In this document: positions 1-64,000 of the stretch, piece by piece
How the letters are laid out: each line of letters starts with the position of its first letter
How positions within the stretch are numbered: the stretch's first letter is position 1
Source: Alphaproteobacteria bacterium
GTDB lineage: Bacteria > Pseudomonadota > Alphaproteobacteria > SHVZ01
Direction of reading: 5' to 3'
Length of the DNA: 64,000 bases
Assembly (NCBI GenBank): GCA_041906305.1
Contig: JAYRJL010000005.1
Location: 212,269-276,268 of the forward strand
Made by a program: the position numbers and the translations under genes
The notes under the pieces: generated by a model
What the model was told of the DNA's origin: nothing
The model's database searches: none
The model's input: the letters and a program-made list of their open reading frames with translations, nothing else

Positions 1-1059
1 CGACATCTCGTCGAGCGCGCGGAACAGGCTGCGGTACTGGTCGGTATCGAGGCCGGCGGCCTGCCGGGCGAGGAAAGCCTGGGTGATGATCAGCTCGCCG
101 ACCATGTTGCCGAGCTTTTCCAGCTTCGGCACGTCGACGCGGACCGTCGGCGTCGGCGGCGCGCCCGGCTTCCTCTGAGGCTCGGGGGCCGGTTCCTTCG
201 ATGCGGGGGCGGGTGCCGGCTTTCCTGCCGCAGGTGCCGCCGGCGGTGGCGGCGAGGGCAGGGCGAGCGCCTTCGGTGCCGGCGCGGGCTCGGCTTCCTG
301 CGCGACATCCGGCTCCGGCCCTGCATCGACCTCGAAGGTGGCGAGGTCGTCGATCATCTCGGCGATCTCGTCGAGATCGCGCTTCGGCGCCGCGCTGTTG
401 AGCGCGATCGTCCAGGAGATGTGGCAGACCGACGGGTCGAGATCGGTGAGGCCGGGGATCTTGGAGATCTCCGCCTCGACCGAGGCGGTGCCGAGCTGCT
501 TGATCGTGCGCAGGATCAGCAGCGGATCGACGCCGGCCTGGAGCAGGCGCGGGCCCGGCGCGAAGCGGATCTGGTATTGCCGGATGATCTCGGCGACCGC
601 GGTCGAGGCCGGGGCGGGCTCCGGGATCTCGGGCTCGAACATCCCGTCGTCGGGCTCCGCCTCCGGCTCGTCGCCGAGCCCGGCGGCCTTGCGCAGACCC
701 GTCAGCGCCGCCTCGTAGCGGGCGGCCGGCGCCGGGGTTCCGTTCTGGGACTCGTCGACCAGCAGGCGCAGCACGTCGACGCCGTCGAACAGCAGGTCGA
801 GCGCCGCCTGGTCGAGCTCGGCCCTGCCCTTGCGCAGCAGGTCCATGAAGGACTCGAAGGCGTGGGCGAACTTGGCGAGCTTGTCCATGCCGAACGCGCC
901 GGCGCCGCCCTTGACCGAATGCACGGAGCGGAAGAGGGCGTTGATCGCCTCGGCCGAGGCCGCATTGCGCAGCTGCTCGACGCTGCTCTCGGCCGCGGCG
1001 AGAAGCTCCTCGCATTCGAGGAAGAAAATGCGCTTCAGATCGTCTTCTTCGGTGCTCAC
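1..1059 (-). CDS. cheA: Chemotaxis histidine kinase CheA, N-terminal part. It covers the HPt/P1 and P2 domains and the start of the dimerization domain. It is truncated by the window edge and probably starts with GTG.
   Basis: The reverse-strand translation starts VSTEEDDLKRIFFLECEELL... and contains the HPt signature FRSVHSVKGGAGAFGMDKLAKFAHAFE, followed by a Pro/Ala-rich linker and a P2-like region. A GAGGAT Shine-Dalgarno sits 10 nt upstream of GTG at 1059. The ORF track did not list it because the stop lies outside the window. Confidence 0.85.
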   Translation of the reverse strand, partial: MSTEEDDLKRIFFLECEELLAAAESSVEQLRNAASAEAINALFRSVHSVKGGAGAFGMDKLAKFAHAFESFMDLLRKGRAELDQAALDLLFDGVDVLRLLVDESQNGTPAPAARYEAALTGLRKAAGLGDEPEAEPDDGMFEPEIPEPAPASTAVAEIIRQYQIRFAPGPRLLQAGVDPLLILRTIKQLGTASVEAEISKIPGLTDLDPSVCHISWTIALNSAAPKRDLDEIAEMIDDLATFEVDAGPEPDVAQEAEPAPAPKALALPSPPPPAAPAAGKPAPAPASKEPAPEPQRKPGAPPTPTVRVDVPKLEKLGNMVGELIITQAFLARQAAGLDTDQYRSLFRALDEMS

Positions 1060-1082
1060 CTGGCGATCCTCGGCACTAGCGC

Positions 1083-1478
1083 TTACGCCCCGACCGCGGT
1101 CCGCGCCATCAGCGCGCCGAAAAGGCCGAGATCCTCGTAAGCTTGGCAGAGCGCATCGGACGGGGTGACCAGCCCGACCTCGAGGTTGCGGGCGCCGAAG
1201 GAGATGGCGGCGGCCTCGAGAAGCTGGATCAGCGCGGTCGAGGGCTCCTCGACCTGGTTGCCGTCGAGATGGACGGACTGCCCGGCTTCGAGCCTTTCCA
1301 GAAGCGCCGCCTTGAGGTCGCGCATCGTGGCGAGGTCGGCAGCCGACGGCAGTTCGAGCCGACCGATGGGCGCCGGATCTCCCACGCGTGAACCCCCAAC
1401 AAGACCGTTCTGGTCAGGATTCCCCACTCGAATCCCGATATCTCGGAGCACAGTAGCCATCGCGCCCTGATCAGGCAA
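1083..1478 (-). CDS. Small STAS-domain (anti-sigma-antagonist-like) protein immediately upstream of cheA, CheS/CheX-like. An alternative start is M7 at 1460.
   Basis: It is 131 aa and has STAS-like alternating hydrophobic segments (LEAGQSVHLDGNQVEEPSTALIQLLEAAAISF). It has the same orientation as cheA and lies 24 bp upstream of it. This position matches alphaproteobacterial che operons. Confidence 0.5.
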   Translation of the reverse strand: MPDQGAMATVLRDIGIRVGNPDQNGLVGGSRVGDPAPIGRLELPSAADLATMRDLKAALLERLEAGQSVHLDGNQVEEPSTALIQLLEAAAISFGARNLEVGLVTPSDALCQAYEDLGLFGALMARTAVGA

Positions 1479-1590
1479 TCGCGGTGGCGCGAATTTTCGC
1501 AGTTAACCTTGCGAATTTTCAGAAGACTATTGCAATCGGCCCGGCGGATGCTGCCCACTTCGCCGCGAGGGTGGGAGTTGGGGGTCGTGA

Positions 1591-2949
1591 ATGTTTTCGT
1601 TTCGCAGCAAGACCTATGACATCCAGGCGCGCCGGAAGGGCCGCTGGACGATCGAGCAGACCGCCGGCGACCAGGCCAGCGCCGAGACCATGGCGAAGGC
1701 GCTCCTGGCCAAGCTGAAGGACATCGAGGCGGTCCGCGTCGTGCTCGACAGCAAGCCCAACGAGCCGCTGTTCGAGCAGGAGAAGCCGCAGGTCACCGCC
1801 CCGCTGACCGTTCCCCAGATCGAGGAGGCGCCGCTCTGCGCCACCCCTGAGGAACTCTACGGGCCGGCCGCCCGCAAGACGCTGAACCGGCTGTTCCGCC
1901 AGTATCTCGACAAGTCGCCGCTGACCCCGACCGAGATCATGCATATCGGCCGCGAGATGAAGCGGATCAACGATTTCGAGGCGATCGTCCAGACCGCGAT
2001 CGACCGGGCCGCGCGCGCCCAGAAGGGGCCCGAGGGCGAGGACGCCAAGAAGCGCACCGACGCGCTGTGGAAGCTCGCCGAGGCGGTCACCAAGCGGGCG
2101 AACGAGGCCGACAAGGTCAAGCTGCCCTCGATCCGCGAGCTCGGGTTCGACGAGGCGATCCGCGCGGTCGCCAAGTCGGTGAAGCCCGAGGAGATGATCT
2201 TCTATCTCCGCTGCATGATCGCCCGCGAGCTGAGCCAGACGCGCTCCTGGTACGGCAAGCTGATGCAGGCGCTCGAGTGGAACAACGCCACCAAGGAAAG
2301 CGCCAGCGTCGGCCTGCTCGACGACTTCATCTCCGACATCCTCGGCAGCGCCACGCTGATCACCGATCTGCTGGGCCAGCAGCCGAGCCTGATCGACGCG
2401 CTGTTCAAGCTGCTCGACATGGCCGAAGGCAAGTTCAAGGGGCCGGGCAAGGGCCAGTCGCCCGAGGTCGTGCAGTCCGAGGAGGCGCTCTGCAAGCTCA
2501 TGGCCACCGGCCGCCTGCCGGCGAGCCAGGAGATCCTGATGGAGCGCGTGCGCGGCGAGCTGCGCAGCTCCAACCCTCTCGTCCGCAACAACCAGATCGT
2601 CGAGCAGAACCGCTTCCGCGACTTCATCAAGCACGTGCTGCGCGAGAACGGCGTGTTCGGCGGCCCGGCCATGGCGGAATCGTTGGTCTATCGAGCCGCC
2701 GCGGTGCTCGAGATGGGCGGCCCCAACGGGCTTCGCGCCGGCGTCGGCTGGATCGTCGAGGCCGGCGCCACGTCGCTCGCCAACGCCAACTTCGTCGTGG
2801 CGCTGTCGGGCACGCGGATCGCGCCGGCACTGGAGGCGGTCGCGTCGGTCGAGCTCAAGAAGCAGATCGCCGGCATCGCCGACCCGGCCGCCCGCGCCCG
2901 GATCGTGGCGCAGCTCGACCAGCAGATGAAGTCGGCGAAGGGCGCCTAG
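1591..2949 (+). CDS. Hypothetical protein, 452 aa. It is predicted to be all-helical and shows no recognisable domain.
   Basis: A long ORF with high GC3 coding bias, RBS-like GGGGG before the ATG. No family was recognised. Confidence 0.6.
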
Positions 2950-4877
2950 GCCGCGGCGCCCGCCTCGTCGCTCCGGAAGCCCGAGGCGGCGTCGACGAGC
3001 TGTCCCGCCTGGTCTGCGAGGGAGGCGGCTGCGGCGGAGCTTTCCTCGACCAGGGCGGCGTTCTGCTGGGTGGCGACGTCGAGCTCGTTCAGCGCCTTGT
3101 TGATCTCGGCGATGCTGCGCGCCTGCTCGCGGCTGCCCGAGGCGATCTTCGGCGCGATCTCGGCCACCTCGCGCACGATCTCGATGATGCTGGTCAGCGC
3201 CTCGCCGGCGCCGCTCGCGAGCTCGACGCCCTGAGCCACCTCCTTGGCGCTCTGCGCGATCAGGTCGCGGATCTGCTGGGAGGCCTGGCGCGAGCGGTCG
3301 GCCAGGGCGCGGACCTCCTGAGCCACCACCGCGAAGCCCTTGCCGGATTCCCCGGCGCGCGCCGCCTCCACCGCCGCGTTGAGCGCCAGCAGCTTGGTCT
3401 GGAACGAGATCTCCTCCATCACCTGGATGATCGCGTTGATCTTCGAGGACGAGCTCTCGATCCCGCTCATCGCCTGGATCACGCTAGAGACCGCGGTGTT
3501 GCCGCCCTCGGCCCTCGTCAGCGCGTCGGCGGCGAGCTTGCGAGCCTGCTCGGAGCTCTCGGCGTTGGCCGCGACGTTGCCCGAGACCTCGCTCATGGTC
3601 GCGACCGTCTCCTGCAGCGCGGACGCCTGGCGCTCGGTCCGCGTCGCCAGGTCGTTGCTCCCCTGGCTGATCTCGCTCGCCGCGGCCCGGATCGCGTCGA
3701 TCGACTCCGTCACACGCTCCGCAGTCTCCGATAGGCGCGTCAGCATGTCGGATTGTTCCGCCATCAGCACCTTCTGCTCCGACGTCATCTCCTTGTTGCG
3801 GGCGATGGTGTTCCGGAACCGGCCGAGCACCTTCTCAAGGTCGCCGATCTCGTCGCGCCGCCCCGTCTCCTTGTAGCTGGATCCCAGGTCGCCGATCGAC
3901 AGCCGCTGCATGACCGCCGACATCCGCGACAGCGGTCGCCCGATCGTGAGGCTGACGATCCAGACGAGGACCAGGGAGAGGACGAGGACGATCCCGGCGA
4001 GCACGCCCGAGACCTGCCAAGCGCGGCGAAGGGTCGTATCGAAGTCGCTTCGGTCGATCGCCTTGATGCTGATTCCGATCACGCGCCGGGAGAAGTCGAG
4101 CACCGGGCTCGCGATCACCGCATGCGGTCTTCCCCCGAGGAAGAGGCGGTCCAGGGTCTTGGAGCCCTTGGTCGCGTCCGCGAACGAGGTGGCGTCGAGC
4201 GCGGAAAGGCCGGGATTGCTGGCGGCGAAGAAGGTGAAGGCATTTCCTTCAAGCAGGAAGAGCCCAACCTCGACGCCCGACTGGCGCTTGTAGGCCGAGA
4301 GCAGCACGTCGTCGAAGGAAAGCCCGACCTCGACGGAACCGACATGCTGGCCGGCCGAGAGGACCGGCACGATGCCGCGGAGCCCGAGGCCTTCGCGGCC
4401 GATTTCGAGGCCGCTGACCGGCGCCTTCGTGGAATTGACGGCGACGACCCCGGGGCGGATCTCGCTCAGGTCGTCGCCGAAGCGGTCGGGGCGGTGGACG
4501 CGGAGAAAGGAGGTCGCCGGCGGCAGATGGAACTGCATCTGCTGGAAATCGAAGCGGTCCCGCATCAAGGCGTATTGCGGCACGAACTCGGCGGCGAGGG
4601 CGGCGCGGTCCTTGGTGGCCAGCGCCTTCTGGACGCTCGGCATGCCGGCGACCAGGGTCGCGACGGTGAGCGCGCGCTTCGCCTGGTCTTCGACCTTGGA
4701 CGCGAAGCTTGCTTCGGCCGCCTTCAGGGCGGCGGCGAGCTGGCGGTCGACCAGGCCTTGCGCCTCGTAGATGTTGATGCCGGCCGAGAGCGCGAGGACG
4801 GCGATCATGCCGATGGTCGCGAGCCCCGCGACCTTGAAGCCGACGGACAGCCGTTTCGGCAGCCGGACTTCGGGCAT
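2946..4877 (-). CDS. Methyl-accepting chemotaxis protein with a periplasmic Cache-type sensor, HAMP and MCP signalling domains.
   Basis: The C-terminus carries the canonical MCP signalling domain ([37 protein letters not shown]). The Cache signature is [23 protein letters not shown], and two TM segments are present. The start was chosen at M45 ([30 protein letters not shown]), before TM1. Confidence 0.9.
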
Positions 4878-5152
4878 GCGAAGCCGGAGCCTCACGCCCG
4901 GCTCCTGCCGGCAAGGCGATGGGAGAGGCAGGGGATCGGAAGTCGCGACAGTCTGCACCGGCCTTTCGGTCGCGAGACGGCGACGTGCGGGACCGTTGCG
5001 GAGCCCCACGCGCCGGCGTACCCGCGCACCGCAATCTTAGTTCGCGGCCGGGTTAACGGCTAGTCTTTGATTTTACAGGATTAAACGAACGCAGCGTGGC
5101 GCCTCCCGGGCCCCAGGGCCGGCGGGCGCCACGCATGCGCTGGGCCTGCGCC

Positions 5153-5929
5153 CTAGTGGGCGAGCAGGGCGGGAACCTTGTCCTGGTCGAGCACGCTTTC
5201 CGTGGCGCCGCCCAGCACCCATTCGCGCATGCGCGAATGGCCGTAGGCGCCCATCACCAGCAGATCGGCGCCGCTGGTACGCACTTCCTCAAGCAGAAGC
5301 TCGCCGACGTCGGCGCCGCGGGCGAGGCGCTCGCGGACGTTCGCCTTGACGCCGTGCCTGCCGAGGCTGCGCGCGATGTCGATGCCCATGCCGTCCTGAG
5401 ACGGATCGATGACGAGGATGTCGACGGCCTCGGCGGCTTCGAGAAGCGGCAGGGCGTCGTGGACGGCGCGGGCGGCTTCGCGGCTTCCGTTCCAGGCGAC
5501 CAGAGGCCGGCGAGGCGCCTGCCCTTTGGCCGAGGTAGCGGCGAGGACCGGGGTGGCTGCCGCGAACACGAGGTCGCGGGCGACGTCGGGCGTGCAGACG
5601 GTGAGGTCGGCGTAGTTGGCGTGGACCGCGGCGTTGGCGACTTCGTCGCCGCGCTCGCAGCGCCACTCGATCGCCTGGCCGGTGGCTGTGGCCGTCGCCT
5701 CGACCTTGGCCCGGATTGCCTCGGCGGCCTTTTCGGCCTCCTCCTGCTGGGCCTCGATGACGGAGGCGGGAATATCGCCGCCCATCCCGCTGTAGAGAAC
5801 CAGCGGCGGCGGAATGACGTGGAGCGCCGCCAGATGGGCCGAGTGGCGTTTGGCAAGCGCGATGGCCATGCTCAAGGGCCCTTCCTCTTGCACGGAAGAG
5901 ACGACGACGAGCAGAGTCTTGATGTTCAT
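5153..5929 (-). CDS. Tandem-domain universal stress protein (UspA family).
   Basis: Two Usp domains are present, and the C-terminus reads ...LLVMGAYGHSRMREWVLGGATESVL. The start was chosen at MNIKTLLVVVSS, which has a GAGGAGG RBS. Confidence 0.85.
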   Translation of the reverse strand: MNIKTLLVVVSSVQEEGPLSMAIALAKRHSAHLAALHVIPPPLVLYSGMGGDIPASVIEAQQEEAEKAAEAIRAKVEATATATGQAIEWRCERGDEVANAAVHANYADLTVCTPDVARDLVFAAATPVLAATSAKGQAPRRPLVAWNGSREAARAVHDALPLLEAAEAVDILVIDPSQDGMGIDIARSLGRHGVKANVRERLARGADVGELLLEEVRTSGADLLVMGAYGHSRMREWVLGGATESVLDQDKVPALLAH

Positions 5930-5981
5930 GCGATCCTCCTCGGATGTGGCAGAAGGAGGCCTCCAATTCGCGGCTCGATCC

Positions 5982-5995
5982 TTGATCTGCGTCAA
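5982..5995. promoter_or_regulatory. FixK/FNR-type anaerobox TTGATCTGCGTCAA.
   Basis: It matches TTGA-N6-TCAA exactly. It is centred about 59 bp upstream of the usp start at 5929 and about 130 bp upstream of the pat start. Confidence 0.6.
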
Positions 5996-6120
5996 GCAAA
6001 GCTCCGATCGGGGACGGGCGCGCCCGCGACCGGCGGACTTGACATGAGTCAAGCCGGGACAGGCCCCGCTCCCTCATCATGCGCGGCCCCTCGCACCGCC
6101 CCGACTCCTGGCTGAACCGC

Positions 6121-8799
6121 ATGTCCATCCGTAACCTAGACGCTCTCTTCAGACCCCGATCGGTGGCCGTCATCGGGGCCAGCCCGCGGCCCGGTTCGGT
6201 CGGACTCGTCCTGACCCAGAACCTGCTCGCCGGCGGGTTCGCCGGCCCGATCCACGCGGTCAATCCCAGGCACGCGGAGGTGGCGGGACTGAAGGTTCAT
6301 CCGGACGTCGCGGCGCTGCCCGAGGCGCCGGACCTCGCCGTCATCTGCACGCCGCCGGCGACGGTGCCGGGACTGGTCGCCGAGCTCGCGCGGCGCGGCA
6401 CGCGGGGCGCCGTCGTGGTCACCGCCGGCTTCAAGGAGCTCGGCAGCGCCGAAGGGCGCCGGCTCGAGCAGGCGATTCTCGACGCTGCCCGCCCGAACCT
6501 GCTCCGCGTCATCGGACCCAACTGCGTCGGCGTCATGTCGACCGCGGTCGGGCTCAACGCGACGTTCGCGCATATCGGTGCACGCAAGGGCAGTGTCGCC
6601 TTCGTCACCCAGTCGGGCGCCATGGCGACGACCGTGCTCGACTGGGCCTCCGATCGCGGCATCGGCTTCTCCTACCTGGCCTCGCTCGGCGACATGGCCG
6701 ACGTCGACTTCGGCGACATGCTCGATTTCCTCGCCAACGACACGGCGACGAGCTCGATCCTTCTCTACGTCGAGGCCATCACCAACAGCCGGAAGTTCAT
6801 GTCGGCGGCGCGCGCGGCCGCCCGCCTGAAGCCGGTGATCGTGATCAAGGCCGGGCGACACGACGCGGCGGCGCGCGCCGCGGCGTCGCACACCGGCGCG
6901 ATGGCGGGCGCCGACGGCGTCTACGACACCGCGTTCCGCCGCGCCGGCATGCTGCGCGTGCAGAGCCTGAGCGAGCTGTTCGATGCCGCCGGAACTCTTG
7001 CGACGTCGCTGCCGGTTTCGGGCGACAGGCTGGCGATCCTGACCAATGGCGGCGGTGCCGGCGTGCTCGCGACCGATGCCCTGCTCGATCTCGACGGCCG
7101 CCTCGCCGAGCTTTCGCCGGCCACGATCGACGCGCTGGACAAGGTCCTGCCGTCGACCTGGCCCCGGGCGAACCCGGTCGACATCATCGGCGACGCGCCG
7201 GCAGCGCGCTATGCGGATGCGCTGCGGATCATCAAGGACGCGCCCGAGGTTGACGCGACGCTGGTGCTGAACTGCCCGACCGCGATCGGGTCGGGAGTCG
7301 ATGCCGCGCGCGCCGTGGCTGGGGTCGCCTCCGAAGGGCGGCGCGCGATCCTGACCAGCTGGCTCGGCAGCAGCGCGGCGGCCGAGGCGCGACGGACCTT
7401 TGCCTCCGCCGGGATCCCGACCTACGACACGCCCGACGCGGCAGTCCGCGGCTTCATGCACCTGGTCAGGTACAAGCGCAATCAGGCGCAACTGATGGAG
7501 GTGCCGGCCGCCGGATCCGAGGAACCCAGGAGCCGCACCGAGGAGGCCCGGCAGATCGTTGCGGACGCGCTTTCCGGCGGAAGGTCGTGGCTGGACGAAG
7601 CCGAGATCACCCGGCTGTTCGCCTGCTACGGCATCCCGGCCGCGCGTTCGCTGCTCGCCACGGATCCCGACGATGCCGCCCGGTGCGCCTCGGCGCTCGG
7701 CGGCCCCTTCGCGCTCAAGGTTTCCTCGCCCGACATCACGCACAAGTCCGACGTCGGCGGCGTCGTGCTGGATCTCGCGACTCCGGAAGAGGTTCGCGGC
7801 GCGGCGGTGGCGATGCGCCGCCGCGTCGAGCAGGCGGTGCCGAACGGCCGCGTGACCGGTTTCATCGTCCAGGAGATGGTCCGTCGGCCCCGCGCGCATG
7901 AGGTGATCCTCGGCATGGCCGTCGATCGCCAGTTCGGCCCGTTCATGCTGTTCGGCCATGGCGGCACCGGCGTCGAGGTCATCGCCGACCGCGCGCTGGC
8001 CCTGCCGCCGCTCAACTTGAGCCTCGCGCGCGAACTCATGGCGCGCACGCGGATCCATCGCCTGCTGGTGGGGTACCGCAACCGTCCGGCCGCCGATCTC
8101 GACGCCGTCGCCGGGACGCTGGTCCGCCTGTCGCAGCTGATCTGCGATCTCGACGAGGTGGTCGAGATCGACCTCAATCCGCTTCTGGCGGACGAGACCG
8201 GCGCGATCGTGGTCGATGCCCGCATGCGCGTCGCACCCATGCCGGCGGGTGCCGCGCGCGGATCGCGCCTGTCGATCGTGCCCTATCCGAAGGAGCTCGA
8301 GCAGGTCGTCGAGATTCAGGGCGTCGGTCCGGTGCTGATGCGCCCGGTACGGCCGGAAGACGCGCCGGCCATCCTCCGCTACGTCGAAGGTCTTGCGCCG
8401 GAGGATGCGCGGCTGCGCTTCTTCGGCGCGATCCGCACCCTCTCCAAGGAGATGCTCGTGCGCCTGACCCAGATCGACTACGACCGTCAGATGGCATTCG
8501 TGCTCGAGGCGTCGGGCGAGATCCTCGGTGTGTCGCGCCTCGCGGCCGATCCCGACAACCGCCAGGCGGAGTTCGCGGTGACCGTCGGCAGCAAGCTCAA
8601 GTCGCGCGGCATCGGAACGCTCCTGATGCGCCGGCTGATCGAGCACGCGCAGGCGCGGCACATCGGCGAGCTGGTCGGCGAGATCCTCGCGGAGAACGCA
8701 CCGATGCTCTCGCTCGCCCGCGACCTCGGATTCAGGCTGAGCCCGCCCGACATCCGGAGCGGCACGGTCCACGCGGTGCTTCCGCTCGCGACGGCCTGA
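6121..8799 (+). CDS. pat: Pat-type protein lysine acetyltransferase (acetyl-CoA synthetase (ADP-forming)-like CoA-binding/ATP-grasp domains fused to a C-terminal GNAT)
   Basis: The N-terminus is the CoA-binding motif SVAVIGASPRPGSVG. Succinyl-CoA-synthetase-like and ATP-grasp regions follow, and the C-terminus is a GNAT domain (...QAEFAVTVGSKLKSRGIGTLLMRRLIEHA). The start was taken at M15, which gives an N-terminus like known Pat proteins. Confidence 0.8.
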   Translation: MSIRNLDALFRPRSVAVIGASPRPGSVGLVLTQNLLAGGFAGPIHAVNPRHAEVAGLKVHPDVAALPEAPDLAVICTPPATVPGLVAELARRGTRGAVVVTAGFKELGSAEGRRLEQAILDAARPNLLRVIGPNCVGVMSTAVGLNATFAHIGARKGSVAFVTQSGAMATTVLDWASDRGIGFSYLASLGDMADVDFGDMLDFLANDTATSSILLYVEAITNSRKFMSAARAAARLKPVIVIKAGRHDAAARAAASHTGAMAGADGVYDTAFRRAGMLRVQSLSELFDAAGTLATSLPVSGDRLAILTNGGGAGVLATDALLDLDGRLAELSPATIDALDKVLPSTWPRANPVDIIGDAPAARYADALRIIKDAPEVDATLVLNCPTAIGSGVDAARAVAGVASEGRRAILTSWLGSSAAAEARRTFASAGIPTYDTPDAAVRGFMHLVRYKRNQAQLMEVPAAGSEEPRSRTEEARQIVADALSGGRSWLDEAEITRLFACYGIPAARSLLATDPDDAARCASALGGPFALKVSSPDITHKSDVGGVVLDLATPEEVRGAAVAMRRRVEQAVPNGRVTGFIVQEMVRRPRAHEVILGMAVDRQFGPFMLFGHGGTGVEVIADRALALPPLNLSLARELMARTRIHRLLVGYRNRPAADLDAVAGTLVRLSQLICDLDEVVEIDLNPLLADETGAIVVDARMRVAPMPAGAARGSRLSIVPYPKELEQVVEIQGVGPVLMRPVRPEDAPAILRYVEGLAPEDARLRFFGAIRTLSKEMLVRLTQIDYDRQMAFVLEASGEILGVSRLAADPDNRQAEFAVTVGSKLKSRGIGTLLMRRLIEHAQARHIGELVGEILAENAPMLSLARDLGFRLSPPDIRSGTVHAVLPLATA

Positions 8800-8832
8800 T
8801 CCGGCTTCGTCGCGTGGTCCGGGGCGCGACGT

Positions 8833-9258
8833 TCAGGGCACGATCATGACGGGGCAGCCCGCCAGATGGATGGTCTTCCGCGACACGCTGCCGAACACCA
8901 GCGAGGTGACGCGCCCTCTGCCGCGCCGGCCGACGACGATGACGTCGGCCTGACGGCGCCTGGCGGCGTTGACGATCTCCTCGGCCGGATCGCCGACGGC
9001 AGCGGCCGTCTCGACGCCGGGGGCACCGGCGAGCGCCGCCTTCTCCTTGGCGCGCATCAGGAAGGGCGGGCGGAGGTCGACGAGGGCGTCGCGCGACTCC
9101 TCCAAGGAGGCACGTTCCCCCGAGTCGATGGCCTGGGGCAGGCTCCGCACCGCCAGCAGGGTGAGATCGGCGCCGCTCGCCTTCGCGATCTTCGCGGCGA
9201 CGCAGATCGCGCGATCGGCATGGGCCGATCCGTCGACGCCGACCAGGATTCTCTTCAT
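8833..9258 (-). CDS. Universal stress protein, single domain.
   Basis: The sequence reads MKRILVGVDGS...VIVVGRRGRGRVTSLVFGSVSRKTIHLAGCPVMIVP, which is the canonical Usp ATP-binding motif. Confidence 0.85.
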   Translation of the reverse strand: MKRILVGVDGSAHADRAICVAAKIAKASGADLTLLAVRSLPQAIDSGERASLEESRDALVDLRPPFLMRAKEKAALAGAPGVETAAAVGDPAEEIVNAARRRQADVIVVGRRGRGRVTSLVFGSVSRKTIHLAGCPVMIVP

Positions 9259-9329
9259 GGATGCCTCTCGGCGCAGGTGCGCCCGGATTCCGATGAAGAG
9301 AAGAATGACCTGCGCGGGCCGGGGTCTCC

Positions 9330-9343
9330 TTGATCTAACTCAA
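9330..9343. promoter_or_regulatory. FixK/FNR-type anaerobox TTGATCTAACTCAA.
   Basis: It lies 72 bp upstream of the usp start at 9258, between the fixK stop and usp. Confidence 0.6.
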
Positions 9344-9364
9344 GGGCCCCCGGGCGCGGGATCT

Positions 9365-10105
9365 TCAGGCGACGCCGCTTCCGATCGTGACCAGCTTGCC
9401 GCGGTCGCGGACGACGATCTGGCTGGCGGTCGGGATGTCGATGACGTGACTCTCGCGAAGCTGCGTCAGGATGCGGCTGACGGTCTCGATGGTGAGGCCC
9501 AGATAGTCGGCGATGTCCGCGCGGCACATCGGCAGCTTGATCGTGTCGGCGTCGACCGTCTTCGGCGACCGCGTGCGCTCGGTCATGGCCAGAAGGAAGG
9601 ACGCGATGCGCTCGACGGCGCTCTTGCGGCAGAGGGTGAGCAGACGCTCCTGCGCCGCCGAAAGCTGGCCGCACATCAGGTTGAAGAAGCGGCGCCCGGC
9701 ACGGGGATCTTCCTCGAGGAGCTGCTTCAGCTGCTGCTTCGGATAGCGGACGAAGCTGGTGTCGGACAGCACTTCGAGGGAGTGGCTGTAGGTGCCGTCC
9801 TCGGCGAGGCCGAAGAAGTCGCCGGGGAGCAGGAAGTCGATGACCGAGCGGCGGCCGTCGGGCAGCAGGCGGACCATGCGGAGCGCGCCACTGACCACCT
9901 TGTAGACGTGCTCCGCGGCATCTCCCTGCTCGACGATCGTCTTGCCGCGCGGCATCACGTGGAGCGAGCCCAGCCGGTCCAGCGAAGCGGTGCCCGCTTC
10001 GGCGCCGGTCGGCGGCGCGAGCCGGGGAAGCTGGGTGGACGAGGTCTTCCGCGCGGGGATCTGGGTGCGGATGGCCGGGGACGCCTGAGTAGCAACTGCC
10101 GTCAT
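9365..10105 (-). CDS. fixK: Crp/Fnr-family transcription regulator of the FixK type. It has no N-terminal Cys cluster.
   Basis: It has a cNMP-binding-like domain and a C-terminal HTH (ADIADYLGLTIETVSRILTQL). The conserved E..SR recognition residues are present and match the TTGAT half-sites found in the window. The start was chosen at the second ATG because it has a GGAGGG RBS. Confidence 0.8.
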   Translation of the reverse strand: MTAVATQASPAIRTQIPARKTSSTQLPRLAPPTGAEAGTASLDRLGSLHVMPRGKTIVEQGDAAEHVYKVVSGALRMVRLLPDGRRSVIDFLLPGDFFGLAEDGTYSHSLEVLSDTSFVRYPKQQLKQLLEEDPRAGRRFFNLMCGQLSAAQERLLTLCRKSAVERIASFLLAMTERTRSPKTVDADTIKLPMCRADIADYLGLTIETVSRILTQLRESHVIDIPTASQIVVRDRGKLVTIGSGVA

Positions 10106-10214
10106 TTTTCCCTCCTGCAGCGACATCGTCGCGTTGGGAGGAGGCTACTGGCGTTGGGCGGCGCGAGAAATTTCGGGATTGTACTTAAGGGATACTACGT
10201 AGCCGCGGCGGCCC

Positions 10215-10595
10215 TCAGGACGCGAGCTGGAGCATCGCCTTTTCGATCTCGCTGAACAGGCGCGCGCCGAAGAGCGGCTTCTCGAGAAACGCCTGGACGC
10301 CCAGCGCATCGGCCTGGGCGCGGGACGCGGGATCCCATCGGCCGGTCACCATGATGACGAAGACCCTGTCCCCGCGCTCGCGCAGCTTCTGCATCAGCTC
10401 GATGCCGGTCATCTGCGGCATGTGATTGTCGAGAATGACGCATTCTCCGGCCGTGTCCCGGTCGCGCGCCAGGAACTCGGCCGCGGAAGCGTAGTCGGAG
10501 ACCGAGAAACCACGGGACTCCAGAAGAGCCTTCAGGGAATCCCGCACCATCTCGTCGTCGTCGACGATGTGAACGGTGCGCGCGCCAGTCGTCAT
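10215..10595 (-). CDS. Single-domain response-regulator receiver protein. It is FixT-like and lies between fixJ and fixK.
   Basis: It is 126 aa and contains only a REC domain (VHIVDDDEMVRDSLKALLESRGF...D57-like...VIMVTG...K). It has no output domain. Confidence 0.8.
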   Translation of the reverse strand: MTTGARTVHIVDDDEMVRDSLKALLESRGFSVSDYASAAEFLARDRDTAGECVILDNHMPQMTGIELMQKLRERGDRVFVIMVTGRWDPASRAQADALGVQAFLEKPLFGARLFSEIEKAMLQLAS

Positions 10596-10707
10596 ACCTG
10601 CCCTAACTCCTCCGCTCCGGAATTGGTCTCATGCGAGCGGAGCCGATGTCGTTCACATATGGCGAAAATCCGGATGAATGCCCATTAAGGAGAATTACCT
10701 ATCGTCG

Positions 10708-11322
10708 CTAGCGCGCGATCATCCCGGCCGCCAGGGCCATCCGCACCAGGTGGGAGAGGCTGTCCGCTTCCATCTTCTTCATGAGATTCGCGCGATGGAT
10801 CTCGACGGTGCGCGGGCTGATCTTGAGCTCGAAAGCGATGATCTTGTTCGGGTGGCCAATCACAAGTTGCTCGAGCACGTCGCGCTCGCGCGGAGTCAGC
10901 GCCGCGATCTTGGCCGCGGTGCCGGCGTCCTGGACGTGGTCCTCGCCCGAGCTCGCCTTGGCCTGCTCGAGGGCACGCGCCACGGCGGCGAGGATGATCT
11001 CGTTGCCGTACGGCTTCTCGACGAAGTCGGTGGCGCCGGCCTTCATGGCACGGACTGCCAGCGGCACGTCCCCGTGCCCGGTCACCATGATGACCGGCAG
11101 GCTCGCCGCATCGGCCTTCAGCCGCTCGATCAGCTGCAGGCCGTCCATGCCCGGCATCCTGAGATCGACCACGGCACAGGCCTGGGTCCCCGGGCGAAAG
11201 GCGCCGAGAAACGCCTCGGCGGAGTCGTAGGTGGAAACGTTGAACCCGCGGGATTCGAGCAGCGCTTGCAGGGAGTCCCTGACCGCCTCGTCGTCGTCGA
11301 CGACATAGATCGTTCCGGCCAC
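10708..11322 (-). CDS. fixJ: Two-component response regulator FixJ, with REC and LuxR-type HTH domains.
   Basis: The sequence starts VAGTIYVVDDDEAVRDSLQALLESRGFNV... and has a C-terminal LuxR HTH (LTPRERDVLEQLVIGHPNKIIAFELKISPRTVEIHRANLMKKM). The GTG start sits 10 nt after the fixL stop and has a GGAG RBS. Confidence 0.85.
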   Translation of the reverse strand: MAGTIYVVDDDEAVRDSLQALLESRGFNVSTYDSAEAFLGAFRPGTQACAVVDLRMPGMDGLQLIERLKADAASLPVIMVTGHGDVPLAVRAMKAGATDFVEKPYGNEIILAAVARALEQAKASSGEDHVQDAGTAAKIAALTPRERDVLEQLVIGHPNKIIAFELKISPRTVEIHRANLMKKMEADSLSHLVRMALAAGMIAR

Positions 11323-11335
11323 CGGGCAGCTCCGC

Positions 11336-12823
11336 CTAACCGGCGGGCAGCAGGAAACGGAACACCGTCCCGCCGCCCGGATTGGGTTCCGCCCAGATGC
11401 GCCCGCCATGATCGCCGACGATAGACTGGCTGATCGAGAGTCCGATTCCCATGCCGGTCTTCTTCGTCGTGGTGAAGGGCTTGAACAGGTTTTCCACGAT
11501 CTCGGCCGGGAGGCCCGGTCCGGTGTCGGCGATCGCAACCTCCTGATGGTCGTCGTCGAAACCGCTCGTGCGGATCACGAGCTCGCGCCGTTCGACGCCG
11601 TTCATGGCCTCGATGGCGTTGCGCACCAGGTTCACCACGACCTGCTGGATCTGGATCTTGTCCATGCTGATGGGTCGAAGGTCCGGCGCCAGGTCGTAGA
11701 GGATAGAGATGCCGTCGAGCTTGGCACCGACCGTGGCGAGCGCACCGGCCTCCTCGACGACCATCGAGAGCGATTCCGGGGCACGCTCGACCTCCGTCTT
11801 CTCCACGAAACGTCGCAGCCGCCGGATGATCTGTCCCGCCCGCTCGGCCTGCGCCGCGATCTTGCCGAGGAAGTCGACGATGCGATCCACAGGCGGGCTC
11901 GACGTCGACATCATGTGACGGGTGGCATCGCTGTAGTTGACCACCGCTGTCAGGGGCTGGTTGAGCTCGTGCGCCAGCGAGGACGCGAGCTGGCCCATCG
12001 CGCTCAGCCGCGTGATGTGCTGCATCTCGCCGGTCAGCTCGCGGATGCGGCCTTCGGCCTGGCGAAGATCCGTGGTGTTCCGGCCGATCGTCGAGATCCC
12101 GGTCACCTCTCCCTTGTCGTTGCGGATCGGCGAGAGGGTCAGCGACATGTCGAGCAGGCGGCCGTCCTTGGTCACGCGCTGGGTATCGTACTGGGCGATC
12201 ACCTCTCCCCGACACACGCGTCGGATGAGGTCGTCGACCTCGCCCTTCCGTTCGGGCGGGGCCAGGTCGGCGATCGGCCGGCCGATCATTTCCGCGGCCG
12301 TGTAGCCGTAGGTCAGCTCCGCGCCCCGGTTCCAGGCGGCGACGATGCCGCGGAGATCCTTGCCGATGATGACGTCGTGCGAGGATTCGACGATGGCCGC
12401 GAGCCGGTCGCGCTCCTGCTCGAACTGCTTCTGCCGGGTGAGGTCGTGGATGATGCCGACGAAGATGCTCCGCCCGCCCTGGTGCCCTTCGCCGACCGAG
12501 AGGTACATCGGAAAGACCGAGCCGTCCTTCCGCCGTCCCGTGACCTCGCGCCCGTGGCCGATGATCTTGGCCTTCCCGGTGGTGCGGTAGGCCGCGATGT
12601 AGCGGTCGTGCTCGTCATGATAGGGGGACGGCATCAGCATGCGGATGTTCTGGCCGATCACCTCGGCCGCCGGATAGCCGAACAGCCGCGCGCAGGCCGG
12701 GTTGTAGACCTGGACGATCCCGACGGCGTCGATGACGATGATGCCGTCGACAGCGGTCGTCAGCAGCGCATCGAGCTGAGCGCTTTCGACGTCCCGGCGA
12801 TCGTCGGACCCGGTCCGAATCAT
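11336..12823 (-). CDS. fixL: Oxygen-sensor histidine kinase FixL. A heme-binding PAS domain comes first, then a second PAS, then HisKA/HATPase.
   Basis: The first PAS domain aligns closely with the Bradyrhizobium FixL heme-PAS (NIRMLMPSPYHDEHDRYIAAYRTTGKAKIIGHGREVTGRRKDGSVFPMYLSVGE). The H-box is LAHELNQPL, and a C-terminal ATPase domain (GMGIGLSIS) follows. Confidence 0.85.
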   Translation of the reverse strand: MIRTGSDDRRDVESAQLDALLTTAVDGIIVIDAVGIVQVYNPACARLFGYPAAEVIGQNIRMLMPSPYHDEHDRYIAAYRTTGKAKIIGHGREVTGRRKDGSVFPMYLSVGEGHQGGRSIFVGIIHDLTRQKQFEQERDRLAAIVESSHDVIIGKDLRGIVAAWNRGAELTYGYTAAEMIGRPIADLAPPERKGEVDDLIRRVCRGEVIAQYDTQRVTKDGRLLDMSLTLSPIRNDKGEVTGISTIGRNTTDLRQAEGRIRELTGEMQHITRLSAMGQLASSLAHELNQPLTAVVNYSDATRHMMSTSSPPVDRIVDFLGKIAAQAERAGQIIRRLRRFVEKTEVERAPESLSMVVEEAGALATVGAKLDGISILYDLAPDLRPISMDKIQIQQVVVNLVRNAIEAMNGVERRELVIRTSGFDDDHQEVAIADTGPGLPAEIVENLFKPFTTTKKTGMGIGLSISQSIVGDHGGRIWAEPNPGGGTVFRFLLPAG

Positions 12824-12934
12824 CGAAGGATCCTAGCGCGGTAATCCCAAAACCACGTCTTGGGATACTATATTACCGCAAATTCTTGACGCTTTCTAAT
12901 CAGCCCGCGGAACAGAGCCAGGGTGACGCGGGAC

Positions 12935-12948
12935 TTGACGTGGATCAA
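12935..12948. promoter_or_regulatory. FixK/FNR-type anaerobox TTGACGTGGATCAA in the divergent fixL / L,D-transpeptidase intergenic region.
   Basis: Its centre is about 58 bp upstream of the ldt ATG and about 118 bp upstream of the fixL ATG. Confidence 0.6.
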
Positions 12949-12999
12949 GCCGCCCGATCCGTGCGGCCGGCATCCTTAGGCGATGGCTGATCCATCGCC

Positions 13000-13944
13000 A
13001 TGAAGCACCCTTCCGTCAACCGGCGCGAGGGCATCCAACGCCTCTGCCGCACGGCTGCAGGCGCGTTGCTTCTCGGCGCTCTCGGTCTGCGCCAGAGCCA
13101 TGCACAGGCGCGGGACGACATCGTCGGTCGCTTCGCGGTCTGGGCCGCGAGATCGGAGGACACCCTCCTCGACCTGGCTATCCAGCACGATCTCGGCTTC
13201 GTCGAGACGGCCGCGGCCAATCCCGGCGTGGATCCCTGGCTCCCTGGCGCCGGGACCGTCGTCTCCCTGCCATGCGCCCATCTCCTGCCGGCGGCGCCGC
13301 GGCGGGGGATCGTGATCAACCTGGCCGATCAGCGCCTCTATTTCTTTCCGCCCGCCGGCCCCGTCCAGACCTATCCGATCGGCATCGCCGCGGACGGCAT
13401 CGCGATCGAGGTCGGCTTCGGGCGCGTCATCCGCAAGCGCCGCGATCCGGTCTGGATTCCGCCGGCGTCGGTCCGGGCCGAGGCGCCGGAGCTGCCGCAG
13501 GCGGTTCCGCCGGGGCCGGACAATCCGCTCGGGGCCTTCGCGCTCGACCTCAGCTGGACGAGCACGGCGATCCACGGGACCAACAATCCCTACGGCGTCG
13601 GCCGGCGCGTCAGCCATGGCTGCTTCCGATTGTATCCCGACGATATCGCCGCGCTGTTCCCTCAGGTCGCGATCGGGACCGAGGTGCGCATCGTCGATCA
13701 GCCGGTCAAGCTCGGCTGGTCGGCGGAGGGGCTCATGCTCGAGGTCCACCCGACGCTGTCCCAGGCCGACGAGATCGAGGCGCGTGGCGGCGCCGAACCC
13801 GTGGACCTGCCGGATCTGGAGATGCTGGTCATGGAAGCCGCGGGCGCGGTGGCGGACGACCTCGACTGGAGGACTCTCAGGCGCGTGGCCCGCGAGCATC
13901 TCGGCATTCCCTTCCCGATCCTGAGATCGGGCCGCGACCGCTAG
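13000..13944 (+). CDS. L,D-transpeptidase (YkuD-domain) with a signal peptide.
   Basis: The catalytic motif is HGTNNPYGVGRRVSHGCFRLYPDDI, and there is an N-terminal signal sequence. Confidence 0.8.
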   Translation: MKHPSVNRREGIQRLCRTAAGALLLGALGLRQSHAQARDDIVGRFAVWAARSEDTLLDLAIQHDLGFVETAAANPGVDPWLPGAGTVVSLPCAHLLPAAPRRGIVINLADQRLYFFPPAGPVQTYPIGIAADGIAIEVGFGRVIRKRRDPVWIPPASVRAEAPELPQAVPPGPDNPLGAFALDLSWTSTAIHGTNNPYGVGRRVSHGCFRLYPDDIAALFPQVAIGTEVRIVDQPVKLGWSAEGLMLEVHPTLSQADEIEARGGAEPVDLPDLEMLVMEAAGAVADDLDWRTLRRVAREHLGIPFPILRSGRDR

Positions 13945-13947
13945 CCG

Positions 13948-14502
13948 CTAGAGCGCCGGCCAGAGTACGAGCGGCTTGTGCCGCGGCGTCGGCGCCGACA
14001 CCGATGCGGGCTCGCCGACGACGATTGGGGCCACCGGCACCTGATCGGGCAGCAGGCCGAGAAGCGACCGCGTCTGCGGCAGCTCGAGCCATGGACGGGC
14101 AGTGCCGATCCAGCACGTTCCCCAGCCTCGCCCGTGGGCGGCGAGCATCAGGCCGTGTGCGGCCAGGCAGCAATCCTCGGCGGCCTGACGCGACGGCGGC
14201 CTGGCGCAGACGATGATGAGACAGGGAGCGCCGTAGAAGATGTTGGAGGACGGATCCTGGAGCATCGTTCGATGCGCCGCATCCGCCGACGGCATGGCCA
14301 GCAGCGCGCGCTTGGCGAGGCCCGACATCCTTTCCAGACGTTCCTTGCCCTCGACGACCACGAAGGACCAGGGCTGCAGGTTCATCGCGCTCGGCGACGC
14401 GGCTGCCGCCTCGATGAGGCTCAGGATCTCCTCACGCGAGACCGGCTCGTCCGTATAGTGCCTGACGGACCGGCGGTCCTTGATTGCCTGCATCAGCTCC
14501 AT
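13948..14502 (-). CDS. Nitroreductase-family protein.
   Basis: The sequence from M81 onward reads MELMQAIKDRRSVRHYTDEPVSREEILSLIEAAAASPSAMNLQPW... A GGAG RBS precedes that start. The 5' extension in the ORF track is a Pro/Arg-rich artifact. Confidence 0.8.
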   Translation of the reverse strand: MELMQAIKDRRSVRHYTDEPVSREEILSLIEAAAASPSAMNLQPWSFVVVEGKERLERMSGLAKRALLAMPSADAAHRTMLQDPSSNIFYGAPCLIIVCARPPSRQAAEDCCLAAHGLMLAAHGRGWGTCWIGTARPWLELPQTRSLLGLLPDQVPVAPIVVGEPASVSAPTPRHKPLVLWPAL

Positions 14503-14566
14503 CGACTCCGACTCCGGCTCCGAGGCTTCGGGCTGCCGCCACGAGTCCTGGCGCAGCCCGCGTCGG

Positions 14567-14890
14567 TCACGGCGTCGTCTTGCGCTGCGTGCGTCGGAAC
14601 ATGCGATCGGCGCGTTCGGCCGCGGCCTTCGCGTTGTCGGCGGCATTCGAGGCGGCGGTCGATGCGGCGCGGGCGGCGTCGGCGCTCTGGCCGGCCGTGG
14701 CCGAGGCCCGCGCGGCTGCGTCGCTGGCGCTCCTGGCGGCATCGGCGGCGCGATCCGCCGCGGCCTTCGCCTCGATCGAGGTCTGCCGCACGCTTTCGAG
14801 CAGGGCGCGGTCGTCCTGGCTGAGCGTGGTGCAGGCGCCGAGCGCGACGACCGGCAGCGCCACGGCGAGCATCCTCGTGAATCGATTCAT
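14567..14890 (-). CDS. Small lipoprotein with an Ala-rich (alanine-zipper-like) repeat region.
   Basis: The sequence MNRFTRMLAVALPVVALGAC has a lipobox, and AAADRAADAARSASDAAARASATAGQSADAARAAS repeats follow. Confidence 0.55.
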   Translation of the reverse strand: MNRFTRMLAVALPVVALGACTTLSQDDRALLESVRQTSIEAKAAADRAADAARSASDAAARASATAGQSADAARAASTAASNAADNAKAAAERADRMFRRTQRKTTP

Positions 14891-14999
14891 CGTCCTTGCT
14901 CCTTTCGTGCCTGACGTTACTTGGAGGTCCTGATGGCGGTGGTCCTGACCTTGGACTCGATTGGTGCGGACAGCGTATGGCGGCCCGGAAGTCGCCTCG

Positions 15000-15013
15000 T
15001 TGATGTAGGTCAA
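15000..15013. promoter_or_regulatory. FixK/FNR-type anaerobox TTGATGTAGGTCAA upstream of the lipoprotein gene.
   Basis: The sequence is identical to the box at 30531. It lies 110-123 bp upstream of the ATG at 14890. Confidence 0.5.
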
Positions 15014-15054
15014 CGGGGGGTCATGCGGTGCCGCACGAGGATGTGAGGACCCGT

Positions 15055-15531
15055 CTAGCGCGCCGCGAGGCCGCGCTCGATGCGATGGGCCAGCGTGTCG
15101 AGATGCTTGCCGAGATCGCCGTCGGGCACCGGGGTCAGGTCCTTCGCGAGCTCGCCGACCACCCGCTTGCTGGCCTGGGTGTCGAGGTGGCCCCTGATCT
15201 CCCCGAGCACGCGCGCCGGCGCCACCAGCACCAGCTCGTCGAACTCCGCCGCACGCGAGGCTTCGTTGATGTCGGCGGCGGTCTTGTGCGCAAAGGCGAG
15301 CTTGGCCTGCCGATGCGGGTCGTGCTTCGCCTCGGCCGCGTGGCGGGCCGAAGACGCGCTCTCGCCGACACGTCCGGCGCGATCCGACACGATCTGCGAG
15401 GTCTTGAGCCGGGCCAGTCGCGATTCCGACCGGCTCACCTGGTGATAGCCGCCGGTCTCGGCGTCGCGGCGGACGATGCGCGCATGGGCGCCGTCGGCGA
15501 TGAGGTACCAGATCTCGACGTGCTTCGACAT
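15055..15531 (-). CDS. Host-attachment-protein-like (PF10116-like) small soluble protein.
   Basis: The sequence MSKHVEIWYLIADGAHARIVRRD...FAHKTAADINEASRAAEFDELVLVAPARVLGEIRGHL matches family members as far as I can recall them. The family assignment is by memory only. Confidence 0.5.
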   Translation of the reverse strand: MSKHVEIWYLIADGAHARIVRRDAETGGYHQVSRSESRLARLKTSQIVSDRAGRVGESASSARHAAEAKHDPHRQAKLAFAHKTAADINEASRAAEFDELVLVAPARVLGEIRGHLDTQASKRVVGELAKDLTPVPDGDLGKHLDTLAHRIERGLAAR

Positions 15532-15594
15532 TTCTTCCTCCGTCTGAAGCGTGACGCAGACGACAACAGCTAGCGCAGGTCGCGCGAGATCGGA

Positions 15595-15608
15595 TTGACG
15601 TGGATCAA
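15595..15608. promoter_or_regulatory. FixK/FNR-type anaerobox TTGACGTGGATCAA in a divergent intergenic region.
   Basis: Its centre is 79 bp from the MBL gene ATG at 15680 and 71 bp from the host-attachment gene ATG at 15531. Its sequence is identical to the box at 12935. Confidence 0.6.
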
Positions 15609-15679
15609 TCTCCGGCCTTGGCTCAGGCGGCAAAAAGGAGAACGAATAGGTTCAGGCACGCGCATCAACCGGGAAATCC

Positions 15680-17308
15680 ATGACCACGACGCCCGCTCAT
15701 TCCGTCACCCTGCAGTTCTGCGGGGGCGCGCATACGGTCACCGGCTCCTGCCTCCTGTTCCGGACGCCGAGGGCCAAGGTTCTCGTGGATTGCGGGATGT
15801 TCCAGGGATCGAAGACGCTCAAGTCGCTGAACTACGGCGCCTTCGCGTTCGACCCTTCCGAGATCGACACCGTGCTCCTCACCCACGCGCATATCGACCA
15901 CAGCGGGCTGCTGCCCAAGCTCGTCACCAGCGGCTTTCGCGGCCGCATCCTGGCGACCCGCGGCACCATCGATCTCTGCTCCTATCTCCTGCCGGATGCG
16001 GGCTACATCCAGGAGAGCGAGGTCGTCGCGCTGAACCAGCGGAACGCGGCGCGCGGCCGCGAACCGGTGTCGCCGATCTACACCAAGGCCGATGCGATCG
16101 CGTCGCTCAACGCTTTCCGCCCGGTCGACTACGAGACGTGGTTTTCGGCCGCGCCGGGCGTGCGCGCGCGCTTCTGGAACGCCGGCCATCTTCTCGGATC
16201 GGCGTCGATCGAGCTCGAGTTCGAACCGGCAGCCGGCGGACGTCCGCTGACGGTGCTGGCCTCCGGCGACATCGGCCCGAACGGCAAGCTGTTCCAGCCC
16301 GACCCCGACGCGCCGTCCGGAATCGACTACGTCGTCTCGGAGTCGACCTATGGCGACACCGACCGTCCGGACGTGTCGTCGAAGGAACGCCGCAAGCGCC
16401 TGGCGGACGAGCTCCGCGCCGCGCGGTCCGCCGGCGGCGCCCTGCTGATCCCGGCCTTCGCGGTGGAGCGGACGCAGGAGCTTCTCGTCGAGCTGATGGA
16501 CCTGATGGACAAGCACGAAGTGCCGGCGGCGCCGGTCTTCCTGGACTCGCCGCTCGCGATCCGGGCGACCGAGGTGTTCCGGCAGCACGCCTCGACCCTC
16601 GAAGGCGACTTCGACATCGACCGCCTGCTCGACTCCCCGCACCTGCATGCGACGGAGACGGTGGAGGAGAGCAAGCGGATCGCGCGCTTCTCGGGCTTCC
16701 ACATCATCGTCGCCGGCAGCGGCATGTGCGAGGCAGGGCGCATCCGCCACCATCTCAAGCACTGGCTCTGGCGGCGGGATGCGACCGTGCTGCTCACCGG
16801 ATTCCAGGCGCGCGGAACCCTGGGGCGCTTCCTCGCCGACGGCGCCTCGGCGGTCCGCATCCAGGGCGAGGAGGTGAAGGTCGCCGCACGCATCCGGCAG
16901 ATCGACGACTATTCCGGCCACGCCGACGGCCCCGAGCTGCTCGACTGGATCACGCGGCGCGGGCCGATCCGCCGCGGCATCTTCCTCGATCATGGCGAGC
17001 GCGGCGCGCTCGAAGCGCTTCGCCGGCACGTCGACGAGCATCTCGGCGGAGCGCCCGTCTGTCTCGTGCCGGAGCTCGACCAGCGCTTCGAGATCGGCGA
17101 GGCCGCGCCTCGGCCCCTCGAAGGCGTGCAGCGGCGGCTTCAGCCGGAAGCCGTCGAGAACCTCGACTGGCACAACGAGATGTCGAGGCTCATCCTCGAC
17201 ATCAACCGGCGGCTGGAGGGCGCGTCGAGCGACCGCGAGCGCGACCAGCTGGTGCGGACCCTGCGCCAGGCGCTGGGAAATGCAGGTGCGGCCGCGCCGA
17301 GAGGCTGA
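15680..17308 (+). CDS. MBL-fold metallo-hydrolase with a beta-CASP / RNA-specificity domain (RNase J / CPSF-like).
   Basis: The HAHIDHSG motif is present, and MBL, beta-CASP and C-terminal RNA-metabolising regions follow in that order. It is 542 aa. Confidence 0.8.
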   Translation: MTTTPAHSVTLQFCGGAHTVTGSCLLFRTPRAKVLVDCGMFQGSKTLKSLNYGAFAFDPSEIDTVLLTHAHIDHSGLLPKLVTSGFRGRILATRGTIDLCSYLLPDAGYIQESEVVALNQRNAARGREPVSPIYTKADAIASLNAFRPVDYETWFSAAPGVRARFWNAGHLLGSASIELEFEPAAGGRPLTVLASGDIGPNGKLFQPDPDAPSGIDYVVSESTYGDTDRPDVSSKERRKRLADELRAARSAGGALLIPAFAVERTQELLVELMDLMDKHEVPAAPVFLDSPLAIRATEVFRQHASTLEGDFDIDRLLDSPHLHATETVEESKRIARFSGFHIIVAGSGMCEAGRIRHHLKHWLWRRDATVLLTGFQARGTLGRFLADGASAVRIQGEEVKVAARIRQIDDYSGHADGPELLDWITRRGPIRRGIFLDHGERGALEALRRHVDEHLGGAPVCLVPELDQRFEIGEAAPRPLEGVQRRLQPEAVENLDWHNEMSRLILDINRRLEGASSDRERDQLVRTLRQALGNAGAAAPRG

Positions 17309-17318
17309 TCCAGATCAA
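17305..17318. promoter_or_regulatory. Near-consensus anaerobox CTGATCCAGATCAA with one mismatch. It overlaps the stop of the MBL gene and lies before the CBS-BON gene.
   Basis: Its centre is 67 bp upstream of the ATG at 17379. Confidence 0.35.
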
Positions 17319-17378
17319 GGGCGGAGCGGGCGAGGCCGCGCAGACTGGATGGCGAGACCACTCCAGCGGAGAGCCGAC

Positions 17379-18083
17379 ATGCGTGCCGCAGACATCATGA
17401 CGACCGCCGTCGTCACCACGACTCCCGACGCCCTGATCAGCGACGTCGCGCAGGCGATGCTGCGTCATCGCGTCAGCGCCCTGCCGGTCGTCGACTTCAG
17501 CGGCAAGGTCGTCGGCATGGTGAGCGAAGGCGATCTGCAGCGCCGCGCCGAGACCGGCACCGAGCGGCATCGTTCCTGGTGGCTGGAGCTCGTCGCCTCG
17601 AACGCCGAGCGTGCCCACGACTTCGAGAAGTTTCGCGGCCGCCACGTGCGCAACGTCATGACGACGGGAGCGACGACCGTCGCCGAGGACACGCCATTGG
17701 CCGAGATCGCCGAGATCCTCGAGACCCGGCACATCAAGCGCGTGCCGGTGCTCCGCGAGGGACGCCTGGTCGGCATCGTCAGCCGCGCGGACCTGCTTCG
17801 CGGCCTTGCGGTGTCGAAAGGCAGGTCGGCCGCCCCCGCCGCCGACGACGCAGCGATCAGGCAGGCGGTGCTCGATGCCCTCGGTCGCCAGGAGTGGCTG
17901 TCCGTCACGCCGGCGCGGGTCGTCGTCGACCACGGCGTGGTCCATCTTTGGGGGCACGCCCTCAGCCACGAGGAAGTCGGCGCGATGCGCGTCGTCGCCG
18001 AGAACGTGCCCGGCGTCAAGGAAGTCTTGAGCCACATGGTGGTCGTCTCCGGCGCCACCTTCCAGCCGGTCGGGACGTTCTAG
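17379..18083 (+). CDS. CBS-pair plus BON domain protein.
   Basis: Two CBS motifs (MTTAVVTTTP... / VMTTGATTV...HIKRVPVL) are followed by a C-terminal BON-like region. A GGAGAG RBS is present. It is in frame with track ORF 16992..18083. Confidence 0.8.
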   Translation: MRAADIMTTAVVTTTPDALISDVAQAMLRHRVSALPVVDFSGKVVGMVSEGDLQRRAETGTERHRSWWLELVASNAERAHDFEKFRGRHVRNVMTTGATTVAEDTPLAEIAEILETRHIKRVPVLREGRLVGIVSRADLLRGLAVSKGRSAAPAADDAAIRQAVLDALGRQEWLSVTPARVVVDHGVVHLWGHALSHEEVGAMRVVAENVPGVKEVLSHMVVVSGATFQPVGTF

Positions 18084-18104
18084 CCCGACATAGAAAAGGT
18101 CGCC

Positions 18105-19040
18105 ATGGACGTCCTGACCGTCACGCCCAACCCGTCGGTGGACGTCTACACGTCGACCGAAAAGCTGACGCCGTTCACGAAGCTTCGCTGCGCTGCGCCC
18201 CGGTACGACGCGGGCGGCGGCGGCGTGAACGTCGCGCGCGTGGTGAAGCGCCTGGGCGGGGATCCTCTCGCCCTGCTTCCGGCCGGCGGGTCGTCCGGCG
18301 AGATGCTGCTTCGCCTGCTCGCGGGCCAGGGCGTCCGTACCGAGGCGATCCCCTTCGACGGAGAGACCCGCCAGGACTTCACGGTCTTCGACCGGACCGG
18401 CGAAAGCCAGTACCAGTTCGTCCTTCCTGGACCGGAACTCCCGGCGGAAACCTGGCAGGCCTGTCTCGACCGGGCGCGCAAGACCGGCCGCCATCCCCGC
18501 ATCCTCGTCGGAAGCGGCAGCCTCCCTCAGGGCGTGCCCGTGGACTTCTACGGCCGGCTCGCCTCGGTCGCGAAGGAGATGGGGGCGCGGGCGGTCGTCG
18601 ACTGCGCCGGGCCGGCCTTGCGCGCGGCCGTGGCTGAGGGCGTCCATCTCATCAAGCCGAACCTGCGCGAATTCCAGGAACTGGTCGGCCGCAAGGTCAC
18701 GGATGAGGCCGGCTGGCTCGCCGAAGGCCGGGCGCTGGTCGCCGGCGGCAAGGTCGACTACATCGCGCTGACGCTCGGCGCCGAGGGCGCGCTGCTGATC
18801 GGCGCCGACATCGCCCTTCGCGCCGACGGCGTCCGGCTCAAGCCCGCCAGCGTGATCGGCGCCGGCGACAGCTTCGTCGGCGCGCTCTCCCTGAGCCTCG
18901 CCGCTGGCGACCCGATCGAGACGGCCTTTCGCAACGGCGTCGCCGCCGGCACCGCGGCGACGCTGAACGCCGGTACCGAGCTGTGCCGGGCCGAGGATGT
19001 CCATCGGCTGCTCGCGCAGGTCGCGTTGCGGAGGATCTAG
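18105..19040 (+). CDS. pfkB: PfkB-family carbohydrate kinase (1-phosphofructokinase / tagatose-6-P kinase-like).
   Basis: The sequence contains GGGGVNVARV...DPLALLPAGG...GAGDSFVGAL, which is the PfkB signature. Confidence 0.8.
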   Translation: MDVLTVTPNPSVDVYTSTEKLTPFTKLRCAAPRYDAGGGGVNVARVVKRLGGDPLALLPAGGSSGEMLLRLLAGQGVRTEAIPFDGETRQDFTVFDRTGESQYQFVLPGPELPAETWQACLDRARKTGRHPRILVGSGSLPQGVPVDFYGRLASVAKEMGARAVVDCAGPALRAAVAEGVHLIKPNLREFQELVGRKVTDEAGWLAEGRALVAGGKVDYIALTLGAEGALLIGADIALRADGVRLKPASVIGAGDSFVGALSLSLAAGDPIETAFRNGVAAGTAATLNAGTELCRAEDVHRLLAQVALRRI

Positions 19041-19058
19041 CTGAGGTCTCCGCCCCGC

Positions 19059-19072
19059 TTGATCGAGATCAA
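19059..19072. promoter_or_regulatory. A perfectly palindromic FixK/FNR box TTGATCGAGATCAA.
   Basis: Its centre is 43 bp upstream of the first ATG (19109) of the next gene. This spacing implies a leaderless or very short-leader transcript. Confidence 0.6.
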
Positions 19073-19108
19073 GCCGTGCCCACGCCGACCGGTTCAGAAT
19101 TGCGCCGG

Positions 19109-19699
19109 ATGGAAAGTTCCTCGCATCGCAGTCCCGCTCCGCCCCGAGCCGGCGAAGCCGACGCCGTGGCCATCGAGATACGGCTGTCCTCGCTCCAGCA
19201 GCTCTTCAACTCCTTCGACCCGTCGCCCTTCCACGACAAGGAGCTCGATCGCGAGGCGGAGGAGTACATCGTCGGCTCGGTCGACGAGTATCCGCTGGCC
19301 CGCCCGCTGCGGCTCGTGGTGCGCCTTCCGGCGGAGCGGATCGCACCCGGCGACGCGGCGACCGTCCAGCAGGCCGTCGCCAACTATTTCACCTATCGCG
19401 GCGTCGAGGCGGCGCGGCGGTTGCGCTTCCAGCTCCGAGAAGGTCGCTTTGCGCTCGCGATCGGCCTGATGTTCCTCTTCGCCTGCGTCGTGATACGGCA
19501 GCTCGCGATGGAGCTTGCCGGCCCGACGGCTTCGCAGATCATCTCCGAAGGCTTCCTGATCCTGGGCTGGGTCGCGATGTGGCGCCCGCTCCAGATCTTT
19601 CTCTACGACTGGTGGCCGATCCGCCACCAGGCGCGGCTGTTCGCGAAGCTGGCCGCCATGCCGGTCGAGATCCGCGGCGAGTGGCCGCTCGAGCAGTGA
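19109..19699 (+). CDS. Hypothetical protein with two C-terminal transmembrane helices.
   Basis: The ORF track frame 18983..19699 overlaps pfkB, so the first ATG after the pfkB region was used. No family was recognised. Confidence 0.45.
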   Translation: MESSSHRSPAPPRAGEADAVAIEIRLSSLQQLFNSFDPSPFHDKELDREAEEYIVGSVDEYPLARPLRLVVRLPAERIAPGDAATVQQAVANYFTYRGVEAARRLRFQLREGRFALAIGLMFLFACVVIRQLAMELAGPTASQIISEGFLILGWVAMWRPLQIFLYDWWPIRHQARLFAKLAAMPVEIRGEWPLEQ

Positions 19700-19717
19700 G
19701 CGGTGCGGCCTTCGACG

Positions 19718-19731
19718 TTGATCTGCGTCAA
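19718..19731. promoter_or_regulatory. FixK/FNR-type anaerobox TTGATCTGCGTCAA. Its sequence is identical to the boxes at 5982 and 27503.
   Basis: Its centre is 85 bp upstream of the ATG at 19809. Confidence 0.55.
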
Positions 19732-19808
19732 GGCGGTCCCCGCGCGCATTGCTAGCTTGTGACGGACGCGCGACGAAACCGTGTCGGCGTCGTGCGAGGG
19801 AGCAACCG

Positions 19809-20114
19809 ATGCTGACCCGAGAAGATTGCCTCGCCTTGAGCGGCGTCGACGAAGAGATCATCGACGCGATCGCCGAGCACGAGCACATTCCGGAAATGGT
19901 CGCGGCCGAGCTCGGCTGCTATCTGTGTCGCTCACCGGCCGGGGAGCTGCGCATCCGCCGCATCGTGCTTGATGACATCGAAGCCGCGCGGGCCGCTGGA
20001 AACGAGGAGAAGGTCCTGCACCTGAAGCTGGCTCTCGCCGCCTTCATCCGCAATCATCCGGTCTGCCTCGCCGTCGCCCCGGACGCGCCTAGAGACGGTG
20101 CCGTCGGCGTCTGA
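19809..20114 (+). CDS. Small hypothetical protein of 101 aa containing CxxC.
   Basis: A GAGGGA RBS precedes the start. The sequence reads MLTREDCLALSGVDEEIIDAIAEHEHIPEMVAAELGCYLC. Confidence 0.4.
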   Translation: MLTREDCLALSGVDEEIIDAIAEHEHIPEMVAAELGCYLCRSPAGELRIRRIVLDDIEAARAAGNEEKVLHLKLALAAFIRNHPVCLAVAPDAPRDGAVGV

Positions 20115-20123
20115 CGCCTGCGG

Positions 20124-20621
20124 CTATCGTGCGGTGATGACGACGAGCAGCCGGTCCTCGAACGAGCCGGCGGCGGGGCTCTGGTCGTCCGTCAGCTCGA
20201 GCTCGAGAAGCTGCGGAGCGCCGCTATCGGCGCCGGCATTCATCGCGAGCTGCGCCTCTCCGTTCTCGAACCGGACTTCGCGTCCGCCGAAGGTCAGGCG
20301 GTAGGGAACGCTCCGGTCGCCGATTTCATCCACGAAGGCCGGCGATCCGTCGCTGGTCGTATTGGTCGAGCTCAGCTTCACGGAGAACAGCTTGTTGTTC
20401 GCGGAGATGTTGAGTTCGGTGAGGATCACCCGCCCGCGACGGGACGCGAGCGGAACCAGCGACGCGGTCTGGGTCATGGATATGCTGGCGCGCGCCGGCA
20501 CATAACCGGCGATCTGAAGATTCGACTTGGGATTGGCCGCGGCCGTGCCCGAGACACTAGCGATCCCGACGGGAAGCATGAGCACCGTCAGGAGACGAAG
20601 GATGGCTGTGCGAACCCCCAT
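20124..20621 (-). CDS. Spore-coat-U (SCPU) domain minor pilus subunit, Csu-type. It is the last gene of the pilus operon.
   Basis: It has a signal peptide (MGVRTAILRLLTVLMLPVGIASVSG). Its size matches CsuA/B-like subunits, and it lies directly downstream of the tip subunit gene. Confidence 0.6.
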   Translation of the reverse strand: MGVRTAILRLLTVLMLPVGIASVSGTAAANPKSNLQIAGYVPARASISMTQTASLVPLASRRGRVILTELNISANNKLFSVKLSSTNTTSDGSPAFVDEIGDRSVPYRLTFGGREVRFENGEAQLAMNAGADSGAPQLLELELTDDQSPAAGSFEDRLLVVITAR

Positions 20622-20647
20622 ACCTTTTATGTAGGCAGCGGAGCCCG

Positions 20648-21583
20648 CTACCGCAAGCTCCAAACCACGAGATTGATGACATCGCCGTAGTCGCCGGCCG
20701 ACGCGTCCTCGGTCGAATCCACAATGAACTCAAGCCTGTGGGTCCGGCCGCCGGGCCCGGTCCTTTCGCTGTTCACGATCGCCGTCGTCTCGCCGCCGTT
20801 GAGCTTGAGCGGGCTTCCGTCGACGAGCACGGTGTAGGGCACGACGCTCTCGTCGCTCGCATCGAGGGGACGCAACGCGCCGCCGTTCATGGACTGGAGA
20901 AGCAGGCGGTAGCCGCCATTGCTTCGCGCTTTCACATGCACCACCTGCCGGTCCCCGGCGCGAAGCTGGCCGAAATGGACAGTGTGGCTGCCGCGGTTGG
21001 GGTCGAAGCCCGTGCCTTCGGCGAAAGACACCTGCGCCACCGACGGCACCGGTGCCGAAACCGCGACGCGGCGGCGATCCCGGACCACGCCCGAGCCGAA
21101 GACGCCTTCGTACAGCGTGAACTCGATCTCGCCGCTGTAGAATCCGGATCCGGCGACCTGCTCCGGCGGGATCGAGAGCACGAGCTGCTGGATGACCGTC
21201 CCGCCCGCCGGAACGGCGCCGACATACATGTCCGCCTCGACCGCGAGCCCCGACGGACGCAGCGGCTGGCCGCCGCTCGCGTCCTTGGAGAGCCCGAATT
21301 CGAGCGAGCCCTCGCCGCCGACCAGGTACCCGGTTCCGTCGCCGCGGCCGTTCGACGGCGAGACTGTCAGATAGTACGCGCAGCCCCCGTCGTTGCTGCG
21401 CACGCGGAAATAGACGAGCTGGATGCGGCGCTGCGGGTCGAAGACGTCGTAGCCGCGGCCGTTGCCGCCGGCCCAGGTGGTCGAGGTGATGTCGCCGATG
21501 TTGATGTTGCACGCGGCCTCGGCGGCGCCGGCGAGGAGGGTCCATGTGGTCGCGGCGCCGAGCAGGAGCTTTCTGAGGTTCAT
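20648..21583 (-). CDS. Large two-domain SCPU-family pilus tip subunit (CsuE-like putative adhesin).
   Basis: It is about 311 aa, with the signal peptide MNLRKLLLGAATTWTLLAGAAEA. It follows the usher gene directly, and its start is 12 bp downstream of the usher stop (the alternative GTG at 21598 would overlap the usher stop). Confidence 0.65.
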   Translation of the reverse strand: MNLRKLLLGAATTWTLLAGAAEAACNINIGDITSTTWAGGNGRGYDVFDPQRRIQLVYFRVRSNDGGCAYYLTVSPSNGRGDGTGYLVGGEGSLEFGLSKDASGGQPLRPSGLAVEADMYVGAVPAGGTVIQQLVLSIPPEQVAGSGFYSGEIEFTLYEGVFGSGVVRDRRRVAVSAPVPSVAQVSFAEGTGFDPNRGSHTVHFGQLRAGDRQVVHVKARSNGGYRLLLQSMNGGALRPLDASDESVVPYTVLVDGSPLKLNGGETTAIVNSERTGPGGRTHRLEFIVDSTEDASAGDYGDVINLVVWSLR

Positions 21584-21594
21584 GGAGAGCGCCC

Positions 21595-24156
21595 TCACGG
21601 TGTGATCGGGTAGGTCAGACGGCCGAGATCGACACGGCCGGTGCTGTCGGCCGGAATATCGAACTCGATCGCCTTGTCGGGGTCGTTCGCCAGCGTCAGC
21701 CGGAAACGGCCCGACGAGAGTCCTTCGACGCGGAAGCGGCCGCCCCGGCTGGTGAAGAAGTCGATCGCGGGACGCGACGGATCGTCGACGGAGGTGATGG
21801 TGCCGGCTTCGAGCGGCAGCGGCTTGTCCTCGGCGTCGACGAGGAGGCCGTCGCCGAGCACGGTCGCACCGGTGCCGACATTGATCACCGTGCCGCTGCG
21901 GTAGGTCGGCTGCAGGTCGTAGACCTGCCGGCCGAGCTCGTAGCCGAGCGGAAGCTCGGGCGCGTCGATGGTGACGTGGTGCTGATAGTAGGATCCCAGC
22001 TCGGGCAGCACGGCGGTGCCGAGAATGTCGGTCCGTGCCTGGGGCGTCTCGCTGATGTTGTTCACCTCGATCGACTGGCCGGCCAGGGACGGGTGCGGGA
22101 CGAAGAGAGCGAAGCTGTCGTTGATCGGCCGCGTGATCGCGGTCTGGCCGCCGGCAAAGGCGATCGCCGTGCCGAAGTTGACCCGGGTCCGAGGATGGGT
22201 CGAGTTGCCGTCGCCGCGCTCGGTCATCGTCGCGTGCGAGGCGGAGGTGGTGAAGCGATAGCCGGTGTAGCCGACGTCGCCGTCGATCGTGTCGCGGCCG
22301 GCGTCGCGGCCGAGCGCAAGGTCTGCCTGGACGCCGTCAACCCGCATCGTCGGCGTATAGGACCAGTCGACCCTGCGGGCGCGCTCGGTCGTATCGTAGG
22401 AGGTGCCGACGCGCTGGCCGGAGCCGCGCGGGAACCAGGAAACGCCGAGGAAGATGCGGTTGTCGCTGCCGCCGTAGCTCGCTTGGCGCGTGCTCAGCAG
22501 CAGCGACGCGGTGACGTCCTCGGCGATCTGCATGCTCATGCTCGCGTCGCCCGTGGTCACGTTCGGCTGGCCGTCGCGCGCGAACTGCCGGGCGACGCCG
22601 AGACTGCCGTAGAGCGTCTCGCTGAGCCGCTGCCCGAACAGCACGCCGAGGCTGAGCGCGACCGGGTTGCTGGCCGAGGTCTGCGAGATGCTGGTGAAGT
22701 CGGGCGAGCGATACGTCGCGGTCGAGGCGAGGAACCGCCCGCGCGAGGTGGTCGACGGGCTCTCGGTGAACCGGTGCTGGATGCGGAAGGCGCCGCCGGT
22801 GCCGGCGAAGCTCGACTGGCTGGCGGAGAGGTCGGAGCGGAAGGTTCCGATGGCGGTCGCGAGCCGCATCTCGGTCCCCACCAGGTTCACGTTCCGCGAG
22901 GCCTGGTAGTTGCCGCCGAGCGTCAGCTGGTCGGTGAGGCCGAAGGTGTGGAACGCCGAGACCACGCGGTCCGTGCGGTCGTAGGTGCGGCCGGCGTTGG
23001 TCGCCGTCGAGGGGAAGCCGATGGCATAGCCGAAATCCTGCTCGCCCTCCGCCAGCACGCTCGCATCGAAGACGAAGGGAAAGCGGATGACGTCGACGCG
23101 GCCGACCTCGTCGACGATCCGCAGCGTCACGTCGTTGGTGCCGCCGACCAAGGGCAGGTCGCGGACGTTGTAGCGGCCGGGCGTGAGGTCGAGGGTCCGC
23201 ATCCGCTGCCCGTTGACGATCACGTCGACGCGGGCGTTGCGGTCGAGGTTCAGGTCGGTCTCGCCGACCGGGGCGCTCGAGCGGTAGGGCTGGAGCCCGA
23301 AGTTGCGGGCGATCGAGATGCCGCCGGCGCGGCGGTAGGACTGGAAGCCACCGATGCCATAGTTGACGTCGCCTATCGACAGCCGGGTGCGGCTCTCCGG
23401 ATCGTCGCGGACGATCCGCGTGTCGCCCCGCGTCCAGGGCGCCGCGCCGATGTCGCGATAGGTCCCGACGCTCTCGATGACGTTGCCGTAGAGATTCAGC
23501 GCCGCGTCGAGGTCGGTGACGATCGGCGTCGACCCGTCGCGGTTCGGAACGAAGTCGTGCCCGGAAAGCAGATTGACGTAGCCGCTGACGTCGGCGGGCG
23601 CGAGGAGCTCCCTGCGTTCGGCACCATACGGGTTGGCGAGGCTGAGCGACTGGGTCGTGCGCATGTCGAGCGGCACGCGCAGCGTCGCCTCGATACGGCC
23701 GATGTCGTAGGCGACGGCGATGCCCTCGCTGCGGATGTCGTCGGCGGTGAGGCGTCCGCCCGAGCCGATCCGCGCCCGCAGCGCCTGCAGCTTCTCGGGC
23801 ACGAGAAACCGCTCCAGCAGCTTGAGCAGGGCAGGGCCGTCGAAGGCGAGGAGCTCGTCCCGGACCGAGATGAAGGCGACGGCCTCGCCCAACGGCAGCT
23901 GCTCGATCTTCACCGGAATCTCGAGGCGGGTCGCCGGCGGCGGCTTTTTCGCCTCGGGCTTGGACGGGGTCGGCTCGTCGGTCTTGGGGGCGGCGGCGAT
24001 GCCCGGCTGCAGCGGCAGGGTCCGCATGGACGCCACGCCGGACGGATCCGCGAGAGCGCTGCCGGCGACCGCCGTCAGCGCGAGGGCGAGGAGACCCGGG
24101 ATCAGCCCGCGGGTGTCGCCGAAAAGGAAAGGGCGGCGGCAGTGACGACGCGACAT
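21595..24156 (-). CDS. Outer-membrane fimbrial usher protein.
   Basis: It is 853 aa with a signal peptide. Its size and overall architecture match PapC/CsuD ushers, and it lies between the chaperone and tip genes. Confidence 0.85.
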   Translation of the reverse strand: MSRRHCRRPFLFGDTRGLIPGLLALALTAVAGSALADPSGVASMRTLPLQPGIAAAPKTDEPTPSKPEAKKPPPATRLEIPVKIEQLPLGEAVAFISVRDELLAFDGPALLKLLERFLVPEKLQALRARIGSGGRLTADDIRSEGIAVAYDIGRIEATLRVPLDMRTTQSLSLANPYGAERRELLAPADVSGYVNLLSGHDFVPNRDGSTPIVTDLDAALNLYGNVIESVGTYRDIGAAPWTRGDTRIVRDDPESRTRLSIGDVNYGIGGFQSYRRAGGISIARNFGLQPYRSSAPVGETDLNLDRNARVDVIVNGQRMRTLDLTPGRYNVRDLPLVGGTNDVTLRIVDEVGRVDVIRFPFVFDASVLAEGEQDFGYAIGFPSTATNAGRTYDRTDRVVSAFHTFGLTDQLTLGGNYQASRNVNLVGTEMRLATAIGTFRSDLSASQSSFAGTGGAFRIQHRFTESPSTTSRGRFLASTATYRSPDFTSISQTSASNPVALSLGVLFGQRLSETLYGSLGVARQFARDGQPNVTTGDASMSMQIAEDVTASLLLSTRQASYGGSDNRIFLGVSWFPRGSGQRVGTSYDTTERARRVDWSYTPTMRVDGVQADLALGRDAGRDTIDGDVGYTGYRFTTSASHATMTERGDGNSTHPRTRVNFGTAIAFAGGQTAITRPINDSFALFVPHPSLAGQSIEVNNISETPQARTDILGTAVLPELGSYYQHHVTIDAPELPLGYELGRQVYDLQPTYRSGTVINVGTGATVLGDGLLVDAEDKPLPLEAGTITSVDDPSRPAIDFFTSRGGRFRVEGLSSGRFRLTLANDPDKAIEFDIPADSTGRVDLGRLTYPITP

Positions 24157-24196
24157 GCGCCTTCGCCTCCCGCCGCCCTCGTGTACGCGCGAGGGA

Positions 24197-24967
24197 TTAC
24201 TGTGCCGTGTACTTGAAGTCGGCCTTGATCGCGCCTTCGGGCAGATCCTGGGGCAGCGGCAGCAGGAACCGGCGCTGAGACTTGGCGAGGATGTTCTCGC
24301 CGGTCACGGTCTCGGCGACCGCCGACTTGTCGAGGGTGCGGCTGACGCTGCCGGCGGAAACGGTCACCGAGGGAGCGTCGATGATCGCATGGCGGCTGCC
24401 GCGATTCTCGAGCACGACCTCGAGCAGCTTGCCGCCGCCGCGCGGGGCGGGCACGGCCTGCGCCGAGGCGACGACCACGTCGGCCTTCACGCCCTTCGGC
24501 ACGACGTAGATCGAGCCGACGTAGCGGACGGTGAGGAACACCGAGGCGCCGGGCGTGTCGCGGCGCTTATTGAGCGGGGTCTCTTCGGCGATGATGCGGT
24601 AGGAGAGCTCCTGCTTGGGCGCCGGATCGCCGATCCACTTGGCGCGCACCAGGCGCGAGGTCTTCGGCTGGAGCTGGATCTCCGTCGGGAAGACGGTGAA
24701 GTCCTCGGTCGGCTCGAGCGTCTCCTGGCCGTTGATGTCGACCTTGCGGAGCGCCATCGCCACGGTGACGGTGATCGGCTCGTCGCGGTCGTTCTCGACC
24801 TGGAAGGTCTGGTTGGAGCCGCGGCCCGACGGATCGAAATCCTGCGAGATCGGGACGATCTGGAAGGCGCTGGCGGCGGACGAGATCGCGCCCGAGACCA
24901 GCACGCCGGCGACGAGGGCGGCCACCTTGCGGCCGCCCATGTCGGGGAGAAGCTTGAACAGGTTCAT
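24197..24967 (-). CDS. Periplasmic pilus chaperone (PapD-like / CsuC).
   Basis: The N-terminus MNLFKLLPDMGGRKVAALVAGVLVSGAISSAASA is a signal peptide, and an Ig-like chaperone fold follows (FQIVPISQDF...). A GAGG RBS is present. The start was chosen at M89 of the track ORF. Confidence 0.8.
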   Translation of the reverse strand: MNLFKLLPDMGGRKVAALVAGVLVSGAISSAASAFQIVPISQDFDPSGRGSNQTFQVENDRDEPITVTVAMALRKVDINGQETLEPTEDFTVFPTEIQLQPKTSRLVRAKWIGDPAPKQELSYRIIAEETPLNKRRDTPGASVFLTVRYVGSIYVVPKGVKADVVVASAQAVPAPRGGGKLLEVVLENRGSRHAIIDAPSVTVSAGSVSRTLDKSAVAETVTGENILAKSQRRFLLPLPQDLPEGAIKADFKYTAQ

Positions 24968-24974
24968 GGCAGCC

Positions 24975-25571
24975 TCACTGCATGTTGAGAGAGATGGTGA
25001 CGATGTCTTGGTAGGTACCGGCGCCGAGGTCCGACGACCCGGTGAAGTTGAGGTAGATCTGGCTTGTCTCGTTGGTGACCTTGCCATGCGTGACTTCGCG
25101 GCCGACCTGGCCGACGCAGCTCGTGGCGAGGAGCCCGGTGACGACCGGGGTGCTTCCGCCGGTCGCCGGATTGACGAACTCGGCGGAGTAGGGGAGGAAC
25201 TCGTCCGACCCCGTGTTGAGGATCTTGCCACCGGCCGGTGCCACCGCGCAGCTCATCGAGGTGACGCTGACGATGTAGCTGCGCCTGCCGTTGCAGTCCT
25301 GGAGAGCGCTGCCGATCATGATCCGGTGCGCTCCCGGCGCGGTGATCGGAAGCTCGACGGCCTGGGACGTCGAGGAAACGTTGATCGTGCATTTGCCCTC
25401 GACCGTCCCCGAGAGCAGGATTGCAGTCGCGGCCTCGCAGACGTCGCAGACGTCGAGCAGCCATGGAGCCGTGAGCGCCCCGCCCGTGAGGGCCGCCGCG
25501 AGGGCCAGCGCCAGCCATGCTTTGCGGAAGTTCGGCATGTTGCTGCGGAAATCATCGTCGCTGCGTTTCAA
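24975..25571 (-). CDS. SCPU-domain major pilin paralog 4, Csu-type.
   Basis: It has a signal peptide, a CDVCEAA motif and a C-terminal GTYQDIVTISLNMQ donor-strand-like motif. Confidence 0.75.
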   Translation of the reverse strand: MKRSDDDFRSNMPNFRKAWLALALAAALTGGALTAPWLLDVCDVCEAATAILLSGTVEGKCTINVSSTSQAVELPITAPGAHRIMIGSALQDCNGRRSYIVSVTSMSCAVAPAGGKILNTGSDEFLPYSAEFVNPATGGSTPVVTGLLATSCVGQVGREVTHGKVTNETSQIYLNFTGSSDLGAGTYQDIVTISLNMQ

Positions 25572-25587
25572 GCTCGAGGCGTGCCGG

Positions 25588-26160
25588 TCACTTCGTCGCG
25601 AGCGTGACGGTCAGGGTGTCGGTGTAGGTACCCGCCGTGAGCGCACCCGAGCCCGTGTAGTTGAGATAGACGTAGCTGGTCTCGGCAAAGATCGGCACGC
25701 CGGTGACGTCGCGCGCGACCTGCGAGGAGCAGCTGCTGAGCAGAAGATCGGTGGTGTCGGTGCTGGTGCCGGTGGCGGGATTGTCGAACTCGACGGAGTA
25801 CTGAAGATAGTCGGTCGCCGGCGTCGGCCCGACGACCTTCGCGCCGGTCGGAGCCGCCGCACAGTGCGACGAGGTCACGGTCAGCGTGTAGCCGTCAGGG
25901 TCGTTGCAGCTCTGCACGACGTTGGCGACCATGACGCGGGTGACGCCGCCCGTCAGGGTGAGGTTGGAGGCGGCCGGAAGGGCCGTCGCATCGACCGAGC
26001 AGGTCGGTCCGACGATTCCGGAGAGCGGGATCGTGTCGGAGAGCTGCGCCATGCAGATGTCGCACTTAGAGAATGACCAGACGCCGACGAGCGCGAGTCC
26101 GAGGGCGGCGAGGCCGCCGGCGATCAGGTTGCGCCTGGTGAACTTGCTGGGGGACTTCAT
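25588..26160 (-). CDS. SCPU-domain major pilin paralog 3.
   Basis: The sequence runs MKSPSKFTRRNLIAGGLAALGLALVGVWSFSKCDICMAQ...GTYTDTLTVTLATK. The start at 26160 is consistent with the FixK box spacing. Confidence 0.75.
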   Translation of the reverse strand: MKSPSKFTRRNLIAGGLAALGLALVGVWSFSKCDICMAQLSDTIPLSGIVGPTCSVDATALPAASNLTLTGGVTRVMVANVVQSCNDPDGYTLTVTSSHCAAAPTGAKVVGPTPATDYLQYSVEFDNPATGTSTDTTDLLLSSCSSQVARDVTGVPIFAETSYVYLNYTGSGALTAGTYTDTLTVTLATK

Positions 26161-26225
26161 CTTCGTTCCTCTCGCGGCTGCGGAGCCGGATAAGTGCAAT
26201 TTGATGGGTATTTGCGGTGCCGACC

Positions 26226-26239
26226 TTGAGATGGATCAA
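26226..26239. promoter_or_regulatory. FixK/FNR-type anaerobox TTGAGATGGATCAA upstream of pilin paralog 3.
   Basis: Its centre is about 72 bp upstream of the ATG at 26160. Confidence 0.55.
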
Positions 26240-26258
26240 GCAAAACCGGCGTCGCCGC

Positions 26259-26852
26259 CTACTTGATGTTCATCGTGACGGTGAGCGTGTCCTGGTAGGT
26301 GCCGGCGGCAAGCGCGCCGTCGCCGGTGAAGTTCACGAAGATGTTGCTGTTCTCGCCGAACGCCTTCCAGTTGGAGACGTCGCGCGCGACCTGGCCGGTG
26401 CAGGCGCTCTGCAGCAGGTTGGTGACGGTGGCCTGGCTGCCGCCGCCGGTCGGGTTGTTGAACTCCGCCGTGTAGCGCAGAACCTCGTTCGAGGCGGCAT
26501 CGATCACCTTGGCGCCGGCCGTGCCCGAGGCGCAGTTGAGCGAGGTGATGGTGAGCGTGTAGCCGATCTTCTTGTTGCAGGTCTGTGCGGCGGCGCCAAC
26601 CTGCACATGCTGCGCGCCCGTCGTGGTCAGAGGCAGGTTGGACGCGCCCGTCGCCGTGCTGACGCTGAGCGTGCAGTTCTGCGCCACGGCGCCTTGCAGC
26701 AGCACCGTCGTCGCGGCGGCGCAGATCTCGCAGTCCTCGGCGAACTGCGAGGCGACCACCGCGGCGCCGACGAGGACGGCGGCCACGGCCGCCGCAGCGA
26801 GAGGAGCGCGGCGATTTTTGCGGTTGAGGATGGTCATGTCTGCCGACTTCAC
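26259..26852 (-). CDS. SCPU-domain major pilin paralog 2.
   Basis: The sequence ...FAEDCEICAAATTVLLQG...GTYQDTLTVTMNIK identifies it. Its ATG and the stop of paralog 1 overlap in an ATGA arrangement. Confidence 0.75.
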   Translation of the reverse strand: MKSADMTILNRKNRRAPLAAAAVAAVLVGAAVVASQFAEDCEICAAATTVLLQGAVAQNCTLSVSTATGASNLPLTTTGAQHVQVGAAAQTCNKKIGYTLTITSLNCASGTAGAKVIDAASNEVLRYTAEFNNPTGGGSQATVTNLLQSACTGQVARDVSNWKAFGENSNIFVNFTGDGALAAGTYQDTLTVTMNIK

Positions 26853-27415
26853 TTCACGTTCATGGTGACGGTGATCGTGTCCTGGTACGTGCCGGCGGCG
26901 AGGTTGCCGTCACCGGTGAAGTTCACGAAGACCAGGCTGCTCTCGTTCCGCGCCTTCCAGTTGGTGACGTCGCGACCGACCTGGCTCGCGCAGGCCGACT
27001 GCAGCAGGCCGGTCACGGTCGCCTGGCTGCCGCCGTCCGTCGGGTTGTTGAACTCGGTGCTGTAGGCCAGGACCTCGGTCGACACCGGATCGATCACCTT
27101 CGCGCCGGCAGTGCCGCTCGCGCAGTTTGCCGAGCTGACGGTAAGCGTGTAGCCGACCTTCTTGTTGCAACTCTGGAGGACCGAGCCGACCTGGACATGC
27201 TGGCTGCCGGCGGTCGTCAGGGGCAGGTTCGCCGCCGCGGCCGTCGAACTGACGTCGAGCGTGCAGTTCTGCGCGACGGTGCCCTGCAGCAGGATCTGGT
27301 TCGCCGCCTCGCACACCTCGCAGTCGCTGAACAGCGACAGCCCGGCGGCAATCGCGATCGCGCCGGCACCGGCGGCGAGCAGATGCCACCGCTTGAACTG
27401 GGGTTTGAACGACAT
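26849..27415 (-). CDS. SCPU-domain major pilin paralog 1, the first gene of the pilus operon.
   Basis: The sequence runs MSFKPQFKRWHLLAAGAGAIAIAAGLSLFSDCEVCEAAN...GTYQDTITVTMNVK. Confidence 0.75.
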   Translation of the reverse strand: MSFKPQFKRWHLLAAGAGAIAIAAGLSLFSDCEVCEAANQILLQGTVAQNCTLDVSSTAAAANLPLTTAGSQHVQVGSVLQSCNKKVGYTLTVSSANCASGTAGAKVIDPVSTEVLAYSTEFNNPTDGGSQATVTGLLQSACASQVGRDVTNWKARNESSLVFVNFTGDGNLAAGTYQDTITVTMNVK

Positions 27416-27502
27416 GGTTTGCCCTTTCCGAGATCAGGAGGGTGGCCTGGCGGACCACCGCACTTTCTGTTTCCAGGAGAGCAAATCGCCGCCTGACGCA
27501 CC

Positions 27503-27516
27503 TTGATCTGCGTCAA
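27503..27516. promoter_or_regulatory. FixK/FNR-type anaerobox TTGATCTGCGTCAA upstream of the pilus operon.
   Basis: Its centre is about 94 bp upstream of the ATG at 27415. Confidence 0.6.
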
Positions 27517-27550
27517 ACAAAATTGAGTAAAATGCGGCGTTTTCGAGGCG

Positions 27551-28603
27551 TCAGCGAAGTTGTTCGACCGCCTGCAACCGACGCTCCGGCGATGCGGCAC
27601 GGTGGTGGAAGTAGGCCGCGACGGCGACGAGGATCGCGCCGACGAAGATGGCGATGTGGCGATCCACGACGATCGGGTCGCCCCGCCATGCGGCCCTCGT
27701 CTCGACCAAGACCATCAGCGTGCCCAGCAGGCTCGCGAAGGCCCCGAGCAGATCGAGACGCCAGGCGCGGTACCCGAACAGCGAACCCCGCCCATAGCGC
27801 GCGGTCGAGCCTCCCTGCGCGAGCACGATGCGATAGACGAGCCTTGCGGCGGCGAGCACCGCGATGGTTCCGACCACGAATCCGGCGGTCTGCAGCAGCG
27901 GCGCGAACGGTGCATGGATGCCGAACGTGTTGCGCACCAGCAGGAGCGGGTAGTTGTAGAGCGCGTGAAGGGCGACCGGGACGTAGAGGGCGGCCGCATA
28001 GCTGCGCCATCTGAACGAAGCGCCGTGACTCGCGCCCATGACGTTGCCGAACTTGGCGCGCGCGACATAGACACCGGCGATCACGCCCAGCGCGCCGTGG
28101 GTGGGTACGGTGAGGATGCTGCGGATGACCGCGTGCTCGCGCCACGCATCGGTGAGATGCACGGCGAGCAGGAGGTTCTCGTAGGCGGCCAGCCCGAGCC
28201 CGACGGCGGCGCCGTAGATGACGCCCTCCATCGGATGGTCGTAGGCGAGGAACCGGCGTGAGAAGAGAAGAAGGATAAGGACCTTGAGCGTCTCCTCCGG
28301 GATCGCGATGTCGACCACCGCCTGAAGCAGGGTCGCCACCGACCGGTCCGGCTCGAGCCAGGCGACATCCTCGCCGAACAGGAGCTGCAGGGCGTCGAGG
28401 ATGTAGTCGCCGATGAAGCTCGCCGCGGGTGAGATCACGTGCAGCGCCGAGGTGCTGAGGGCGCCGAGGAGGAACGTCCCGACGACCGCGTAGGCCGGCT
28501 CGGGCCGCTTGTCGAAGAACGTCAGGGTCAGGAGATAGAGAAGCGGCGGCGCTACGGCCGCCGCGCCGAGCACGGTGACCATGGCTTCAGCGGCCGCGCC
28601 CAT
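27551..28603 (-). CDS. PrsW-family intramembrane metalloprotease-like protein (polytopic membrane protein).
   Basis: Multiple TM helices carry the PrsW motifs EExxK (IPEETLKV), FxxxE-like (AAYEN) and conserved His residues (PTHGALG, HALYNYP). The start is uncertain (M51 or M58 of the track ORF). Confidence 0.6.
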   Translation of the reverse strand: MGAAAEAMVTVLGAAAVAPPLLYLLTLTFFDKRPEPAYAVVGTFLLGALSTSALHVISPAASFIGDYILDALQLLFGEDVAWLEPDRSVATLLQAVVDIAIPEETLKVLILLLFSRRFLAYDHPMEGVIYGAAVGLGLAAYENLLLAVHLTDAWREHAVIRSILTVPTHGALGVIAGVYVARAKFGNVMGASHGASFRWRSYAAALYVPVALHALYNYPLLLVRNTFGIHAPFAPLLQTAGFVVGTIAVLAAARLVYRIVLAQGGSTARYGRGSLFGYRAWRLDLLGAFASLLGTLMVLVETRAAWRGDPIVVDRHIAIFVGAILVAVAAYFHHRAASPERRLQAVEQLR

Positions 28604-28676
28604 GGGACTGCTTCGGCTCGAAGCGGGGCGACCCCGCCGGAATGCACGGGTTTGAGCGCATGCAGGGCTCGATCGC

Positions 28677-30365
28677 TCAATCCAGGTGGATGGTGCGGCC
28701 GCCCATGCGCTGGGCCGCTTCGGCGGCCTGGCGACGGGTGGCGCTGACCGCATGCTCGGCCGCCCAGACGCGCATCTGCGCGATCTGCTCGCGCCGGGTC
28801 TGCGCCAACGGCACGAGCCGCGGCAGGATCGCCTCGAAATCCGCCATCTCGAGGTCGCCCTCGACCTTGGCGTTCCGCGTGCGCTGGAAGGATTCGATCA
28901 GCGCCTCGGACACCCACGCCTCGATCTCGGCGCCGCTCATGCGGATGTCGGGGCCGAAATGCTTCTCGCCCGACAGCTCGACCAGGCGATCGAGGTCGAA
29001 CTTGGACGGATCGCGGCGACGCCGGCGGATCTGGACCTCGAAGATCTGCTTACGCTCCTCGTCGTTCGGCAGGTCGATGAAGAACACCTCGTCGAACCGC
29101 CCCTTGCGCAGTATTTCCGGCGGCAGGGCGGCGACGTCGTTGGCGGTGGCGAAGATGAACACCGGCGCGGTCTTCTCCTGCATCCAGGTGAGCAGGGTGC
29201 CGAACACGCGAAGCGAGACGCCGCTGTCGCCGATCATGCGGCTGGAATGGGCGAGGCCCTTCTCGATCTCGTCGATCCACAGCACGCAGGGGGCGATCGC
29301 CTCGCAGGTCTTGAGCGCGTTCCGCATGTGCTCTTCCGACGAGCCGATCAGCGAGGAGAAGATCTTGCCCATGTCGAGCTTGACCAGGGGGAGGCCCCAG
29401 GCGGCGGCCGTGCACTTGGCGGACAGCGACTTGCCGCAGCCGGGGATGCCGGTCAGCAGCACGCCCTTGGGCGGATCGAGGCCGTAGGCCTTCGCCTCCC
29501 GGCCGAAGGTCAGGCTGCGGATCTGCAGCCAGCGCTTGAGCACGTCGAGGCCGCCGACGTCGCCGGCCGAAAGCGACCGGTTGTCGATGTATTCGAGGAT
29601 TCCCGACTTCCGGATGATCTGCTTCTTCTCGTCGAACATGAAGCGCGTGTCTTCGAGCGTGATCGCCCGGTCGTGGACGAGGGCCTTGGCCAGGCAGTTT
29701 TCGATCTCGGCGAGCGTCAGGCCCATCGCCGCGTCCGTCAGCGCCTCGATCATCTCGCGCCCGGGCTCGACGGTGATCGTGGTGTTCTCGGCGACGCGGG
29801 TGACGAACTGCTCGACGAAGCGGCCCACCTGCTCGCGATCCGGAACCGGGAAGTCGACGACCGTGATCTCCTTCTCGAGCTCGAGAGGGATCTCGAGGCT
29901 CGGGGAGATGATCACGCAGGAGGCGCTGAAGCCGTGGCCGCGGATGGCCATGGCGAACTCGCGCAGCCGGCGGCGGTAGATCGCATCGACGGGCTTGTCG
30001 CTGAGGAAGGGGAACGGGTCGAGAAGCACGAACAGGTGCCGCTTGCCGTCCTGGGCGATGCGCTCGCACTGGTCGATCGCGATCTTGAGATCGGCAAGGG
30101 AGTCCTTGAAGGTCTGCGGCTTCTCGTCCCCGTCCTCGAGCTTCGAGACCAGGCCGCGCACCACCGTCCAGACGTGGATGTGATAGGTCAGCGCCTTGGC
30201 GACGTCGACGACGACCTTGAGCGCCCGCTCCTCCTCGTAGGTGAAGACCTGCACGATGGGAAAGCGGGCGCGCAGCAGGTCGGCGATCTCGTTGGCGAAC
30301 GCGGTCTTGAAGGTCGCAGCCGGATATCCGGCTGTCGCGACCTTGGCCAGGGAGACGGGGCACAT
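28677..30365 (-). CDS. AAA+ ATPase of the classical AAA clade (FtsH/Cdc48-like ATPase domain) with a 270-aa N-terminal domain of unknown function.
   Basis: Walker A is GVLLTGIPGCGKS, Walker B is CVLWIDEIE, and the second region of homology is ATANDVAALPPEILRKGRFDEVFFIDLP. The N-terminal 270 aa are unassigned. Confidence 0.8.
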   Translation of the reverse strand: MCPVSLAKVATAGYPAATFKTAFANEIADLLRARFPIVQVFTYEEERALKVVVDVAKALTYHIHVWTVVRGLVSKLEDGDEKPQTFKDSLADLKIAIDQCERIAQDGKRHLFVLLDPFPFLSDKPVDAIYRRRLREFAMAIRGHGFSASCVIISPSLEIPLELEKEITVVDFPVPDREQVGRFVEQFVTRVAENTTITVEPGREMIEALTDAAMGLTLAEIENCLAKALVHDRAITLEDTRFMFDEKKQIIRKSGILEYIDNRSLSAGDVGGLDVLKRWLQIRSLTFGREAKAYGLDPPKGVLLTGIPGCGKSLSAKCTAAAWGLPLVKLDMGKIFSSLIGSSEEHMRNALKTCEAIAPCVLWIDEIEKGLAHSSRMIGDSGVSLRVFGTLLTWMQEKTAPVFIFATANDVAALPPEILRKGRFDEVFFIDLPNDEERKQIFEVQIRRRRRDPSKFDLDRLVELSGEKHFGPDIRMSGAEIEAWVSEALIESFQRTRNAKVEGDLEMADFEAILPRLVPLAQTRREQIAQMRVWAAEHAVSATRRQAAEAAQRMGGRTIHLD

Positions 30366-30530
30366 GTTCCGGTCGCCCGCCTAACGGACGACGGTCGTCG
30401 GGCATACGGCGCGCCGCAGGCGTTTCCGTCCGCGCTCGCCGCCCACGATCTTCTGCATCGCCGTTTCTCCCAACCGTCGCCGCCGCATGACGGGCCGGAA
30501 TGACCATGGACGGCGGGGCAGAGACGTTCC

Positions 30531-30544
30531 TTGATGTAGGTCAA
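30531..30544. promoter_or_regulatory. FixK/FNR-type anaerobox TTGATGTAGGTCAA between the divergent AAA-ATPase and transporter genes.
   Basis: It overlaps the GTG that the track uses as the ORF start. The true transporter start is therefore probably downstream, for example the ATG at 30687. Confidence 0.5.
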
Positions 30545-30545
30545 C

Positions 30546-32231
30546 GTGCAGTCGCGTCTTCCGGCCGAGAAAGGCCCGGCAGGAGGGAAGGCCATCCAGC
30601 CCCTAGCCGCATTCTTCCGTCGCTGGTTCGATGTCCTGGTCCTCGACCTCGGGCGTCAGTTCCGCATCTCCTACCTTCCGCCCCTGATGGTCTACCTGGC
30701 GGCGGGCGTGTCCGGCCTGACGGCGATCGTCGGGACCTTCTTCGTGAAGGAGCATTTCGGGTTCTCTGCCTCCCTGCTGGCGTCGCTGGCGTTCTGGGCC
30801 GGGGTGCCCTGGACGCTCAAGATCCCGGTCGGCCACGCGGTCGACCTGCTGTGGCGGTGGAAAGCGGCGCTGATCTTTCTCGGTGCGCTCCTGATCGCCG
30901 CGTCCATCGGCATCATGTACGGCCTGATCGCACATCCCGGCCCGATGGGGTCGGTGCTGCCGCTCGAGGTCTGGTACGTCTCGAGCGTCCTGCTGGCGCC
31001 GATCGGCTACGTCCTCCAGGACGCGGTCGCCGATGCGATGACCGTGGAGGCCGTGCCCCTCTTCGACCCGCACGGCGTCAAGTACGCGGAAGAGACGGTG
31101 AAGGCGATGCACACGACGATGCAGACCCTCGGGCGGGTCGCGATCATCGGCGGGCTCGCCGCCGTCGCCGCGCTGAACATCTGGATGCTCGCCGGCGCGG
31201 CCGGGATGACGGAAGCGGCCCGGGCGGAGATCTACGCCGACATCTACCTGCTCGCGCTCTGCATCCCGGCGATCTCGGTGGCCGGCGTCGTCCTCGCCTG
31301 GGTCGTCCGCCGACGGGACGTTCGCCGGCTGGCGAGCCAGGGACTCGACCCGGAACGGATCGCGGCGATGCTGGATGTCCACGGCGCCGCGCCGAAGGCG
31401 AACTGGTGGATACTCGGCGGCGGCAGCGCCTTCGCGCTGTTCACGCTGGGGGCCGGCCTCGCCCCGGTCGCGTTCAACCAGGAAATCGTCTTCGCCGGAT
31501 CCATGGCGATCGTCGCCTTCCTGATGCGCCGCCTCCTGGTCGAGCTTCCGGCCGAGCAGCGGCAGGCCCTGGTCGGCACCGCGGTGATCATCTTCGTCTT
31601 CCGGGCGGTGCCCGGACCGGGGCCCGGGGTCGGCTGGTGGGAGATCGACGTCCTCGGATTCGACCAGCAGTTCCTCTCGGTATTGAGCTTCATCACGTCG
31701 GGCCTCACGCTCGCTGGCATGCTGGCGCTTCGCCCGCTGATCGCCCGGCGGTCGATCGCGGACGTCGTGATCATCCTGACGCTGGCCGGCGCGGTCCTGT
31801 CGCTGCCGAACATCTCGCTGTTCTACGGCCTGCACGAATGGACCGCGTCCCTGACCGGCGGCATCGTCGACGCGCGCGCCATCGCGATCATGGACACGAT
31901 GCTCGAATCTCCGCTCGGGCAGCTGGCGATGATCCCGATGCTGGCCTGGATCGCCAAGAACGCGCCGGAGCAGCTGAAGGCGACCTTCTTCGCGGTGATG
32001 GCGTCGTTCGCCAATCTGGCGCTGGCCGCGAGCAGCCTCGGGACCAAGTACCTGAACGAGATCTTCATCGTCACGCGCGAGGTTCGCGATCGCGCGACGG
32101 GGGCCGTGCTGGTTTCCCCCGACTACTCCCGGGTCGGCTGGCTCCTGGTCACCGCGGCGCTGCTGGCAGCGATCGTGCCGCTGCTGACCGTTGCGGTCGT
32201 CCAGGCGTCGCCGCTCCGGACGAAGCAGTAG
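30546..32231 (+). CDS. Polytopic membrane transporter, MFS-like and possibly of the BT1 folate-biopterin transporter family. The start is uncertain, and the ATG at 30687 is more likely.
   Basis: It has at least 12 predicted TM segments. The family assignment is tentative. Confidence 0.5.
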   Translation: MQSRLPAEKGPAGGKAIQPLAAFFRRWFDVLVLDLGRQFRISYLPPLMVYLAAGVSGLTAIVGTFFVKEHFGFSASLLASLAFWAGVPWTLKIPVGHAVDLLWRWKAALIFLGALLIAASIGIMYGLIAHPGPMGSVLPLEVWYVSSVLLAPIGYVLQDAVADAMTVEAVPLFDPHGVKYAEETVKAMHTTMQTLGRVAIIGGLAAVAALNIWMLAGAAGMTEAARAEIYADIYLLALCIPAISVAGVVLAWVVRRRDVRRLASQGLDPERIAAMLDVHGAAPKANWWILGGGSAFALFTLGAGLAPVAFNQEIVFAGSMAIVAFLMRRLLVELPAEQRQALVGTAVIIFVFRAVPGPGPGVGWWEIDVLGFDQQFLSVLSFITSGLTLAGMLALRPLIARRSIADVVIILTLAGAVLSLPNISLFYGLHEWTASLTGGIVDARAIAIMDTMLESPLGQLAMIPMLAWIAKNAPEQLKATFFAVMASFANLALAASSLGTKYLNEIFIVTREVRDRATGAVLVSPDYSRVGWLLVTAALLAAIVPLLTVAVVQASPLRTKQ

Positions 32232-32245
32232 AACCGGCGGCCGCG

Positions 32246-33619
32246 ATGACCGAACCGAAGGAGAGGTGGGGCAGCCGGATCGGCTTCGTGCTGGCGACGA
32301 TCGGCTCCGCCGTCGGCCTCGGCAGCATCTGGAAGTTCCCCTACGAGGTCGGCGAGAACGGCGGCAGCGGATTCGTCCTCCTCTACCTCGCCGGCCTTGC
32401 GCTCATCGTGACGCCGCTGATGCTCGGCGAATTCGCGATCGGCCGTGCCGGCGGCCGGGACGCGCGCAAGAGCATGGAGATCCTCGCGGCCGCGCATCGG
32501 GCGCCTCGCTCCTGGCGCGACGCGGGCACGCTCGGCGTCGTCGCGTCCGCCCTCATCCTCAGCTTCTACTCGGTCGTCGGCGGATGGGCGCTGGCCTACG
32601 CCGTCGAGACGCCGTTCCTCGGCCTGCCGGGCTCCGGCATCGGCGAGGCGCAGCAGCGCTTCGACGCCCTGCTCGGCTCGCCCGGGCGCATCGGCCTCTA
32701 TCACTCGGCCTTCATGGCATTCACGGCGGTGATCGTCGGGCGCGGCGTCGCCGCCGGAATCGAGGCCGCGGCCAAGTTCCTGATGCCGCTCCTGGTCTGC
32801 CTGATGCTGGCCGTCGCCGCCTATGCCCTCGCGGTCGGCGACGTCTCGCGCACCCTGGCCTACCTCTTCGCCTTCGACCTCGACCGCATGACCGCACGGA
32901 CGGCCCTGGAGGCGGTCGGGCTCGGCTTCTTCTCCATCGGCGTCGGCCTCGCCGTCATGGTGACCTACGCGGCCTATGCCGAGAGGAGCATCGATCTGAA
33001 ATCCGCTGCCGTCTGGGCGATCCTCAGCGACACGGCGATCTCGTTCCTCGCCGGCTTCGCGATCTTTCCGATCGTGTTCGCGAACGGCCTCGATCCCGCG
33101 AGCGGCCCTGGCCTGATGTTCGTCACCCTTCCGCTCGCCTTCTCGGCGATGCCGGCGGGCGGCGTGGTCGCCTTCGCATTCTTCACCTTGTTGTTCGTCG
33201 CCGCCCTGGTCTCGGCGATCTCGATGCTGGAGATGCCGGTCGCCTTCGCGCACAGCACCTTCGGATGGTCCCGGCGGAAGGCGGTCGCCGTCTCGGCCGC
33301 GGCGATATGGCTGGCGGGCTTCCTCTCGGTCTTTTCGTTCAATCTCTGGCGCGATTGGTTTCCGCTCTCGGCATATCCGATCTTCGCCTCGTCGACCTTC
33401 TTCGACCTGATCGACTACCTCACATCCAGCATCATGCTGCCGCTCGGCGGCCTGGCGATCTCGGTCTTCGCCGGCTGGGTCCTGCCGCGCGAGGTGCTGA
33501 GGGACGGGCTCGGCCTCGGCGGGCCGGCGTCGACAATTCTGTACGTCCTGCTGCGCTATGTGGTGCCGCCGATCCTCCTCGCGGTGACTGCCGCGCCTCT
33601 GATCTTTGCCGGCCGCTGA
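32246..33619 (+). CDS. Sodium-dependent transporter of the NSS/SNF family.
   Basis: The hallmark N-terminus is ATIGSAVGLGSIWKFPY. It is in frame with track ORF 30500..33619, and the true start was set at MTEPKERW. Confidence 0.85.
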   Translation: MTEPKERWGSRIGFVLATIGSAVGLGSIWKFPYEVGENGGSGFVLLYLAGLALIVTPLMLGEFAIGRAGGRDARKSMEILAAAHRAPRSWRDAGTLGVVASALILSFYSVVGGWALAYAVETPFLGLPGSGIGEAQQRFDALLGSPGRIGLYHSAFMAFTAVIVGRGVAAGIEAAAKFLMPLLVCLMLAVAAYALAVGDVSRTLAYLFAFDLDRMTARTALEAVGLGFFSIGVGLAVMVTYAAYAERSIDLKSAAVWAILSDTAISFLAGFAIFPIVFANGLDPASGPGLMFVTLPLAFSAMPAGGVVAFAFFTLLFVAALVSAISMLEMPVAFAHSTFGWSRRKAVAVSAAAIWLAGFLSVFSFNLWRDWFPLSAYPIFASSTFFDLIDYLTSSIMLPLGGLAISVFAGWVLPREVLRDGLGLGGPASTILYVLLRYVVPPILLAVTAAPLIFAGR

Positions 33620-33632
33620 TGCAGGGCCGGTC

Positions 33633-34631
33633 ATGACGACGTATCGGGCGATGGTCCTGGAGGCGCCGCGGACGCCGCTGGTGCTGCGGCGCCGGACGGT
33701 GGAGCCGCTGGAGCCGGCGCAGCTGCGTGTCCGCGTCCATGCCTGCGGCGTGTGCCGGACCGATCTTCACGTCGTCGATGGCGAGCTTCCGGCGCTCCGA
33801 TGCCCGATCGTGCCGGGTCACGAGATCGTCGGCACCGTAGAGGCATGCGGTGATGCCGTCTCTCGATTCAGGCCCGGCGACCGCGTCGGCGTGCCCTGGC
33901 TCGGCTGGTCCTGCGGTGCCTGCGCCCATTGCGCTGCCGGCCGCGAGAATCTCTGCGACGAGGCGCGCTTCACCGGCTACCAGATCGACGGCGGCTACGC
34001 GGAATGCGCGGTCGTCGACGAGCGCTTCTGCTTCGCCATTCCGTCCTCCTATGGCGACGTCGAGGCGGCGCCGCTGCTCTGCGCCGGGCTCATCGGCTAC
34101 CGGGCGCTGCGGATGGCAGGGGAGGCGCGGACGCTCGGCATCTACGGCTTCGGCGCCGCCGGCCACATTGTCGCGCAGGTCGCCAGGTGGCAGGGTCGGA
34201 AGGTCTTCGCCTTCGTGCGATCAGGCGACGAGGAGGCGCGACGCTTCGCGCTCGAGCTCGGCTGCGCCTGGGCCGGATCGTCGGACGAGATGCCGCCGGA
34301 GCCGCTGGAGGCGGCACTCGTCTTCGCGCCGGTCGGCGCGCTGGTTCCGGCCGCCCTCGGCGCGGTCGCCAAGGGCGGGATCGTGGTCTGCGCCGGCATC
34401 CACATGAGCGACATTCCGTCCTTCCCCTACCGCCTTCTCTGGGAGGAGCGAACGGTCCGCTCGGTCGCCAACCTGACGCGTGCCGACGCGGAGGATTTCT
34501 TGGCCCTCGCGCCGAAGATTCCGGTGCGGACGCAGACCACGCCCTATCCGCTCGAGCGCGCCAACGACGCCTTGTCCGACCTGAGGTCGGGACGCCTGAA
34601 AGGGGCGGCCGTCCTGACCTTCGGCGCCTGA
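33633..34631 (+). CDS. Zinc-dependent alcohol dehydrogenase family oxidoreductase.
   Basis: The sequence contains GHEIVGTV, the structural-zinc Cys cluster CGACAHCAAGRENLC and a Rossmann motif GFGAAGH. Confidence 0.85.
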   Translation: MTTYRAMVLEAPRTPLVLRRRTVEPLEPAQLRVRVHACGVCRTDLHVVDGELPALRCPIVPGHEIVGTVEACGDAVSRFRPGDRVGVPWLGWSCGACAHCAAGRENLCDEARFTGYQIDGGYAECAVVDERFCFAIPSSYGDVEAAPLLCAGLIGYRALRMAGEARTLGIYGFGAAGHIVAQVARWQGRKVFAFVRSGDEEARRFALELGCAWAGSSDEMPPEPLEAALVFAPVGALVPAALGAVAKGGIVVCAGIHMSDIPSFPYRLLWEERTVRSVANLTRADAEDFLALAPKIPVRTQTTPYPLERANDALSDLRSGRLKGAAVLTFGA

Positions 34632-34717
34632 GGCGATCTGGCCCATGGCTTTTCCTTGACCCAGGCGCGGACGCGCGCAGGATGGGCGTCTCCCCTGAAG
34701 GACCGACTTTCCTCCCG

Positions 34718-35638
34718 ATGACTCAGCTTCCGGCTTCCGTCGACACGACGCTCGCGCTGCTCGCCAAGGGCGACTACGTCGCCGACCGCTCGCTCGCCAC
34801 CGCGGTCTATCTCTCGCTGTCGCTGAAGCGGCCGCTGTTCCTCGAAGGCGAGGCCGGCGTCGGCAAGACCGAGATCGCGAAGGTGCTCTCGGCGACGCTC
34901 GGCCGCGACCTGATCCGCCTTCAATGCTACGAGGGCCTCGACGTCGCATCTGCGGTCTACGAGTGGAACTACGCCCGCCAGATGATCGAGATCCGGATGG
35001 CGGAGGCCACCGGCACCGGCGACCGCGAGCGGGTCGCGACCGACATTTTCGACCGCAAGTTCCTGATCGAGCGGCCGCTGCTCAAGGCGATCGCGCACCC
35101 GAAGCCGTCGCCGGTGCTGCTGATCGACGAGCTCGACCGCGCCGACGAGCCCTTCGAGGCCTACCTGCTGGAAGTGCTGTCGGACTGGAAGATCACCATC
35201 CCCGAGCTCGGCACGGTCGCCGCGGAGGAGCCGCCGATCGTGGTGGTGACCTCCAACCGCACGCGCGAGATCCACGACGCGCTGAAGCGCCGCTGCTTCT
35301 ACTACTGGGTCGACTACCCCAAGGCCGAGCGCGAGCTCGAGATCCTGCGCGTCAAGGCGCCGAACGCGCCGGCGGAGCTCTCCCGCCAGATCGTCGCCTT
35401 CATCCAGAAGCTGCGCGGCACCGACCTCTTCAAGCTGCCCGGCGTCGCCGAGACCATCGACTGGGCGAACGCGCTGGTCCAGCTCGACCAGCTCCAGCTC
35501 GAGCCCGACGCGGTCAACAACACGCTCGGCGTGCTGCTCAAGTACCAGGACGACATCTCCAAGATCCAGGGCAGCGAGGCCAACCGCCTGCTCATGGAAG
35601 TGAAGGCCGAGATCGCGCGGGCGCAGGCGACCGCGTGA
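34718..35638 (+). CDS. coxD: MoxR-family AAA ATPase, CoxD-like.
   Basis: Walker A is GEAGVGKT and Walker B is LLIDELDRA. A MoxR-type C-terminus follows. Confidence 0.85.
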   Translation: MTQLPASVDTTLALLAKGDYVADRSLATAVYLSLSLKRPLFLEGEAGVGKTEIAKVLSATLGRDLIRLQCYEGLDVASAVYEWNYARQMIEIRMAEATGTGDRERVATDIFDRKFLIERPLLKAIAHPKPSPVLLIDELDRADEPFEAYLLEVLSDWKITIPELGTVAAEEPPIVVVTSNRTREIHDALKRRCFYYWVDYPKAERELEILRVKAPNAPAELSRQIVAFIQKLRGTDLFKLPGVAETIDWANALVQLDQLQLEPDAVNNTLGVLLKYQDDISKIQGSEANRLLMEVKAEIARAQATA

Positions 35639-35659
35639 TGAAACCGCGGCTCGCCTCGT

Positions 35660-35764
35660 ACCCCCTCCCCCTTGACGGGGGAGGGATGGGGTGGGGGTGG
35701 AGCAGCAAACTCGTTGCTGGCAGCACCCCCCACCCTAACCCTCCCCCGCAAGGGGGGAGGGGAC
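35660..35764. repeat. Composite GC-rich palindromic repeat (REP/MITE-like), copy 1.
   Basis: The sequence is CCCTCCCCC-ttgac-GGGGGAGGG atGGGGTGGGGGTGG ... CCCCCCACCCTAACCCTCCCCCgcaaGGGGGGAGGGG. It belongs to the same family as the copies at 38.1, 47.7, 50.4, 54.4-54.8 and 60.6 kb. Confidence 0.8.
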
Positions 35765-35789
35765 ATGAGACGCGAGCGGAGTCACTCTG

Positions 35790-37031
35790 ATGCTCGACGG
35801 GCCGGTCCCCGAAGGCGGACGCCTCGCGCAGAACCTGATGCGCTTCGGGCGCGTGCTGCGCGCGGCCGGGCTGCCGGTCGGGCCGGGCAAGGTGCTGGAC
35901 GCGATCCGCGCGGTCGAGACGGTCGGCATCTCGAGCCGCGCCGATTTCTACTGGGCGCTGCATGCGGTGTTCGTGAACCGGCGCGACCAGCGCGAGGTCT
36001 TCGACCAGGCCTTCCACGTCTTCTGGCGCAACCCGAAGATCATGGAACGCCTGATGGCCCTGGTGCTGCCGAGCTTCCGTGCCGAAGGGGTGGGCGACCA
36101 GATGGAGGTCTCGCGCCGCGTCGCCGAGGCGATGCAGGGAAACGCCGGCGCCTTCCCCGAGACCCAGACCGAGGAGAACAACGAGATCGAGGTCGATGCG
36201 ACGCTGACCTTCTCCGAGAAGGAGGTGCTGCGCGCGATGGACTTCGAGAAGATGTCGGCCGATGAAATCAGGAAGGCGGAGGCGGCGATCCGCCGTCTCG
36301 CCGCCCGGATCAAGATGGAGCCGACGCGGCGCTTCCGTCCCAATCCATCCGGCAGCCGCATAGATCTCCGTCAGACCATGCGCTCGGCGCTGCGCGGCAA
36401 TCCGGACGTGATCGACCTCAAGCGCCGTCGCCGCGTGATGAAGCCGCCGCCGCTGGTGGCGCTCTGCGACATCTCCGGCTCGATGAGCCGCTACAGCCGG
36501 CTCTTCCTGCATTTCCTGCACGCCGTCACCAACGACCGCGACCGGGTGCACAGCTTCGTCTTCGGGACCCGGCTCACCAACGTCACGCGCGATCTCCGCC
36601 AGAAGGACATCGACGTGGCGCTCGCCCGCGTCGCCCAGCATGTCGAGGACTGGTCGGGCGGCACGCGCATCGGCGCCACGCTGCACGAGTTCAACACGCG
36701 CTGGTCGCGCCGCGTGCTGGGGCAGGGCGCGGTCGTGCTGTTCATCTCCGATGGTCTCGATCGCGATGCCGGCGCCGGCATCGAGCGCGAGATCGAGCGG
36801 CTCCACAAATCCGCGCGGCGGCTGATCTGGCTCAATCCGCTGTTGCGCTACGAGGGCTTCGCCCCCAAATCCATGGGGGTCCGGGCGCTCTTGCCCCATG
36901 TGGACGAGTTCCGTCCGGTGCATAATCTCGAAAGCCTGGAGGCGCTGGCGACGGCGCTGGCCCAGCCCGCCCCGAGGCGGCTCGAAGCCGCCGCCGCCTG
37001 GTCGGGCAGACTCGAAGGAGAAGCCGCATGA
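35790..37031 (+). CDS. coxE: VWA-domain protein, CoxE-like.
   Basis: The VWA MIDAS context (LVALCDISGSMSRYS) is present. It follows the MoxR ATPase, as in cox accessory clusters. Confidence 0.8.
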   Translation: MLDGPVPEGGRLAQNLMRFGRVLRAAGLPVGPGKVLDAIRAVETVGISSRADFYWALHAVFVNRRDQREVFDQAFHVFWRNPKIMERLMALVLPSFRAEGVGDQMEVSRRVAEAMQGNAGAFPETQTEENNEIEVDATLTFSEKEVLRAMDFEKMSADEIRKAEAAIRRLAARIKMEPTRRFRPNPSGSRIDLRQTMRSALRGNPDVIDLKRRRRVMKPPPLVALCDISGSMSRYSRLFLHFLHAVTNDRDRVHSFVFGTRLTNVTRDLRQKDIDVALARVAQHVEDWSGGTRIGATLHEFNTRWSRRVLGQGAVVLFISDGLDRDAGAGIEREIERLHKSARRLIWLNPLLRYEGFAPKSMGVRALLPHVDEFRPVHNLESLEALATALAQPAPRRLEAAAAWSGRLEGEAA

Positions 37032-37369
37032 GCCAAGCCCTCCCGTTCGATTCCGGCGCCGCCGACGTGCTGGCGACGGCGGCGTCGTGGAAGGCCCAGG
37101 GGAAGAAGGTGGCGCTCGCCACCGTGGTCACCACCTGGGGCTCCTCGCCGCGTCCGCAGGGCAGCCAGCTCGCGATCGACGAATCCGGGGCCTTCGTCGG
37201 CTCCGTCTCCGGCGGCTGCATCGAGGGCGCGGTGGTCAAGGAAGGCCTGGCGGCGATGAAGGACGGCAAGCCGCGCCTCCTCGACTTCGGCGTGACCGAC
37301 GAGCAGGCCTGGGATGTCGGCCTCGCCTGCGGCGGCAAGGTGCAGGTCTTCGTCGAGCCCGTCGGATAA
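37028..37369 (+). CDS. XdhC/CoxI-family N-terminal domain protein. The two XdhC domains are encoded separately.
   Basis: The sequence ...WGSSPRPQGSQLAIDESGAFVGSVSGGCIEGAV matches XdhC_CoxI. Confidence 0.7.
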   Translation: MSQALPFDSGAADVLATAASWKAQGKKVALATVVTTWGSSPRPQGSQLAIDESGAFVGSVSGGCIEGAVVKEGLAAMKDGKPRLLDFGVTDEQAWDVGLACGGKVQVFVEPVG

Positions 37370-37379
37370 GGGTGGGCGG

Positions 37380-38078
37380 ATGAAGCTCGACATCCTCGAG
37401 AAGCTGCAGAAGGCGCGTGCCGGGCGCGTGCCCGTCGCGCTGGTGACCGACCTCGACTCCGGTGCGCAGGCGCTGCTCGAAGCCGGCGAGATGATTGGCG
37501 ACGTTGCCCTTGCCGACGACGCGCTGGCCGCCGCGGTTAAGCTGATCGAGCGCGATTCGAGCGGCCAGATCGAGGTCGAGGGCCGGCGCATCTTCGTCCA
37601 TGTCCACAACCCGCCGGCACGGCTGATCGTCGTCGGCGCGGTGCACATCGCCCAGGCGCTGGTGCCGATGGCGGCGCTCGCAGGCTATGCGGTCACCGTC
37701 GTCGATCCGCGCCGCGCGTTCGCGACCGACGCGCGCTTCCCGACGGTGACGCTCTCCGACGACTGGCCCGACGAAGCGATGGAGAAGCTGTCTCCCGATG
37801 CGCGCACGGCGGTCGTCACGCTGACCCACGATCCCAAGCTCGACGATCCGGCGCTGACCGTGGCGCTACGCTCGCCGGCCTTCTATGTCGGCTGCCTCGG
37901 CTCCAAGCGCACGCACGCGAAGCGGATCGACCGGCTGAAGGCGCAGGGCCTGACCGACGCCGAGATCGGCCGCATCCACGGCCCTGTCGGGCTTCCGATC
38001 CACGCGATCTCGCCGGCCGAGATCGCGATCTCGATCCTGGCCGAGATTACGCAGGTTCGTCGAAAGGACGCGAAGTGA
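37380..38078 (+). CDS. XdhC Rossmann-like C-terminal domain protein.
   Basis: The sequence ...LIVVGAVHIAQALVPMAALAGYAVTVVDPR...YVGCLGSKRTHAKR matches XdhC_C. Confidence 0.7.
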   Translation: MKLDILEKLQKARAGRVPVALVTDLDSGAQALLEAGEMIGDVALADDALAAAVKLIERDSSGQIEVEGRRIFVHVHNPPARLIVVGAVHIAQALVPMAALAGYAVTVVDPRRAFATDARFPTVTLSDDWPDEAMEKLSPDARTAVVTLTHDPKLDDPALTVALRSPAFYVGCLGSKRTHAKRIDRLKAQGLTDAEIGRIHGPVGLPIHAISPAEIAISILAEITQVRRKDAK

Positions 38079-38095
38079 CGACCTCGCTACGCTCG

Positions 38096-38222
38096 GCCCC
38101 CACCCCGTCCCTCCCCCGGCAGAGCCGGGGGAGGGTGCTCGATGTCGTCTTTCGTGCCCCCTCCCTCGGCTGCGTAGCAGACGGGGGAGGGACGGGGTGG
38201 GGGCAGCGCTGCGTAGCAGCGC
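38096..38222. repeat. Composite GC-rich palindromic repeat, copy 2.
   Basis: The sequence is CCCCCACCCCGTCCCTCCCCC-loop-GGGGGAGGG ... CCCCCTCCC-loop-GGGGGAGGGACGGGGTGGGGG. A direct repeat GCTGCGTAGCAG is also present. Confidence 0.8.
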
Positions 38223-38232
38223 GGGGCTGTCG

Positions 38233-39878
<1,646 letters not shown>

Positions 39879-39882
<4 letters not shown>

Positions 39883-41075
39883 GGCTGCGCGAGCAGTTTC
39901 CGCTGCTGGCATCCGACCCCGGGATCCACTACCTGGATTCCGGCGCGTCGTCGCAGGTGCCGCAGGCGGTGCTCGACGCGGTGCATACATTCGAGACCAC
40001 CCAGCGCGCCAATGTCCATCGGGGCGTGCATCGCCTGGCGGAGGCCGCGACCGCAGCCTATGAGGGTGCGCGCGACGAGATCGCGGGGTTCTTCTCGGCG
40101 AAGCGCGAGGAGATCGTCTTCACCTCGGGCACGACGGGCGCGATCAACCTGGTCGCGCATAGCTTCGGCGATGCGCTCAGGCCCGGCGACGAGATCGTCA
40201 TCAGCGAGATCGAGCACCACTCCAACGTCGTCCCCTGGCAGATGCTACGCGACCGGCGCGGCCTCGTGCTGAAGGCGCTGCCGGTGACCGTCGAGGGCCG
40301 CATCGACCTCTCCGCGCTCGACCGCCTGGTGACGGCGAAGACGAAGCTGATCGCGCTCGCCCATTGCTCCAACGTTACCGGTGCCGTCGCCGAGCTCGCC
40401 AGGGTGGTCGACGCGGCGAAGGCGGTGGGCGCCGCGGTGCTGATCGACGGCGCCCAGCGCGTGCCGCACGGACCGCTCGACATCCCGGCGCTCGGCGTCG
40501 ATTTCTACGCCTTCTCCGGCCACAAGATGTACGCGCCGCACGGCATCGGCGTGCTGTGGGGAAAGCGCCAGCGCCTGGAGGCGATGCCGCCCTTCCTCGG
40601 CGGCGGCGACATGATCCGCCACGTGACGATCGAGAAGACCACCTATGCTCCGCCGCCGATGCGCTTCGAGGCGGGCACGCCCAACATCTCCGGCGCGATC
40701 GGCCTCGGCGCCGCCTGCCGCTGGATGCGCGGCCTCGACTGGACCGCGATCGCTCAAGCGGAGATGCGGCTCACCGGCCGCGTGCTCGACGGCCTCGCCA
40801 AGGTTCCGGGCGCGCGCATCGTCGGTCCTCTCGGATTGCAGCAGCGGATCGGCGTCGTCTCCTTCGCGCTCGGCGCCGCACACCCGCACGACGTGGCGCA
40901 GATCCTCGACCGGCACGGCGTCGCCTGCCGCGGCGGGCATCACTGCGCGGAACCGCTGATGGACCGCTTCGACCTGATGGGAACGACCCGCGCCTCGATC
41001 GCGCCCTACACCGAGGACGCGGACATCGACGCGCTGCTCCGCGGCGTCGACGAGGCGCGGAGGCTGCTCGGATGA
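39879..41075 (+). CDS. sufS: Class-V aminotransferase cysteine desulfurase (SufS/CsdA-like). The GTG start overlaps the upstream stop.
   Basis: The PLP-lysine context is FSGHKMYAPHGIGVLWG. The active-site loop is HHCA, and the motif RASIAPYT is present. Confidence 0.8.
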
Positions 41076-41479
41076 GCGACGCGCTCTACCAGGACGCGCT
41101 GCTGAAGCTCGCGAAGGAAGCGCCGAGGAAGGGCCGGCTCGAGCCCAACGACGCCAGCGTCCGCCTCGACAACCCGCTCTGCGGCGACCGGGTTCGGATC
41201 GACCTCCGGATGAGTGGCCCTCGGATCGCCGACCTCGCTCACGAGGTCCGCGGCTGCGTGCTCTGCGAGGCGGCGGCGGGCGCGATCGGCCGGCTGGCGG
41301 TCGGCCTGGACAAGGACGGGGTCGCCGGGCTCGCCGCCGAAGCCGACAAGGCGCTCGCCGGGGAGGCGACGAACATCCAGGAATTACAGGCGTTTAGCCC
41401 GGTATCCAAGCACCGCAGCCGTCAGGACTGTGTTCGCCTGCCATTCCAGGCACTTAGGGAAGCAATCGGCGCCGTGTAA
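41072..41479 (+). CDS. NifU/IscU-like Fe-S scaffold N-terminal-domain protein (SufU-like).
   Basis: The three conserved Cys contexts are NPLCGD, VRGCVLC and HRSRQDC. Its ATG overlaps the sufS stop in an ATGA arrangement. Confidence 0.65.
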   Translation: MSDALYQDALLKLAKEAPRKGRLEPNDASVRLDNPLCGDRVRIDLRMSGPRIADLAHEVRGCVLCEAAAGAIGRLAVGLDKDGVAGLAAEADKALAGEATNIQELQAFSPVSKHRSRQDCVRLPFQALREAIGAV

Positions 41480-41566
41480 CGAGTTATCCCGCCTACGATG
41501 CGTAGTTTACAAAAGATTATTTAAAATTTGTCGTGAACTTGGGCATGATCTTCCGGGGTGGAAATC

Positions 41567-42196
41567 ATGACCGACAAGATTCCGACGACGTCGCGTCCGG
41601 GCTGGGCGCGCATCGAAGCGGAACACGATATCGCCGAGGCCCATGAGGTCCTCGGCCATCCGCTGCTCGTCGACCTCCTCAAGTTGTGGGCCCAGCTCTG
41701 CCGGAACGGCGAGCCGCCGGCGCGCGAGGACGTCGACAACCTGATCTACAGGCCCAGCATCCTGCCGAACATCTTCCTGCTCGAAGGCGTCGAGCGCAGC
41801 GGTGGGCGCGATCTCCGCTACAGCGTGATCGGCAAGGGCCTCGCGACAAGCTTCGGCAGCGACATGACCGGGCGCTATGCCCGCGACATCTTCGCCGACC
41901 GGGCCTATGCCGAAGAACTCATCTCGGTCGCGTTCCTGGTGATGGACGGACGCCGGCCGATCGCGACCACCGGCCGATACTTTCCGCCGTCGTCCTCGGG
42001 TGCGGCGATCGACGTCCTTCGCCTGGGCCTGCCGCTGAAGCCATTGGCGAGCGGAACACCGACCCTTCTCGTCTGCCAGGTAAGTCTCATGGGGGGCGAG
42101 ATCGTCGAGGTCGCTCCCCACGTCCCGTATTCCTATGAACCCGGAAGCGTCGTCGCCTTCGTCGACCGCAGCTCCGGAAGGAGCCAGCCGACATGA
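41567..42196 (+). CDS. Hypothetical cytoplasmic protein, possibly with a PAS-like fold. It sits upstream of mucR.
   Basis: A 209-aa ORF behind an AT-rich promoter island. Alternative GTG start at 41558. Confidence 0.5.
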   Translation: MTDKIPTTSRPGWARIEAEHDIAEAHEVLGHPLLVDLLKLWAQLCRNGEPPAREDVDNLIYRPSILPNIFLLEGVERSGGRDLRYSVIGKGLATSFGSDMTGRYARDIFADRAYAEELISVAFLVMDGRRPIATTGRYFPPSSSGAAIDVLRLGLPLKPLASGTPTLLVCQVSLMGGEIVEVAPHVPYSYEPGSVVAFVDRSSGRSQPT

Positions 42197-42609
42197 GCGA
42201 CGACAAGACCCGGACCCTCCGGCAGCTGACGGCGGAGATCGCCGCCTCCTATGCCTCCCGCAATTCGATGACAGCGGCGGAGCTCCCGCGCGTGATCGAG
42301 ATCGTGCATTCGTCGCTGGCCGCGCTCGATCCGTCGTCGGTCGCGATCGACCTGGCGTCGAGCGAGCCGGCGGTGCCGGTCAAGCGCTCGATCGGCGCGA
42401 CGCATCTCGTCTGCCTGGGCTGCGGCATCTCGCTGAAGACACTGAAGCGCCATCTGCGTGCCGTGCACGACATGACGCCGCAGCAGTATCGCGAAGCCTG
42501 GAAGCTGCCGCCCACCTACCCGATGGTGGCGCCGGCCTACGCCCAGCAGCGCTCGCGCCACGCCAAGCAGATGGGCCTCGGCAAGCGTCCTTCGTCGAAG
42601 AGGCGCTAG
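42193..42609 (+). CDS. mucR: Ros/MucR-family C2H2 zinc-finger transcriptional regulator.
   Basis: The sequence HLVCLGCGISLKTLKRHLRAVHDMTPQQYREAWKLP is the Ros/MucR zinc finger. Confidence 0.85.
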   Translation: MSDDKTRTLRQLTAEIAASYASRNSMTAAELPRVIEIVHSSLAALDPSSVAIDLASSEPAVPVKRSIGATHLVCLGCGISLKTLKRHLRAVHDMTPQQYREAWKLPPTYPMVAPAYAQQRSRHAKQMGLGKRPSSKRR

Positions 42610-42613
42610 GCGG

Positions 42614-43378
42614 TCACCGCATCAGGAACCCGCCGTCGACGGCCAGGATGTGGCCGTTGACGTAGCTGGCAAGATCGCTGGCGAGGAACACCGCGCCGCG
42701 CGCGCACTCGGACGCCAGGCCCATGCGGCCGAGCGGGATGCGCGAGCGCGCGTTCTCCAGCGTCTCCTTGGTCATGCCCGTCCGCTGCATCGGCGTGTCG
42801 ATCGCGCCCGGCGACAGCGTGTTCACGGTGATGCCGTGGGGACCCAGGTCCTTCGCGAAGGACTTGGTCATCGTCATGATGCCGGCCTTGGTGATCGCAT
42901 AGGCGGTGGCGCCGACGAAGCCGCCGACGAGACCGGCGCCGCTCGAGCAGTTGACGATGCGGCCCCATTTGCGCGGCTTCATCACTTCGCCTGCGGCGCG
43001 GCAGAGGAAGAACTGGCTGCGCAGGTTGACGTTCATGAGCTTGTCCCACTCGGCCTCGTCGACCTGCTCCATGTCGATGCGGCGGAGCGTGGCGGCGATG
43101 TTGAGGAGACAGTCGAGGCGGCCTTCGCGCTTCGCCGTGCGGGCGATCAGCGCGTCGCAGGCGGCGATGTCGGCGAGGTCGACGACCTCGGCCGTGTGGC
43201 CCGATCCGGCAAAGCCGGCGACGGTCGCCTTCACGCCGTCGGCGTTGACGTCGACCGCGATCACCTTGGCGCCGGCGGCGGCCATGATCTGGGCCGCGGC
43301 CTGGCCGATGCCGGACGCGGCACCGGTGACGATGGCGACGCGGCCCTGGAGGCCGAGGAGTTCGAGTTCGGGGCTCAT
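42614..43378 (-). CDS. SDR-family oxidoreductase (FabG-like).
   Basis: The TGAASGIG motif, the catalytic YxxxK context and the C-terminal HILAVDGGF motif are all present. Confidence 0.85.
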   Translation of the reverse strand: MSPELELLGLQGRVAIVTGAASGIGQAAAQIMAAAGAKVIAVDVNADGVKATVAGFAGSGHTAEVVDLADIAACDALIARTAKREGRLDCLLNIAATLRRIDMEQVDEAEWDKLMNVNLRSQFFLCRAAGEVMKPRKWGRIVNCSSGAGLVGGFVGATAYAITKAGIMTMTKSFAKDLGPHGITVNTLSPGAIDTPMQRTGMTKETLENARSRIPLGRMGLASECARGAVFLASDLASYVNGHILAVDGGFLMR

Positions 43379-44163
43379 CGCAGCATCAGCCCCCCTTCGA
43401 CGTCGAGCGTATGCCCGGTGACATAGCTTCCCCAGTCGGAGACCAGGAACAGGATCGCCTTGGCGACTTCCTCGGGCTGGCCGGCGCGCTTGAGCGGCAC
43501 GTTCTTCTGATAGTGCGCGTTCCAGCTCTCGTCGGTGAAGCCGAAGCGGCCCATCGGCGTGTCGATGCCGCCGGGCGCCACCGCATTCACGGTGATGTTG
43601 TCGGCGGCGACCTGGCGGGCGAGCGACTTCGCCAGCGCCAGCGCGCCGCCCTTGCCGATCGCGTAGACCGAGGAGTTGTCGGCGCCGCCGTTGAAGGCGG
43701 CGGTCGAGGCGATGACCACGACGCGTCCGGACTTCTGCTTGCGCATGGGACGCACCGCGGCGCGGCACATCGCGAACTGGCTGAGCAGGTTGGTGTCCAT
43801 CATCTGCTCCCACAGGGCCGCATCCACGTCCTTGATCGCGACGCGGCGGAGGATCGCCGCCGCGTTGACCAGGATGTCGAGGCGGCCGTGGCGCTTGAGC
43901 ACGGCATCCACCACCTGCTCGCAGGCGGCCGGCACCGAGAGGTCGGCGGTGTCGGTCGAGCCGTCGCGGCCGAGGTCGAGCCCGGCGAAGCCCTTCGGGT
44001 TGATGTCGACCGCGGTGACCACGGCGCCGGCGCGTGCCAGGAGCTCGGCGGTGGCGCGGCCGATGCCGGATCCGGCACCGGTCACGATCGTGACCTTGCC
44101 GGCGAGGCCGAAGCCGGCGCCGGGCTCGCCGGAGACGGTGACGCCTTTCGTGAGCTCGCTCAT
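43375..44163 (-). CDS. SDR-family oxidoreductase (FabG-like).
   Basis: The TGAGSGIG motif and the motif YAIGKGG...HTLDVEGG are present. An ATGA overlap links it to both neighbours. Confidence 0.85.
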   Translation of the reverse strand: MSELTKGVTVSGEPGAGFGLAGKVTIVTGAGSGIGRATAELLARAGAVVTAVDINPKGFAGLDLGRDGSTDTADLSVPAACEQVVDAVLKRHGRLDILVNAAAILRRVAIKDVDAALWEQMMDTNLLSQFAMCRAAVRPMRKQKSGRVVVIASTAAFNGGADNSSVYAIGKGGALALAKSLARQVAADNITVNAVAPGGIDTPMGRFGFTDESWNAHYQKNVPLKRAGQPEEVAKAILFLVSDWGSYVTGHTLDVEGGLMLR

Positions 44164-46364
44164 GCGTTCTCCGGCATCTGGAACGGGGTGGGATCGATGA
44201 AGCGCTTCAGCACGTTCCGGGTGATCCGTTCGATGTTGTTGTCGAAGTTGTTCCACGACAGCGAGCCCGACCAGGCGATCGAGCCGACGGAGAAGACCGC
44301 GCCGCCGCCCGCCGTCTCGAAGAAGACGATGTCGGCGCGGACGGGATCGAGGGTCTCCTCGTTCGGCTTCGGCACCAGGTCGGTGAAGCTCGGCACCGAG
44401 ATGTCATAGACGTTGGTGTGGTTCCAGGAGGACGCCAGCAGCAGCGCGTGCCGCGGAGATCCGAGACTCGTGTCGTGGCGGTCGATCTCGTAGCCCGCGG
44501 CACCGCCCATCAGCACGCCGAAGTCGCCGACGATCTCGTCCTTCACGCCCTCGAAGATGAAGGCGGCGCGCGGGTCGTGGCTCGCCTTCGAGCGCTTGTA
44601 GCCGGAACAGGCGTCGAACCCTTGCGTCACCATGCCGACGCCGCAGATCAGGTTGGGCGGGCGGCCGACGCGGAGCCACGTGCCGGCGACCTCGCCGGTG
44701 AAGCTCATGTTGCTCTCGCCCTCGACGTTGGAGGCCAGGAAGCCCTGGCCGGCGCGGCGCACCTCGACCACGCCGGGCAGCGTCGGATGGTAGGCCGTCC
44801 GCCAGTAGAAGCCGTTGCCGCCGAGATACATGAAGCGGCCGCCGTCGCGCAGGAAGGTCTCGACCGCATCCATCATCTCGGTCGTGTAGTACTCGGGATG
44901 CGAGCCGGTGAAGATGCAGGCGTAGTCCGAGATCGCGGAGACGCCTTCGGCGTGCAGGTCGTCGTCGGTGACGATCTCGTAGTCGATCTTCGCGTGCTCG
45001 AGCCAGGCGATGAAGAACATGTCCTGGCAGAACTTGTAGACGCGCCCCGTGGGCCGGTAGTTGGTCACCGGCCGCATCATCGAGGAGTAGAGCGTCAGGC
45101 TGCCGTCGGAGTGCGGATCGTAGGTCGAGGAGCCCAGATCCGGATACTCCTCCATCAGGAAGTCGGTGCGGTCGAGCACGGTGACGCGGCCATGATAGAG
45201 CTCGCTCCAGCGGCCCTCCACGCGCGACCGGAAGTTCGAATAGGCGGCGTAGGTGCAGGTGGGCACCAGGAAGGCGCAGCGTGCCTTGGCGCCGCCCTTC
45301 TTCGGACGCACGAAGAACGGCACGAAGAACTCGGCATCGCCGGCTTCGAGCCTCAGCGCATAGGTACCGCTCTTCCAGTTGTCCGGGATCGTCAGCTCGT
45401 AGGCGGTCGGCCAGAGGCAGTCGTAGATGTCGTCGTCATGGAAGTGGATCGAGCCGTACTGCTCGGGGATCGACTTCCAGTCGTGCCGCTCGGCCTTCCA
45501 GTTCGAGCCGAACACGGCCCTGGTCGGCAGGTTGACGGTGGTGCCCCAGAGCGCGTTCGGCGAGACGTCGCGCACGATCTCGGACGAGATGTCGCGCGAG
45601 AAGTCCCAGTCCGCGATCGCATCGACATGGGCGGGCCCGGTCGGACCGGCGAGCGCGAGGCGTTCGAGATCGGAAAAGGTGAGGGCGCGGCCGAGCACGC
45701 GCGGCCGCTCGATCTTGCCGTTGTAGTGGCGGATGACCTTCGGCCCGTCCGCTTGCGCGCCGATCCGGAACGGCCGTTCCGAGGGGGTGGGACGCGGCAC
45801 GCGGTCGAAGCGCTGCTGAAGCGAGCCCAGCGCGTCGAACTGGAACAGCTCGACCTCGCGCGCATAGACGAGCGCGGTGCCGGTCGCCGCGTCGATCGCG
45901 GCGGCGACGAAGCTCCAGCGCTTCGGGCGCAGCTTCCGCGGCAGCGCATAGTGCTGGCCGCCGACGACGAGGGCCAGCCGTCCTTCGTCGTCGATATGGA
46001 GGCCGATGCCGGCGGTCCCGTCGGCGTTGCCCAGGATCGCCTGCTCGCCCTTCGCCGGGGTCGTCGGCCAGACGAACGCGGCGAGTGTGCAGGTGGTGAG
46101 CCGCGTCAGCTTCGGGTGCGCCGGGATCTCGGCGTAGCTGCCGGCGGGGATCGGATGATGCTGGCCCTTGTGCTCGCCGTTGAACGGGCACGGCATCGCG
46201 TCGTACCGGAATTCCGGCGCGTGCGGCGCGGGAAACGTCTGCGCGCTTAAGAGGCGGACCACCGTCGCCTTGTAGTTGGGCGATCCGTCGACGCTGACCT
46301 TGAACTGGATCGGCTCGCCGACGCGCACGCTGCGGCGATCGGCATATCCCATGACCGAGACCAT
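44160..46364 (-). CDS. N,N-dimethylformamidase large (beta) subunit-family protein.
   Basis: It is 734 aa and contains the LYLGGNGFYWR-type motif shared with the paralog at 47800. The family assignment is from memory of DmfA2 homologs, so confidence is moderate. Confidence 0.5.
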   Translation of the reverse strand: MVSVMGYADRRSVRVGEPIQFKVSVDGSPNYKATVVRLLSAQTFPAPHAPEFRYDAMPCPFNGEHKGQHHPIPAGSYAEIPAHPKLTRLTTCTLAAFVWPTTPAKGEQAILGNADGTAGIGLHIDDEGRLALVVGGQHYALPRKLRPKRWSFVAAAIDAATGTALVYAREVELFQFDALGSLQQRFDRVPRPTPSERPFRIGAQADGPKVIRHYNGKIERPRVLGRALTFSDLERLALAGPTGPAHVDAIADWDFSRDISSEIVRDVSPNALWGTTVNLPTRAVFGSNWKAERHDWKSIPEQYGSIHFHDDDIYDCLWPTAYELTIPDNWKSGTYALRLEAGDAEFFVPFFVRPKKGGAKARCAFLVPTCTYAAYSNFRSRVEGRWSELYHGRVTVLDRTDFLMEEYPDLGSSTYDPHSDGSLTLYSSMMRPVTNYRPTGRVYKFCQDMFFIAWLEHAKIDYEIVTDDDLHAEGVSAISDYACIFTGSHPEYYTTEMMDAVETFLRDGGRFMYLGGNGFYWRTAYHPTLPGVVEVRRAGQGFLASNVEGESNMSFTGEVAGTWLRVGRPPNLICGVGMVTQGFDACSGYKRSKASHDPRAAFIFEGVKDEIVGDFGVLMGGAAGYEIDRHDTSLGSPRHALLLASSWNHTNVYDISVPSFTDLVPKPNEETLDPVRADIVFFETAGGGAVFSVGSIAWSGSLSWNNFDNNIERITRNVLKRFIDPTPFQMPENA

Positions 46365-46376
46365 CTGCGTGCTCCC

Positions 46377-46703
46377 TTAAGCGATCGCCAGTTTCTGGCC
46401 GGTCATCGCTTCCCAGCGCAGTTTGAACACGTGCCACTCCGCTTCCTCGAGCGAGGTGAACGTCGGCCCCACCATGATCGGCTTCAGCGGGCGCGTGTCC
46501 GACATCTTCGCCAGCGTCCATTCGGTATGGGGCTTGGAGAGCCAGAGAAAATAGCGGCCCTCGATCGGCGTGGTGCGCATCACCGCCAGCAGCTCCTGCA
46601 GCGCCGGCGTGTGGCCGCCGAACGGCTTCCGCCGGAACTCCTGGGCGAGGTCGGTCCAGGACGGATCGATCCTGATCGTCAGATTGCCGTTGCGGTCGCG
46701 CAT
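46377..46703 (-). CDS. Small protein, a putative dimethylformamidase small (alpha) subunit-like partner.
   Basis: It is 108 aa, lies 12 bp upstream of the large-subunit-like gene on the same strand, and shows coding bias. The assignment rests on context only. Confidence 0.35.
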   Translation of the reverse strand: MRDRNGNLTIRIDPSWTDLAQEFRRKPFGGHTPALQELLAVMRTTPIEGRYFLWLSKPHTEWTLAKMSDTRPLKPIMVGPTFTSLEEAEWHVFKLRWEAMTGQKLAIA

Positions 46704-46769
46704 GAATCCCCCGGCGCAAAGATGTCCGGGAGTGTCGGAAGGCCCAGGGAGGCGGTCAACCGAGACCGT

Positions 46770-47066
46770 CTAACGACGGTGTGGCGCCTTGGGCGGCGGC
46801 TCCGACGCGGGCTCGTCCTTGCCGGTCCAGCTCCGGGAAGGCTCCGACTCGCCCGTCATCGCCTGGATGTAGTCTCTCCCGGCCTCGGTGATCTCGAGGA
46901 CGGAGACGTGGCGACCGAAAAGACGAAGGCTCTCGTCGGCGATGTCGGCGTAGCCGGCCAGCGTCAGCTCGATCATGACCTTGGGTGCGACGACGGGAAC
47001 GGGAAGCGATCCCTGAGCCAGGGCCTTCAGGGTGAGCAGGGCTGCACGTGAAAGCGAACTGGCCAT
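46770..47066 (-). CDS. Hypothetical small protein.
   Basis: A 98-aa ORF with no homology recognised. Confidence 0.3.
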   Translation of the reverse strand: MASSLSRAALLTLKALAQGSLPVPVVAPKVMIELTLAGYADIADESLRLFGRHVSVLEITEAGRDYIQAMTGESEPSRSWTGKDEPASEPPPKAPHRR

Positions 47067-47149
47067 CGATGCGACCGGACCCTAGCCCGATTCGCGCCGA
47101 TCCGCCGGTGACATCTTCGCAATGAAAAGGCGCGTCGCGCCCGCGCACT

Positions 47150-47562
47150 CAACTCTTGATGTCGAGAAGCGCCTTGTCGAGCTCGCCGGCGGTCTGGATG
47201 ACCTTGAGGTTCGCCTCGAAGGCCCGCTGCGCGACGATCTGGTTCGACTGCTGCTGGGCGAGGTCGACCGCCGGGCGGTCGACGAAGCCGGCATCGTTGG
47301 CGTCGGGTGCGTCCGGCTCGAACTGCTGGATCGAGGTCGGGTCGATCGCCGCGACCGTCGCCCGCACGCCGCCGGCGGCATTGCTGGTCTCGACCACCTG
47401 CCCCGGCCGGAACAGCGGCGTGCCGTCGGCCGCGGTCGCGTCCGCCGAATCCTTCGGGGCGCCCCGGCTGCGCAGATTCGCGATGTTGGAGGCGGTGACC
47501 TCCTCGCGCCTGGCGGCGGCGATGGCTCCGGAGAGCGCGTTCGAGATGATGCCGGTCATCAT
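47150..47562 (-). CDS. Flagellar basal-body rod (FlgB/FlgC)-like protein. It is an orphan outside any flagellar cluster.
   Basis: The N-terminal rod motif is ISNALSGAIAAARREEVTASNIANLRSRGA. The C-terminus is QRAFEANLKVIQTAGELDKALLDI. It is 137 aa, similar to the FlgC size. Confidence 0.45.
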
Positions 47563-47624
47563 GGAAGGATACTGCGGCGGCCCGGGCCGGCATAGCTGTG
47601 ACGGAAGTCACGGTTAATTCTGAA

Positions 47625-47774
47625 CCCTCCCTCGCGTCGTACGCGGGGGAGGGCAGGGTGGGGGCACTGGCTCGATTGACCGGTTAGTCCAAGTGGTTGC
47701 CGGCGTTCCTGCGACGTCGACCTCGCGCAGGCCCCCATCCCGTCCTTCCTCCGCGTACGACGCGAGGGAAGGGG
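47625..47774. repeat. Composite GC-rich palindromic repeat, copy 3. It is more degenerate than the others.
   Basis: The sequence is CCCTCCCTCGCGTCGTACGCGGGGGAGGGCAGGGTGGGGGC ... GCCCCCATCCCGTCCTTCCTCCGCGTACGACGCGAGGGAAGGGG. Confidence 0.7.
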
Positions 47775-47799
47775 TACGAGGCGGGCGTTCTCGCTCGTC

Positions 47800-49380
47800 C
47801 TACTTCAGGAAGTTCTCGATCACGTTCCGGGTGATCTTCGACACCTTGTCGTCGATGAAGATCGAGGCGTTCCAGGCGATCGAGCCGGCGGAGAAGACCT
47901 TTCCGCCCGACGGCATCTCGTAATAGATCATGTCGGCGCCGCCATTGTCGGGGTTCTCGCCCTTGGCGAGCTGGACCGTGCCCTTAGGCGTCCACGGCGT
48001 GACCTTGTCGGTCTCGTGACCGGAAGCGCCGCCGGGGCAGCGCATGTGCAGGCTCTTCTCGCCGAACAGGTCGCCGTTCTTGAGGCCCGTGCTCGCATAG
48101 ATCCAGTGGCTCGCGTCCTTGACGCGATAGGGGGCGCCGGTCATCGCGCCATCGTAGTCGAAGACGACGCCGAGCAGGTTGGACGGGCACTCGACGCGGT
48201 CGCGGAAGCGCGGCGTGTACTTGCCGGGCTGGCGGAGCCGCCGCGCGTCGCCGTTGTGGCAGACGACGGCGTCGCCCTCGAACGTCACCTCGCAGTCGAT
48301 GCCGTTGCCGCCGAGATAGAGGAGCCGTCCGCCGCGCTCATGCACCCAGGCCTTCACCTTGAAGTACATCTCCTTCGACCAGTACTCGGGATGGGTCGAG
48401 AGGATCAGGATCTTGTAGGCATCCAGGTCGAGCGTGCCCTCGTGCAGCTGGCTCTCGGCCCAGAAGTCGTAGGCGAAGCCCTCGCGCTCGAGCCAGGCGA
48501 GGAAGCGCCACTCGGCCGGCGCGATATGGCAGGCCGAGCGGCCCTCGATGATGTTCTCGGGCTTCTCGTCCTCGGGCACGAAGTTGATCGGCTCCGGCCG
48601 GTCGAAGGACAGCGGCGCGTAGGTCTCGGACTGGTACGTCAGGAAGTTCGTCGCGGTGTAGCGCTGCAGGTCCTGGCGCGAGTTGACCGTCGGCGTCTCG
48701 GGAAGCTTGTCGGTGTTGATGTAGTTCGAGCGCCCGCCGAAGGCGTTGTAGACGTTCCAGGTGATGTTGGAGGCGAGCACCGCGATCTTCGCGGTCGGCT
48801 TCTTCGGCGCCACGATCCACGGGAACGAGAAGAACAGACCCGACTTGGTCGAGGCGTGGAAGTAGTAGAGCCCGCTCTTCTCCGGCGCCGTCGCGGTCGG
48901 CCGGAATCCCGGGCTCGCATAGCCCGTCTTGCTCCACTGCACGCCGGTCTGGGTGTAGTCGCCGTCGGGCGTGATCTGCACCATCGCACGCGGCCCGTGC
49001 TCGTCCCACCAGCCGAGCCCTTCGACGCGCTCCTTCTTCAGGCCGTAGCGCCAGAGCTCCATGTGGAAGGCTTCCGGCGAATGCACGCGGAACTCGGACT
49101 TCTCGCCCGACTGCACGTATTTCGGCCACGGGTACCCGAGGAGCTGGTCGGCGAGCAGACGGAAGTGATGCGGCACGCCGCGCTGCACGGTCATCGTCGT
49201 GCGCTTCGCTCCGAACCCGGCCTTCGACAGCACGACCTCGTACTCGCCGGGCGCGATGTCCGCGTAGACGGCGCCGGAGGCGCGGGACGTCACCGCCTCG
49301 GAGATGCCGTTCCGGATGAACTCGAGCGCGACGCCTTCGATTGCGACATAACGTTCGTCGCTGACATAGCCGACCAGCAT
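47800..49380 (-). CDS. N,N-dimethylformamidase large-subunit-family paralog that lacks the N-terminal domain.
   Basis: The start at MLVGYVSDERYV has a GGAG RBS. The LYLGGNGIDCEV motif is present. The track ORF 47800..50067 extends artifactually into the DMT gene on the opposite strand. Confidence 0.55.
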   Translation of the reverse strand: MLVGYVSDERYVAIEGVALEFIRNGISEAVTSRASGAVYADIAPGEYEVVLSKAGFGAKRTTMTVQRGVPHHFRLLADQLLGYPWPKYVQSGEKSEFRVHSPEAFHMELWRYGLKKERVEGLGWWDEHGPRAMVQITPDGDYTQTGVQWSKTGYASPGFRPTATAPEKSGLYYFHASTKSGLFFSFPWIVAPKKPTAKIAVLASNITWNVYNAFGGRSNYINTDKLPETPTVNSRQDLQRYTATNFLTYQSETYAPLSFDRPEPINFVPEDEKPENIIEGRSACHIAPAEWRFLAWLEREGFAYDFWAESQLHEGTLDLDAYKILILSTHPEYWSKEMYFKVKAWVHERGGRLLYLGGNGIDCEVTFEGDAVVCHNGDARRLRQPGKYTPRFRDRVECPSNLLGVVFDYDGAMTGAPYRVKDASHWIYASTGLKNGDLFGEKSLHMRCPGGASGHETDKVTPWTPKGTVQLAKGENPDNGGADMIYYEMPSGGKVFSAGSIAWNASIFIDDKVSKITRNVIENFLK

Positions 49381-49382
49381 GG

Positions 49383-50366
49383 TCACTCCTTGGGCTTTCG
49401 ATAGAGAACGAGGACGAGCGAGACGATGACGAGGCTCAGCGACGCGATCTCGCGCCAGCCGACCGGCTCGCCGAGCAGCATCGCGCCGGAGAGCACGCCC
49501 AGCACCGGCGTCGCCAGGGTCGCGATCGAGGCGATCGTCGCCGGTAGCACCTCGACCAGGCGGAACCAGGCCCAGTAGCCGAAACAGACCGGAATCGTCG
49601 AGGCATAGAGCGCACCGGCAACCACCGGCCAGGTCAGCGTCGAGAAGTCGGGCGGGGTCTCGAGCATCGCGCCGGCGAGCTGCACCGGGAACGCGAAGAC
49701 GAAGAACCAGGCGGTCGCCACCATCGTCGGCATCGGCAGCTTGATGTATTTGAGCTGGATCGTGCCGAGCGCCCAGGAGAGCGCCGCGCACAGCATCAGC
49801 CCGATGCCGAGAAGCTGACGGTCGCCGCGATGGAGGAAGTCGTCGGGCAGCAGCAGCGCCATGCCGCCGGTGCCGAGCAGGAGGGCCGCCATCACGCGCG
49901 GGCTGATCTTCTCGCCGAGAACCGGGATCGACAGCAGCGCCGTCATCAGCGGCATCGTGTAGGCGATGATCGCGCCGCGGCCGGACTCGATGTACTGCAG
50001 GCTCATCGCCGAGAACACCTGCCAGCCGGCGACATTGAGCACGCCGGCCAGCGCCAGCTTCCACCACAGGCCCGGCGGCGGTCTTATGTCGCGGCCGCTG
50101 GCCTTGGCGATCGTGAACAGCGCGACCATGCCGAAGGCGGCGCAGAAGGCGCGGAACTGCCAGGGCGGGAAACCCTGCACCGCCAGCCTCATCGCCGGCC
50201 AGTTGAGGCCCCAGACGATGGTCAGGAAGAAAAGCACCACCAGCGCGTGACGGGTGGAGGCACCTTGCGGCGCGAGGGAGGAAGAAGTCATGAAGCCGGG
50301 CGGAGGAATGGGAGGCCGTAAGACGCGCCTCGGGGTGATTTCCGTCAACCGAATTGTACTGCTCAT
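49383..50366 (-). CDS. EamA/DMT-family transporter. The start is uncertain (50366, or 50291 at MTSSS).
   Basis: It has 10 TM segments and duplicated EamA domains. The upstream repeat element supplies a GGGAGGG Shine-Dalgarno for the 50366 start. Confidence 0.8.
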   Translation of the reverse strand: MSSTIRLTEITPRRVLRPPIPPPGFMTSSSLAPQGASTRHALVVLFFLTIVWGLNWPAMRLAVQGFPPWQFRAFCAAFGMVALFTIAKASGRDIRPPPGLWWKLALAGVLNVAGWQVFSAMSLQYIESGRGAIIAYTMPLMTALLSIPVLGEKISPRVMAALLLGTGGMALLLPDDFLHRGDRQLLGIGLMLCAALSWALGTIQLKYIKLPMPTMVATAWFFVFAFPVQLAGAMLETPPDFSTLTWPVVAGALYASTIPVCFGYWAWFRLVEVLPATIASIATLATPVLGVLSGAMLLGEPVGWREIASLSLVIVSLVLVLYRKPKE

Positions 50367-50387
50367 CGGAACCCTCCCGCGAACGCG

Positions 50388-50545
50388 CCTCGAGTCCCCT
50401 CCCTCGCCGGAGGCGGGGGAGGGCTAGGGTGGGGGCAAGACTCGGTGGCGCGATCGGTCGAGACGGCAGCCGCCGCGACTCCGACGTGCCACCTCGCGCG
50501 GGCCCCCCACCCCGACCCTCCCCCGCGTATGACGCGAGGGAGGGG
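50388..50545. repeat. Composite GC-rich palindromic repeat, copy 4.
   Basis: The sequence is CCCCTCCCTCGCCGGAGGCGGGGGAGGGCTAGGGTGGGGGC ... GCCCCCCACCCCGACCCTCCCCCGCGTATGACGCGAGGGAGGGGG. Confidence 0.8.
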
Positions 50546-50623
50546 GTAAGAAGCGTGTTCCTCTGCGATCTCCGCGAGGTTTCGTTCTCGATTTATCCCC
50601 GCTGCCGCTATGATCGCCGCCTC

Positions 50624-53380
50624 ATGACTTTGCCCAGCCCAACCGCCGCGCCCTTGCCGCGCCGGATCCTGCTTCCGGAAGCGCCGGCGATGGTGCTGAA
50701 GGCGATGGGCGCGGTCTGGCTGAACCCCGAGGGCGACGTCGAGACGATCGGCCGGAGCGAGGCGATCCGCCGCTTCGAGTCGGGCCAGCGCCCCTTTCTC
50801 TGCCATGGCCGCGCGATCGGCCGCCGGCTCGGCCAGGCGATCGCCGGGCACGACGTCATGGAGCTGTTCGCCTTCGTCCGTCCCGCGCGCTTCGCCCCGC
50901 CGACGCCGCGCGGGCTCGCCGAGGCGATGGGGCTGGATGCGCCCGAGACAGCGGAAGCCGAGGCCGCTTCGCTCTATGCGATCGCGCGTGCGCTGATGAC
51001 CGAGCTCGCCGACGATCGCGACGCCGAGACCGCGGCGGTCGCCAAGGTGATGGCGGCGGCCGGATGGTCTTGGGGCCCGGCGGTGCTGGCCGCCCTCGGC
51101 ATCGATCCGTCGGAGCGCGCGCATACGGCGGCGCTCGAAGCCTGGCGCCGCCTGCCGGAGTGGCAGGAGCACGCGCCGCCGGCGCCGCCGGGGAGCGAGC
51201 CGGTCGACCCGATGGAGGCACGCGCGCGGCTCGCCCGACTGCTGGGCGATCGTTCCGAGCCGCGACCTTCGCAGGCGGACTACGCGTCCGCGGTCTCCGC
51301 CGCCTTCCTGCCGCGCGAACGCGAGGACGAGCCACGGATGGTGCTGGCCGAGGCCGGCACCGGCGTCGGCAAGACTCTCGGCTACGTCGCGCCGTCGAGC
51401 GTCTGGGCCGAGAAGAACGAGGGCTCGGTCTGGTTCTCCACATACACGCGGAACCTGCAGCACCAGATCGACGGCGAGCTCGATCGCCTTTATCCGATCC
51501 CGTCGGAGAAGGCGCTCAATGTCGTCATCCGCAAGGGCCGCGAGAACTATCTCTGCCTGCTGAACTTCGAGGAGGCGATCCGCAACCTCCGCGCCAATCC
51601 GGACAACTCCGTCGCGCTCGGGCTTCTCGCGCGCTGGGCGGCGGCGACGCGCGATGGCGACATGGTCGGCGGCGACTTCCCGGGCTGGCTCGCCGATCTC
51701 GTCGGCCGCGGCCGCGCCATGGGGCTCACCGACCGCCGTGGCGAATGCGTCTACTCGGCGTGCACGCATTACCAGAAATGCTTCATCGAACGCGCGCAGC
51801 GACGCTCGCGCCGCGCCCGCCTCGTCGTCGCCAACCACGCGCTGGTGATGAGCCTCGCCGCCGCCGGCGGCATGGCGGAGGGCGCGCTCTCGCATCGCCT
51901 CGTCTTCGACGAAGGCCATCACGTCTTCGATGCGGCGGACTCGGCGTTCTCGCTGGCGCTGTCGGGACTGGAGGCGGTCGAGCTCAAGCGCTGGGTGCGC
52001 GGGCCCGAAGGCAGCCGGCGTGCGCGCGGCCGCGGCCTGCAGCGGCGCGTCGAAGATCTCGTCGTCGAGGACGAGGAAGGAAAGCAGGCGCTCGACCAGG
52101 CGCTGGAAGCGGCGCGCGTGCTGCCGTCGGAAGGCTGGCTGACCCGCATCGCCGAGAACCAGCCGAACGGCGTGTGCGAGAAGTTCCTCACGCTCTGCCG
52201 CCAGCAGGTCTTCGCGCGCGCCACCGAGACCGAGAACGCCTATGGCATCGAGGCCGATGCCCAGCCGCCGATCGAGGGACTGGTCGCGGCGGCGGCGCAT
52301 CTCAAGCGCGCGATGCAGGAGTTGCGTCGGCCGCTCGCCAAGCTGCGCGATCGACTGAAGGCGCGGCTCGACGACGAGGCGGAGGAGCTCGAGACCGCGA
52401 TGCGGCTTCGCCTGGAAGCAATGGCGCGCACCATCGACCGCCGCATCCAGGGCCTGATCGACGGCTGGATCTCGATGCTGGAGTCGCTGGCGGCGCCGAC
52501 GCCGGCAGAGTTCGTCGACTGGCTGCAGGTCGACCGCATCGAGGGCCGCGACATCGATGTCGGCCTGCATCGCCACTGGGTCGATCCCACGGTGCCGTTC
52601 ACCGAGACGGTGCTGAAGCCGGCGCACGGCGTCGTCGTCACCTCGGCGACGCTGCGCGACGCGACCGGGCTCGTCGAGCTCGACTGGGCGGCGGCCGAGT
52701 CGATCTCGGGCGCGCGTCACCTTCCGGCGCCGGCGATCATGCGCGCGGCGGTGGCCTCGCCCTTCGACTATCCGAAGCAGACGCGGATCTACGTCGTCAC
52801 CGACGTCGACAAGCGCGACCTGGCGCAGGTTGCCTCCGCCTATCGCGAGCTGTTCCTGGCCTCGGGCGGCGGCGCGCTCGGCCTCTTCACCGCGATCAGG
52901 CGCTTGCGGGAGGTGCACCAGCGGATCGCGCCGCCGCTCGAGGAAGCCGGATTGTCGCTCTACGCCCAGCATGTCGACGGGCTCGACACCGCGACCCTGA
53001 TCGACATCTTCCGCGCCGAGCACGAGAGCTGCCTGCTCGGCACGGACGCGGTCCGCGACGGCGTCGACGTGCCTGGCCGGTCCCTCCGGCTCATCGTCTT
53101 CGACCGCGTGCCGTGGCCGCGCCCCGACATCTTGCACCGGGCCCGCCGGAAGGCCTTCGGCGACAAGGCCTATGACGAACGGGTCACCCGCTTCCGTCTC
53201 AAACAGGCCTTCGGCCGGCTGATCCGCCGGGCCGACGATATCGGGGTTTTCGTCATGCTGGACAAGGCTTTACCCAGCCGGCTGGCGGCCGCTTTCCCCG
53301 ACGGCGTCGAGGTCCAGCGGATCGGTCTGGCCGAGGCGGTCAAGGGAACCCGGGAGTTCCTCAGCATAGCCCCGGCGTAG
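50624..53380 (+). CDS. dinG: DinG/Rad3-family ATP-dependent DNA helicase (Fe-S helicase).
   Basis: Walker A is LAEAGTGVGKT. The four-Cys Fe-S module is C...C...C...C (NYLCLL...ECVYSACTHYQKCF). The DEGHH box and C-terminal helicase motifs are present. The product is 918 aa. Confidence 0.8.
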   Translation: MTLPSPTAAPLPRRILLPEAPAMVLKAMGAVWLNPEGDVETIGRSEAIRRFESGQRPFLCHGRAIGRRLGQAIAGHDVMELFAFVRPARFAPPTPRGLAEAMGLDAPETAEAEAASLYAIARALMTELADDRDAETAAVAKVMAAAGWSWGPAVLAALGIDPSERAHTAALEAWRRLPEWQEHAPPAPPGSEPVDPMEARARLARLLGDRSEPRPSQADYASAVSAAFLPREREDEPRMVLAEAGTGVGKTLGYVAPSSVWAEKNEGSVWFSTYTRNLQHQIDGELDRLYPIPSEKALNVVIRKGRENYLCLLNFEEAIRNLRANPDNSVALGLLARWAAATRDGDMVGGDFPGWLADLVGRGRAMGLTDRRGECVYSACTHYQKCFIERAQRRSRRARLVVANHALVMSLAAAGGMAEGALSHRLVFDEGHHVFDAADSAFSLALSGLEAVELKRWVRGPEGSRRARGRGLQRRVEDLVVEDEEGKQALDQALEAARVLPSEGWLTRIAENQPNGVCEKFLTLCRQQVFARATETENAYGIEADAQPPIEGLVAAAAHLKRAMQELRRPLAKLRDRLKARLDDEAEELETAMRLRLEAMARTIDRRIQGLIDGWISMLESLAAPTPAEFVDWLQVDRIEGRDIDVGLHRHWVDPTVPFTETVLKPAHGVVVTSATLRDATGLVELDWAAAESISGARHLPAPAIMRAAVASPFDYPKQTRIYVVTDVDKRDLAQVASAYRELFLASGGGALGLFTAIRRLREVHQRIAPPLEEAGLSLYAQHVDGLDTATLIDIFRAEHESCLLGTDAVRDGVDVPGRSLRLIVFDRVPWPRPDILHRARRKAFGDKAYDERVTRFRLKQAFGRLIRRADDIGVFVMLDKALPSRLAAAFPDGVEVQRIGLAEAVKGTREFLSIAPA

Positions 53381-53484
53381 CCGCTGTTTTGACAGGAGTC
53401 TCCCGGCTCGCTAGCATTTCTCGTTGGTAGAACGCCTTTCCCGGCGGCCGCCTTTGCGGTCGCGGGCCGAAGAGGGTGCCTGAA

Positions 53485-54348
53485 ATGGCGCTGGAAATCG
53501 GCCAAGTCGCAGGCGGATTCGGGGTCTTCTCGGTCCGCAGGGGAAACCAGGCCCCGGGCGACGCGGTCGCACCCATCGGGACGGAAGACGCGGCTCCTCA
53601 GCAGGAGCAGGCCCCGCCTTTGACCGGCGTCGTGGGCGTGCGGCCCGTTTCCGGCCAGGCGATCCAGACCCTCCAGGGCACAGACCCCAGCGCCGATACC
53701 GGTGAAGAGGGCAAAGACTCCAAGCAGGACGGCGAGCTCACCGAGGACGAGGAAAAGGTCGTCCGCGAGCTGAAGCAGCGCGACCAGGAGGTCCGCCGCC
53801 ACGAGGCCGCGCATGCGGCGGCGGGCGGCAGCTTCGCAGGCTCGCCGACCTTCACCTACGAGTCCGGCCCGGACGGCCAGCGCTATGCCGTCGGCGGCGA
53901 GGTCTCGATCGACGCGAGCCCCGGGCGCACGCCGGAAGAGACGATCCGCAAGGCCGACCAGATCCGCGCCGCGGCGCTGGCGCCGGCCGACCCGTCGGGC
54001 CAGGACCGCGCGGTCGCCGCCGCCGCCGCCAAGATGAAGCTCGACGCCCAGGGCGAAGCGGCGAAGCAGCGCCAGGAAGAGTTCGAGGCGAAGCAGGCCG
54101 AAGGCAAGTCCGAGCCGGCGCTGCCCGGCCAGAAGAAGCCGGAAGAGACGGCGCCCGAGATCGTCGGGCCGAAGCCGATCGGGCAGAAGGACGAAGAGAA
54201 GGGCGCGCCGGGTGCGACCTCCGCGGGCAACGAGCCCTTGGCAACCGACGGCCGACTCGCCGCTGCCGCCAACGCCTACGGCCGCGTCGATGCCTCCGTC
54301 ACGCGCTCGAACCGCACCGCTGCCAACGCGCTGAGCCTGGTGGCGTAA
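53485..54348 (+). CDS. SprA-related family putative metalloprotease.
   Basis: The sequence RRHEAAHAAAGGSFAGSPTFTYESGPDGQRYAVGGEVSIDASPGRTPEETIRKADQIRAAALAPADPSGQD matches the family, and an AGAGGG RBS is present. The family assignment is from memory. Confidence 0.5.
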   Translation: MALEIGQVAGGFGVFSVRRGNQAPGDAVAPIGTEDAAPQQEQAPPLTGVVGVRPVSGQAIQTLQGTDPSADTGEEGKDSKQDGELTEDEEKVVRELKQRDQEVRRHEAAHAAAGGSFAGSPTFTYESGPDGQRYAVGGEVSIDASPGRTPEETIRKADQIRAAALAPADPSGQDRAVAAAAAKMKLDAQGEAAKQRQEEFEAKQAEGKSEPALPGQKKPEETAPEIVGPKPIGQKDEEKGAPGATSAGNEPLATDGRLAAAANAYGRVDASVTRSNRTAANALSLVA

Positions 54349-54378
54349 GGCCTCATTAGGGCGCGAGGCGCCTCGTAT

Positions 54379-54842
54379 CCCCTCACCCCGCGGAGCGTGG
54401 GGGAGGGTTAGGGTGGGGGGCGAGACTCGCTTGCACCACCCAACGCCGCAGCAATCTTCTCCATCACGCCATCGAGGTTCTCCAGAACCTCGTTGTTCCA
54501 GAAGCGCAGGACGCTGAAGCCTTCGCTTGCCAGCCACCGCGTCCGTTGCTCGTCATAGGCGGATTGTCCTGCGTGCTGGCCGCCATCGAGCTCGATCACG
54601 ACTTTCGGGTCGAAGCAGGCGAAGTCGGCGATGTAGCGCCCGATGACAGCCTGTCTGCGAAAACGTGCGCCGCGGATCTGTCCGTTGCGGAGGCGCTGCC
54701 AGAGCGTGCGCTCGGCGTCGGTCATGTTCCGGCGGAGAGAGCGGGCGTTCGGAGTGAGAGGCGAGGACTTGTCGGGCACCCCCCACCCTAACCCTCCCCC
54801 ACGCTCCGCGGGGGGAGGGGATAAGAGATGACGTTGTCTTAC
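54379..54842. mobile_element. Candidate small mobile element. A DUF559 endonuclease gene lies between about 43-bp terminal inverted repeats that belong to the same GC-rich repeat family.
   Basis: The left end is CCCCTCACCCCGCGGAGCGTGGGGGAGGGTTAGGGTGGGGGG. The right end, CCCCCCACCCTAACCCTCCCCCACGCTCCGCGGGGGGAGGGGA, is its reverse complement. The cargo is the DUF559 ORF. Confidence 0.5.
54408..54725 (-). CDS. DUF559 (Vsr-like endonuclease-fold) domain protein.
   Basis: The sequence MTDAERTLWQRLRNGQIRGARFRRQAVIGRYIADFACFDPKVVIELDGGQHAG...RTRWLASEGFSVLRFWNNEV matches DUF559. The track ORF extends 5' through the inverted repeat, so the true start was set at M151. Confidence 0.7.
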   Translation of the reverse strand: MTDAERTLWQRLRNGQIRGARFRRQAVIGRYIADFACFDPKVVIELDGGQHAGQSAYDEQRTRWLASEGFSVLRFWNNEVLENLDGVMEKIAAALGGASESRPPP

Positions 54843-54847
54843 GTCCC

Positions 54848-55336
54848 CTACTTCACCACTTCGTCCGGGTACGCGCCGAAGAACTCGGTGCGCTTGAGCC
54901 AGCCCTTGTAGCCGCCGATCTCGGCGCGGCACCAGGCTTCGCGGCATTCCATCAGGCGGCCGACCAGGCCGGGCTCGACCATGGCGATGGCGTCGGCGTC
55001 GTCCTTGCGGTCGCTCCGGAGCTTCCGGGTCTCGCCGGTGATCAGCAGCGTGCGGCGGCCGGTGAGGAAGCTCGACTGCACCCAGCCGACCGAGCCCTGG
55101 AAGTCGCGGATGCGCCGCCAGGTGTCGAATTCCTGGATCACCTCGACCGGCATCGCGCGCTTGGTCAGCACCCACTCGATCGGATAGCGGGTGCCGGGGC
55201 CGGTCCTGAGGTTGATCTCGCCCGAGCGCAGCGAAACGAAGCGCGGCACCGGCAGGCCGCTCTCGTTGGCGGCGTCCGCAGGGAAAGAACCCGTGGCGAG
55301 GAGGAGGATCAGGAGGACGGCGAGACGACGCAGCAT
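54848..55336 (-). CDS. Secreted bacterial SH3-domain protein.
   Basis: It has a signal peptide (MLRRLAVLLILLLATGSFPADA). The SH3b-like motifs are PRFVSLRSGEINLRTGPGTRYPIEWVL and WCRAEIGGYKGWL. Confidence 0.7.
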   Translation of the reverse strand: MLRRLAVLLILLLATGSFPADAANESGLPVPRFVSLRSGEINLRTGPGTRYPIEWVLTKRAMPVEVIQEFDTWRRIRDFQGSVGWVQSSFLTGRRTLLITGETRKLRSDRKDDADAIAMVEPGLVGRLMECREAWCRAEIGGYKGWLKRTEFFGAYPDEVVK

Positions 55337-55489
55337 GCCGGTCCGGAACGAGCCTTGAGGAATGACCCTGTTTAGGTGCGGAGTGCCTTCCGGGTCAAGG
55401 ATTTGCGCCCCGTCCGTCGGGGATTTGCGGCTGGAAACCGGGTTATGCCGGGCTATAGTCGAGCGGTGACACCTAAACGCGGGGAATGA

Positions 55490-56230
55490 GTGGGCGTCTG
55501 GGAGGATCTGGCGCGGGAACTCGACGCCTGGGGGATGGCCGAGCGGCGGGCGACGCTGTGGTGGCGCGACGACGACGCCGTGGCGCCGACCCAGGCGCTG
55601 GCGCGCCTGAACGACCTCGGCCGGGCCCACGACGTGGTCCCGGCGCTGGCGGTGGTGCCGAAGTCCGCCGAAGCGTCCTTGCCGGGGGCGGTCCTCCTCC
55701 AGCACGGCTACGCGCATACCAACCACGGCATCGCCAAGAAGGCCGAGCTCGGTTCCGACCGGCCGGCGGCGGCGGTCGCCGACGAGCTGAAGGCCGGCCG
55801 CAGGCGGCTCCTCGATCTCTTCGCCGAGCGCGTGCTGCCGGTGCTGGCGCCGCCCTGGAACCGCATCGCGCCCGACGTCGTGGTGCTGCTGCCGGGTCTC
55901 GGATTTCGCGGGCTCTCGACCTACCAGCCGCGCGCGCAGGCGGAAGCCGCGCCGGGGTTGACGCAGGTCAACACGCATGCCGACATCATCGACTGGCGCG
56001 AGCGGCGCTTCATCGGCGACGAATTCGCCTGCGGCGCGGTCATCCGCCACCTGATCGATCGCCGACTCGGCCGCGTCGATCCGGTCGAGCCGACCGGAAT
56101 CCTGACGCATCATCTCGTCCACGACGCGCCGGCCTGGCGCTTCCTCGAGCGCCTGCTGAAGCTCACGCGCGCTCATCCCGCCATCCGCTGGCTGACGCCG
56201 GCCCAAGCTTTCGGACTTACGCCCGCATGA
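55490..56230 (+). CDS. Hypothetical protein, possibly polysaccharide-deacetylase-like.
   Basis: A 246-aa ORF with coding bias. The family is uncertain. Confidence 0.45.
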   Translation: MGVWEDLARELDAWGMAERRATLWWRDDDAVAPTQALARLNDLGRAHDVVPALAVVPKSAEASLPGAVLLQHGYAHTNHGIAKKAELGSDRPAAAVADELKAGRRRLLDLFAERVLPVLAPPWNRIAPDVVVLLPGLGFRGLSTYQPRAQAEAAPGLTQVNTHADIIDWRERRFIGDEFACGAVIRHLIDRRLGRVDPVEPTGILTHHLVHDAPAWRFLERLLKLTRAHPAIRWLTPAQAFGLTPA

Positions 56231-56715
56231 CCGTGCATACCTATCCGACCAAGGCAATGATGGGAGACTATCTCCGCGCCGCTTTCGGCCTGGCCCTCAC
56301 CGGCACGCCGATCCTGCTGTCGCCGCCGGGATCGGCGGCGATGTACATCCTTGGACCGCTCGCCCTGCTGTTCGCGATCTTCGGCGCGCGCACCTGGCTG
56401 CGCCACCGCACCACGGTCGAGGTCGACGACCTCAAGGTCGCCATGCGCGGGCTGTGGAGAAGCGAGCTCGCTTGGTCCGACCTGCAGGAAGTGAAGCTCA
56501 ACTACTATTCGACCAAGCGCGACCGCAGCCAGGGCTGGATGCAGCTCGCGCTGCGCGGGCCGAAGGGGCGGCTGCGCTTCGACTCGACGCTCGACGGCTT
56601 CCCGGAGGTCGCGCGCCGCGCCTACCAGACCGCGCGCGCCAAGGGCCTGGAACTCCCAGAGGCCTCGATCTCGAACTTCGCCGCGCTCGGCTTCGAGCCG
56701 CCGAAGTCGCACTGA
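56227..56715 (+). CDS. Hypothetical membrane protein of 162 aa.
   Basis: An ATGA overlap links it to the upstream gene. It has two TM helices and no recognised family. Confidence 0.45.
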   Translation: MTVHTYPTKAMMGDYLRAAFGLALTGTPILLSPPGSAAMYILGPLALLFAIFGARTWLRHRTTVEVDDLKVAMRGLWRSELAWSDLQEVKLNYYSTKRDRSQGWMQLALRGPKGRLRFDSTLDGFPEVARRAYQTARAKGLELPEASISNFAALGFEPPKSH

Positions 56716-56723
56716 CCCTTCCC

Positions 56724-58616
56724 ATGAGCACGAGCCCGCTTCTCCGCGTCAGCGACCTCAAGATCGTCTTCGACCTGCCGGAGGGTCAGCTCGTCGCGGT
56801 CGACGGCGTCAACTTCCGCGTCCGCTACGGCCAGACCACCGCGCTGGTCGGCGAGTCCGGCTCGGGCAAGACCGTCGTCTCGCAGGCGATCCTCAACATC
56901 CTGCCGAAGTCGGCGCGCGTCGCCTCGGGCCAGATCCTGTTCGCCGATCCGGCCAAGGCAGGCACCGTCAACGACATCGCCCACATGCCGCCGGAGAGCC
57001 GCGGCATGCGCGCGATCCGTGGCGGGCGGATCTCGATCATCTTTCAGGAGCCGATGACCTCGCTCTCGGCGCTCCATACGATCGGCGACCAGATCGCCGA
57101 GACGATGGAGCTGCACAAGCCGGTGAGCCGCGCCCAGGCGCTGGAGGCGACCCGCGACATGCTTCGCCTCGTCGGCTTCCCGGATCCGAAGAAGGCGGTC
57201 GACACCTATCCGTTCGAGCTTTCGGGCGGGCTTCGCCAGCGCGCGATGATCGCGATGGCGCTGATCTGCCGGCCGGCGCTGCTGATCGCCGACGAGCCGA
57301 CGACCGCGCTCGACGTCACCATCCAGGCGCAGATCCTGAAGCTGATCGCCGATCTCCAGCAGGAGCTCGGCATGGCGGTGCTGGTCATCACCCACGACCT
57401 CGGCGTCGTCGCCAACGTCGCCCAGGAGGTCGTGGTGATGTACCGCGGCCGGGTCATGGAGGCGGGCACCGTCGAGGACATCTTCCGCGCGCCCGAGCAT
57501 CCCTACCTCAAGGCGCTCATGCGCGCGGTGCCGCGCTTCGGCATGAAGCCGGGCGAGCGCCTGATCCCGCTCCGCGAGATCAAGAGCGAGCAGATGCGCC
57601 TGATGGAGGCGAAGGCCGAGTGGCCCGAGGGCGCGGACGCCGCCGGTCCGCTGCTCAAGGTCGAGGGCGTCGGCAAGCGCTTCCGCATCCGCAAGACCGC
57701 GTGGTTCGGCGACAAGCAGGCCGGCGAGGTGATCGCGGTCGACGACGTCTCCTTCGAGGTGAAGCGCGGCGAATGCCTCGGCCTCGTCGGCGAGTCGGGC
57801 TGCGGCAAGACCACGCTGTCGAAGATCCTGCTGCGCGCGCTCAGGCCCGATGCCGGCTCCGTCGTCTTCAACGACCGCGGCACGCCGGTCGACATGCTGG
57901 CGCTCGAGGGCAACGACCTCGTCAAGTTCCGCACCAAGATGCAGTACGTGTTCCAGGATCCGTTCGGATCCCTGAACCCGCGCATGACCGTCTTCGACAT
58001 CATCGCCGAGCCGCTGGTGATCCATGGGATCGGCCGCGAGGAGGAGCGCCAGGAGCGCGTCAAGGAGCTGATGCGACTGGTCGGCCTCGATGTGCGTCAT
58101 CTCAGGCGCTACCCGCACAGCTTCTCCGGCGGCCAGCGCCAGCGCATCTGCATCGCGCGCGCGCTCGCGCTCCGTCCCGACCTGCTCATCTGCGACGAGC
58201 CGGTGTCCGCGCTCGACGTCTCGATCCAGGCGCAGATCCTCAACCTGCTGAAGGACCTGCAGCAGCAGCTCGGGCTCACTTACCTTTTCATCAGCCACAA
58301 CCTCGCGGTCGTCGACTACGTCGCGCACCGCATCGCGGTGATGTGCGCCGGCCGCCTGGTCGAGATCGCGCCGCGCGAGGTGCTGTTCCGGAACCCGATC
58401 CATCCCTACACGCGGGCGCTGCTTTCGGCGGTGCCCGAGCCCGACCTCGAGCGGAAGCTCGACTTCGCGCATGTCCTCGACAGCAAGGCCTCGGTGCCGT
58501 CCGCCTGGCCGGAGCCGTTCAAGATCGACGGCGAGCTTCGCCCGCGCCTGATCGACGTCGGCGGGGGCCACTACGTCCGCGCCAGCTCGGTGCCGGATCT
58601 CAAGGAGGTCGCGTGA
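56724..58616 (+). CDS. yejF: Fused double-ATPase ABC transporter protein, YejF/DppDF-like (peptide or microcin C transport).
   Basis: There are two Walker A motifs (GESGSGKT and GESGCGKT) and two signature motifs (LSGGLRQR and FSGGQRQR). Confidence 0.9.
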
Positions 58617-60520
58617 TGCGCCTGCTGATCGCCGCACTCCTCGCGCTCGCGACCGTCGATGCGTCCGCGCAGACGACCTATCGCGACCCGCCGAGCCTGC
58701 TCGACGCGGTGCACGCAGGCCAGCTTCCGCCGATCGCCCAGCGCCTGCCCGAGCGGCCCGACGTCGCCAAGCTCTATTCCTTCCAGACGATCGGCCGCCA
58801 CGGCGGCTCGCTCCGGATGATCTCGGGCGGCGCCGGCGACACGCGCTTCGCCGTCGTCTACGGCTATGCCCGGCTCGCCGGGCACGACATGAACTTCAAG
58901 CTGCAGGCCGACATCGCCGAGAAGGTCGAGGTCGAGGGCGACCGGCGCTTCACCTTCCATCTGCGCCCGGGCCACCGCTGGTCGGACGGCCAGCCGTTCA
59001 CCACCGAGGACTTCCGCTACACCTGGGAGGACGTGTTCGGCAACGCGCGGCTGCGTCCGTCGGGCGTGCCGATCGAGATGCTGGTGCACGGCGAGCGGCC
59101 GCTGTTCGAGGTCCTGTCGCCGACCGTCGTCCGATACACGTGGTCGCACCCGAACCCGACATTCCTCGCCTCGCTCGCCGGCCCGCGCCCGCTCGAGATC
59201 TTCGCGCCGGCGCACTACCTCAAGCAGTTCCACGAGAAGTACGCGAAGCCGGAAGACCTCGAGAAGAAGGTCCGCGACGAGCGCGTGCGCAACTGGGCGG
59301 TGCTGCACAATCGCCGCGACAACCAGTACCGTCTCGACAATCCGGATATGCCGACGCTGCAGCCCTGGATGCTGGTGACCGCGCCGCCGGCCGACCGTTT
59401 CGTCTTCAAGCGCAATCCCTTCTATCACCGCGTCGACAGCGAGGGGCGCCAGCTCCCCTACCTCGACGAGCTGGTCATGTCGGTCGCCGACGGCAAGATC
59501 GTGCCGCTGAAGACCGGCGCCGGCGAGGCCGACCTGCAGGCGCGCTACCTCCGCTTCGACAACTACACCTTCCTCAAGGAGGCCGAGCAGCGGAGCGGAT
59601 TCAAGGTCAGGCTGTGGCGCACCGTGCGCGGCGCCGACCAGGCGCTGGTGCCGAACCTCAACGTCAACGATCCGGTGTGGCGCGGCGTGCTGCGCGACGT
59701 CCGCTTCCGCCGCGCGCTCTCGCTCGCCACCAACCGGCACGAGATCAACCAGGTGATCTATTACGGGCTCGGCATCGAGGGGAACAACACGGTGCTGCCG
59801 GGATCGCCGCTCTACAACGACGATCTCCGCACGCGCTGGGCCCGCTACGACATCAGGGCGGCGAACGCCCTGCTCGACGAGATGGGGCTCACCAAGCGCG
59901 ACCACCACGGCATCCGCCTGCTGCCCGACGGCCGGCCGATGAAGATCGTGGTCGAGACCGCCGGCGAGTCGACCGAGCAGATGGACATCCTCGAGCTGGT
60001 GCACGACACCTGGCTCGACCTCGGCATCAAGATCTATCCCAAGGCGCTGCAGCGAGACGTGCTGCGCAACCGCGTCTTCGCCGGCGAGACGGTGATGTGC
60101 ATCTGGTTCGGCGCGGAGTTCGCGCTGGCGGACGCCGACTCCAACCCGCGCGACTTCGTCGTCTCCGAGCAGCAGCAGCTGCAATGGCCGAAATGGGGCC
60201 AGTACCGCGAGACCAAGGGCAAGTCGGGCGAGCCGGCGGATCTGCCGGAGGCGAAGGAGCTGCAGACGCTCGACCACGCCTGGGGCGAGACGGCCGATCC
60301 CGACGTCCGGCGCGGCATCTGGCGGCGGATCCTGGAGATCAACGCCGACCAGCAGTTCACCATCGGCATCGTCGCCGGCGCCATGCAGCCGGTGGTGATC
60401 GGAGCCGCGCTCAAGAACCTGCCGGAGCAGGGCATCTTCAACTGGGAGCCCGGCGCGCAGTTCGGCATGTACCGGCCGGACACCTTCTACTTCGGCAATG
60501 CCGACGTGGCGCAGCGATGA
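58616..60520 (+). CDS. yejA: ABC transporter substrate-binding protein of family 5, YejA-like.
   Basis: It has a signal peptide ([18 protein letters not shown]), is about 634 aa and has the SBP_bac_5 architecture. Its ATG overlaps the yejF stop. Confidence 0.85.
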   Translation: MRLLIAALLALATVDASAQTTYRDPPSLLDAVHAGQLPPIAQRLPERPDVAKLYSFQTIGRHGGSLRMISGGAGDTRFAVVYGYARLAGHDMNFKLQADIAEKVEVEGDRRFTFHLRPGHRWSDGQPFTTEDFRYTWEDVFGNARLRPSGVPIEMLVHGERPLFEVLSPTVVRYTWSHPNPTFLASLAGPRPLEIFAPAHYLKQFHEKYAKPEDLEKKVRDERVRNWAVLHNRRDNQYRLDNPDMPTLQPWMLVTAPPADRFVFKRNPFYHRVDSEGRQLPYLDELVMSVADGKIVPLKTGAGEADLQARYLRFDNYTFLKEAEQRSGFKVRLWRTVRGADQALVPNLNVNDPVWRGVLRDVRFRRALSLATNRHEINQVIYYGLGIEGNNTVLPGSPLYNDDLRTRWARYDIRAANALLDEMGLTKRDHHGIRLLPDGRPMKIVVETAGESTEQMDILELVHDTWLDLGIKIYPKALQRDVLRNRVFAGETVMCIWFGAEFALADADSNPRDFVVSEQQQLQWPKWGQYRETKGKSGEPADLPEAKELQTLDHAWGETADPDVRRGIWRRILEINADQQFTIGIVAGAMQPVVIGAALKNLPEQGIFNWEPGAQFGMYRPDTFYFGNADVAQR

Positions 60521-60539
60521 AAGTCGAGCCCTTGCACCT

Positions 60540-60640
60540 TCCCCCCACCCTGACCCTCCCCCACAAAGGGGGGAGGGGACACGAGGCGTCCTTTCATGCC
60601 CCCTCCTCCTCGATGGGGGAGGGTTGGGGTGGGGGTGGAG
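60540..60640. repeat. Composite GC-rich palindromic repeat, copy 6.
   Basis: The sequence is CCCCCCACCCTGACCCTCCCCCacaaaGGGGGGAGGGG ... CCCCCTCCTCCTCGATGGGGGAGGGTTGGGGTGGGGGTGG. Confidence 0.8.
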
Positions 60641-60667
60641 CCGCACACACGGTGAGAACGGCCTGAC

Positions 60668-61666
60668 ATGTTCGGCTACGTCATCCATCGCCTGCTGGTG
60701 ATGATCCCGACCCTGCTCGCGATCAGCGCGATCACCTTCCTGATCATGCAGCTGCCGCCGGGCGACTTCCTCTCGACCCACATCGCCGAGCTGCAGAGCC
60801 AGGGCGAGTCGGTCGACATGGCCAAGATCGAGTTCCTGCGCCAGCAGTACGGCCTCGACCGCTCGCCGGTGGAGCAGTACTTCCACTGGATCATCGGCAT
60901 GCTGCAGGGCGACTTCGGCTACTCCTTCGAGTTCCAGCTGCCGGTGACCAAGGTGGTCGGCGACAAGATGTGGCTGACGGTGATCATCTCGGTCGCGACC
61001 ATCCTGTTCACCTGGATCGTCAGCTTCCCGATCGCGATCTACTCGGCCACGCACCAGTACTCGTGGACCGACCACGGCCTCACCTTCGTCGGCTTCCTCG
61101 GGCTCGCGACGCCGAACTTCCTGCTGGCGCTCGTGCTGCTCTACTTCGCCAACGTCGTCTTCGGCACCTCGATCGGCGGCCTCATGGACGACCGCTTCCT
61201 CAACGCGCCATGGAGCTGGGAGAAGTTCCGCTCGATCCTGGCGCATCTGTGGGTGCCGACGCTGGTGATCGGCGCCTCGGGCACCGCCGGCATGATCCGG
61301 CGGCTCCGCGCCAACCTGCTGGACGAGCTGCAGAAGCAGTACTACGTGACCGCGCGTGCCAAGGGCATGCCGCCGTTCCGGGCACTGCTCAAGTATCCGC
61401 TCCGCATGTCGCTGAACCCCTTCATCAGCGACATCGGCGGCATCCTGCCGCACATCATCTCCGGTGCGGCGGTGGTCTCGATCGTGATGAACCTGCCGAC
61501 CACCGGGCCGATGCTGCTGCGCGCGCTCCAGGCGCAGGACACCTATCTCGCCGGCTCGTTCCTGATGTTCCTCGCGGTCCTGACGGTGATCGGCGTGTTC
61601 CTCTCCGATCTGGCGCTGGCGGCGCTCGACCCGCGCATCCGTCTCGAAGGCGGGACCAGCCGATGA
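60668..61666 (+). CDS. yejB: ABC transporter permease of the DppB/YejB family.
   Basis: It has the BPD_transp_1 core and the N-terminus MFGYVIHRLLVMIPTLLAISAITFLIMQLPPGDF. Confidence 0.9.
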   Translation: MFGYVIHRLLVMIPTLLAISAITFLIMQLPPGDFLSTHIAELQSQGESVDMAKIEFLRQQYGLDRSPVEQYFHWIIGMLQGDFGYSFEFQLPVTKVVGDKMWLTVIISVATILFTWIVSFPIAIYSATHQYSWTDHGLTFVGFLGLATPNFLLALVLLYFANVVFGTSIGGLMDDRFLNAPWSWEKFRSILAHLWVPTLVIGASGTAGMIRRLRANLLDELQKQYYVTARAKGMPPFRALLKYPLRMSLNPFISDIGGILPHIISGAAVVSIVMNLPTTGPMLLRALQAQDTYLAGSFLMFLAVLTVIGVFLSDLALAALDPRIRLEGGTSR

Positions 61667-62823
61667 CCGCCCAGCAGCCGCTCGACCATTTCGTCAGCAA
61701 GGCGCCGTTCAACCCGGCGACCGACGAGAAGCTCACGCCCGAGCAGGAACGCTACTACATGGCGTCCCAGTGGCAGATGGTGTGGCGGAAGCTCCGCCGT
61801 CACCATCTCGCCGTCGCCTCCGGCGTGATCCTGCTGCTGCTCTACCTCTCGATCTTCATCACCGAGTTCCTGGCGCCCTACGCGCTGGCGACGCGGCACA
61901 CCGACCACCTGTTCGCGCCGCCGCAGACGATCCATTTCTTCCACGAGGGCGAGTTCGTCGGTCCCTTCGTCTACGGCTACACCTACCGCCTCAACATGGA
62001 CAACCTGAAGCGCGAGTACACGCCGGACCCGCGCAAGGTGAACAAGCTCCGCTTCTTCTGCGACGGCGACTCCTACCGCTTCTGGGGCATGGTCGAGATG
62101 GATTTCCATCTCGTCTGCCCGGCTCGGAACACCGAGTTCTTCTGGCTCGGCACCGATCGCCTCGGGCGCGACATGTTCTCGCGCATCATGTACGGCACGC
62201 GGATATCGCTCACGGTCGGGCTCATCGGCATCACGATCTCCTTCGTGCTCGGCATCGTCGTCGGCGGGCTCGCCGGATACTACGGCGGCTGGACGGACGC
62301 GATCGTGCAACGGACGATCGAGTGCATCCGGTCGTTCCCGGAGCTGCCGCTGTGGATGGCGCTGTCGGCGGCGCTGCCGGTCGACTGGAGCCCGATCGTC
62401 ATCTATTTCGGCATCACGATCATCTTAGGATTGCTGGACTGGACCGGCCTGGCGCGCTCGGTGCGCTCGAAGCTGCTGGCGCTGCGCGAGGAGGACTTCT
62501 GCACCGCCGCCGTGCTGATGGGCGCCAAGCCGAGCCGCGTGATCTTCCGCCACCTGATGCCGAGCTTCACCAGCCACCTGATCGCCTCGGCCACGCTCTC
62601 GATCCCCGGCATGATCCTCGGCGAGACCGCGCTGTCGTTCCTGGGATTGGGCCTGCGCCCGCCGATCACAAGCTGGGGCGTGCTGCTCAACGAGGCGCAG
62701 AACATCAACGTGGTCGCGCTCTATCCGTGGCTGATGATCCCGGTGCTGCCGGTGATCGTCACGGTGCTCGCCTTCAACTTCCTCGGCGACGGACTCAGGG
62801 ACGCGGCGGATCCGTACAAGTAG
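61663..62823 (+). CDS. yejE: ABC transporter permease of the DppC/YejE family.
   Basis: It has a C-terminal BPD_transp_1 domain and a long N-terminal extension typical of YejE. Its ATG overlaps the yejB stop. Confidence 0.9.
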   Translation: MTAQQPLDHFVSKAPFNPATDEKLTPEQERYYMASQWQMVWRKLRRHHLAVASGVILLLLYLSIFITEFLAPYALATRHTDHLFAPPQTIHFFHEGEFVGPFVYGYTYRLNMDNLKREYTPDPRKVNKLRFFCDGDSYRFWGMVEMDFHLVCPARNTEFFWLGTDRLGRDMFSRIMYGTRISLTVGLIGITISFVLGIVVGGLAGYYGGWTDAIVQRTIECIRSFPELPLWMALSAALPVDWSPIVIYFGITIILGLLDWTGLARSVRSKLLALREEDFCTAAVLMGAKPSRVIFRHLMPSFTSHLIASATLSIPGMILGETALSFLGLGLRPPITSWGVLLNEAQNINVVALYPWLMIPVLPVIVTVLAFNFLGDGLRDAADPYK

Positions 62824-64000
62824 CTAGGTCGGCCGGCCCGCGTCCCTCAGCGGCTTCGTCAGCAACCCGGCGACGCCCGCCATCGCCGTCGCGCCGCCGA
62901 CCAAGGCGATCGTCGCGGCGATGCCTGCGACGGGCAGGAGGAATCCGGCGAGCGCGCCGCCGATCGGGCGGCCGGATTGCATCAGCATCCGCAGAAGCGC
63001 GAAGGCGCGGCCGCGCGTCGCCTCGGGGATGATCGCCATGCGCAGCGTCTGCGCCCAGGGCGTCAGCGGTGCGTTGGCGATGCCCCAGACGAAGAGCACG
63101 ATGCCGACCGTCACGGCCGTGTCGGTGGCGATCACCAGGATCATCAGGAGACCGGCGGCGACCTCCGCGAGGCAGATGCCGAGACCGAGCCGGACGCGGT
63201 TGCCGAGCTGGCCGATGACGAGCGTGGAGGCGACCTGGCCGGCGAAGATGACGCCGACCAGGATGCCGTAGAGTTCCGGCCCGCCTTTCAGCGTCGTCTC
63301 GACCAGGATCGGCAGCCAAACCGGGATGCTGCCGGTGCCGATGTTGAAGACCAGGAACATGAAGGTGGTGGCGATCAGGATCGGGCTGCCGAAGAGAAGG
63401 CGGACCGCGTCACCGATCGCGACCGAGGCGCGCTTGACCGGCGCCGGCAGCGACAGCTTCAGGCGGAAGAGAATCAGCGCATAGAGGAGATATGTGGCGA
63501 CGTCGAACAGGACGGTCGCCGGCGCGCCGATCCCGGCGATCAGGAACCCGGCGATCACCGGACCCGCGACGCCGGCGGTCGAGTAGCCCAGGCTCTCCAG
63601 CGCGTTCGCGGTCGCCAGCCGCTCCGTCGGCACCAGCGCCAGGATCATCGACGGCGTGCCGGCGAGCGAGATCATCATCAGCAGGCCATGGACGCCAGCC
63701 GCCAAATAGACGTGCCAGACCTCAAGCCATCCGAGGAAATGCAGCGCCGGCACCAGCGCGATGGCGAGGCCGCGGGTGAGGTTGTCGACGGTCATGACGA
63801 GGCGCCGGTCGAAGCGGTCGAGCAGCCAGCCGGCGAGGAAGCCGCCGACCACGATCGGCCCGGTGAAGCAGAGCATCAGCAGGCCGAGCGCCTCGGCCGA
63901 TCCGGTCCTCTCGTAGACGAACCAGACGAAGGCGACCCGGGTCAGCTCGTCGCCGGTCGCCGACGCCATGAGCCCGAGCCAGAAGCGGCGGAACGGCTTG
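62824..64000 (-). CDS. MFS transporter, with the N-terminus beyond the window edge.
   Basis: It has 12-TM MFS-like hydropathy. The frame continues upstream of the track start as ...FRRFWLGLMASATG. Confidence 0.75.
   Translation of the reverse strand, partial: KPFRRFWLGLMASATGDELTRVAFVWFVYERTGSAEALGLLMLCFTGPIVVGGFLAGWLLDRFDRRLVMTVDNLTRGLAIALVPALHFLGWLEVWHVYLAAGVHGLLMMISLAGTPSMILALVPTERLATANALESLGYSTAGVAGPVIAGFLIAGIGAPATVLFDVATYLLYALILFRLKLSLPAPVKRASVAIGDAVRLLFGSPILIATTFMFLVFNIGTGSIPVWLPILVETTLKGGPELYGILVGVIFAGQVASTLVIGQLGNRVRLGLGICLAEVAAGLLMILVIATDTAVTVGIVLFVWGIANAPLTPWAQTLRMAIIPEATRGRAFALLRMLMQSGRPIGGALAGFLLPVAGIAATIALVGGATAMAGVAGLLTKPLRDAGRPT

Follow-up and report, generated by a model that had tools for sequence, protein, structure and literature searches.

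Does a ~29-kb stretch of the genome of an uncultured alphaproteobacterium, in which FixL-FixJ and FixK are found together with some 25 genes predicted to be FixK targets, hold a regulatory circuit along with the genes it serves? From the sequence of the 64-kb stretch of DNA that was analysed (hereafter the window), we consider it quite likely that this chromosomal cluster encodes a complete FixL-FixJ-FixK oxygen-response cascade and a large share of its output genes. The regulatory genes and the elements associated with them are the following.

11336-12823, reverse strand: fixL, 495 aa, with N-terminal heme-PAS, second PAS, HisKA and HATPase domains
10708-11322, reverse strand: fixJ, 204 aa, GTG start, with a receiver domain and a LuxR-type HTH
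10686-10701, reverse strand: FixJ-box-like TAGGTAATTCTCCTTA, before the FixT-like receiver gene, 13 of 16 positions
10215-10595, reverse strand: FixT-like single-domain receiver, 126 aa, one Cys
10186-10201, reverse strand: FixJ-box-like TACGTAGTATCCCTTA, before fixK, agreeing with the S. meliloti FixJ site TAAGTAATTTCCCTTA at 13 of 16 positions
9365-10105, reverse strand: fixK, CRP/FNR family, 246 aa, recognition helix IETVSR

The heme-PAS domain of FixL matches that of BjFixL (E about 1e-35) and keeps the proximal heme His and R220, with Ala in the place of R206. The best solved relative of the FixK protein is the FixK2-DNA complex (PDB 4I2O, E 3.5e-36); the recognition helix retains its E, S and R, as had been claimed, and one Cys aligns with C183 of FixK2, which may render the protein sensitive to oxidation. 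The N-terminal Cys cluster of the FNR type occurs in 0 of 129 FixK homologs and is also absent from the local protein, which by these features is of the FixK type. When the S. meliloti FixJ site (PMC4999443) was used as query, two matches were obtained in the window against 0.02 expected, both correctly placed and oriented, fixK and the receiver gene being the only genes preceded by one; the 10186 copy is perfectly conserved in the relative L162. The original prediction of a fixL-fixJ-receiver-fixK locus amid genes with FixK/FNR-type anaeroboxes is thus borne out by Pfam, the FixK2 match, the heme His, box conservation and the spacing to -10 elements.

Oxygen sensing, phosphotransfer, DNA binding and activation are attributed by homology. 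At low O2, deoxy-heme FixL would autophosphorylate and pass its phosphate to FixJ; phosphorylated FixJ would activate the two FixJ-box promoters, in front of fixK and the FixT-like receiver gene, and the receiver, by analogy with FixT, would inhibit FixL as feedback. FixK dimers would bind 12 TTGA-N6-TCAA boxes near -41.5, at promoters without a -35 element (class II activation), and so switch on ~14 transcription units, or ~25 genes. Part of this output would be:

5153-5929, reverse strand: tandem universal stress protein (Usp)
6121-8799, forward strand: Pat-type protein acetyltransferase, with CoA-ligase-like, ATP-grasp and GNAT domains
8833-9258, reverse strand: Usp, 141 aa
13000-13944, forward strand: YkuD L,D-transpeptidase
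13948-14890, reverse strand: alanine-rich lipoprotein (14567-14890), then nitroreductase (13948-14502)
17379-19040, forward strand: CBS-CBS-BON protein (17379-18083) and PfkB-family kinase (18105-19040)

The rest of the predicted output would be:

15055-15531, reverse strand: Host_attach / baeRF_family12 protein, 158 aa
15680-17308, forward strand: beta-CASP metallo-beta-lactamase RNase, 542 aa
19109-20114, forward strand: membrane protein (19109-19699) and 101-aa protein (19809-20114), neither assigned to a family
20124-27415, reverse strand: chaperone-usher pilus operon with two boxes: pilin-like genes (four paralogs), PapD-like chaperone (24197-24967), usher (21595-24156) and two further genes of 311 and 165 aa
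27551-30365, reverse strand: AAA ATPase (28677-30365) and PrsW-family intramembrane protease (27551-28603)
30687-34631, forward strand: BT1-family transporter, SNF-type transporter (32246-33619) and Zn alcohol dehydrogenase (ADH; 33633-34631)

The gene identities proposed for the island were confirmed by Pfam, with two adjustments. Of the supposed pair of small membrane proteins only that at 19109-19699 stands, since the 101-aa protein has no strong hydrophobic segment and is probably not a membrane protein. The pilus described as Csu-type is indeed a chaperone-usher operon preceded by two boxes, but the Csu label stems from sub-threshold matches, and the pilus is a divergent, possibly archaic (Csu/SCPU-like) type. 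Gaps of 13-14 nt among the BT1, SNF and ADH genes suggest one operon, which would carry the cluster past its earlier end at 33619, to 34631; ADH homologs (56-63% identity) lie near a homolog of the RNase in six other loci. The classic FixK targets, cbb3 oxidase and hemN, are absent from the 64-kb window, which would therefore hold a part of the regulon and not all of it.

The boxes themselves are listed below, with their state in the relatives L162, L163, L165 and L168.

5982-5995: anaerobox TTGATCTGCGTCAA, centre 59.5 nt upstream of the tandem-Usp start (5929); identical in L162, L165 and L168
6039-6052: anaerobox TTGACATGAGTCAA, centre 75.5 nt upstream of the Pat start (6121), 57 bp from the 5982 box, with CATCAT 22 nt downstream; half-sites kept in L162 and L168, spacer variable
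9330-9343: anaerobox TTGATCTAACTCAA; the 141-aa Usp gene starts 78.5 nt downstream, at 9258; kept in L165 and L168, one half-site degenerate (GCAA) in L162, a reservation on the main reading
12935-12948: anaerobox TTGACGTGGATCAA, at a distance of 58.5 nt to the L,D-transpeptidase start (13000) and of 118.5 nt to that of fixL, with -10-like CATCCT only on the transpeptidase side; counterparts TTGAGCTGGATCAA in L165 and TTGAGGTGGATCAA in L168; L162 lacks both transpeptidase and box
15000-15013: anaerobox TTGATGTAGGTCAA; the lipoprotein gene starts 116.5 nt downstream, at 14890; conserved in L162 inside an otherwise divergent spacer
15595-15608: anaerobox TTGACGTGGATCAA, common to the divergent Host_attach/baeRF12 (70.5 nt) and beta-CASP RNase (78.5 nt) genes
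17305-17318: one-mismatch box CTGATCCAGATCAA, 67.5 nt upstream of the CBS-BON start (17379), overlapping the RNase stop codon by 4 nt, with CAGACT 22 nt downstream; identical in all four relatives
19059-19072: perfect palindrome TTGATCGAGATCAA, upstream of the membrane-protein gene (start ATG 19109 or GTG 19166)
19718-19731: anaerobox TTGATCTGCGTCAA; the 101-aa gene starts 84.5 nt downstream, at 19809
26226-26239: anaerobox TTGAGATGGATCAA; the third pilin-like gene starts 72.5 nt downstream, at 26160; present in L165
27503-27516: anaerobox TTGATCTGCGTCAA; the first pilin-like gene starts 94.5 nt downstream, at 27415
30531-30544: anaerobox TTGATGTAGGTCAA, 172.5 nt from the AAA ATPase start (30365) and 149.5 nt from the BT1 ATG (30687), with -10-like CATGGT at +22 on the AAA side; kept in L168 despite deletion of most of the AAA gene there

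The motifs and their positions, enrichment and conservation, like the protein family features, are direct observations. The window holds 12 perfect TTGA-N6-TCAA matches against 0.16 expected from 100 dinucleotide shuffles, none of which reached 12. Eleven fall between 5982 and 30544, every one intergenic, for which random placement gives P ~7.5e-13 (island taken as 5010-34631, intergenic share 7.9%); of those intergenic regions in 5930-30686 that reach 68 bp or more, 11 have an anaerobox, 2 have a FixJ box and only 1 has neither. The twelfth copy, at 55958 within an ORF (55490-56230), scores lowest by PWM among the perfect sites (16.4, the others 20.8-27.8) and is probably a chance match, and the one-mismatch box at 17305 scores 17.2, with the next non-site at 12.2, and is a credible site. 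All eleven matches originally reported were recovered, ten of them exact (every perfect box listed above except 6039) and 17305 with one mismatch, as described; the perfect sites 6039 and 55958 had been overlooked. The 6039 box, rather than 5982, is the better placed for Pat, the 15000 box would serve the lipoprotein-nitroreductase unit, and the 26226 box is a predicted internal promoter of the pilus operon. Several sites are, as noted earlier, sequence-identical (5982, 19718 and 27503; 12935 and 15595; 15000 and 30531). TTGAT/ATCAA halves had been ascribed to nine of the eleven and are in fact found, at least one per site, in all 11. The distance of ~43-130 bp to the starts holds for most boxes (43.5-118.5 nt from the centre, the 43.5-nt value resting on an uncertain start codon) but not for 30531 (149.5-172.5 nt); this long spacing and the half-site mismatch of 17305 are further reservations on the main reading.

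Conservation is concentrated in the boxes. Against the four relatives, half-sites differ in 1 of 208 comparisons, spacers in 7 of 156 and the +-20 nt flanks in 185 of 1029 (~18%), and the alignment shows conservation of the box only within divergent spacers. These relatives are not independent: L163 and L168 are near-identical at the sites common to both, and L165 shares 97.6% identity with the window in the main alignment (21.6 kb), or 95.3% on average when all aligned pieces are counted. Of 15 box-gene pairs, 8 have a 'CA' exactly 22 nt past the box (P 1.3e-7; after correction 8.8e-5) and 11 have C[AT]NNNT at +20 to +23, a spacing that would fit class II promoters with boxes centred at -41.5. 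Consensus sigma-70 promoters were not found in 5-25 kb, nor was a -10-like element on the fixL side of 12935 or the BT1 side of 30531. Beyond this genome, RNase homologs carry a perfect box at the 5' or 3' end in 12 of 80 other alphaproteobacterial loci. Box enrichment, conservation, class II spacing and a FixK2-like regulator together support the proposed compact FixK regulon.

Could the repeated 14-mers stem from a dispersed repeat, or be an artefact of composition, rather than regulatory sites? The three groups of identical 14-mers would invite this idea, which is nonetheless extremely improbable: the flanks around identical boxes are unrelated to one another, the shuffles yield hardly any matches, placement in the island is strictly intergenic, half-sites are kept while spacers vary among relatives, and Rfam has no match in the window. 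It is effectively refuted on these grounds. A doubtful but more serious suggestion concerns single sites and not the regulon as a whole, namely that some boxes (55958, 30531, 17305, and 12935 with respect to fixL) do not activate, being repressor sites, vestigial or chance matches. The intragenic position and low score of 55958, the 150-172 nt separating 30531 from both starts, its survival in L168 where most of the AAA gene is lost, the half-site mismatch of 17305 and the fixL and BT1 sides devoid of a -10-like element speak for it; nevertheless, the 17305 and 30531 boxes are identical in every covering relative amid variable flanks, and have CAGACT and CATGGT at exactly +22.

It is, finally, rather improbable that the boxes, while real, are used mainly or jointly by some other CRP/FNR regulator whose gene lies beyond the window, be it a DNR type, a second FixK or an FNR/FnrN protein of the Fe-S type, in which case FixK of the cluster would be one of several inputs. 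The motifs of FNR, FixK and DNR are virtually identical in alphaproteobacteria (PMC2908626), many species have several such paralogs with overlapping regulons (PMC2908626, PMC4999443), and our view covers 64 kb of the genome, which leaves room for a second regulator. Nevertheless, fixK sits inside the cluster beside its own predicted FixJ-dependent promoter, its recognition helix fits the motif, cluster, boxes and fixK are co-inherited in L162, L165 and L168, and no second CRP/FNR gene was found among the scanned ORFs of the window.

The FixLJ-FixK cascade that we favour would be a low-oxygen regulon of a well-known kind, whose predicted wiring is clear and conserved. Earlier papers have already described the same set of genes as controlled by FixK2 or anaeroboxes (PMC6515984, PMC2908626, PMC3721108); the less expected members are the chaperone-usher pilus operon, the AAA/PrsW pair and the baeRF12/beta-CASP RNase pair. 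A close parallel is the FixLJ-FixK2 system of Bradyrhizobium diazoefficiens (japonicum), with its heme-PAS FixL, its FixJ, a FixK with LETVSR-type helix and Cys 183 (PMC9104804) and the same TTGA-N6-TCAA box. The proteins found there by experiment to be microoxia-induced or FixK2-dependent likewise include Usp, Host attachment protein, CBS, nitroreductase, PfkB-type kinase, GNAT acetyltransferase and ADH (PMC6515984), and the gene content also matches the predicted core FixK regulon (PMC2908626). Unlike in B. diazoefficiens, the window has no nearby cbb3 oxidase, hemN, denitrification or nif genes, its targets are packed beside the regulators and not scattered, the heme-PAS of FixL is the first PAS domain with R206 replaced by Ala, and its FixK is a distant relative of FixK2; the FixK2 targets reported in the cited literature do not include the pilus, AAA/PrsW, L,D-transpeptidase or BT1/SNF units. 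The response-regulator gene bll2758, which lies between fixK2 and fixJ, is similarly found in the neighbourhood of Usp, CBS and fixNOQP genes.

Caulobacter crescentus, a non-diazotroph, also has FixLJ acting on fixK, with a FixJ site before it (PMC4999443), and the single-domain receiver FixT inhibiting FixL (PMC7078487). In contrast with FixT, the receiver of the window has one Cys and no 4-Cys Fe-S motif, and is preceded by a promoter with a FixJ box but without an anaerobox; the outputs in view are stress- and persistence-type genes instead of terminal oxidases or heme synthesis. The lxa (low-oxygen-activated) locus of Burkholderia cenocepacia is likewise a single contiguous co-regulated locus; it spans 50 genes, its 17 intergenic inverted repeats have TGA-N6-TCA in common with Anr/Fnr boxes, and it includes many Usp genes, nitroreductase, PfkB-family kinase and BON-type phospholipid-binding proteins (PMC3721108). 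It is, however, betaproteobacterial, with a regulator other than FixLJ-FixK, and contains ribonucleotide reductase, PHA and fermentation genes, all absent from the window. The hypoxia-induced Usp, nitroreductase, PfkB and CBS proteins of the Mycobacterium tuberculosis DosR dormancy regulon, whose overlap with lxa has been pointed out (PMC3721108), represent a functional likeness only, given an unrelated NarL-type regulator and motif and scattered genes. As for the pilus, in Pseudomonas aeruginosa the CRP/FNR-family oxygen regulator Anr promotes expression of the chaperone-usher fimbria cupA (PMC12071387); there control passes through the CgrABC regulators, whereas in the window two anaeroboxes lie directly before pilin genes of a divergent, possibly archaic pilus.

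The genome has a GC content of ~68-70%, and open reading frames (ORFs) were picked by third-position GC and checked against Pfam, by inspection of start codons and Shine-Dalgarno sequences, and by comparison with genes called independently on contigs in public databases. The gene order obtained is given below.

Gene order in the cluster, from left to right
Left part: chemoreceptor, tandem Usp, Pat, Usp, fixK (9365-10105, minus strand), single-domain receiver (10215-10595, minus strand), fixJ, fixL (11336-12823, minus strand)
Middle: L,D-transpeptidase (Ldt), nitroreductase and lipoprotein, Host_attach/baeRF_family12, beta-CASP RNase, CBS-BON, PfkB
Right part: two proteins without assigned family, eight-gene chaperone-usher operon, PrsW, AAA ATPase
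Right end: BT1-family transporter, SNF-type transporter, Zn-ADH

The original prediction placed the cluster between 5153 and 33619, a range whose right boundary probably falls short: the gaps separating the BT1-family transporter, the SNF-type transporter and the Zn-ADH measure only 13-14 nt, so that the cluster probably runs to 34631. The term "island" is to be understood here as a regulatory cluster and not as a mobile element, given that GC is even (0.65-0.72) and that the sole tRNA call of the window (203-303) is distant. This call, an ARAGORN tRNA-Ala(GGC) of 101 nt, is unusually long for a tRNA and may be a false call or carry an insertion; a search of the window against Rfam returned no match. 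On the 3′ side of the cluster, at 35790-39882, lie genes for a CoxE-like VWA protein, an XdhC split into two ORFs, and MobA-like proteins. An XdhC-type maturation factor is included in the predicted alphaproteobacterial FixK regulon (PMC2908626); around the XdhC genes of the window there are only weak one-mismatch box matches, at 36408 and 36822, both within coding sequence.

Anaeroboxes, i.e., FixK/FNR-type TTGA-N6-TCAA sites, named here by their start positions, are concentrated in this region. Perfect matches to TTGANNNNNNTCAA occur 12 times in the 64 kb window against 0.16 expected from 100 dinucleotide-preserving shuffles, none of which reached 12. All eleven sites listed originally were found again, ten as perfect matches and 17305 as CTGATCCAGATCAA, with one mismatch; the list had missed two perfect sites, 6039 and 55958. 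The former lies 57 bp from 5982, both in the same divergent intergenic region, and the latter lies outside the cluster:

55958-55971: perfect TTGACGCAGGTCAA inside ORF 55490-56230

This ORF, of 246 aa and without family match, overlaps on the opposite strand the longest reading frame of an SH3-domain protein, and the site is probably due to chance. When a symmetrised position weight matrix was built from the 11 perfect cluster sites, these scored 20.8-27.8, followed by 17305 (17.2), 55958 (16.4) and the best remaining position of the window (12.2). Furthermore, although intergenic DNA represents only 7.9% of the segment 5010-34631, it holds all 11 perfect cluster sites entirely (P ~7.5e-13 under random placement), and 17305 overlaps a stop codon by 4 nt. 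The segment between 5930 and 30686 has 14 intergenic regions with a length of 68 bp or more; an anaerobox is present in 11 of them, and two further ones, 5′ of fixK and 5′ of the receiver gene, carry FixJ-box-like sites. The clustering of boxes around the fix genes is thus confirmed, both by their number and by the intergenic position of every perfect cluster site.

The arrangement of the boxes relative to their genes is also regular. The distance from box centre to start codon ranges from 43.5 to 118.5 nt, with the exception of 30531, between the AAA and BT1 transporter genes (149.5 and 172.5 nt). The lowest value would depend on the start of a membrane-protein gene (19109-19166), whose first ~20 codons are poorly conserved in relatives and the remainder nearly identical: either the real start is the GTG at 19166, or it is the ATG at 19109, with a near-leaderless mRNA and 43.5 nt to the box centre. 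When the target-side sequences were anchored on the box, the dinucleotide CA was found exactly 22 nt past it in 8 of 15 box-gene pairs (genomic CA frequency 0.048; binomial P 1.3e-7, or 8.8e-5 corrected for all offsets and dinucleotides), and a C[AT]NNNT hexamer begins at +20 to +23 in 11 of the 15. With the box at -48 to -35 this hexamer would begin at -12, an arrangement typical of class II CRP/FNR-dependent promoters. A sigma-70 consensus scan of the 5-25 kb segment found no promoters, as is expected if the promoters are activator-dependent. The -10-like element also helps to assign a box to one gene side: at 12935, between the Ldt gene and fixL, it is present on the Ldt side and lacking on the fixL side, and at 30531 it is present on the AAA side.

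For part of the window there is a matching contig in the Logan assemblies, and homolog searches and contig look-ups yielded four related loci.

Related loci and their identity to the window
L165: 97.6% nucleotide identity in the main alignment (21.6 kb) and 95.3% as the mean of all aligned pieces
L168 (GCA_964655235.1): 87.5%
L163: 87.4%
L162 (GCA_044223515.1): 86.6%

In these loci the boxes appear as islands of identity inside poorly conserved intergenic spacers. Differences at orthologous sites amount to 1/208 in the half-sites (8 positions), 7/156 in the spacers (6 positions) and 185/1029 in the ±20 nt flanks, the comparisons being phylogenetically non-independent. Several spacers vary while the half-sites are kept; site 6039 reads TTGACATGAGTCAA, TTGATATGGGTCAA or TTGATTTGGGTCAA across genomes, and site 12935 reads TTGACGTGGATCAA, TTGAGCTGGATCAA or TTGAGGTGGATCAA. 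A single box loss was seen, that of 9330 in L162, where TCAA is changed to GCAA. Moreover, modules are gained or lost jointly with their boxes. Compared with window positions 12824-14890, L162 has neither the L,D-transpeptidase nor the 12935 box; the lipoprotein gene is missing there as well, and a 15000-type box still precedes the nitroreductase. L168 lacks the 9.8 kb corresponding to 20345-30193, a segment with the pilus operon, the PrsW gene and the greater part of the AAA gene, with a 23 nt overlap at the junction (14669-14691 in L168) and the 30531 box kept; as remnants of both end genes persist, this loss is a deletion.

The regulator that would read these sites is encoded in the cluster itself. 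FixK presents the cNMP_binding, HTH_Crp_2 and Crp domains, and its best solved relative is the B. japonicum FixK2-DNA complex (4I2O, E 3.5e-36). The E..SR recognition residues that had been noticed in it are borne out, its IETVSR pairing with the LETVSR of FixK2 (E196, S199 and R200, counted from chain numbering). That the protein could instead be an Fe-S FNR sensing O2 directly was rejected on account of the missing N-terminal Cys ligands: there is no FNR-type cluster (N-terminal CxxCx5C) and no Cys at all in its N-terminal 100 residues, and such a cluster is found in 0 of 129 homologs. Another paralog, encoded elsewhere in the genome, may nevertheless co-regulate the boxes, considering that FNR, FixK and DNR share one common motif (PMC2908626) and that the 64 kb window is a small part of the genome. 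A candidate FixK paralog, P0238, which seemingly shared one contig with a cluster member, was discarded, the contig proving unrelated. The interpretation of the cluster as a FixK regulon is in turn supported by site placement, conservation, promoter geometry and protein features, oxygen sensing, phosphotransfer, DNA binding and activation being inferred from homology and motif logic.

A possible peculiarity of this FixK concerns one cysteine. Its 'LPMCRADIADYLG' aligns with the 'LPMSRRDIGDYLG' of 4I2O, placing a Cys, next to the helix-turn-helix, at the position of residue 183 of FixK2, whose Cys there is sensitive to oxidation; the 4I2O construct is FixK2 C183S (PMC9104804). The Cys ('LPMCRAD') is present in 10/10 members of the 90% identity cluster to which the window FixK belongs, whereas the nearest homologs outside it (61-68% identity) have Asn, Ser or Thr. 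Homologs outside this cluster do not exceed 68% identity, and no named relative is above ~58%. From these alignments, the Cys seems to have been gained in this lineage and may act as a redox switch.

Upstream of FixK, the components of the sensory cascade are well recognizable. In FixL, the heme-PAS is the first of two PAS domains, and residues 16-135 align with the heme domain of BjFixL (E ~1e-35). The HD of its 'DEHDRYI' pairs with H200-D, so that the proximal His is kept, as is R220. R206, which in BjFixL contacts a heme propionate, is replaced by Ala, in agreement with the fact that the best PDB match is the structure of the R206A mutant (2CMN). The kinase core also matches BjFixL, with E 4.5e-83 when the whole chain is scored and 2.1e-79 when only the aligned domain is. 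FixJ, whose gene starts 13 nt past the fixL stop, combines a receiver (Response_reg, 6e-29) with a LuxR/GerE helix-turn-helix (GerE, 1.8e-20). Searching the window for the S. meliloti FixJ site TAAGTAATTTCCCTTA (PMC4999443) with up to 3 mismatches gave exactly two matches, against 0.02 expected, both on the minus strand and both conserved in L162; one is 5′ of the receiver gene and the other 5′ of fixK:

10186-10201, minus strand: putative FixJ-box-like site, 13/16 match to TAAGTAATTTCCCTTA, 5′ of fixK

A nested inverted repeat, with GCGGTAAT...ATTACCGC enclosing ATCCCAAAAC/GTCTTGGGAT, is located in the leader of fixL at 12838-12879, between the start of this gene and the 12935 box. On the fixL-coding strand the stretch reads TAGTATCCC, a sequence also present in the FixJ-box region of fixK.

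The gene between fixJ and fixK encodes a receiver of 126 aa consisting of a Response_reg domain alone, and both this architecture and its position, with a FixJ-box-like site upstream, would make it FixT-like. FixT inhibits FixL autophosphorylation in Sinorhizobium and Caulobacter, and in the latter it carries a four-Cys Fe-S motif (PMC7078487). No such motif was found in the receiver, whose sole Cys is C52; S. meliloti FixT likewise lacks it, so its lack excludes the Caulobacter subtype only.

Among the predicted targets, the divergent Host_attach/baeRF_family12 and beta-CASP RNase genes (15055-17308), which have box 15595 in common, deserve attention. In a set of 80 other alphaproteobacterial loci encoding RNase homologs, a Host_attach-like ORF lies at most 10 kb away in 10 and directly adjoins in five, from Bosea, Phenylobacterium (twice), Kordiimonas and Caulobacter, which belong to several orders. 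Many of the 80 also have fixLJ or fixK, Pat, Usp, PfkB or ADH, and in 12 the RNase gene is bordered at one end by a perfect box; the named RNase relatives are those of Undibacter and Pseudolabrys (67-69%). The shared box and the recurrent adjacency of the two families suggest that they work as a pair, in the shutdown of translation or in RNA decay. For the baeRF-1 families, Burroughs and Aravind predicted a role in translational shutdown linked to stress, their article making no mention of an RNase partner (PMC6514570).

The chaperone-usher operon, which has two boxes (26226 and 27503), is a less expected member of the cluster, and a divergent one. The usher (PF00577, E 2.9e-19, profile positions 29-540 of 549) and the PapD-like chaperone (PapD_N, E 3.5e-6, 27.4 bits against a cutoff of 23) both exceed their Pfam thresholds. 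The four paralogous subunits give full-length SCPU matches only below the cutoff, at relaxed Pfam thresholds (E 0.002, 0.004, 0.16 and 0.64), and NCBIfam gives none; a PDB profile search recovered only the Caf1 C-terminal motif (E 0.67). An AF2 model derived from the four paralogs reached a low pLDDT of 55 and had no Foldseek match in the PDB at E ≤0.001, chaperone-usher pilins heading the list. These pilin-like paralogs (24975-27415) share 46-65% identity and six invariant Cys; two of these form a C-x2-C that immediately follows the signal or TM segment, a pattern that is not known from chaperone-usher subunits.

Also less expected is the AAA/PrsW pair, as the AAA family is elsewhere linked neither to boxes nor to PrsW. 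A metagenome scan with the AAA ATPase (28677-30365) gave a best match of 56% identity, and the contigs bearing the family come from many habitats and range from 29 to 75% GC; on these contigs neither PrsW nor a consistent box linkage was found beside the homologs, which are thus useless for footprinting the right half of the cluster. PADLOC, run on AAA, PrsW, Host_attach, the RNase and the two proteins without assigned family, gave as sole result a partial match of the AAA domain to the defence ATPase IetA (E 8.9e-23). As this similarity is that of a generic AAA domain, the pair is not assigned to the defence systems; the neighbouring PrsW recalls the ATPase-plus-protease layout of IetAS.

Whether the cluster holds new biology seems doubtful to us, but two points would qualify. 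One is that baeRF12 and the RNase would be induced together by hypoxia, as a module that stalls or shuts down ribosomes and degrades mRNA and which, if real, would be analogous to Dom34/no-go decay; the other is that FixK would directly switch on a divergent archaic pilus through two boxes. If true, the FixK-pilus link would tie surface attachment to oxygen shortage in a free-living alphaproteobacterium.

Overall, novelty is modest, since the gene palette of the cluster has already been published. The microoxia-induced proteins of B. diazoefficiens, several of them direct FixK2 targets, include Usp, Host attachment, CBS and nitroreductase proteins, a 1-phosphofructokinase-family kinase, a GNAT acetyltransferase and an ADH (PMC6515984), and the core FixK regulon defined by comparative analysis includes FixL, a CBS protein, a kinase and a Zn-ADH, with FixLJ named as regulon members (PMC2908626). 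In B. cenocepacia, the 50-gene lxa cluster contains 17 intergenic inverted-repeat motifs that share TGA-N6-TCA with Anr/Fnr boxes; it has genes for Usp, nitroreductase, PfkB-type kinase and BON proteins, and the authors compared it with the DosR regulon (PMC3721108). The cluster described here is lxa-like, being contiguous and multi-operon, with a box in most intergenic regions, two Usp, nitroreductase, PfkB and BON. Anr-dependent chaperone-usher fimbriae are known as well, in P. aeruginosa (PMC12071387). Taken together, these precedents make the cluster a further case of a known kind, which leaves the understanding of FixLJ-FixK systems unchanged. Nevertheless, it offers an unusually complete wiring diagram, from the sensor and its response regulator through a putative feedback receiver and FixK to 12 conserved target promoters of class II geometry, and it nominates the chaperone-usher pilus, the AAA/PrsW pair, the L,D-transpeptidase and the baeRF12-RNase pair as candidate new members. 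Its host belonging to an uncultured alphaproteobacterial lineage, it extends to a new lineage the "hypoxic persistence" gene set of the FixK2, lxa and DosR-like type.

What the first reader, a model, noticed from the sequence alone, without database searches (positions are those of the whole stretch)
20124..27516. Complete Csu-type (spore-coat-U) chaperone-usher pilus operon with four tandem major-pilin paralogs and two FixK boxes
Eight genes on one strand make up the operon: four paralogous SCPU pilins of about 190 aa, a PapD-like chaperone, an 853-aa usher, a 311-aa two-domain SCPU tip-like protein and one more SCPU subunit. One anaerobox lies before pilin 1 (27503). A second, independent one lies before pilin 3 (26226). 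This arrangement suggests oxygen-limited expression and a possible change in pilin composition via an internal promoter. Csu pili are known from Acinetobacter biofilms. A four-fold tandem array of major pilins under FNR-type control is not a described arrangement.
Basis: partly seen in the sequence, partly recalled or inferred. Interest (0 to 1): 0.7.

Follow-up and report, generated by a model that had tools for sequence, protein, structure and literature searches.

The report
Low-oxygen pilus operon with dedicated protease

Summary
Eight minus-strand genes (20124-27415) encode four paralogous pilins, a PapD-like chaperone, an 853-aa usher, a two-domain tip-like protein and a Cys-free pilin-like subunit. 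TTGA-N6-TCAA boxes lie at 27503 and 26226. The system is archaic/sigma (Csu-like) by fold, profile and gene order. It is a deep, rare and unannotated branch: all four window pilins score below Pfam's SCPU threshold.

FixK control is strongly supported by comparison. The window has 12 boxes against 0.16 expected, and it encodes fixL, fixJ, a response regulator and fixK. Every close homologous locus keeps a box 70-115 bp before pilin 1, often more inside the pilin array. One locus places fixLJ-fixK directly against the cluster.

The cluster is larger than reported. An AAA ATPase (28677-30365) and a PrsW-family intramembrane protease (27551-28753), with a third box at 30531, flank the pilins in all seven lineages whose pilins carry an 8-9-residue leader cassette, [DE]-C-[DE]-[IV]-C-[EQ]-A-A. 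Relatives with ordinary leaders lack PrsW.

Working model: FixLJ-FixK induces an adhesive fibre whose major subunits need PrsW/AAA-assisted leader processing. That processing step is inferred, not shown. Verdict: new variant of a known kind, interest 0.6.

The parts
30531..30544 (.). FixK/FNR box (TTGATGTAGGTCAA) upstream of the AAA ATPase gene
   Evidence: An equivalent box precedes the AAA gene in L001 (7120), L003 (17867), L075 (7037) and L078 (7071). In the window it could also serve the divergent BT1/MFS gene at 30546+.
28677..30365 (-). Soluble AAA+ ATPase (562 aa), a conserved companion of the pilus cluster
   Evidence: Pfam AAA 96 bits at residues 302-431, no other domain. Walker A GIPGCGKS is visible in the translation. 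Homologues of 50-98% identity are adjacent to the pilus genes in L001, L003, L007, L037, L075 and L078, on either side and either strand. PADLOC gives only a generic IetA AAA-domain match.
27551..28753 (-). PrsW-family (M82) glutamic intramembrane protease. The probable start is at 28603 (350 aa), like its homologues; the ORF reaches 28753.
   Evidence: PF13367 86.9 bits (cut-off 23.5). NCBIfam PrsW equivalog 81 bits, below its cut-off of 225. The motifs PEExxK, GxGFAxxEN, HGALG and LHxx[YF][ND] are conserved. It lies immediately upstream of pilin 1 in all seven lineages with cassette leaders.
27503..27516 (.). FixK/FNR box 1; its centre is 94 bp before the pilin 1 ATG
   Evidence: A box 70-115 bp before the first pilin is present in L001, L003, L006, L007, L012, L037, L075 and L078, and in L005 by position.
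26849..27415 (-). Pilin 1 (188 aa), with the cassette leader ...SDCEVCEA|ANQILLQGTV
   Evidence: AF2 model pLDDT 87. Best PDB folds are CsuA/B: 7zl4, 6fqa, 6fm5. SCPU 17.8 bits, below threshold.
26259..26837 (-). Pilin 2 (192 aa from the ATG), 65% identical to pilin 1, with leader ...AEDCEICAA|ATT
   Evidence: The start was chosen by comparison with orthologues P0004 and L007.
26226..26239 (.). FixK/FNR box 2 (TTGATCCATCTCAA on the coding strand; one half-site is off consensus). Its centre is 72 bp before the pilin 3 ATG.
   Evidence: It is conserved in L007 (11176). Other loci carry internal boxes before other pilins: L001 before pilins 2 and 4, L003 and L037 before pilin 2.
25588..26160 (-). 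Pilin 3 (190 aa), with leader ...FSKCDICMA|QLSDTIPLSG
   Evidence: SCPU 18.6 bits.
24975..25538 (-). Pilin 4 (187 aa), with leader ...LDVCDVCEA|ATAILLSG
   Evidence: It matches the family HMM at E 1e-75.
24197..24967 (-). Periplasmic PapD-like chaperone (256 aa), archaic type
   Evidence: PapD_N 28.3 bits. Alone it finds no PDB chaperone. A 19-sequence profile hits CsuC at E 1.6e-8 and EcpB at 4e-4, and no classical chaperone.
21595..24156 (-). Outer-membrane usher (853 aa)
   Evidence: PF00577 69.8 bits. FimD in the PDB at E 3e-5. Best annotated relatives are 30-34% identical; weaker hits are annotated 'Sigma-fimbriae usher' or lie beside 'spore coat U' genes.
20648..21583 (-). Two-domain tip-adhesin-like subunit (311 aa) with an ordinary Sec leader
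   Evidence: hhalign of its C-terminal domain against the pilin profile: probability 87%, E 3.6e-6. Both domains end in a G-x-Y-x-D-like motif. The AF2 model (pLDDT 71) matches CfaE/CfaB, CsuE (6fjy_D, E 1.2e-6), CupB6 and FimH. Homologues P0066, P0068 and P0071 carry PF05229.
20124..20621 (-). Small Cys-free pilin-like subunit (165 aa) with an ordinary Sec leader; last gene of the cluster
   Evidence: phmmer finds the major pilins of the Spirochaete-type loci L018, L057, L060 and L019. Its L006 orthologue hits the pilin HMM at E 1.9e-8. It shares the C-terminal motif AAGSFEDRLLVVI.
9365..12832 (-). Likely regulators. fixL is at 11336-12832. fixJ is at about 10708-11330. A single-domain response regulator is at 10215-10628. 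fixK is at 9365-10126.
   Evidence: FixL model 449 bits, below the equivalog cut-off. Response_reg+GerE, Response_reg, and cNMP_binding+HTH_Crp_2 domains. FixK has the E-T-V-S-R recognition helix and no N-terminal Cys cluster.

Best explanation
The locus encodes a low-oxygen-induced adhesive fibre built by an archaic (sigma, Csu-like) chaperone-usher pathway, extended by two inner-membrane or cytoplasmic accessory proteins.

Proposed mechanism:
1. At low O2, FixL phosphorylates FixJ and FixJ induces fixK. All three genes lie 10-17 kb away in the window.
2. FixK binds TTGA-N6-TCAA boxes placed as in class II promoters. This fires three units: AAA-prsW (box 30531), pilins 1-2 (box 27503), and pilins 3-4-chaperone-usher-tip-small subunit (box 26226, plus read-through).
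3. The four major-type pilins are exported with a distinctive leader. An ordinary n+h region is followed by an inserted acidic cassette, [DE]-C-[DE]-[IV]-C-[EQ]-A-A, abutting the donor-strand N-terminus.
4. I infer that the PrsW-type intramembrane protease releases these precursors at the periplasmic face. PrsW is known to cut a type II membrane protein just outside the membrane, and the pre-pilin has that topology. The AAA ATPase would then clear or present the cytoplasmic/transmembrane leader remnant.
5. The CsuC-like chaperone caps the pilins. The usher polymerises them by donor-strand exchange behind the two-domain tip protein. The Cys-free last subunit acts as an adaptor or terminator.

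Shown here: gene content, folds and profiles, the box statistics, and conservation of the boxes and of PrsW/AAA adjacency.
Inferred: induction by O2 limitation, PrsW/AAA acting on the pilin leader, a heteropolymeric fibre, and the adhesive role.
For: Chaperone-usher identity:
- Usher and PapD_N score above their Pfam cut-offs.
- The pilin model's best folds are CsuA/B.
- The chaperone profile's best PDB hit is CsuC.
- SCPU is matched by 14 of 32 family members.
- The tip model matches CfaE, CsuE and CupB6, and its C-terminal domain aligns to the pilin profile.

FixK control:
- 12 boxes against 0.16 expected.
- fixL, fixJ, a response regulator and fixK are in the window.
- Boxes precede pilin 1 and the AAA gene in all close loci from at least six lineages. 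They are absent from distant homologous loci with under 37% identity.
- L078 has fixL-fixJ-RR-fixK immediately upstream of AAA-prsW-pilins.

PrsW/AAA link:
- PrsW lies directly upstream of pilin 1 in all 7 lineages with cassette leaders whose upstream DNA is visible.
- PrsW is seen in none of the 4-5 close loci with ordinary leaders.
- AAA stays adjacent even when it has moved to the other side and strand (L003, L037).
- PrsW homologues of 43% identity or less are not next to pili.
- The cassette occurs only in pilins among all ORFs of the window and about 80 loci.
- Cassette leaders are about 9 residues longer than ordinary ones.
- The catalytic motifs of PrsW are intact.
Against: - There are no expression data. 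Boxes of this type are also bound by other CRP/FNR paralogues.
- The internal box is off consensus at one position.
- The cassette ends in C-x-A|A, which is also compatible with signal peptidase I, so PrsW may not be the processing enzyme.
- The cassette/PrsW co-occurrence may reflect a single ancestral event in one alphaproteobacterial subclade and is not phylogenetically independent.
- L012 has the AAA gene nearby although its pilins have ordinary leaders and no PrsW is in view.
- In L003 and L037, pilin 1 has [YF]-D-[IV]-x-E-A-A without cysteines. In L001 and L037 some pilins have plain leaders.
- Chaperone-usher assembly is classically independent of ATP and of dedicated inner-membrane factors.
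- The window pilins fail the SCPU gathering threshold, and no usher phylogeny was made.
Confidence: 0.7

Rival explanations
1. It is an ordinary FixK-regulated archaic chaperone-usher pilus. PrsW and AAA are co-regulated neighbours with a separate hypoxia-related job, such as membrane-protein turnover or regulated proteolysis. The pilin leaders are cut by signal peptidase I.
For: The cassette ends in a site compatible with signal peptidase I: Cys at -3 and Ala at -1. AAA-prsW has its own box and a 135-bp gap to pilin 1. L012 keeps AAA near pili whose pilins have ordinary leaders. All PrsW-bearing loci may be one clade.
Against: PrsW adjacency tracks the leader type in 7 of 7 cassette loci against 0 of 4-5 ordinary-leader loci. 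AAA remains adjacent after rearrangement (L003, L037). The nearest PrsW relatives outside this subfamily have unrelated contexts. No anti-sigma/ECF sigma pair, the known PrsW substrate system, is present in any locus (gene lists).
Confidence: 0.35
2. The boxes are used by a different CRP/FNR-family regulator (for example an FnrN-, AadR-, Dnr- or NnrR-like protein). The cluster would then respond to NO, nitrate respiration or redox state rather than to FixLJ-sensed oxygen.
For: TTGA-N6-TCAA is shared by many CRP/FNR paralogues (established knowledge). Only one such regulator was identified in the 64-kb window, and the rest of the genome was not seen.
Against: fixL-fixJ-RR-fixK lies in the window, amid 12 boxes. 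In L078 it lies immediately next to the cluster. The local FixK has the E-x-x-S-R helix.
Confidence: 0.15
3. The product is not a pilus but a secreted surface coat or sheath layer, as with Myxococcus spore coat protein U exported by the Mcu chaperone-usher-like system.
For: The family is a distant branch of SCPU, which is named after a spore-coat protein. There are several near-equivalent major subunits.
Against: The pilins have a donor-strand-like N-terminus and a CsuA/B-like fold. A two-domain tip-adhesin-like gene follows the usher, as in csu. The host appears to be a Rhodospirillales-like alphaproteobacterium with no known sporulation.
Confidence: 0.07

Closest known systems
Csu pili of Acinetobacter baumannii (archaic/sigma chaperone-usher; csuA/B-A-B-C-D-E)
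   Same: Gene order: several pilin genes, then chaperone, usher and a two-domain tip adhesin. The pilin fold is closest to CsuA/B. The chaperone profile is closest to CsuC. The tip model matches CsuE. The family has SCPU-type subunits.
   Different: There is no detectable pairwise sequence similarity to the Csu proteins. The window pilins fall below the SCPU threshold. The four pre-chaperone genes are close paralogues (45-65% identity), not one major and two minor subunits. An extra Cys-free subunit follows the tip gene. Pilins carry a CxxC leader cassette. A PrsW protease and an AAA ATPase are attached. Promoters carry FixK boxes, whereas csu is controlled by BfmRS (from my own knowledge).
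CupA fimbriae of Pseudomonas aeruginosa under Anr (FNR homologue)
   Same: A chaperone-usher fimbria whose expression is linked to anaerobiosis through an FNR-family regulator (Vallet-Gely et al. 2007, as summarised in PMC12071387).
   Different: CupA is a classical chaperone-usher system, and Anr acts with the local cgrABC regulators. Here the boxes sit directly before the pilin genes, occur several times within the array, and are conserved across genera.
PrsW site-1 protease of Bacillus subtilis (RsiW/sigma-W pathway)
   Same: Same Pfam family with intact catalytic motifs. PrsW cleaves a single-pass N-in/C-out membrane protein just outside the membrane (established knowledge). A pre-pilin with an uncleaved leader has that topology.
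   Different: It scores 81 bits against the equivalog cut-off of 225. It is 335-357 aa with a C-terminal extension. No anti-sigma or ECF sigma gene is nearby. It is paired with an AAA ATPase and with pilin genes.
FixLJ-FixK regulons of Alphaproteobacteria (Bradyrhizobium FixK2, Caulobacter, Rhodopseudomonas)
   Same: The box consensus TTGA(T/C)-N4-(G/A)TCAA, the fixL-fixJ-(fixT-like RR)-fixK gene set, and co-regulated Usp genes.
   Different: The searched literature contains no paper holding both 'FixK' and 'chaperone-usher'. The three papers holding FixK together with 'usher' or 'fimbrial' do not describe a FixK-controlled chaperone-usher cluster; two were checked.

Membership tests
Chaperone-usher pilus systems (general) | Outer-membrane usher (PF00577) | tested here: met
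   69.8 bits against a cut-off of 27.1. FimD at E 3e-5 in the PDB.
Chaperone-usher pilus systems (general) | PapD-like periplasmic chaperone | tested here: met
   PapD_N 28.3 bits against a cut-off of 23. The profile hits CsuC at 1.6e-8. PapD_C (PF02753) was not detected.
Chaperone-usher pilus systems (general) | Ig-like pilin subunits with an N-terminal donor strand and an incomplete fold | tested here: met
   The AF2 model (pLDDT 87) has CsuA/B, CfaB, Caf1, PapE and FimG as its top PDB folds. Donor-strand exchange itself cannot be tested here.
Archaic / sigma (Csu-type, SCPU) chaperone-usher systems | Subunits belong to PF05229 (SCPU) at the gathering threshold | tested here: inconclusive
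   Window pilins score 17.8, 12.2 and 18.6 bits, and pilin 4 scores nothing, against a threshold of 22.4. SCPU is still the only recurrent Pfam hit of the family: 14 of 32 members at E<=0.01, best 4e-6. Some homologues carry a precomputed PF05229 annotation.
Archaic / sigma (Csu-type, SCPU) chaperone-usher systems | Chaperone of the archaic (CsuC-like) rather than the classical type | tested here: met
   The profile search of the PDB returns only CsuC (E 1.6e-8) and EcpB (4e-4), with no PapD, FimC or Caf1M.
Archaic / sigma (Csu-type, SCPU) chaperone-usher systems | Usher falls in the sigma clade in a phylogeny with reference ushers | not tested
   Indirect evidence only. tblastn hits of 25-29% identity are annotated 'Sigma-fimbriae usher' or lie beside 'spore coat U' genes. 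The best hits (30-34%) are annotated generically.
Archaic / sigma (Csu-type, SCPU) chaperone-usher systems | Gene order: pilins, chaperone, usher, two-domain tip adhesin | tested here: met
FixK/FNR regulon | TTGA-N6-TCAA box at promoter distance from the gene | tested here: met
   Box centres lie 94 bp before pilin 1, 72 bp before pilin 3 and 172 bp before the AAA gene. There are 12 boxes against 0.16 expected.
FixK/FNR regulon | Box conserved before orthologous genes in other genomes | tested here: met
   Found in L001, L003, L005, L006, L007, L012, L037, L075 and L078. Absent from distant loci.
FixK/FNR regulon | Transcription induced at low O2 and dependent on FixK | not testable with these tools
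   Needs RNA measurements and mutants.
PrsW (M82) intramembrane proteases | PF13367 domain with the conserved EExxK and His motifs | tested here: met
   86.9 bits. The motifs are conserved in 13 aligned sequences.
PrsW (M82) intramembrane proteases | Functional equivalence to B. subtilis PrsW (site-1 cleavage of anti-sigma RsiW) | tested here: not met
   NCBIfam equivalog 81 bits against a cut-off of 225. No sigma or anti-sigma genes appear in any of the loci.

The most novel reading that the evidence does not exclude
A subfamily of archaic chaperone-usher pili has recruited a dedicated PrsW-type intramembrane protease and a cytoplasmic AAA+ ATPase. Together they mature pilins carrying a special leader cassette ([DE]-C-[DE]-[IV]-C-[EQ]-A-A). 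This would be a 'prepilin protease plus ATPase' layer on a pathway regarded as independent of ATP and of dedicated inner-membrane factors. The whole module would be hard-wired to the FixLJ-FixK oxygen sensor through several promoters inside the pilin array.
Probability: 0.35. Interest if true: 0.8.

Novelty: new variant of a known kind. Interest (0 to 1): 0.6.

Why it matters
Chaperone-usher pili are the textbook case of fibre assembly that needs only Sec, one chaperone and one usher. A conserved intramembrane protease and an AAA ATPase tied to a distinctive pilin leader would add a new maturation or control step. It would also give PrsW-family proteases a second kind of substrate besides anti-sigma factors. 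Separately, the locus offers a clean, conserved example of FixLJ-FixK directly driving an adhesin in free-living and wastewater or marine Alphaproteobacteria. That links oxygen limitation to attachment or aggregation, and it is directly testable with a few mutants. The pilin family itself is rare (32 clusters at E<=1e-30 among 1.84 billion representatives) and is annotated only as hypothetical.

Tried and rejected
- Single-sequence PDB search with the chaperone found no chaperone. The pilin profile against PDB sequences found nothing relevant. Structure prediction and a chaperone profile were needed instead.
- NCBIfam has no model for the pilins, chaperone, tip protein or small protein.
- The sigma-70 promoter scan found 0 sites. 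The terminator-like sites were no more frequent than in shuffles and all lie inside genes. So neither a terminator between pilins 2 and 3 nor recognisable -10/-35 elements could be supported.
- The Rfam scan of 19500-31000 found nothing.
- Defence-system reading of AAA+PrsW: PADLOC gives only a generic IetA AAA-domain match and nothing for PrsW. Rejected.
- Hypothesis that cassette leaders have longer, signal-anchor-like hydrophobic cores: the longest uncharged run does not differ from ordinary leaders (median 22 against 22, p 0.39). Only total leader length differs (45 against 36, p 1e-6). The cassette is therefore an insertion, not a longer h-region.
- CxxC as a haem (CxxCH) site or a lipobox: the sequence does not fit either (direct reading).
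- CxxC as an obligatory redox or metal site: weakened, because L003 and L037 pilin 1 replace both Cys with aromatic/aliphatic residues while keeping D-[IV]-x-E-A-A.
- One call failed on wrong coordinates.
- L012 could not be extended past its end to see whether a PrsW gene follows its AAA gene.


Full report
OBSERVATION

The minus strand between 20124 and 27415 carries a tight row of eight genes with high third-position GC. They are:
- four pilin paralogues: 26849-27415, 26259-26837, 25588-26160 and 24975-25538 (187-192 aa)
- a 256-aa chaperone: 24197-24967
- an 853-aa usher: 21595-24156
- a 311-aa protein: 20648-21583
- a 165-aa protein: 20124-20621

The gaps are 7-50 nt, except about 100 nt between pilins 2 and 3. 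Pilins 2-4 are 65, 47 and 45% identical to pilin 1. The two TTGA-N6-TCAA boxes are exactly at 27503-27516 and 26226-26239.

WHAT THE PROTEINS ARE

Pfam places the usher (69.8 bits) and the chaperone N-domain (28.3 bits) above threshold. The pilins reach SCPU only below threshold (17.8, 12.2 and 18.6 bits, and no hit for pilin 4, against 22.4). The last two proteins match nothing. NCBIfam has no model for any protein except the usher.

Pairwise searches do not reach the Csu proteins. The chaperone alone finds no PDB chaperone. A pilin profile finds no PDB pilin.

Deeper methods agree on the archaic (sigma, Csu-like) group:
- An AlphaFold model of pilin 1 (pLDDT 87) has CsuA/B as its best PDB folds (7zl4, 6fqa, 6fq0, 6fm5; E 3e-5 to 8e-4). 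Other chaperone-usher pilins follow.
- A 19-sequence chaperone profile hits CsuC (E 1.6e-8) and EcpB (4e-4), and no classical chaperone.
- SCPU is the only Pfam family matched repeatedly by pilin family members (14 of 32, best 4e-6).
- The 311-aa protein has two pilin-like domains, each ending in a G-x-Y-x-D-type motif. Its C-terminal domain aligns to the pilin profile (hhalign probability 87%, E 3.6e-6).
- The model of the 311-aa protein (pLDDT 71, with only one of five models confident) matches CfaE/CfaB, CsuE, CupB6 and FimH.
- The 165-aa protein is a Cys-free pilin relative. By phmmer it finds the major pilins of distant, Spirochaete-type loci.
- The usher's best annotated relatives are only 30-34% identical. 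Weaker hits are labelled sigma-fimbriae ushers or sit beside spore-coat-U genes.

The family is rare. There are 64 clusters at 90% identity in 5.8 billion proteins. A profile search of 1.84 billion representatives gives 32 at E<=1e-30, 139 at E<=1e-10 and 793 at E<=1e-3. Almost all are unnamed. The closest genome is an uncultured alphaproteobacterial MAG (L007, pilin 1 98% identical). Thalassobaculum and Rhodospirillaceae MAGs come next.

REGULATION

The window is a FixK island. It has 12 perfect TTGA-N6-TCAA sites against 0.16 expected, and no shuffle exceeded 2. All sites are intergenic, and ten of the twelve fit TTGA(T/C)-N4-(G/A)TCAA.

The window also encodes a FixL-like kinase, a FixJ-type regulator, a single-domain response regulator and a CRP/FNR protein. 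The last has the E-T-V-S-R recognition helix and no FNR-type N-terminal cysteine cluster.

The box before pilin 1 is conserved in every close homologous locus, 70-115 bp before the start codon: L001, L003, L006, L007, L012, L037, L075 and L078, and L005 by position. Loci whose pilins are under 37% identical (Spirochaetes, Bacteriovoracaceae and others) have no such boxes.

Extra boxes inside the pilin array recur, but at different places:
- before pilin 3 in the window and L007
- before pilins 2 and 4 in L001
- before pilin 2 in L003 and L037
- before the usher in L075 and L078

In L078 the fixL-fixJ-RR-fixK genes lie immediately upstream of the cluster.

This is strong comparative evidence for FixK-type control, although no expression was measured. 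All the promoters use the same kind of box. The internal ones therefore look more like dosage or threshold devices than a qualitative switch. Box 2 is off consensus at one position, and pilin genes probably duplicated together with their promoters.

Directly upstream of pilin 1 lie a PrsW-family intramembrane protease (27551-28753; PF13367 86.9 bits) and a soluble AAA+ ATPase (28677-30365). A third box at 30531 precedes them.

The same pair accompanies the pilus genes in seven independent lineages: window/L007, L001/L002, L003/4/8, L037, L038/L075, L039 and L041/L078.
- Where upstream DNA is visible, PrsW always lies immediately before pilin 1.
- AAA lies next to PrsW, or on the far side on the opposite strand in L003 and L037. 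Its box travels with it.
- PrsW homologues of 43% identity or less sit in unrelated contexts.
- The catalytic motifs are intact.

These are exactly the loci whose pilins have an unusual leader. After a normal n+h region comes an inserted, highly conserved acidic cassette, [DE]-C-[DE]-[IV]-C-[EQ]-A-A. It directly abuts the position where ordinary-leader homologues are cleaved.
- Cassette leaders are about 9 residues longer.
- The cassette occurs in no other ORF of the window or of about 80 fetched loci.
- Close relatives with ordinary leaders (L005, L006, L012, L040, L009) show no PrsW.
- The tip and small subunits have ordinary leaders.

MECHANISM

I propose that FixLJ-FixK turns on three promoters at low oxygen. 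The major-type pilins are made as precursors whose cassette leader is handled by the PrsW-like protease. PrsW is known to cut a membrane protein of the same N-in/C-out topology just outside the membrane. The AAA ATPase would act on the cytoplasmic side. Chaperone, usher, tip and terminal subunit would then build a Csu-like, probably heteropolymeric, adhesive fibre.

The PrsW/AAA step is inference from co-occurrence, and there are several caveats:
- The cassette ends in a C-x-A|A site that signal peptidase I could use.
- The association may stem from a single ancestral event.
- L012 has AAA without cassette leaders.
- Some pilins in PrsW loci lack the cysteines or the whole cassette.

I put about 0.8 on the archaic-type chaperone-usher pilus identity, about 0.75 on FixK-type low-oxygen control, and about 0.35-0.4 on PrsW/AAA acting on the pilin leader.

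COMPARISON AND NOVELTY

The system works like Csu pili and belongs, by fold, profile and synteny, to the archaic group. It is a distinct deep branch, and one defining feature, SCPU at threshold, is not met by the window pilins.

Several pilin genes before the chaperone are normal for csu-like operons. The copy number here varies from 2 to 5 among relatives. The 'four-fold array' is therefore not in itself new.

FNR-type control of chaperone-usher fimbriae has a precedent in Anr and cupA. No paper in the searched library combines FixK with chaperone-usher, or PrsW with pilin and usher.

The new elements are the direct, multiple and conserved FixK boxes, the leader cassette and the PrsW/AAA companions. 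I rate this a new variant of a known kind, interest 0.6.

Noticed in passing
window 5982-19731 and 55958: The window is a FixK-box island. Besides the three boxes of the pilus cluster, nine further perfect boxes sit before or between other genes. These include two Usp genes (5153-6073, 8833-9339) and a Pat-like acyl-CoA synthetase/GNAT protein (6043-8799, with twin boxes at 5982 and 6039). They also include an L,D-transpeptidase (12991-13944) and a 100-aa ORF with no Pfam or NCBIfam match (19812-20114, box 19718). Others lie near a PfkB kinase (18105-19040) and SH3/ABC genes near 55958.
   Followed up: partly
window 15055-17308: A Host_attach / baeRF-family-12 protein (15055-15651, minus strand) is divergent from a beta-CASP metallo-beta-lactamase RNase (15680-17308). 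The two share a FixK box at 15595. The RNase scores 320 bits on the 'type VII Cas14' model, far below its cut-off of 800. A CBS-domain protein follows at 16992-18083.
   Followed up: no
L078 3410-13111: In this metagenomic contig, fixL-fixJ-response regulator-fixK lie immediately upstream of AAA-prsW-pilin-pilin-chaperone-usher. Boxes precede the AAA gene, pilin 1 and the usher.
   Followed up: yes
L003 9296-9904; L037 9292-9912; P0031, P0033, P0034, P0037, P0040: In some PrsW-bearing loci the first pilin replaces C-x-x-C with G-[YF]-D-[IV]-[LFI]-E-A-A. The acidic/aliphatic pattern of the cassette is kept without the cysteines. In L001 (pilins 2 and 3) and L037 (pilin 3), plain Sec leaders coexist with cassette leaders.
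   Followed up: partly
L012 9707-20435: A Rhodospirillaceae MAG locus has ordinary-leader pilins, a box before pilin 1 and four more boxes downstream. A 52%-identical AAA ATPase starts about 4 kb after the tip gene and is cut by the end of the locus. Whether a PrsW gene follows could not be seen.
   Followed up: partly
L013-L036, L044-L072: The same gene order (pilin(s)-chaperone-usher-two-domain protein) is widespread at 24-37% pilin identity in MAGs labelled Spirochaetes, Bacteriovoracaceae/Bdellovibrionales and Limisphaerales, among others. Many of their pilins lack all cysteines. None has PrsW, AAA or FixK boxes.
   Followed up: partly
window 28603-28753: If the PrsW gene starts at the first ATG (28753), it overlaps the end of the AAA gene by 77 nt and gains 50 N-terminal residues absent from homologues. 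The start at 28603 (350 aa) fits the homologues better.
   Followed up: partly
window 27516-27522 and 26239-26245 (coding strand): Both pilin-promoter boxes share extended flanks (ttttg[t/c]-TTGA...TCAA-ggt). This suggests the promoter was duplicated along with the pilin gene. In L001 the boxes before pilins 1 and 4 are identical (TTGATCTGCATCAA).
   Followed up: no

Follow-up and report, generated by a model that had tools for sequence, protein, structure and literature searches.

A PrsW-family protease gene accompanies pilins with a CxxC leader in a chaperone-usher module next to a separable AAA+ ATPase gene

Do a soluble AAA+ ATPase and a polytopic membrane protease that are encoded side by side, behind a FixK box, form one proteolytic machine? 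The question arises from the window analyzed here, a 64,000-nucleotide stretch of an alphaproteobacterial contig (JAYRJL010000005.1), in which the first-pass annotation had placed a classical-clade AAA ATPase gene directly upstream of a PrsW-like gene and had likened the pair to a split membrane AAA protease, with unfoldase and peptidase on separate polypeptides. Both open reading frames are real and lie on the minus strand, the ATPase gene preceding the PrsW-family gene. Because they are separated by exactly 73 bp and we found no terminator-like site in this gap, co-transcription of the two genes at this locus is plausible. With slightly better than even confidence, we read the locus as two evolutionarily separable units under common FixK (low-oxygen) control, in which PrsW would act on the leaders of pilins encoded further downstream.

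The ATPase belongs to the classical clade by its match to Pfam AAA (PF00004, E=2.3e-27, 96.4 bits, residues 302-431); in the PDB, the D2 domains of NVL, Cdc48 and p97 gave the best sequence matches. The Walker A, Walker B and SRH motifs named in the first-pass annotation were all found (GIPGCGKS at 306, VLWIDE at 361 and TAND...LRKGR at 407), giving D2 the full catalytic motif set, whereas the N-terminal 270 residues, described there as uncharacterised, correspond to a degenerate D1-like AAA domain (approximately residues 20-260) that has no P-loop and carries TYEEER in the P-loop position. In a Foldseek search with the AF2 model (pLDDT 84), approximately 580 columns were aligned to the D1-D2 tandem of p97, Cdc48 and NVL, with TM scores of 0.62-0.65. 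Pore loop 1 reads L-I-G and has no aromatic residue. Neither a transmembrane helix nor an M41 domain was seen in the Pfam search or the AF2 model, and no N-terminal adaptor domain was seen ahead of D1. The NCBIfam models for CDC48, PAN and FtsH match the protein, all far under their cut-offs (100 bits versus 803 for TIGR01243, CDC48), and the N-domain alone as query defined a family of 808 clusters at 50% identity (E<=1e-10). We interpret the protein as a dead D1-like domain followed by a presumably active D2, drawn from a very large, slowly evolving family.

The PrsW-family protein matches PF13367 with E=1.7e-24 and 86.9 bits (cut-off 23.5) over residues 85-277 of a 400-aa open reading frame, the 350-aa start being set by alignment of 14 homologues. 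PEExxK (E103, E104, K107), AAYEN (E142, N143) and LHALYN (H213) are invariant in all 14, position 217 is N or D, and H170 is replaced by Q in 3/14. The check for conserved PrsW catalytic residues that had been proposed for this gene is therefore borne out with the exception of H170; among the motifs originally listed, EExxK and the His residues are present, but "FxxxE" does not hold, as there is no Phe at that position. To an eight-helix core the protein adds two C-terminal helices that are specific to its clade and contain an invariant R279-x-W281-R282. The AF2 model is all-helical and of low confidence (pLDDT 58), and the predicted orientation of the active site is based only on the positive-inside rule. 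Against the NCBIfam equivalog for the RsiW site-1 protease (NF033739) the protein scores 81.2 bits, far below the cut-off of 225 that would mark an orthologue. The pilus-type PrsW clade comprises approximately 14 clusters at 90% identity.

The pilus genes downstream of PrsW, the key context of this locus, were absent from the first-pass finding. The interval 28603..20124 is, by its gene content, a predicted nine-gene archaic (Csu/SCPU-type) chaperone-usher pilus module, ordered PrsW, four pilins, chaperone, usher, tip subunit and minor subunit (Table 1), the usher, the PapD-like chaperone and the subunits being encoded in one cluster, as in chaperone-usher systems. Pilins 1 and 3 match SCPU (PF05229) at 17.8-18.6 bits, under the cut-off of 22.4, and pilins 2 and 4 gave no match; precomputed SCPU matches exist for four pilin-family homologues and for the tip subunit of L175. 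Tip-subunit homologues in L173 and L176 match SCPU faintly, and homologues of the last module gene lie at the cluster end in L011, L021, L093 and L173-L176.

Table 1. Coordinates of the ATPase gene, the pilus module, the FixK boxes and the putative regulators in the window.
Feature	Coordinates	Strand	Basis or remark
FixK/FNR-type box TTGATGTAGGTCAA	30531..30544	.	165 nt upstream of ATPase ATG
Classical-clade AAA+ ATPase, soluble, 562 aa	28677..30365	-	Pfam AAA, PDB sequence matches, motifs
PrsW-family (M82, glutamic-type) polytopic membrane protease, 350 aa, first pilus-module gene	27551..28603	-	PF13367 and alignment
Second FixK box TTGATCTGCGTCAA	27503..27516	.	Between PrsW and pilin 1 (135 bp), 87 nt upstream of pil1 ATG
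Pilin 1, 188 aa, divergent SCPU-type subunit	26849..27415	-	SCPU weak match, E=0.0044; leader alignment
Pilin 2, leader box ED-CEIC-AAA	26259..26837	-	Likely ATG 26837; ORF open from 26852
Pilin 3, leader box SK-CDIC-MAQ	25588..26160	-	SCPU E=0.0025; likely ATG 26160
Pilin 4, leader box DV-CDVC-EAA	24975..25538	-	Likely ATG 25538
PapD-like periplasmic chaperone, ordinary signal peptide	24197..24967	-	PapD_N 27.4 bits vs cut-off 23
Outer-membrane usher, 853 aa	21595..24156	-	PF00577 69.8 bits, above cut-off
Tip/adhesin-like subunit, ~311 aa, ordinary signal peptide	20648..21583	-	Homologues
Minor pilin-like protein, ~165 aa, ordinary signal peptide, last conserved module gene	20124..20621	-	Homologues
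FixL-like PAS histidine kinase, FixJ-like response regulator (REC+GerE), single-domain response regulator, FixK-like Crp-family regulator	9368..12832	-	Pfam

In place of an ordinary Sec signal peptide, the four pilins have a CxxC leader that is apparently undescribed so far. Its consensus is a basic N-terminus, an uncharged segment of 20-22 residues and membrane-spanning length, and the acidic juxtamembrane box [DE]-C-[DE]-[VIF]-C-[EQ]-A↓A-[NT]; in pilin 1, MSFKPQFKRW is followed by a 21-aa hydrophobic segment and D-CEVC-EAA. A six-frame search of the window for C[DEG][VIFL]C[EQAMD]A returned only the four pilins, and across 2.3 Mb of compared loci the motif was confined to module-bearing loci. 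The CxxC leader is present in 64 of 119 pilin-family proteins and a Cys-less variant, G[YF]D[VI][FIL]EAAN, in approximately 10; some pilins within PrsW clusters have ordinary leaders. In the alignment, the box adjoins the mature donor strand, where homologues with ordinary leaders place their A-x-A site, and in the mature pilins a conserved Cys comes after an initial, alternating hydrophobic donor strand. Signal peptidase I (LepB) might also cut the pilin leaders, since C-x-A↓A satisfies its -3/-1 rule.

Leader and protease gene occur together. In each of the nine clusters with CxxC leaders (the window, L011, L001/L091, L007, L008, L021, L093, L174 and L176), the gene directly upstream of the first pilin is PrsW, a linkage that spans PrsW identities down to approximately 40%, two to five pilins per cluster and differing flanks, whereas PrsW is absent from L173 and L175, the two homologous pilus clusters compared in which every leader is of the ordinary A-x-A type. 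The PrsW paralogues that come next in similarity (36-41% identity) sit at approximately 150 loci, mostly of Bradyrhizobium, none of which was found to contain pilus genes. Within this pilus family the clusters with CxxC leaders seem to form a single subclade, and their ushers are closer to one another than to those of L173 and L175. A single gain of PrsW and a single gain of the CxxC leader could account for the 9-versus-0 count, which should not be read as nine independent events.

The FixK box reported upstream of the ATPase is likewise real and recurs in orthologous promoters. It sits in the divergent intergenic region between the ATPase and a BT1-family transporter open reading frame, and is kept at the equivalent position in L001, L007, L008, L011 and L021, as well as in L003, which has only the ATPase. 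A second box, overlooked in the first-pass annotation, precedes pilin 1 and is found at the same position in L001, L007, L008, L011, L021 and L093. In the window as a whole, TTGAYN4RTCAA occurs 10 times, compared to 0.05 occurrences expected from shuffles. FixL-, FixJ- and FixK-like genes are also encoded in the window, where their products probably act on these boxes, and in L008 the same four FixL/FixJ/response-regulator/FixK genes lie directly upstream of the ATPase. The palindrome itself (TTGAT-N4-ATCAA type), its conservation in orthologous promoters and the presence of a cognate regulator support FixK control of both the ATPase and the pilus genes; from the first box, hypoxic induction of the ATPase-PrsW pair had been suspected.

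From the pairing of leader and protease gene, we infer that PrsW is a dedicated leader-processing protease of the pilins, which agrees with a passing idea in the first-pass annotation that it might process pilus substrates. The pre-pilins would insert as N-in/C-out signal-anchored proteins and PrsW would act on the CxxC leader, the most likely maturation cut falling after C-x-A; alternatively, PrsW might clear the leader after cleavage. Either route would release the pilin to the chaperone and usher. The prototype of the family, PrsW of B. subtilis, cuts RsiW, a type-II membrane protein, after Ala on the outer face of the membrane, at the Ala168-Ser169 bond within RsiW's extracytoplasmic domain (PMC8767453).

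A split FtsH, with a soluble AAA+ unfoldase that binds the PrsW-like protease and delivers substrates to it for regulated proteolysis at low oxygen, would account for the shared strand, the short terminator-free gap, the FixK box upstream and the complete D2 motif set. It would also fit the position of the ATPase beside the module in seven of the nine module loci and in two orientations, including the convergent L021 and L093, although a single inversion of the module accounts for the convergent arrangement. The proposed test of co-occurrence, however, went against an obligate pair. No PrsW was found next to the ATPase in L003, L005, L171 and L172, the homologues without it including ones at 57-63% identity and one from Prevotella, and no ATPase was found near the PrsW-pilus clusters L174 and L176; orthologues and paralogues of the ATPase overwhelmingly occur without PrsW. 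The ATPases of L003 and L007 are 96% identical and share the same upstream synteny, yet PrsW and the pilus genes are present in L007 only, and the L003 ATPase retains its own FixK box though the module is absent. These two ATPases differ solely by the downstream module, and there is therefore no sign of ATPase specialisation; beside these ATPases the module is either there or missing as one block. Considering also that the ATPase has no membrane anchor, dedicated N-terminal adaptor domain or aromatic pore loop 1, we find a split FtsH very doubtful. PrsW belongs to the downstream pilus module, and the ATPase is a widespread stand-alone gene whose function would be independent of PrsW; we read it as a FixK-regulated resident gene that is evolutionarily outside the module. 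A functional link to the module may nonetheless exist, because the ATPase is adjacent in seven of nine module loci.

For PrsW itself, a different role within the pilus module has to be weighed. It might be a regulatory site-1 protease that acts on a membrane-tethered regulator of pilus expression or envelope stress and not on the pilins. No other role of the family has been established by experiment (PMC8767453), and regulators commonly occupy the first position in a cluster, as PrsW does. We rate a regulatory role as quite unlikely, given that no ECF sigma factor, anti-sigma factor or membrane-tethered regulator is conserved in or beside the nine clusters, that the equivalog score is 81 bits against 225, and that the tracking of the special leader with PrsW would be left unexplained. 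Alternatively, signal peptidase I could cut the leaders at C-x-A↓A, in line with the -3/-1 rule, and PrsW could then clear leader remnants or jammed pre-pilins in the manner of a signal-peptide peptidase or quality-control protease. The remnants would be membrane-stable because the hydrophobic segment of 20-22 aa is of membrane-spanning length, and this scheme predicts the same co-occurrence pattern as the explanation we prefer. It is unlikely in our judgment: substrates of signal peptidase I do not typically have long hydrophobic cores or C-regions that are acidic and contain Cys, and we know of no clearing protease dedicated to a single operon. Finally, PrsW could be a passenger that stays beside the pilus genes by inherited gene order only, and all module loci may indeed share one ancestor, with few independent lineages among them. 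But the gene is intact and its catalytic residues are invariant despite divergence to approximately 40% identity, over a span in which the ATPase was lost or inverted, the number of pilins changed and the flanks were replaced, and it is retained even in L012, a deletion remnant in which PrsW is joined directly to the last module gene. A mere passenger thus appears extremely unlikely.

To our knowledge, chaperone-usher pili are textbook Sec and signal peptidase I systems with no dedicated protease. If PrsW does act on the pilin leaders, PrsW and the CxxC leader would constitute an extra maturation step in the chaperone-usher pathway, the large and poorly understood PrsW family would gain a second, structural class of substrates, and the leader would offer a simple, recognisable motif for probing PrsW specificity. 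More generally, an AAA+ ATPase beside a membrane protease need not be a "split FtsH". A more speculative extension, which we regard as a long shot, is that leader and protease form a checkpoint in pilus assembly, at which pre-pilins parked in the inner membrane as signal-anchored proteins would be released by PrsW according to the redox or metal state of the juxtamembrane Cys-x-x-Cys box and, where it is co-transcribed, the ATPase might extract leader stubs. Such a checkpoint would tie pilus assembly post-translationally to the same low-oxygen conditions that induce it via FixK; it would introduce both a regulated maturation step and an intramembrane protease dedicated to leaders, each the first of its kind in any chaperone-usher pathway.

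Among known systems, FtsH shares with the ATPase only the classical-clade AAA of D2, to which FtsH models match at E=9e-21 over the AAA domain alone. The PADLOC IetA models of the anti-phage pair IetAS similarly match only the AAA core (E=9e-23). An assignment of the ATPase and PrsW to IetAS was rejected, as the match to the NCBIfam IteA model reaches 68 bits where 510 are required and the PrsW gene has no PADLOC match; for an FtsH or IetAS type in general, the transmembrane anchor and the M41 or S8 protease are missing and the partner is not conserved. The tandem D1-D2 fold of Cdc48, p97 and NVL is the one predicted for the ATPase, which differs in having neither a D1 P-loop nor an N-terminal adaptor. 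Its likeness to Ycf46/COG0464-type ATPases is one of UniRef name only, a 52% identical Nitrospirillum homologue being called "AAA domain-containing protein ycf46".

The pilus genes resemble archaic (sigma-clade, Csu/CupE/SCPU-type) pili such as Acinetobacter baumannii CsuA/BABCDE, in which likewise one operon encodes several small subunits (probably of SCPU type in the window), an usher, a PapD-like chaperone and a tip subunit of two domains, and the mature pilins begin with an alternating hydrophobic donor strand and then a conserved Cys. The subunits of known archaic chaperone-usher systems have ordinary Sec signal peptides, and we know of none of these systems that includes a protease. Here, by contrast, PrsW is the first gene, most subunits carry the long CxxC leader and the pilins fall under the Pfam SCPU threshold. 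Our literature search found no paper joining PrsW with chaperone-usher pili, and on sequence grounds we consider the module with PrsW and the CxxC leader to be a hitherto undescribed form of a known pilus type.

PF13367, EExxK, ExN and HxxxN/D are common to the module PrsW and B. subtilis PrsW, and RsiW, an N-in/C-out single-span protein cut after Ala on the outside, is like the proposed pilin substrate. The module protein differs in being non-orthologous, in its two extra C-terminal helices and in having no sigma/anti-sigma pair nearby, and it is proposed to act on structural pilins, not on a regulator. For polymorphic toxins, too, Zhang et al. (2012, PMC3482391) have suggested PrsW domains as releasing peptidases, which, as in the scheme here, would process an exported protein and free it from the membrane. 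In the toxins, PrsW and cargo form one fusion protein, whose cleavage would be autoproteolytic, whereas the pilus PrsW is a separate gene that would serve several pilins with a common leader motif. Surface filaments can have peptidases dedicated to their leaders or to sorting, among them PilD (the type IV prepilin peptidase), sortases, exosortase, archaeosortase and rhombosortase. By analogy, the arrangement proposed here follows the same logic, in which a polytopic membrane protease shares its locus with the substrates it is specific for, and these bear a short conserved motif near a membrane span, but would realize it with an unrelated protease family, another motif and chaperone-usher assembly.

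The first-pass annotation had singled out two minus-strand genes of the window (68% GC), encoding an AAA+ ATPase and a PrsW-like membrane protease, and had read them as a split, FtsH-like membrane AAA protease. We found both ORFs, the 73-bp gap between them and the upstream FixK box where they had been placed, confirming the observation itself, and the domain assignments were borne out by Pfam AAA and PF13367 matches, by the Walker A, Walker B and SRH motifs of the ATPase and by invariant PrsW motifs. The proposed pair, in turn, is not conserved in gene neighborhoods. ATPase homologues without an adjacent PrsW occur in several comparison loci fetched from other genomes and metagenomes (L003/L004, 57% identity; L171, 61%; L172, 63%; Prevotella L005, 49%). 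The most telling case is that of L003 and L007, whose ATPases are 96% identical and whose upstream genes are the same (FtsH, DUF3775, a glycosyltransferase-3-family, thymidine-phosphorylase-like protein, an exo/endo-phosphatase and cytochrome c): the ATPase is followed in L007 by PrsW, five pilins, a chaperone and an usher, and in L003 by an unrelated gene starting 20 bp downstream.

Two PrsW-headed clusters identified through their pilins showed no ATPase within the sequence available, which reaches ~480 bp upstream and 4.4 kb downstream of the cluster in L174, and ~3.4 kb upstream and 4.5 kb downstream in L176. In the pilus clusters of L021 (a Thalassobaculum MAG) and L093, the ATPase sits at the far end and is encoded on the opposite strand, a placement explained by a single inversion of the module. 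Genome and metagenome scans with a PrsW profile returned few new module loci and mostly Bradyrhizobium-type paralogues, which served as negative controls; neither the ATPase nor pilus genes were found near the next-closest PrsW paralogues at ~150 loci (mostly Bradyrhizobium, 36–41% identity). The ATPase-PrsW gap contained no terminator-like site, and a single terminator match elsewhere was discarded, as it lay inside the PrsW coding region and within chance expectation. We also dropped a defense-system identity for the pair, because PADLOC gave only generic AAA-core matches (IetA and TRIP13) and none for PrsW. On this evidence the ATPase and PrsW do not make up a genuine split protease; that the ATPase neighbors the pilus module can be accounted for by shared regulation and common descent alone.

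Coordinates and supporting evidence for features of the window
Feature	Position	Strand	Remarks
FixK box TTGATGTAGGTCAA	30531-30544		165 nt upstream of ATPase ATG
AAA+ ATPase, 562 aa	30365..28677	-	Pfam AAA E=2.3e-27, residues 302-431
PrsW-like membrane protease, 350 aa	28603..27551	-	PF13367 86.9 bits; start common to 14 aligned homologues
FixK box	27503-27516		within 135-bp spacer between PrsW and first pilin gene
Four pilin ORFs, each ~190 aa	27415..24975	-	directly downstream of PrsW
PapD-like chaperone	after pilins	-	
Usher	after chaperone	-	
Tip-like subunit, ~311 aa	after usher	-	
Small minor subunit	ends 20124	-	last gene of module
FixL-, FixJ-, FixK-like genes	9368-12832		
Pat-like ADP-forming acyl-CoA synthetase/GNAT protein	6043-8796		flanked by FixK-type box
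Host_attach/baeRF-12 protein	15058-15651		flanked by FixK-type box
Beta-CASP RNase	15650-17305		flanked by FixK-type box
Eight other FixK-type boxes	5982-5995, 6039-6052, 12935-12948, 15000-15013, 15595-15608, 19059-19072, 19718-19731, 55958-55971		
BT1-family (folate/biopterin transporter-like) membrane protein	30546-32231	+	divergent from ATPase
MoxR/AAA_5-type AAA gene, then VWA CoxE-like gene	34700-37028	+	

Taken by itself, the ATPase is of a known kind. Its active domain carries Walker A (GIPGCGKS, residue 306), Walker B (VLWIDE, 361) and the SRH (TAND...LRKGR, 407); CDC48, PAN and FtsH models match over the AAA core only, with scores far below their cut-offs, and among solved structures the D2 domains of NVL, Cdc48 and p97 are closest in sequence. 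The N-terminal 270 residues, initially regarded as uncharacterized, can now be assigned: in an AlphaFold2 model built from 45 homologues (pLDDT 84), ~580 columns align by Foldseek to the D1-D2 tandems of p97, Cdc48, NVL and Rix7 (TM 0.62–0.65), and residues ~20–260 are accordingly modeled as a D1-like AAA fold, with no adaptor-type N-domain ahead of it. With V-F-T-Y-E-E-E-R at its P-loop position and no GxxGxGK[ST] conserved across the family, D1 is a predicted pseudo-ATPase domain. An aromatic residue in the pore loop is typical of substrate-threading classical AAA proteins. Pore loop 1 of D2 (residues 336–341) contains S-L-I-G, without an aromatic (family consensus S-x-L-V-G), raising the question of whether this ATPase family translocates polypeptides at all. 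The N-domain alone matches 808 clusters (50% identity, E ≤ 1e-10), mostly of 500–560 aa proteins, and a Nitrospirillum homologue 52% identical to the ATPase bears the UniRef label 'ycf46'. On Prevotella-type contigs (L005/L006, 7659-9260), genes for a DUF2997 protein, a YxeC/HHH_3 membrane protein and a small radical-SAM-like protein come after the ATPase homologue on the same strand; as a different, conserved-looking Bacteroidota neighborhood, they may hint at the family's own function. The MoxR-type and VWA genes of the window form a standard MoxR-VWA pair, unconnected to the ATPase and PrsW.

PrsW, for its part, heads a gene cluster that is an archaic, Csu/SCPU-type chaperone-usher pilus. 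SCPU matches are weak for pilins 1 and 3 and proper for some members of the pilin family and for the tip subunit of L175. The PrsW-first order recurs in L001/L091, L007, L008, L011, L021, L093, L174 and L176, and we consider it highly probable that PrsW belongs to the pilus module. The module is rare, with carriers among only 2–3 of 185,579 species genomes (L011, L021 and the remnant L012) and the remaining loci derived from metagenomes; tblastn of pilin 1 against 72,556 plasmids gave no match, and an Rfam scan of positions 19000-32000 found nothing. In L012 (an Asaia bogorensis MAG contig, 1-1128), the gene immediately after a pilus-clade PrsW is a homologue of the module's final gene, the pilin, chaperone, usher and tip genes are all missing, and an FNR-like regulator lies ~2 kb downstream. 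The locus looks like the remnant of an internal deletion, or perhaps an artefact of assembly, and we rejected it as an instance of PrsW without pilins.

The window contains 10 matches to the motif TTGAYN4RTCAA versus 0.05 expected. The ATPase box has counterparts in L001, L007, L008, L011, L021 and the ATPase-only L003, and the box before the first pilin in L001, L007, L008, L011, L021 and L093; no strict box was found ahead of PrsW where PrsW alone heads the module. In L008, FixL/FixJ/FixK-like genes lie directly upstream of the ATPase. Because boxes are present at the ATPase and at the pilus module alike, and the window encodes FixL/FixJ/FixK-like proteins, we assign both to a FixK island. 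Of the further suggestions of the first-pass annotation, FixK control is supported by the recurrence of the boxes in related loci and by the regulatory genes in the window, and its hint at a possible processing of pilus substrates fits the findings. Genes next to the eight other boxes encode Usp proteins, a YkuD L,D-transpeptidase, a PfkB kinase and the three tabulated proteins, and a FixLJ-FixK regulon island seems to occupy the first 30 kb of the window. The divergent pairing of BT1-family gene and ATPase recurs in L011. In the window, the GTG annotated as the BT1 start lies right against the FixK box, which makes a start further downstream probable, and the box could act in both directions.

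The window PrsW scores 81 bits against the NCBIfam equivalog model (cut-off 225), and PEExxK, AAYEN and LHALYN are invariant within its clade. A PDB sequence search gave no meaningful match, and an AF2 model from 14 sequences (pLDDT 58) was too poor for a fold search. In the pilus-clade proteins, two predicted helices form a C-terminal extension (residues 275–350), R279-x-W281-R282 is invariant and the cytoplasmic loop of residues 259–284 is rich in Arg. Shorter paralogues of 290 aa, P0136 among them, do not match this extension, a possible docking surface.

A common leader marks the four pilins of the window and most of those in related clusters; it consists of a basic N-terminus, 20–22 uncharged residues and the box [DE]-C-[DE]-[VIF]-C-[EQ]-A-A-[NT], which leads without a gap into the donor strand x-I-L-L-Q-G-T-V...C. 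We used this absolute length alone, as comparing leader classes by longest uncharged run is unfair when the ordinary-leader run takes in the C-region. A profile search of the pilin family gave 119 members: 64 with the CxxC leader, ~10 with a Cys-less variant (G-[YF]-D-[VI]-[FIL]-E-A-A-N) and ~45 with ordinary leaders ending in A-x-A immediately ahead of the same donor strand, from which homology places the probable mature N-terminus of CxxC pilins after C-x-A. The first pilins of the convergent clusters L021 (11049-11654) and L093 (11061-11678) carry the Cys-less box G-Y-D-[VI]-[IL]-E-A-A-N, indicating that the acidic/EAA part is conserved independently of the two Cys. The leader box occurred only in the four pilins in a six-frame translation of the window, and only in module-bearing loci across 2.3 Mb of fetched sequence. 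PrsW was present in 9/9 CxxC-leader clusters versus 0/2 ordinary-leader clusters (L173 and L175, which also lack the ATPase), although the CxxC clusters probably form one subclade and the nine are not independent events. At the level of sequence, these comparisons establish PrsW as a conserved, apparently catalytically intact module component that tracks with the CxxC leader.

Owing to their long hydrophobic segment, the pre-pilins would be N-in/C-out signal-anchored proteins. By the positive-inside rule, E142/N143 of PrsW would lie close to the outer leaflet, with E103/E104, H170 and H213 in mid-membrane. The protease might then cut after C-x-A, or clear the leader afterwards, and so release pilins to the chaperone and usher. 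Signal peptidase I may instead cut the leaders, as C-x-A|A fits its rule. We lean, if only somewhat, towards PrsW acting on the CxxC leader, and give little better than an even chance to the combined statement of a separable ATPase and a FixK-controlled PrsW-pilus module with leader processing by PrsW.

Our literature search found no link between PrsW and chaperone-usher pili or pilins, and nothing relevant on FixK with SCPU, FixK with AAA ATPases, or Ycf46. The one relevant find was a proposal that PrsW domains act as releasing peptidases for fused toxins (PMC3482391). Prototype PrsW cleaves RsiW after Ala168, on the membrane's outer face (PMC8767453), and RsiW has the same topology as that predicted for the window pre-pilins. 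To our knowledge, this PrsW-headed, CxxC-leader module represents a variant of the archaic chaperone-usher pili that has not been described before.
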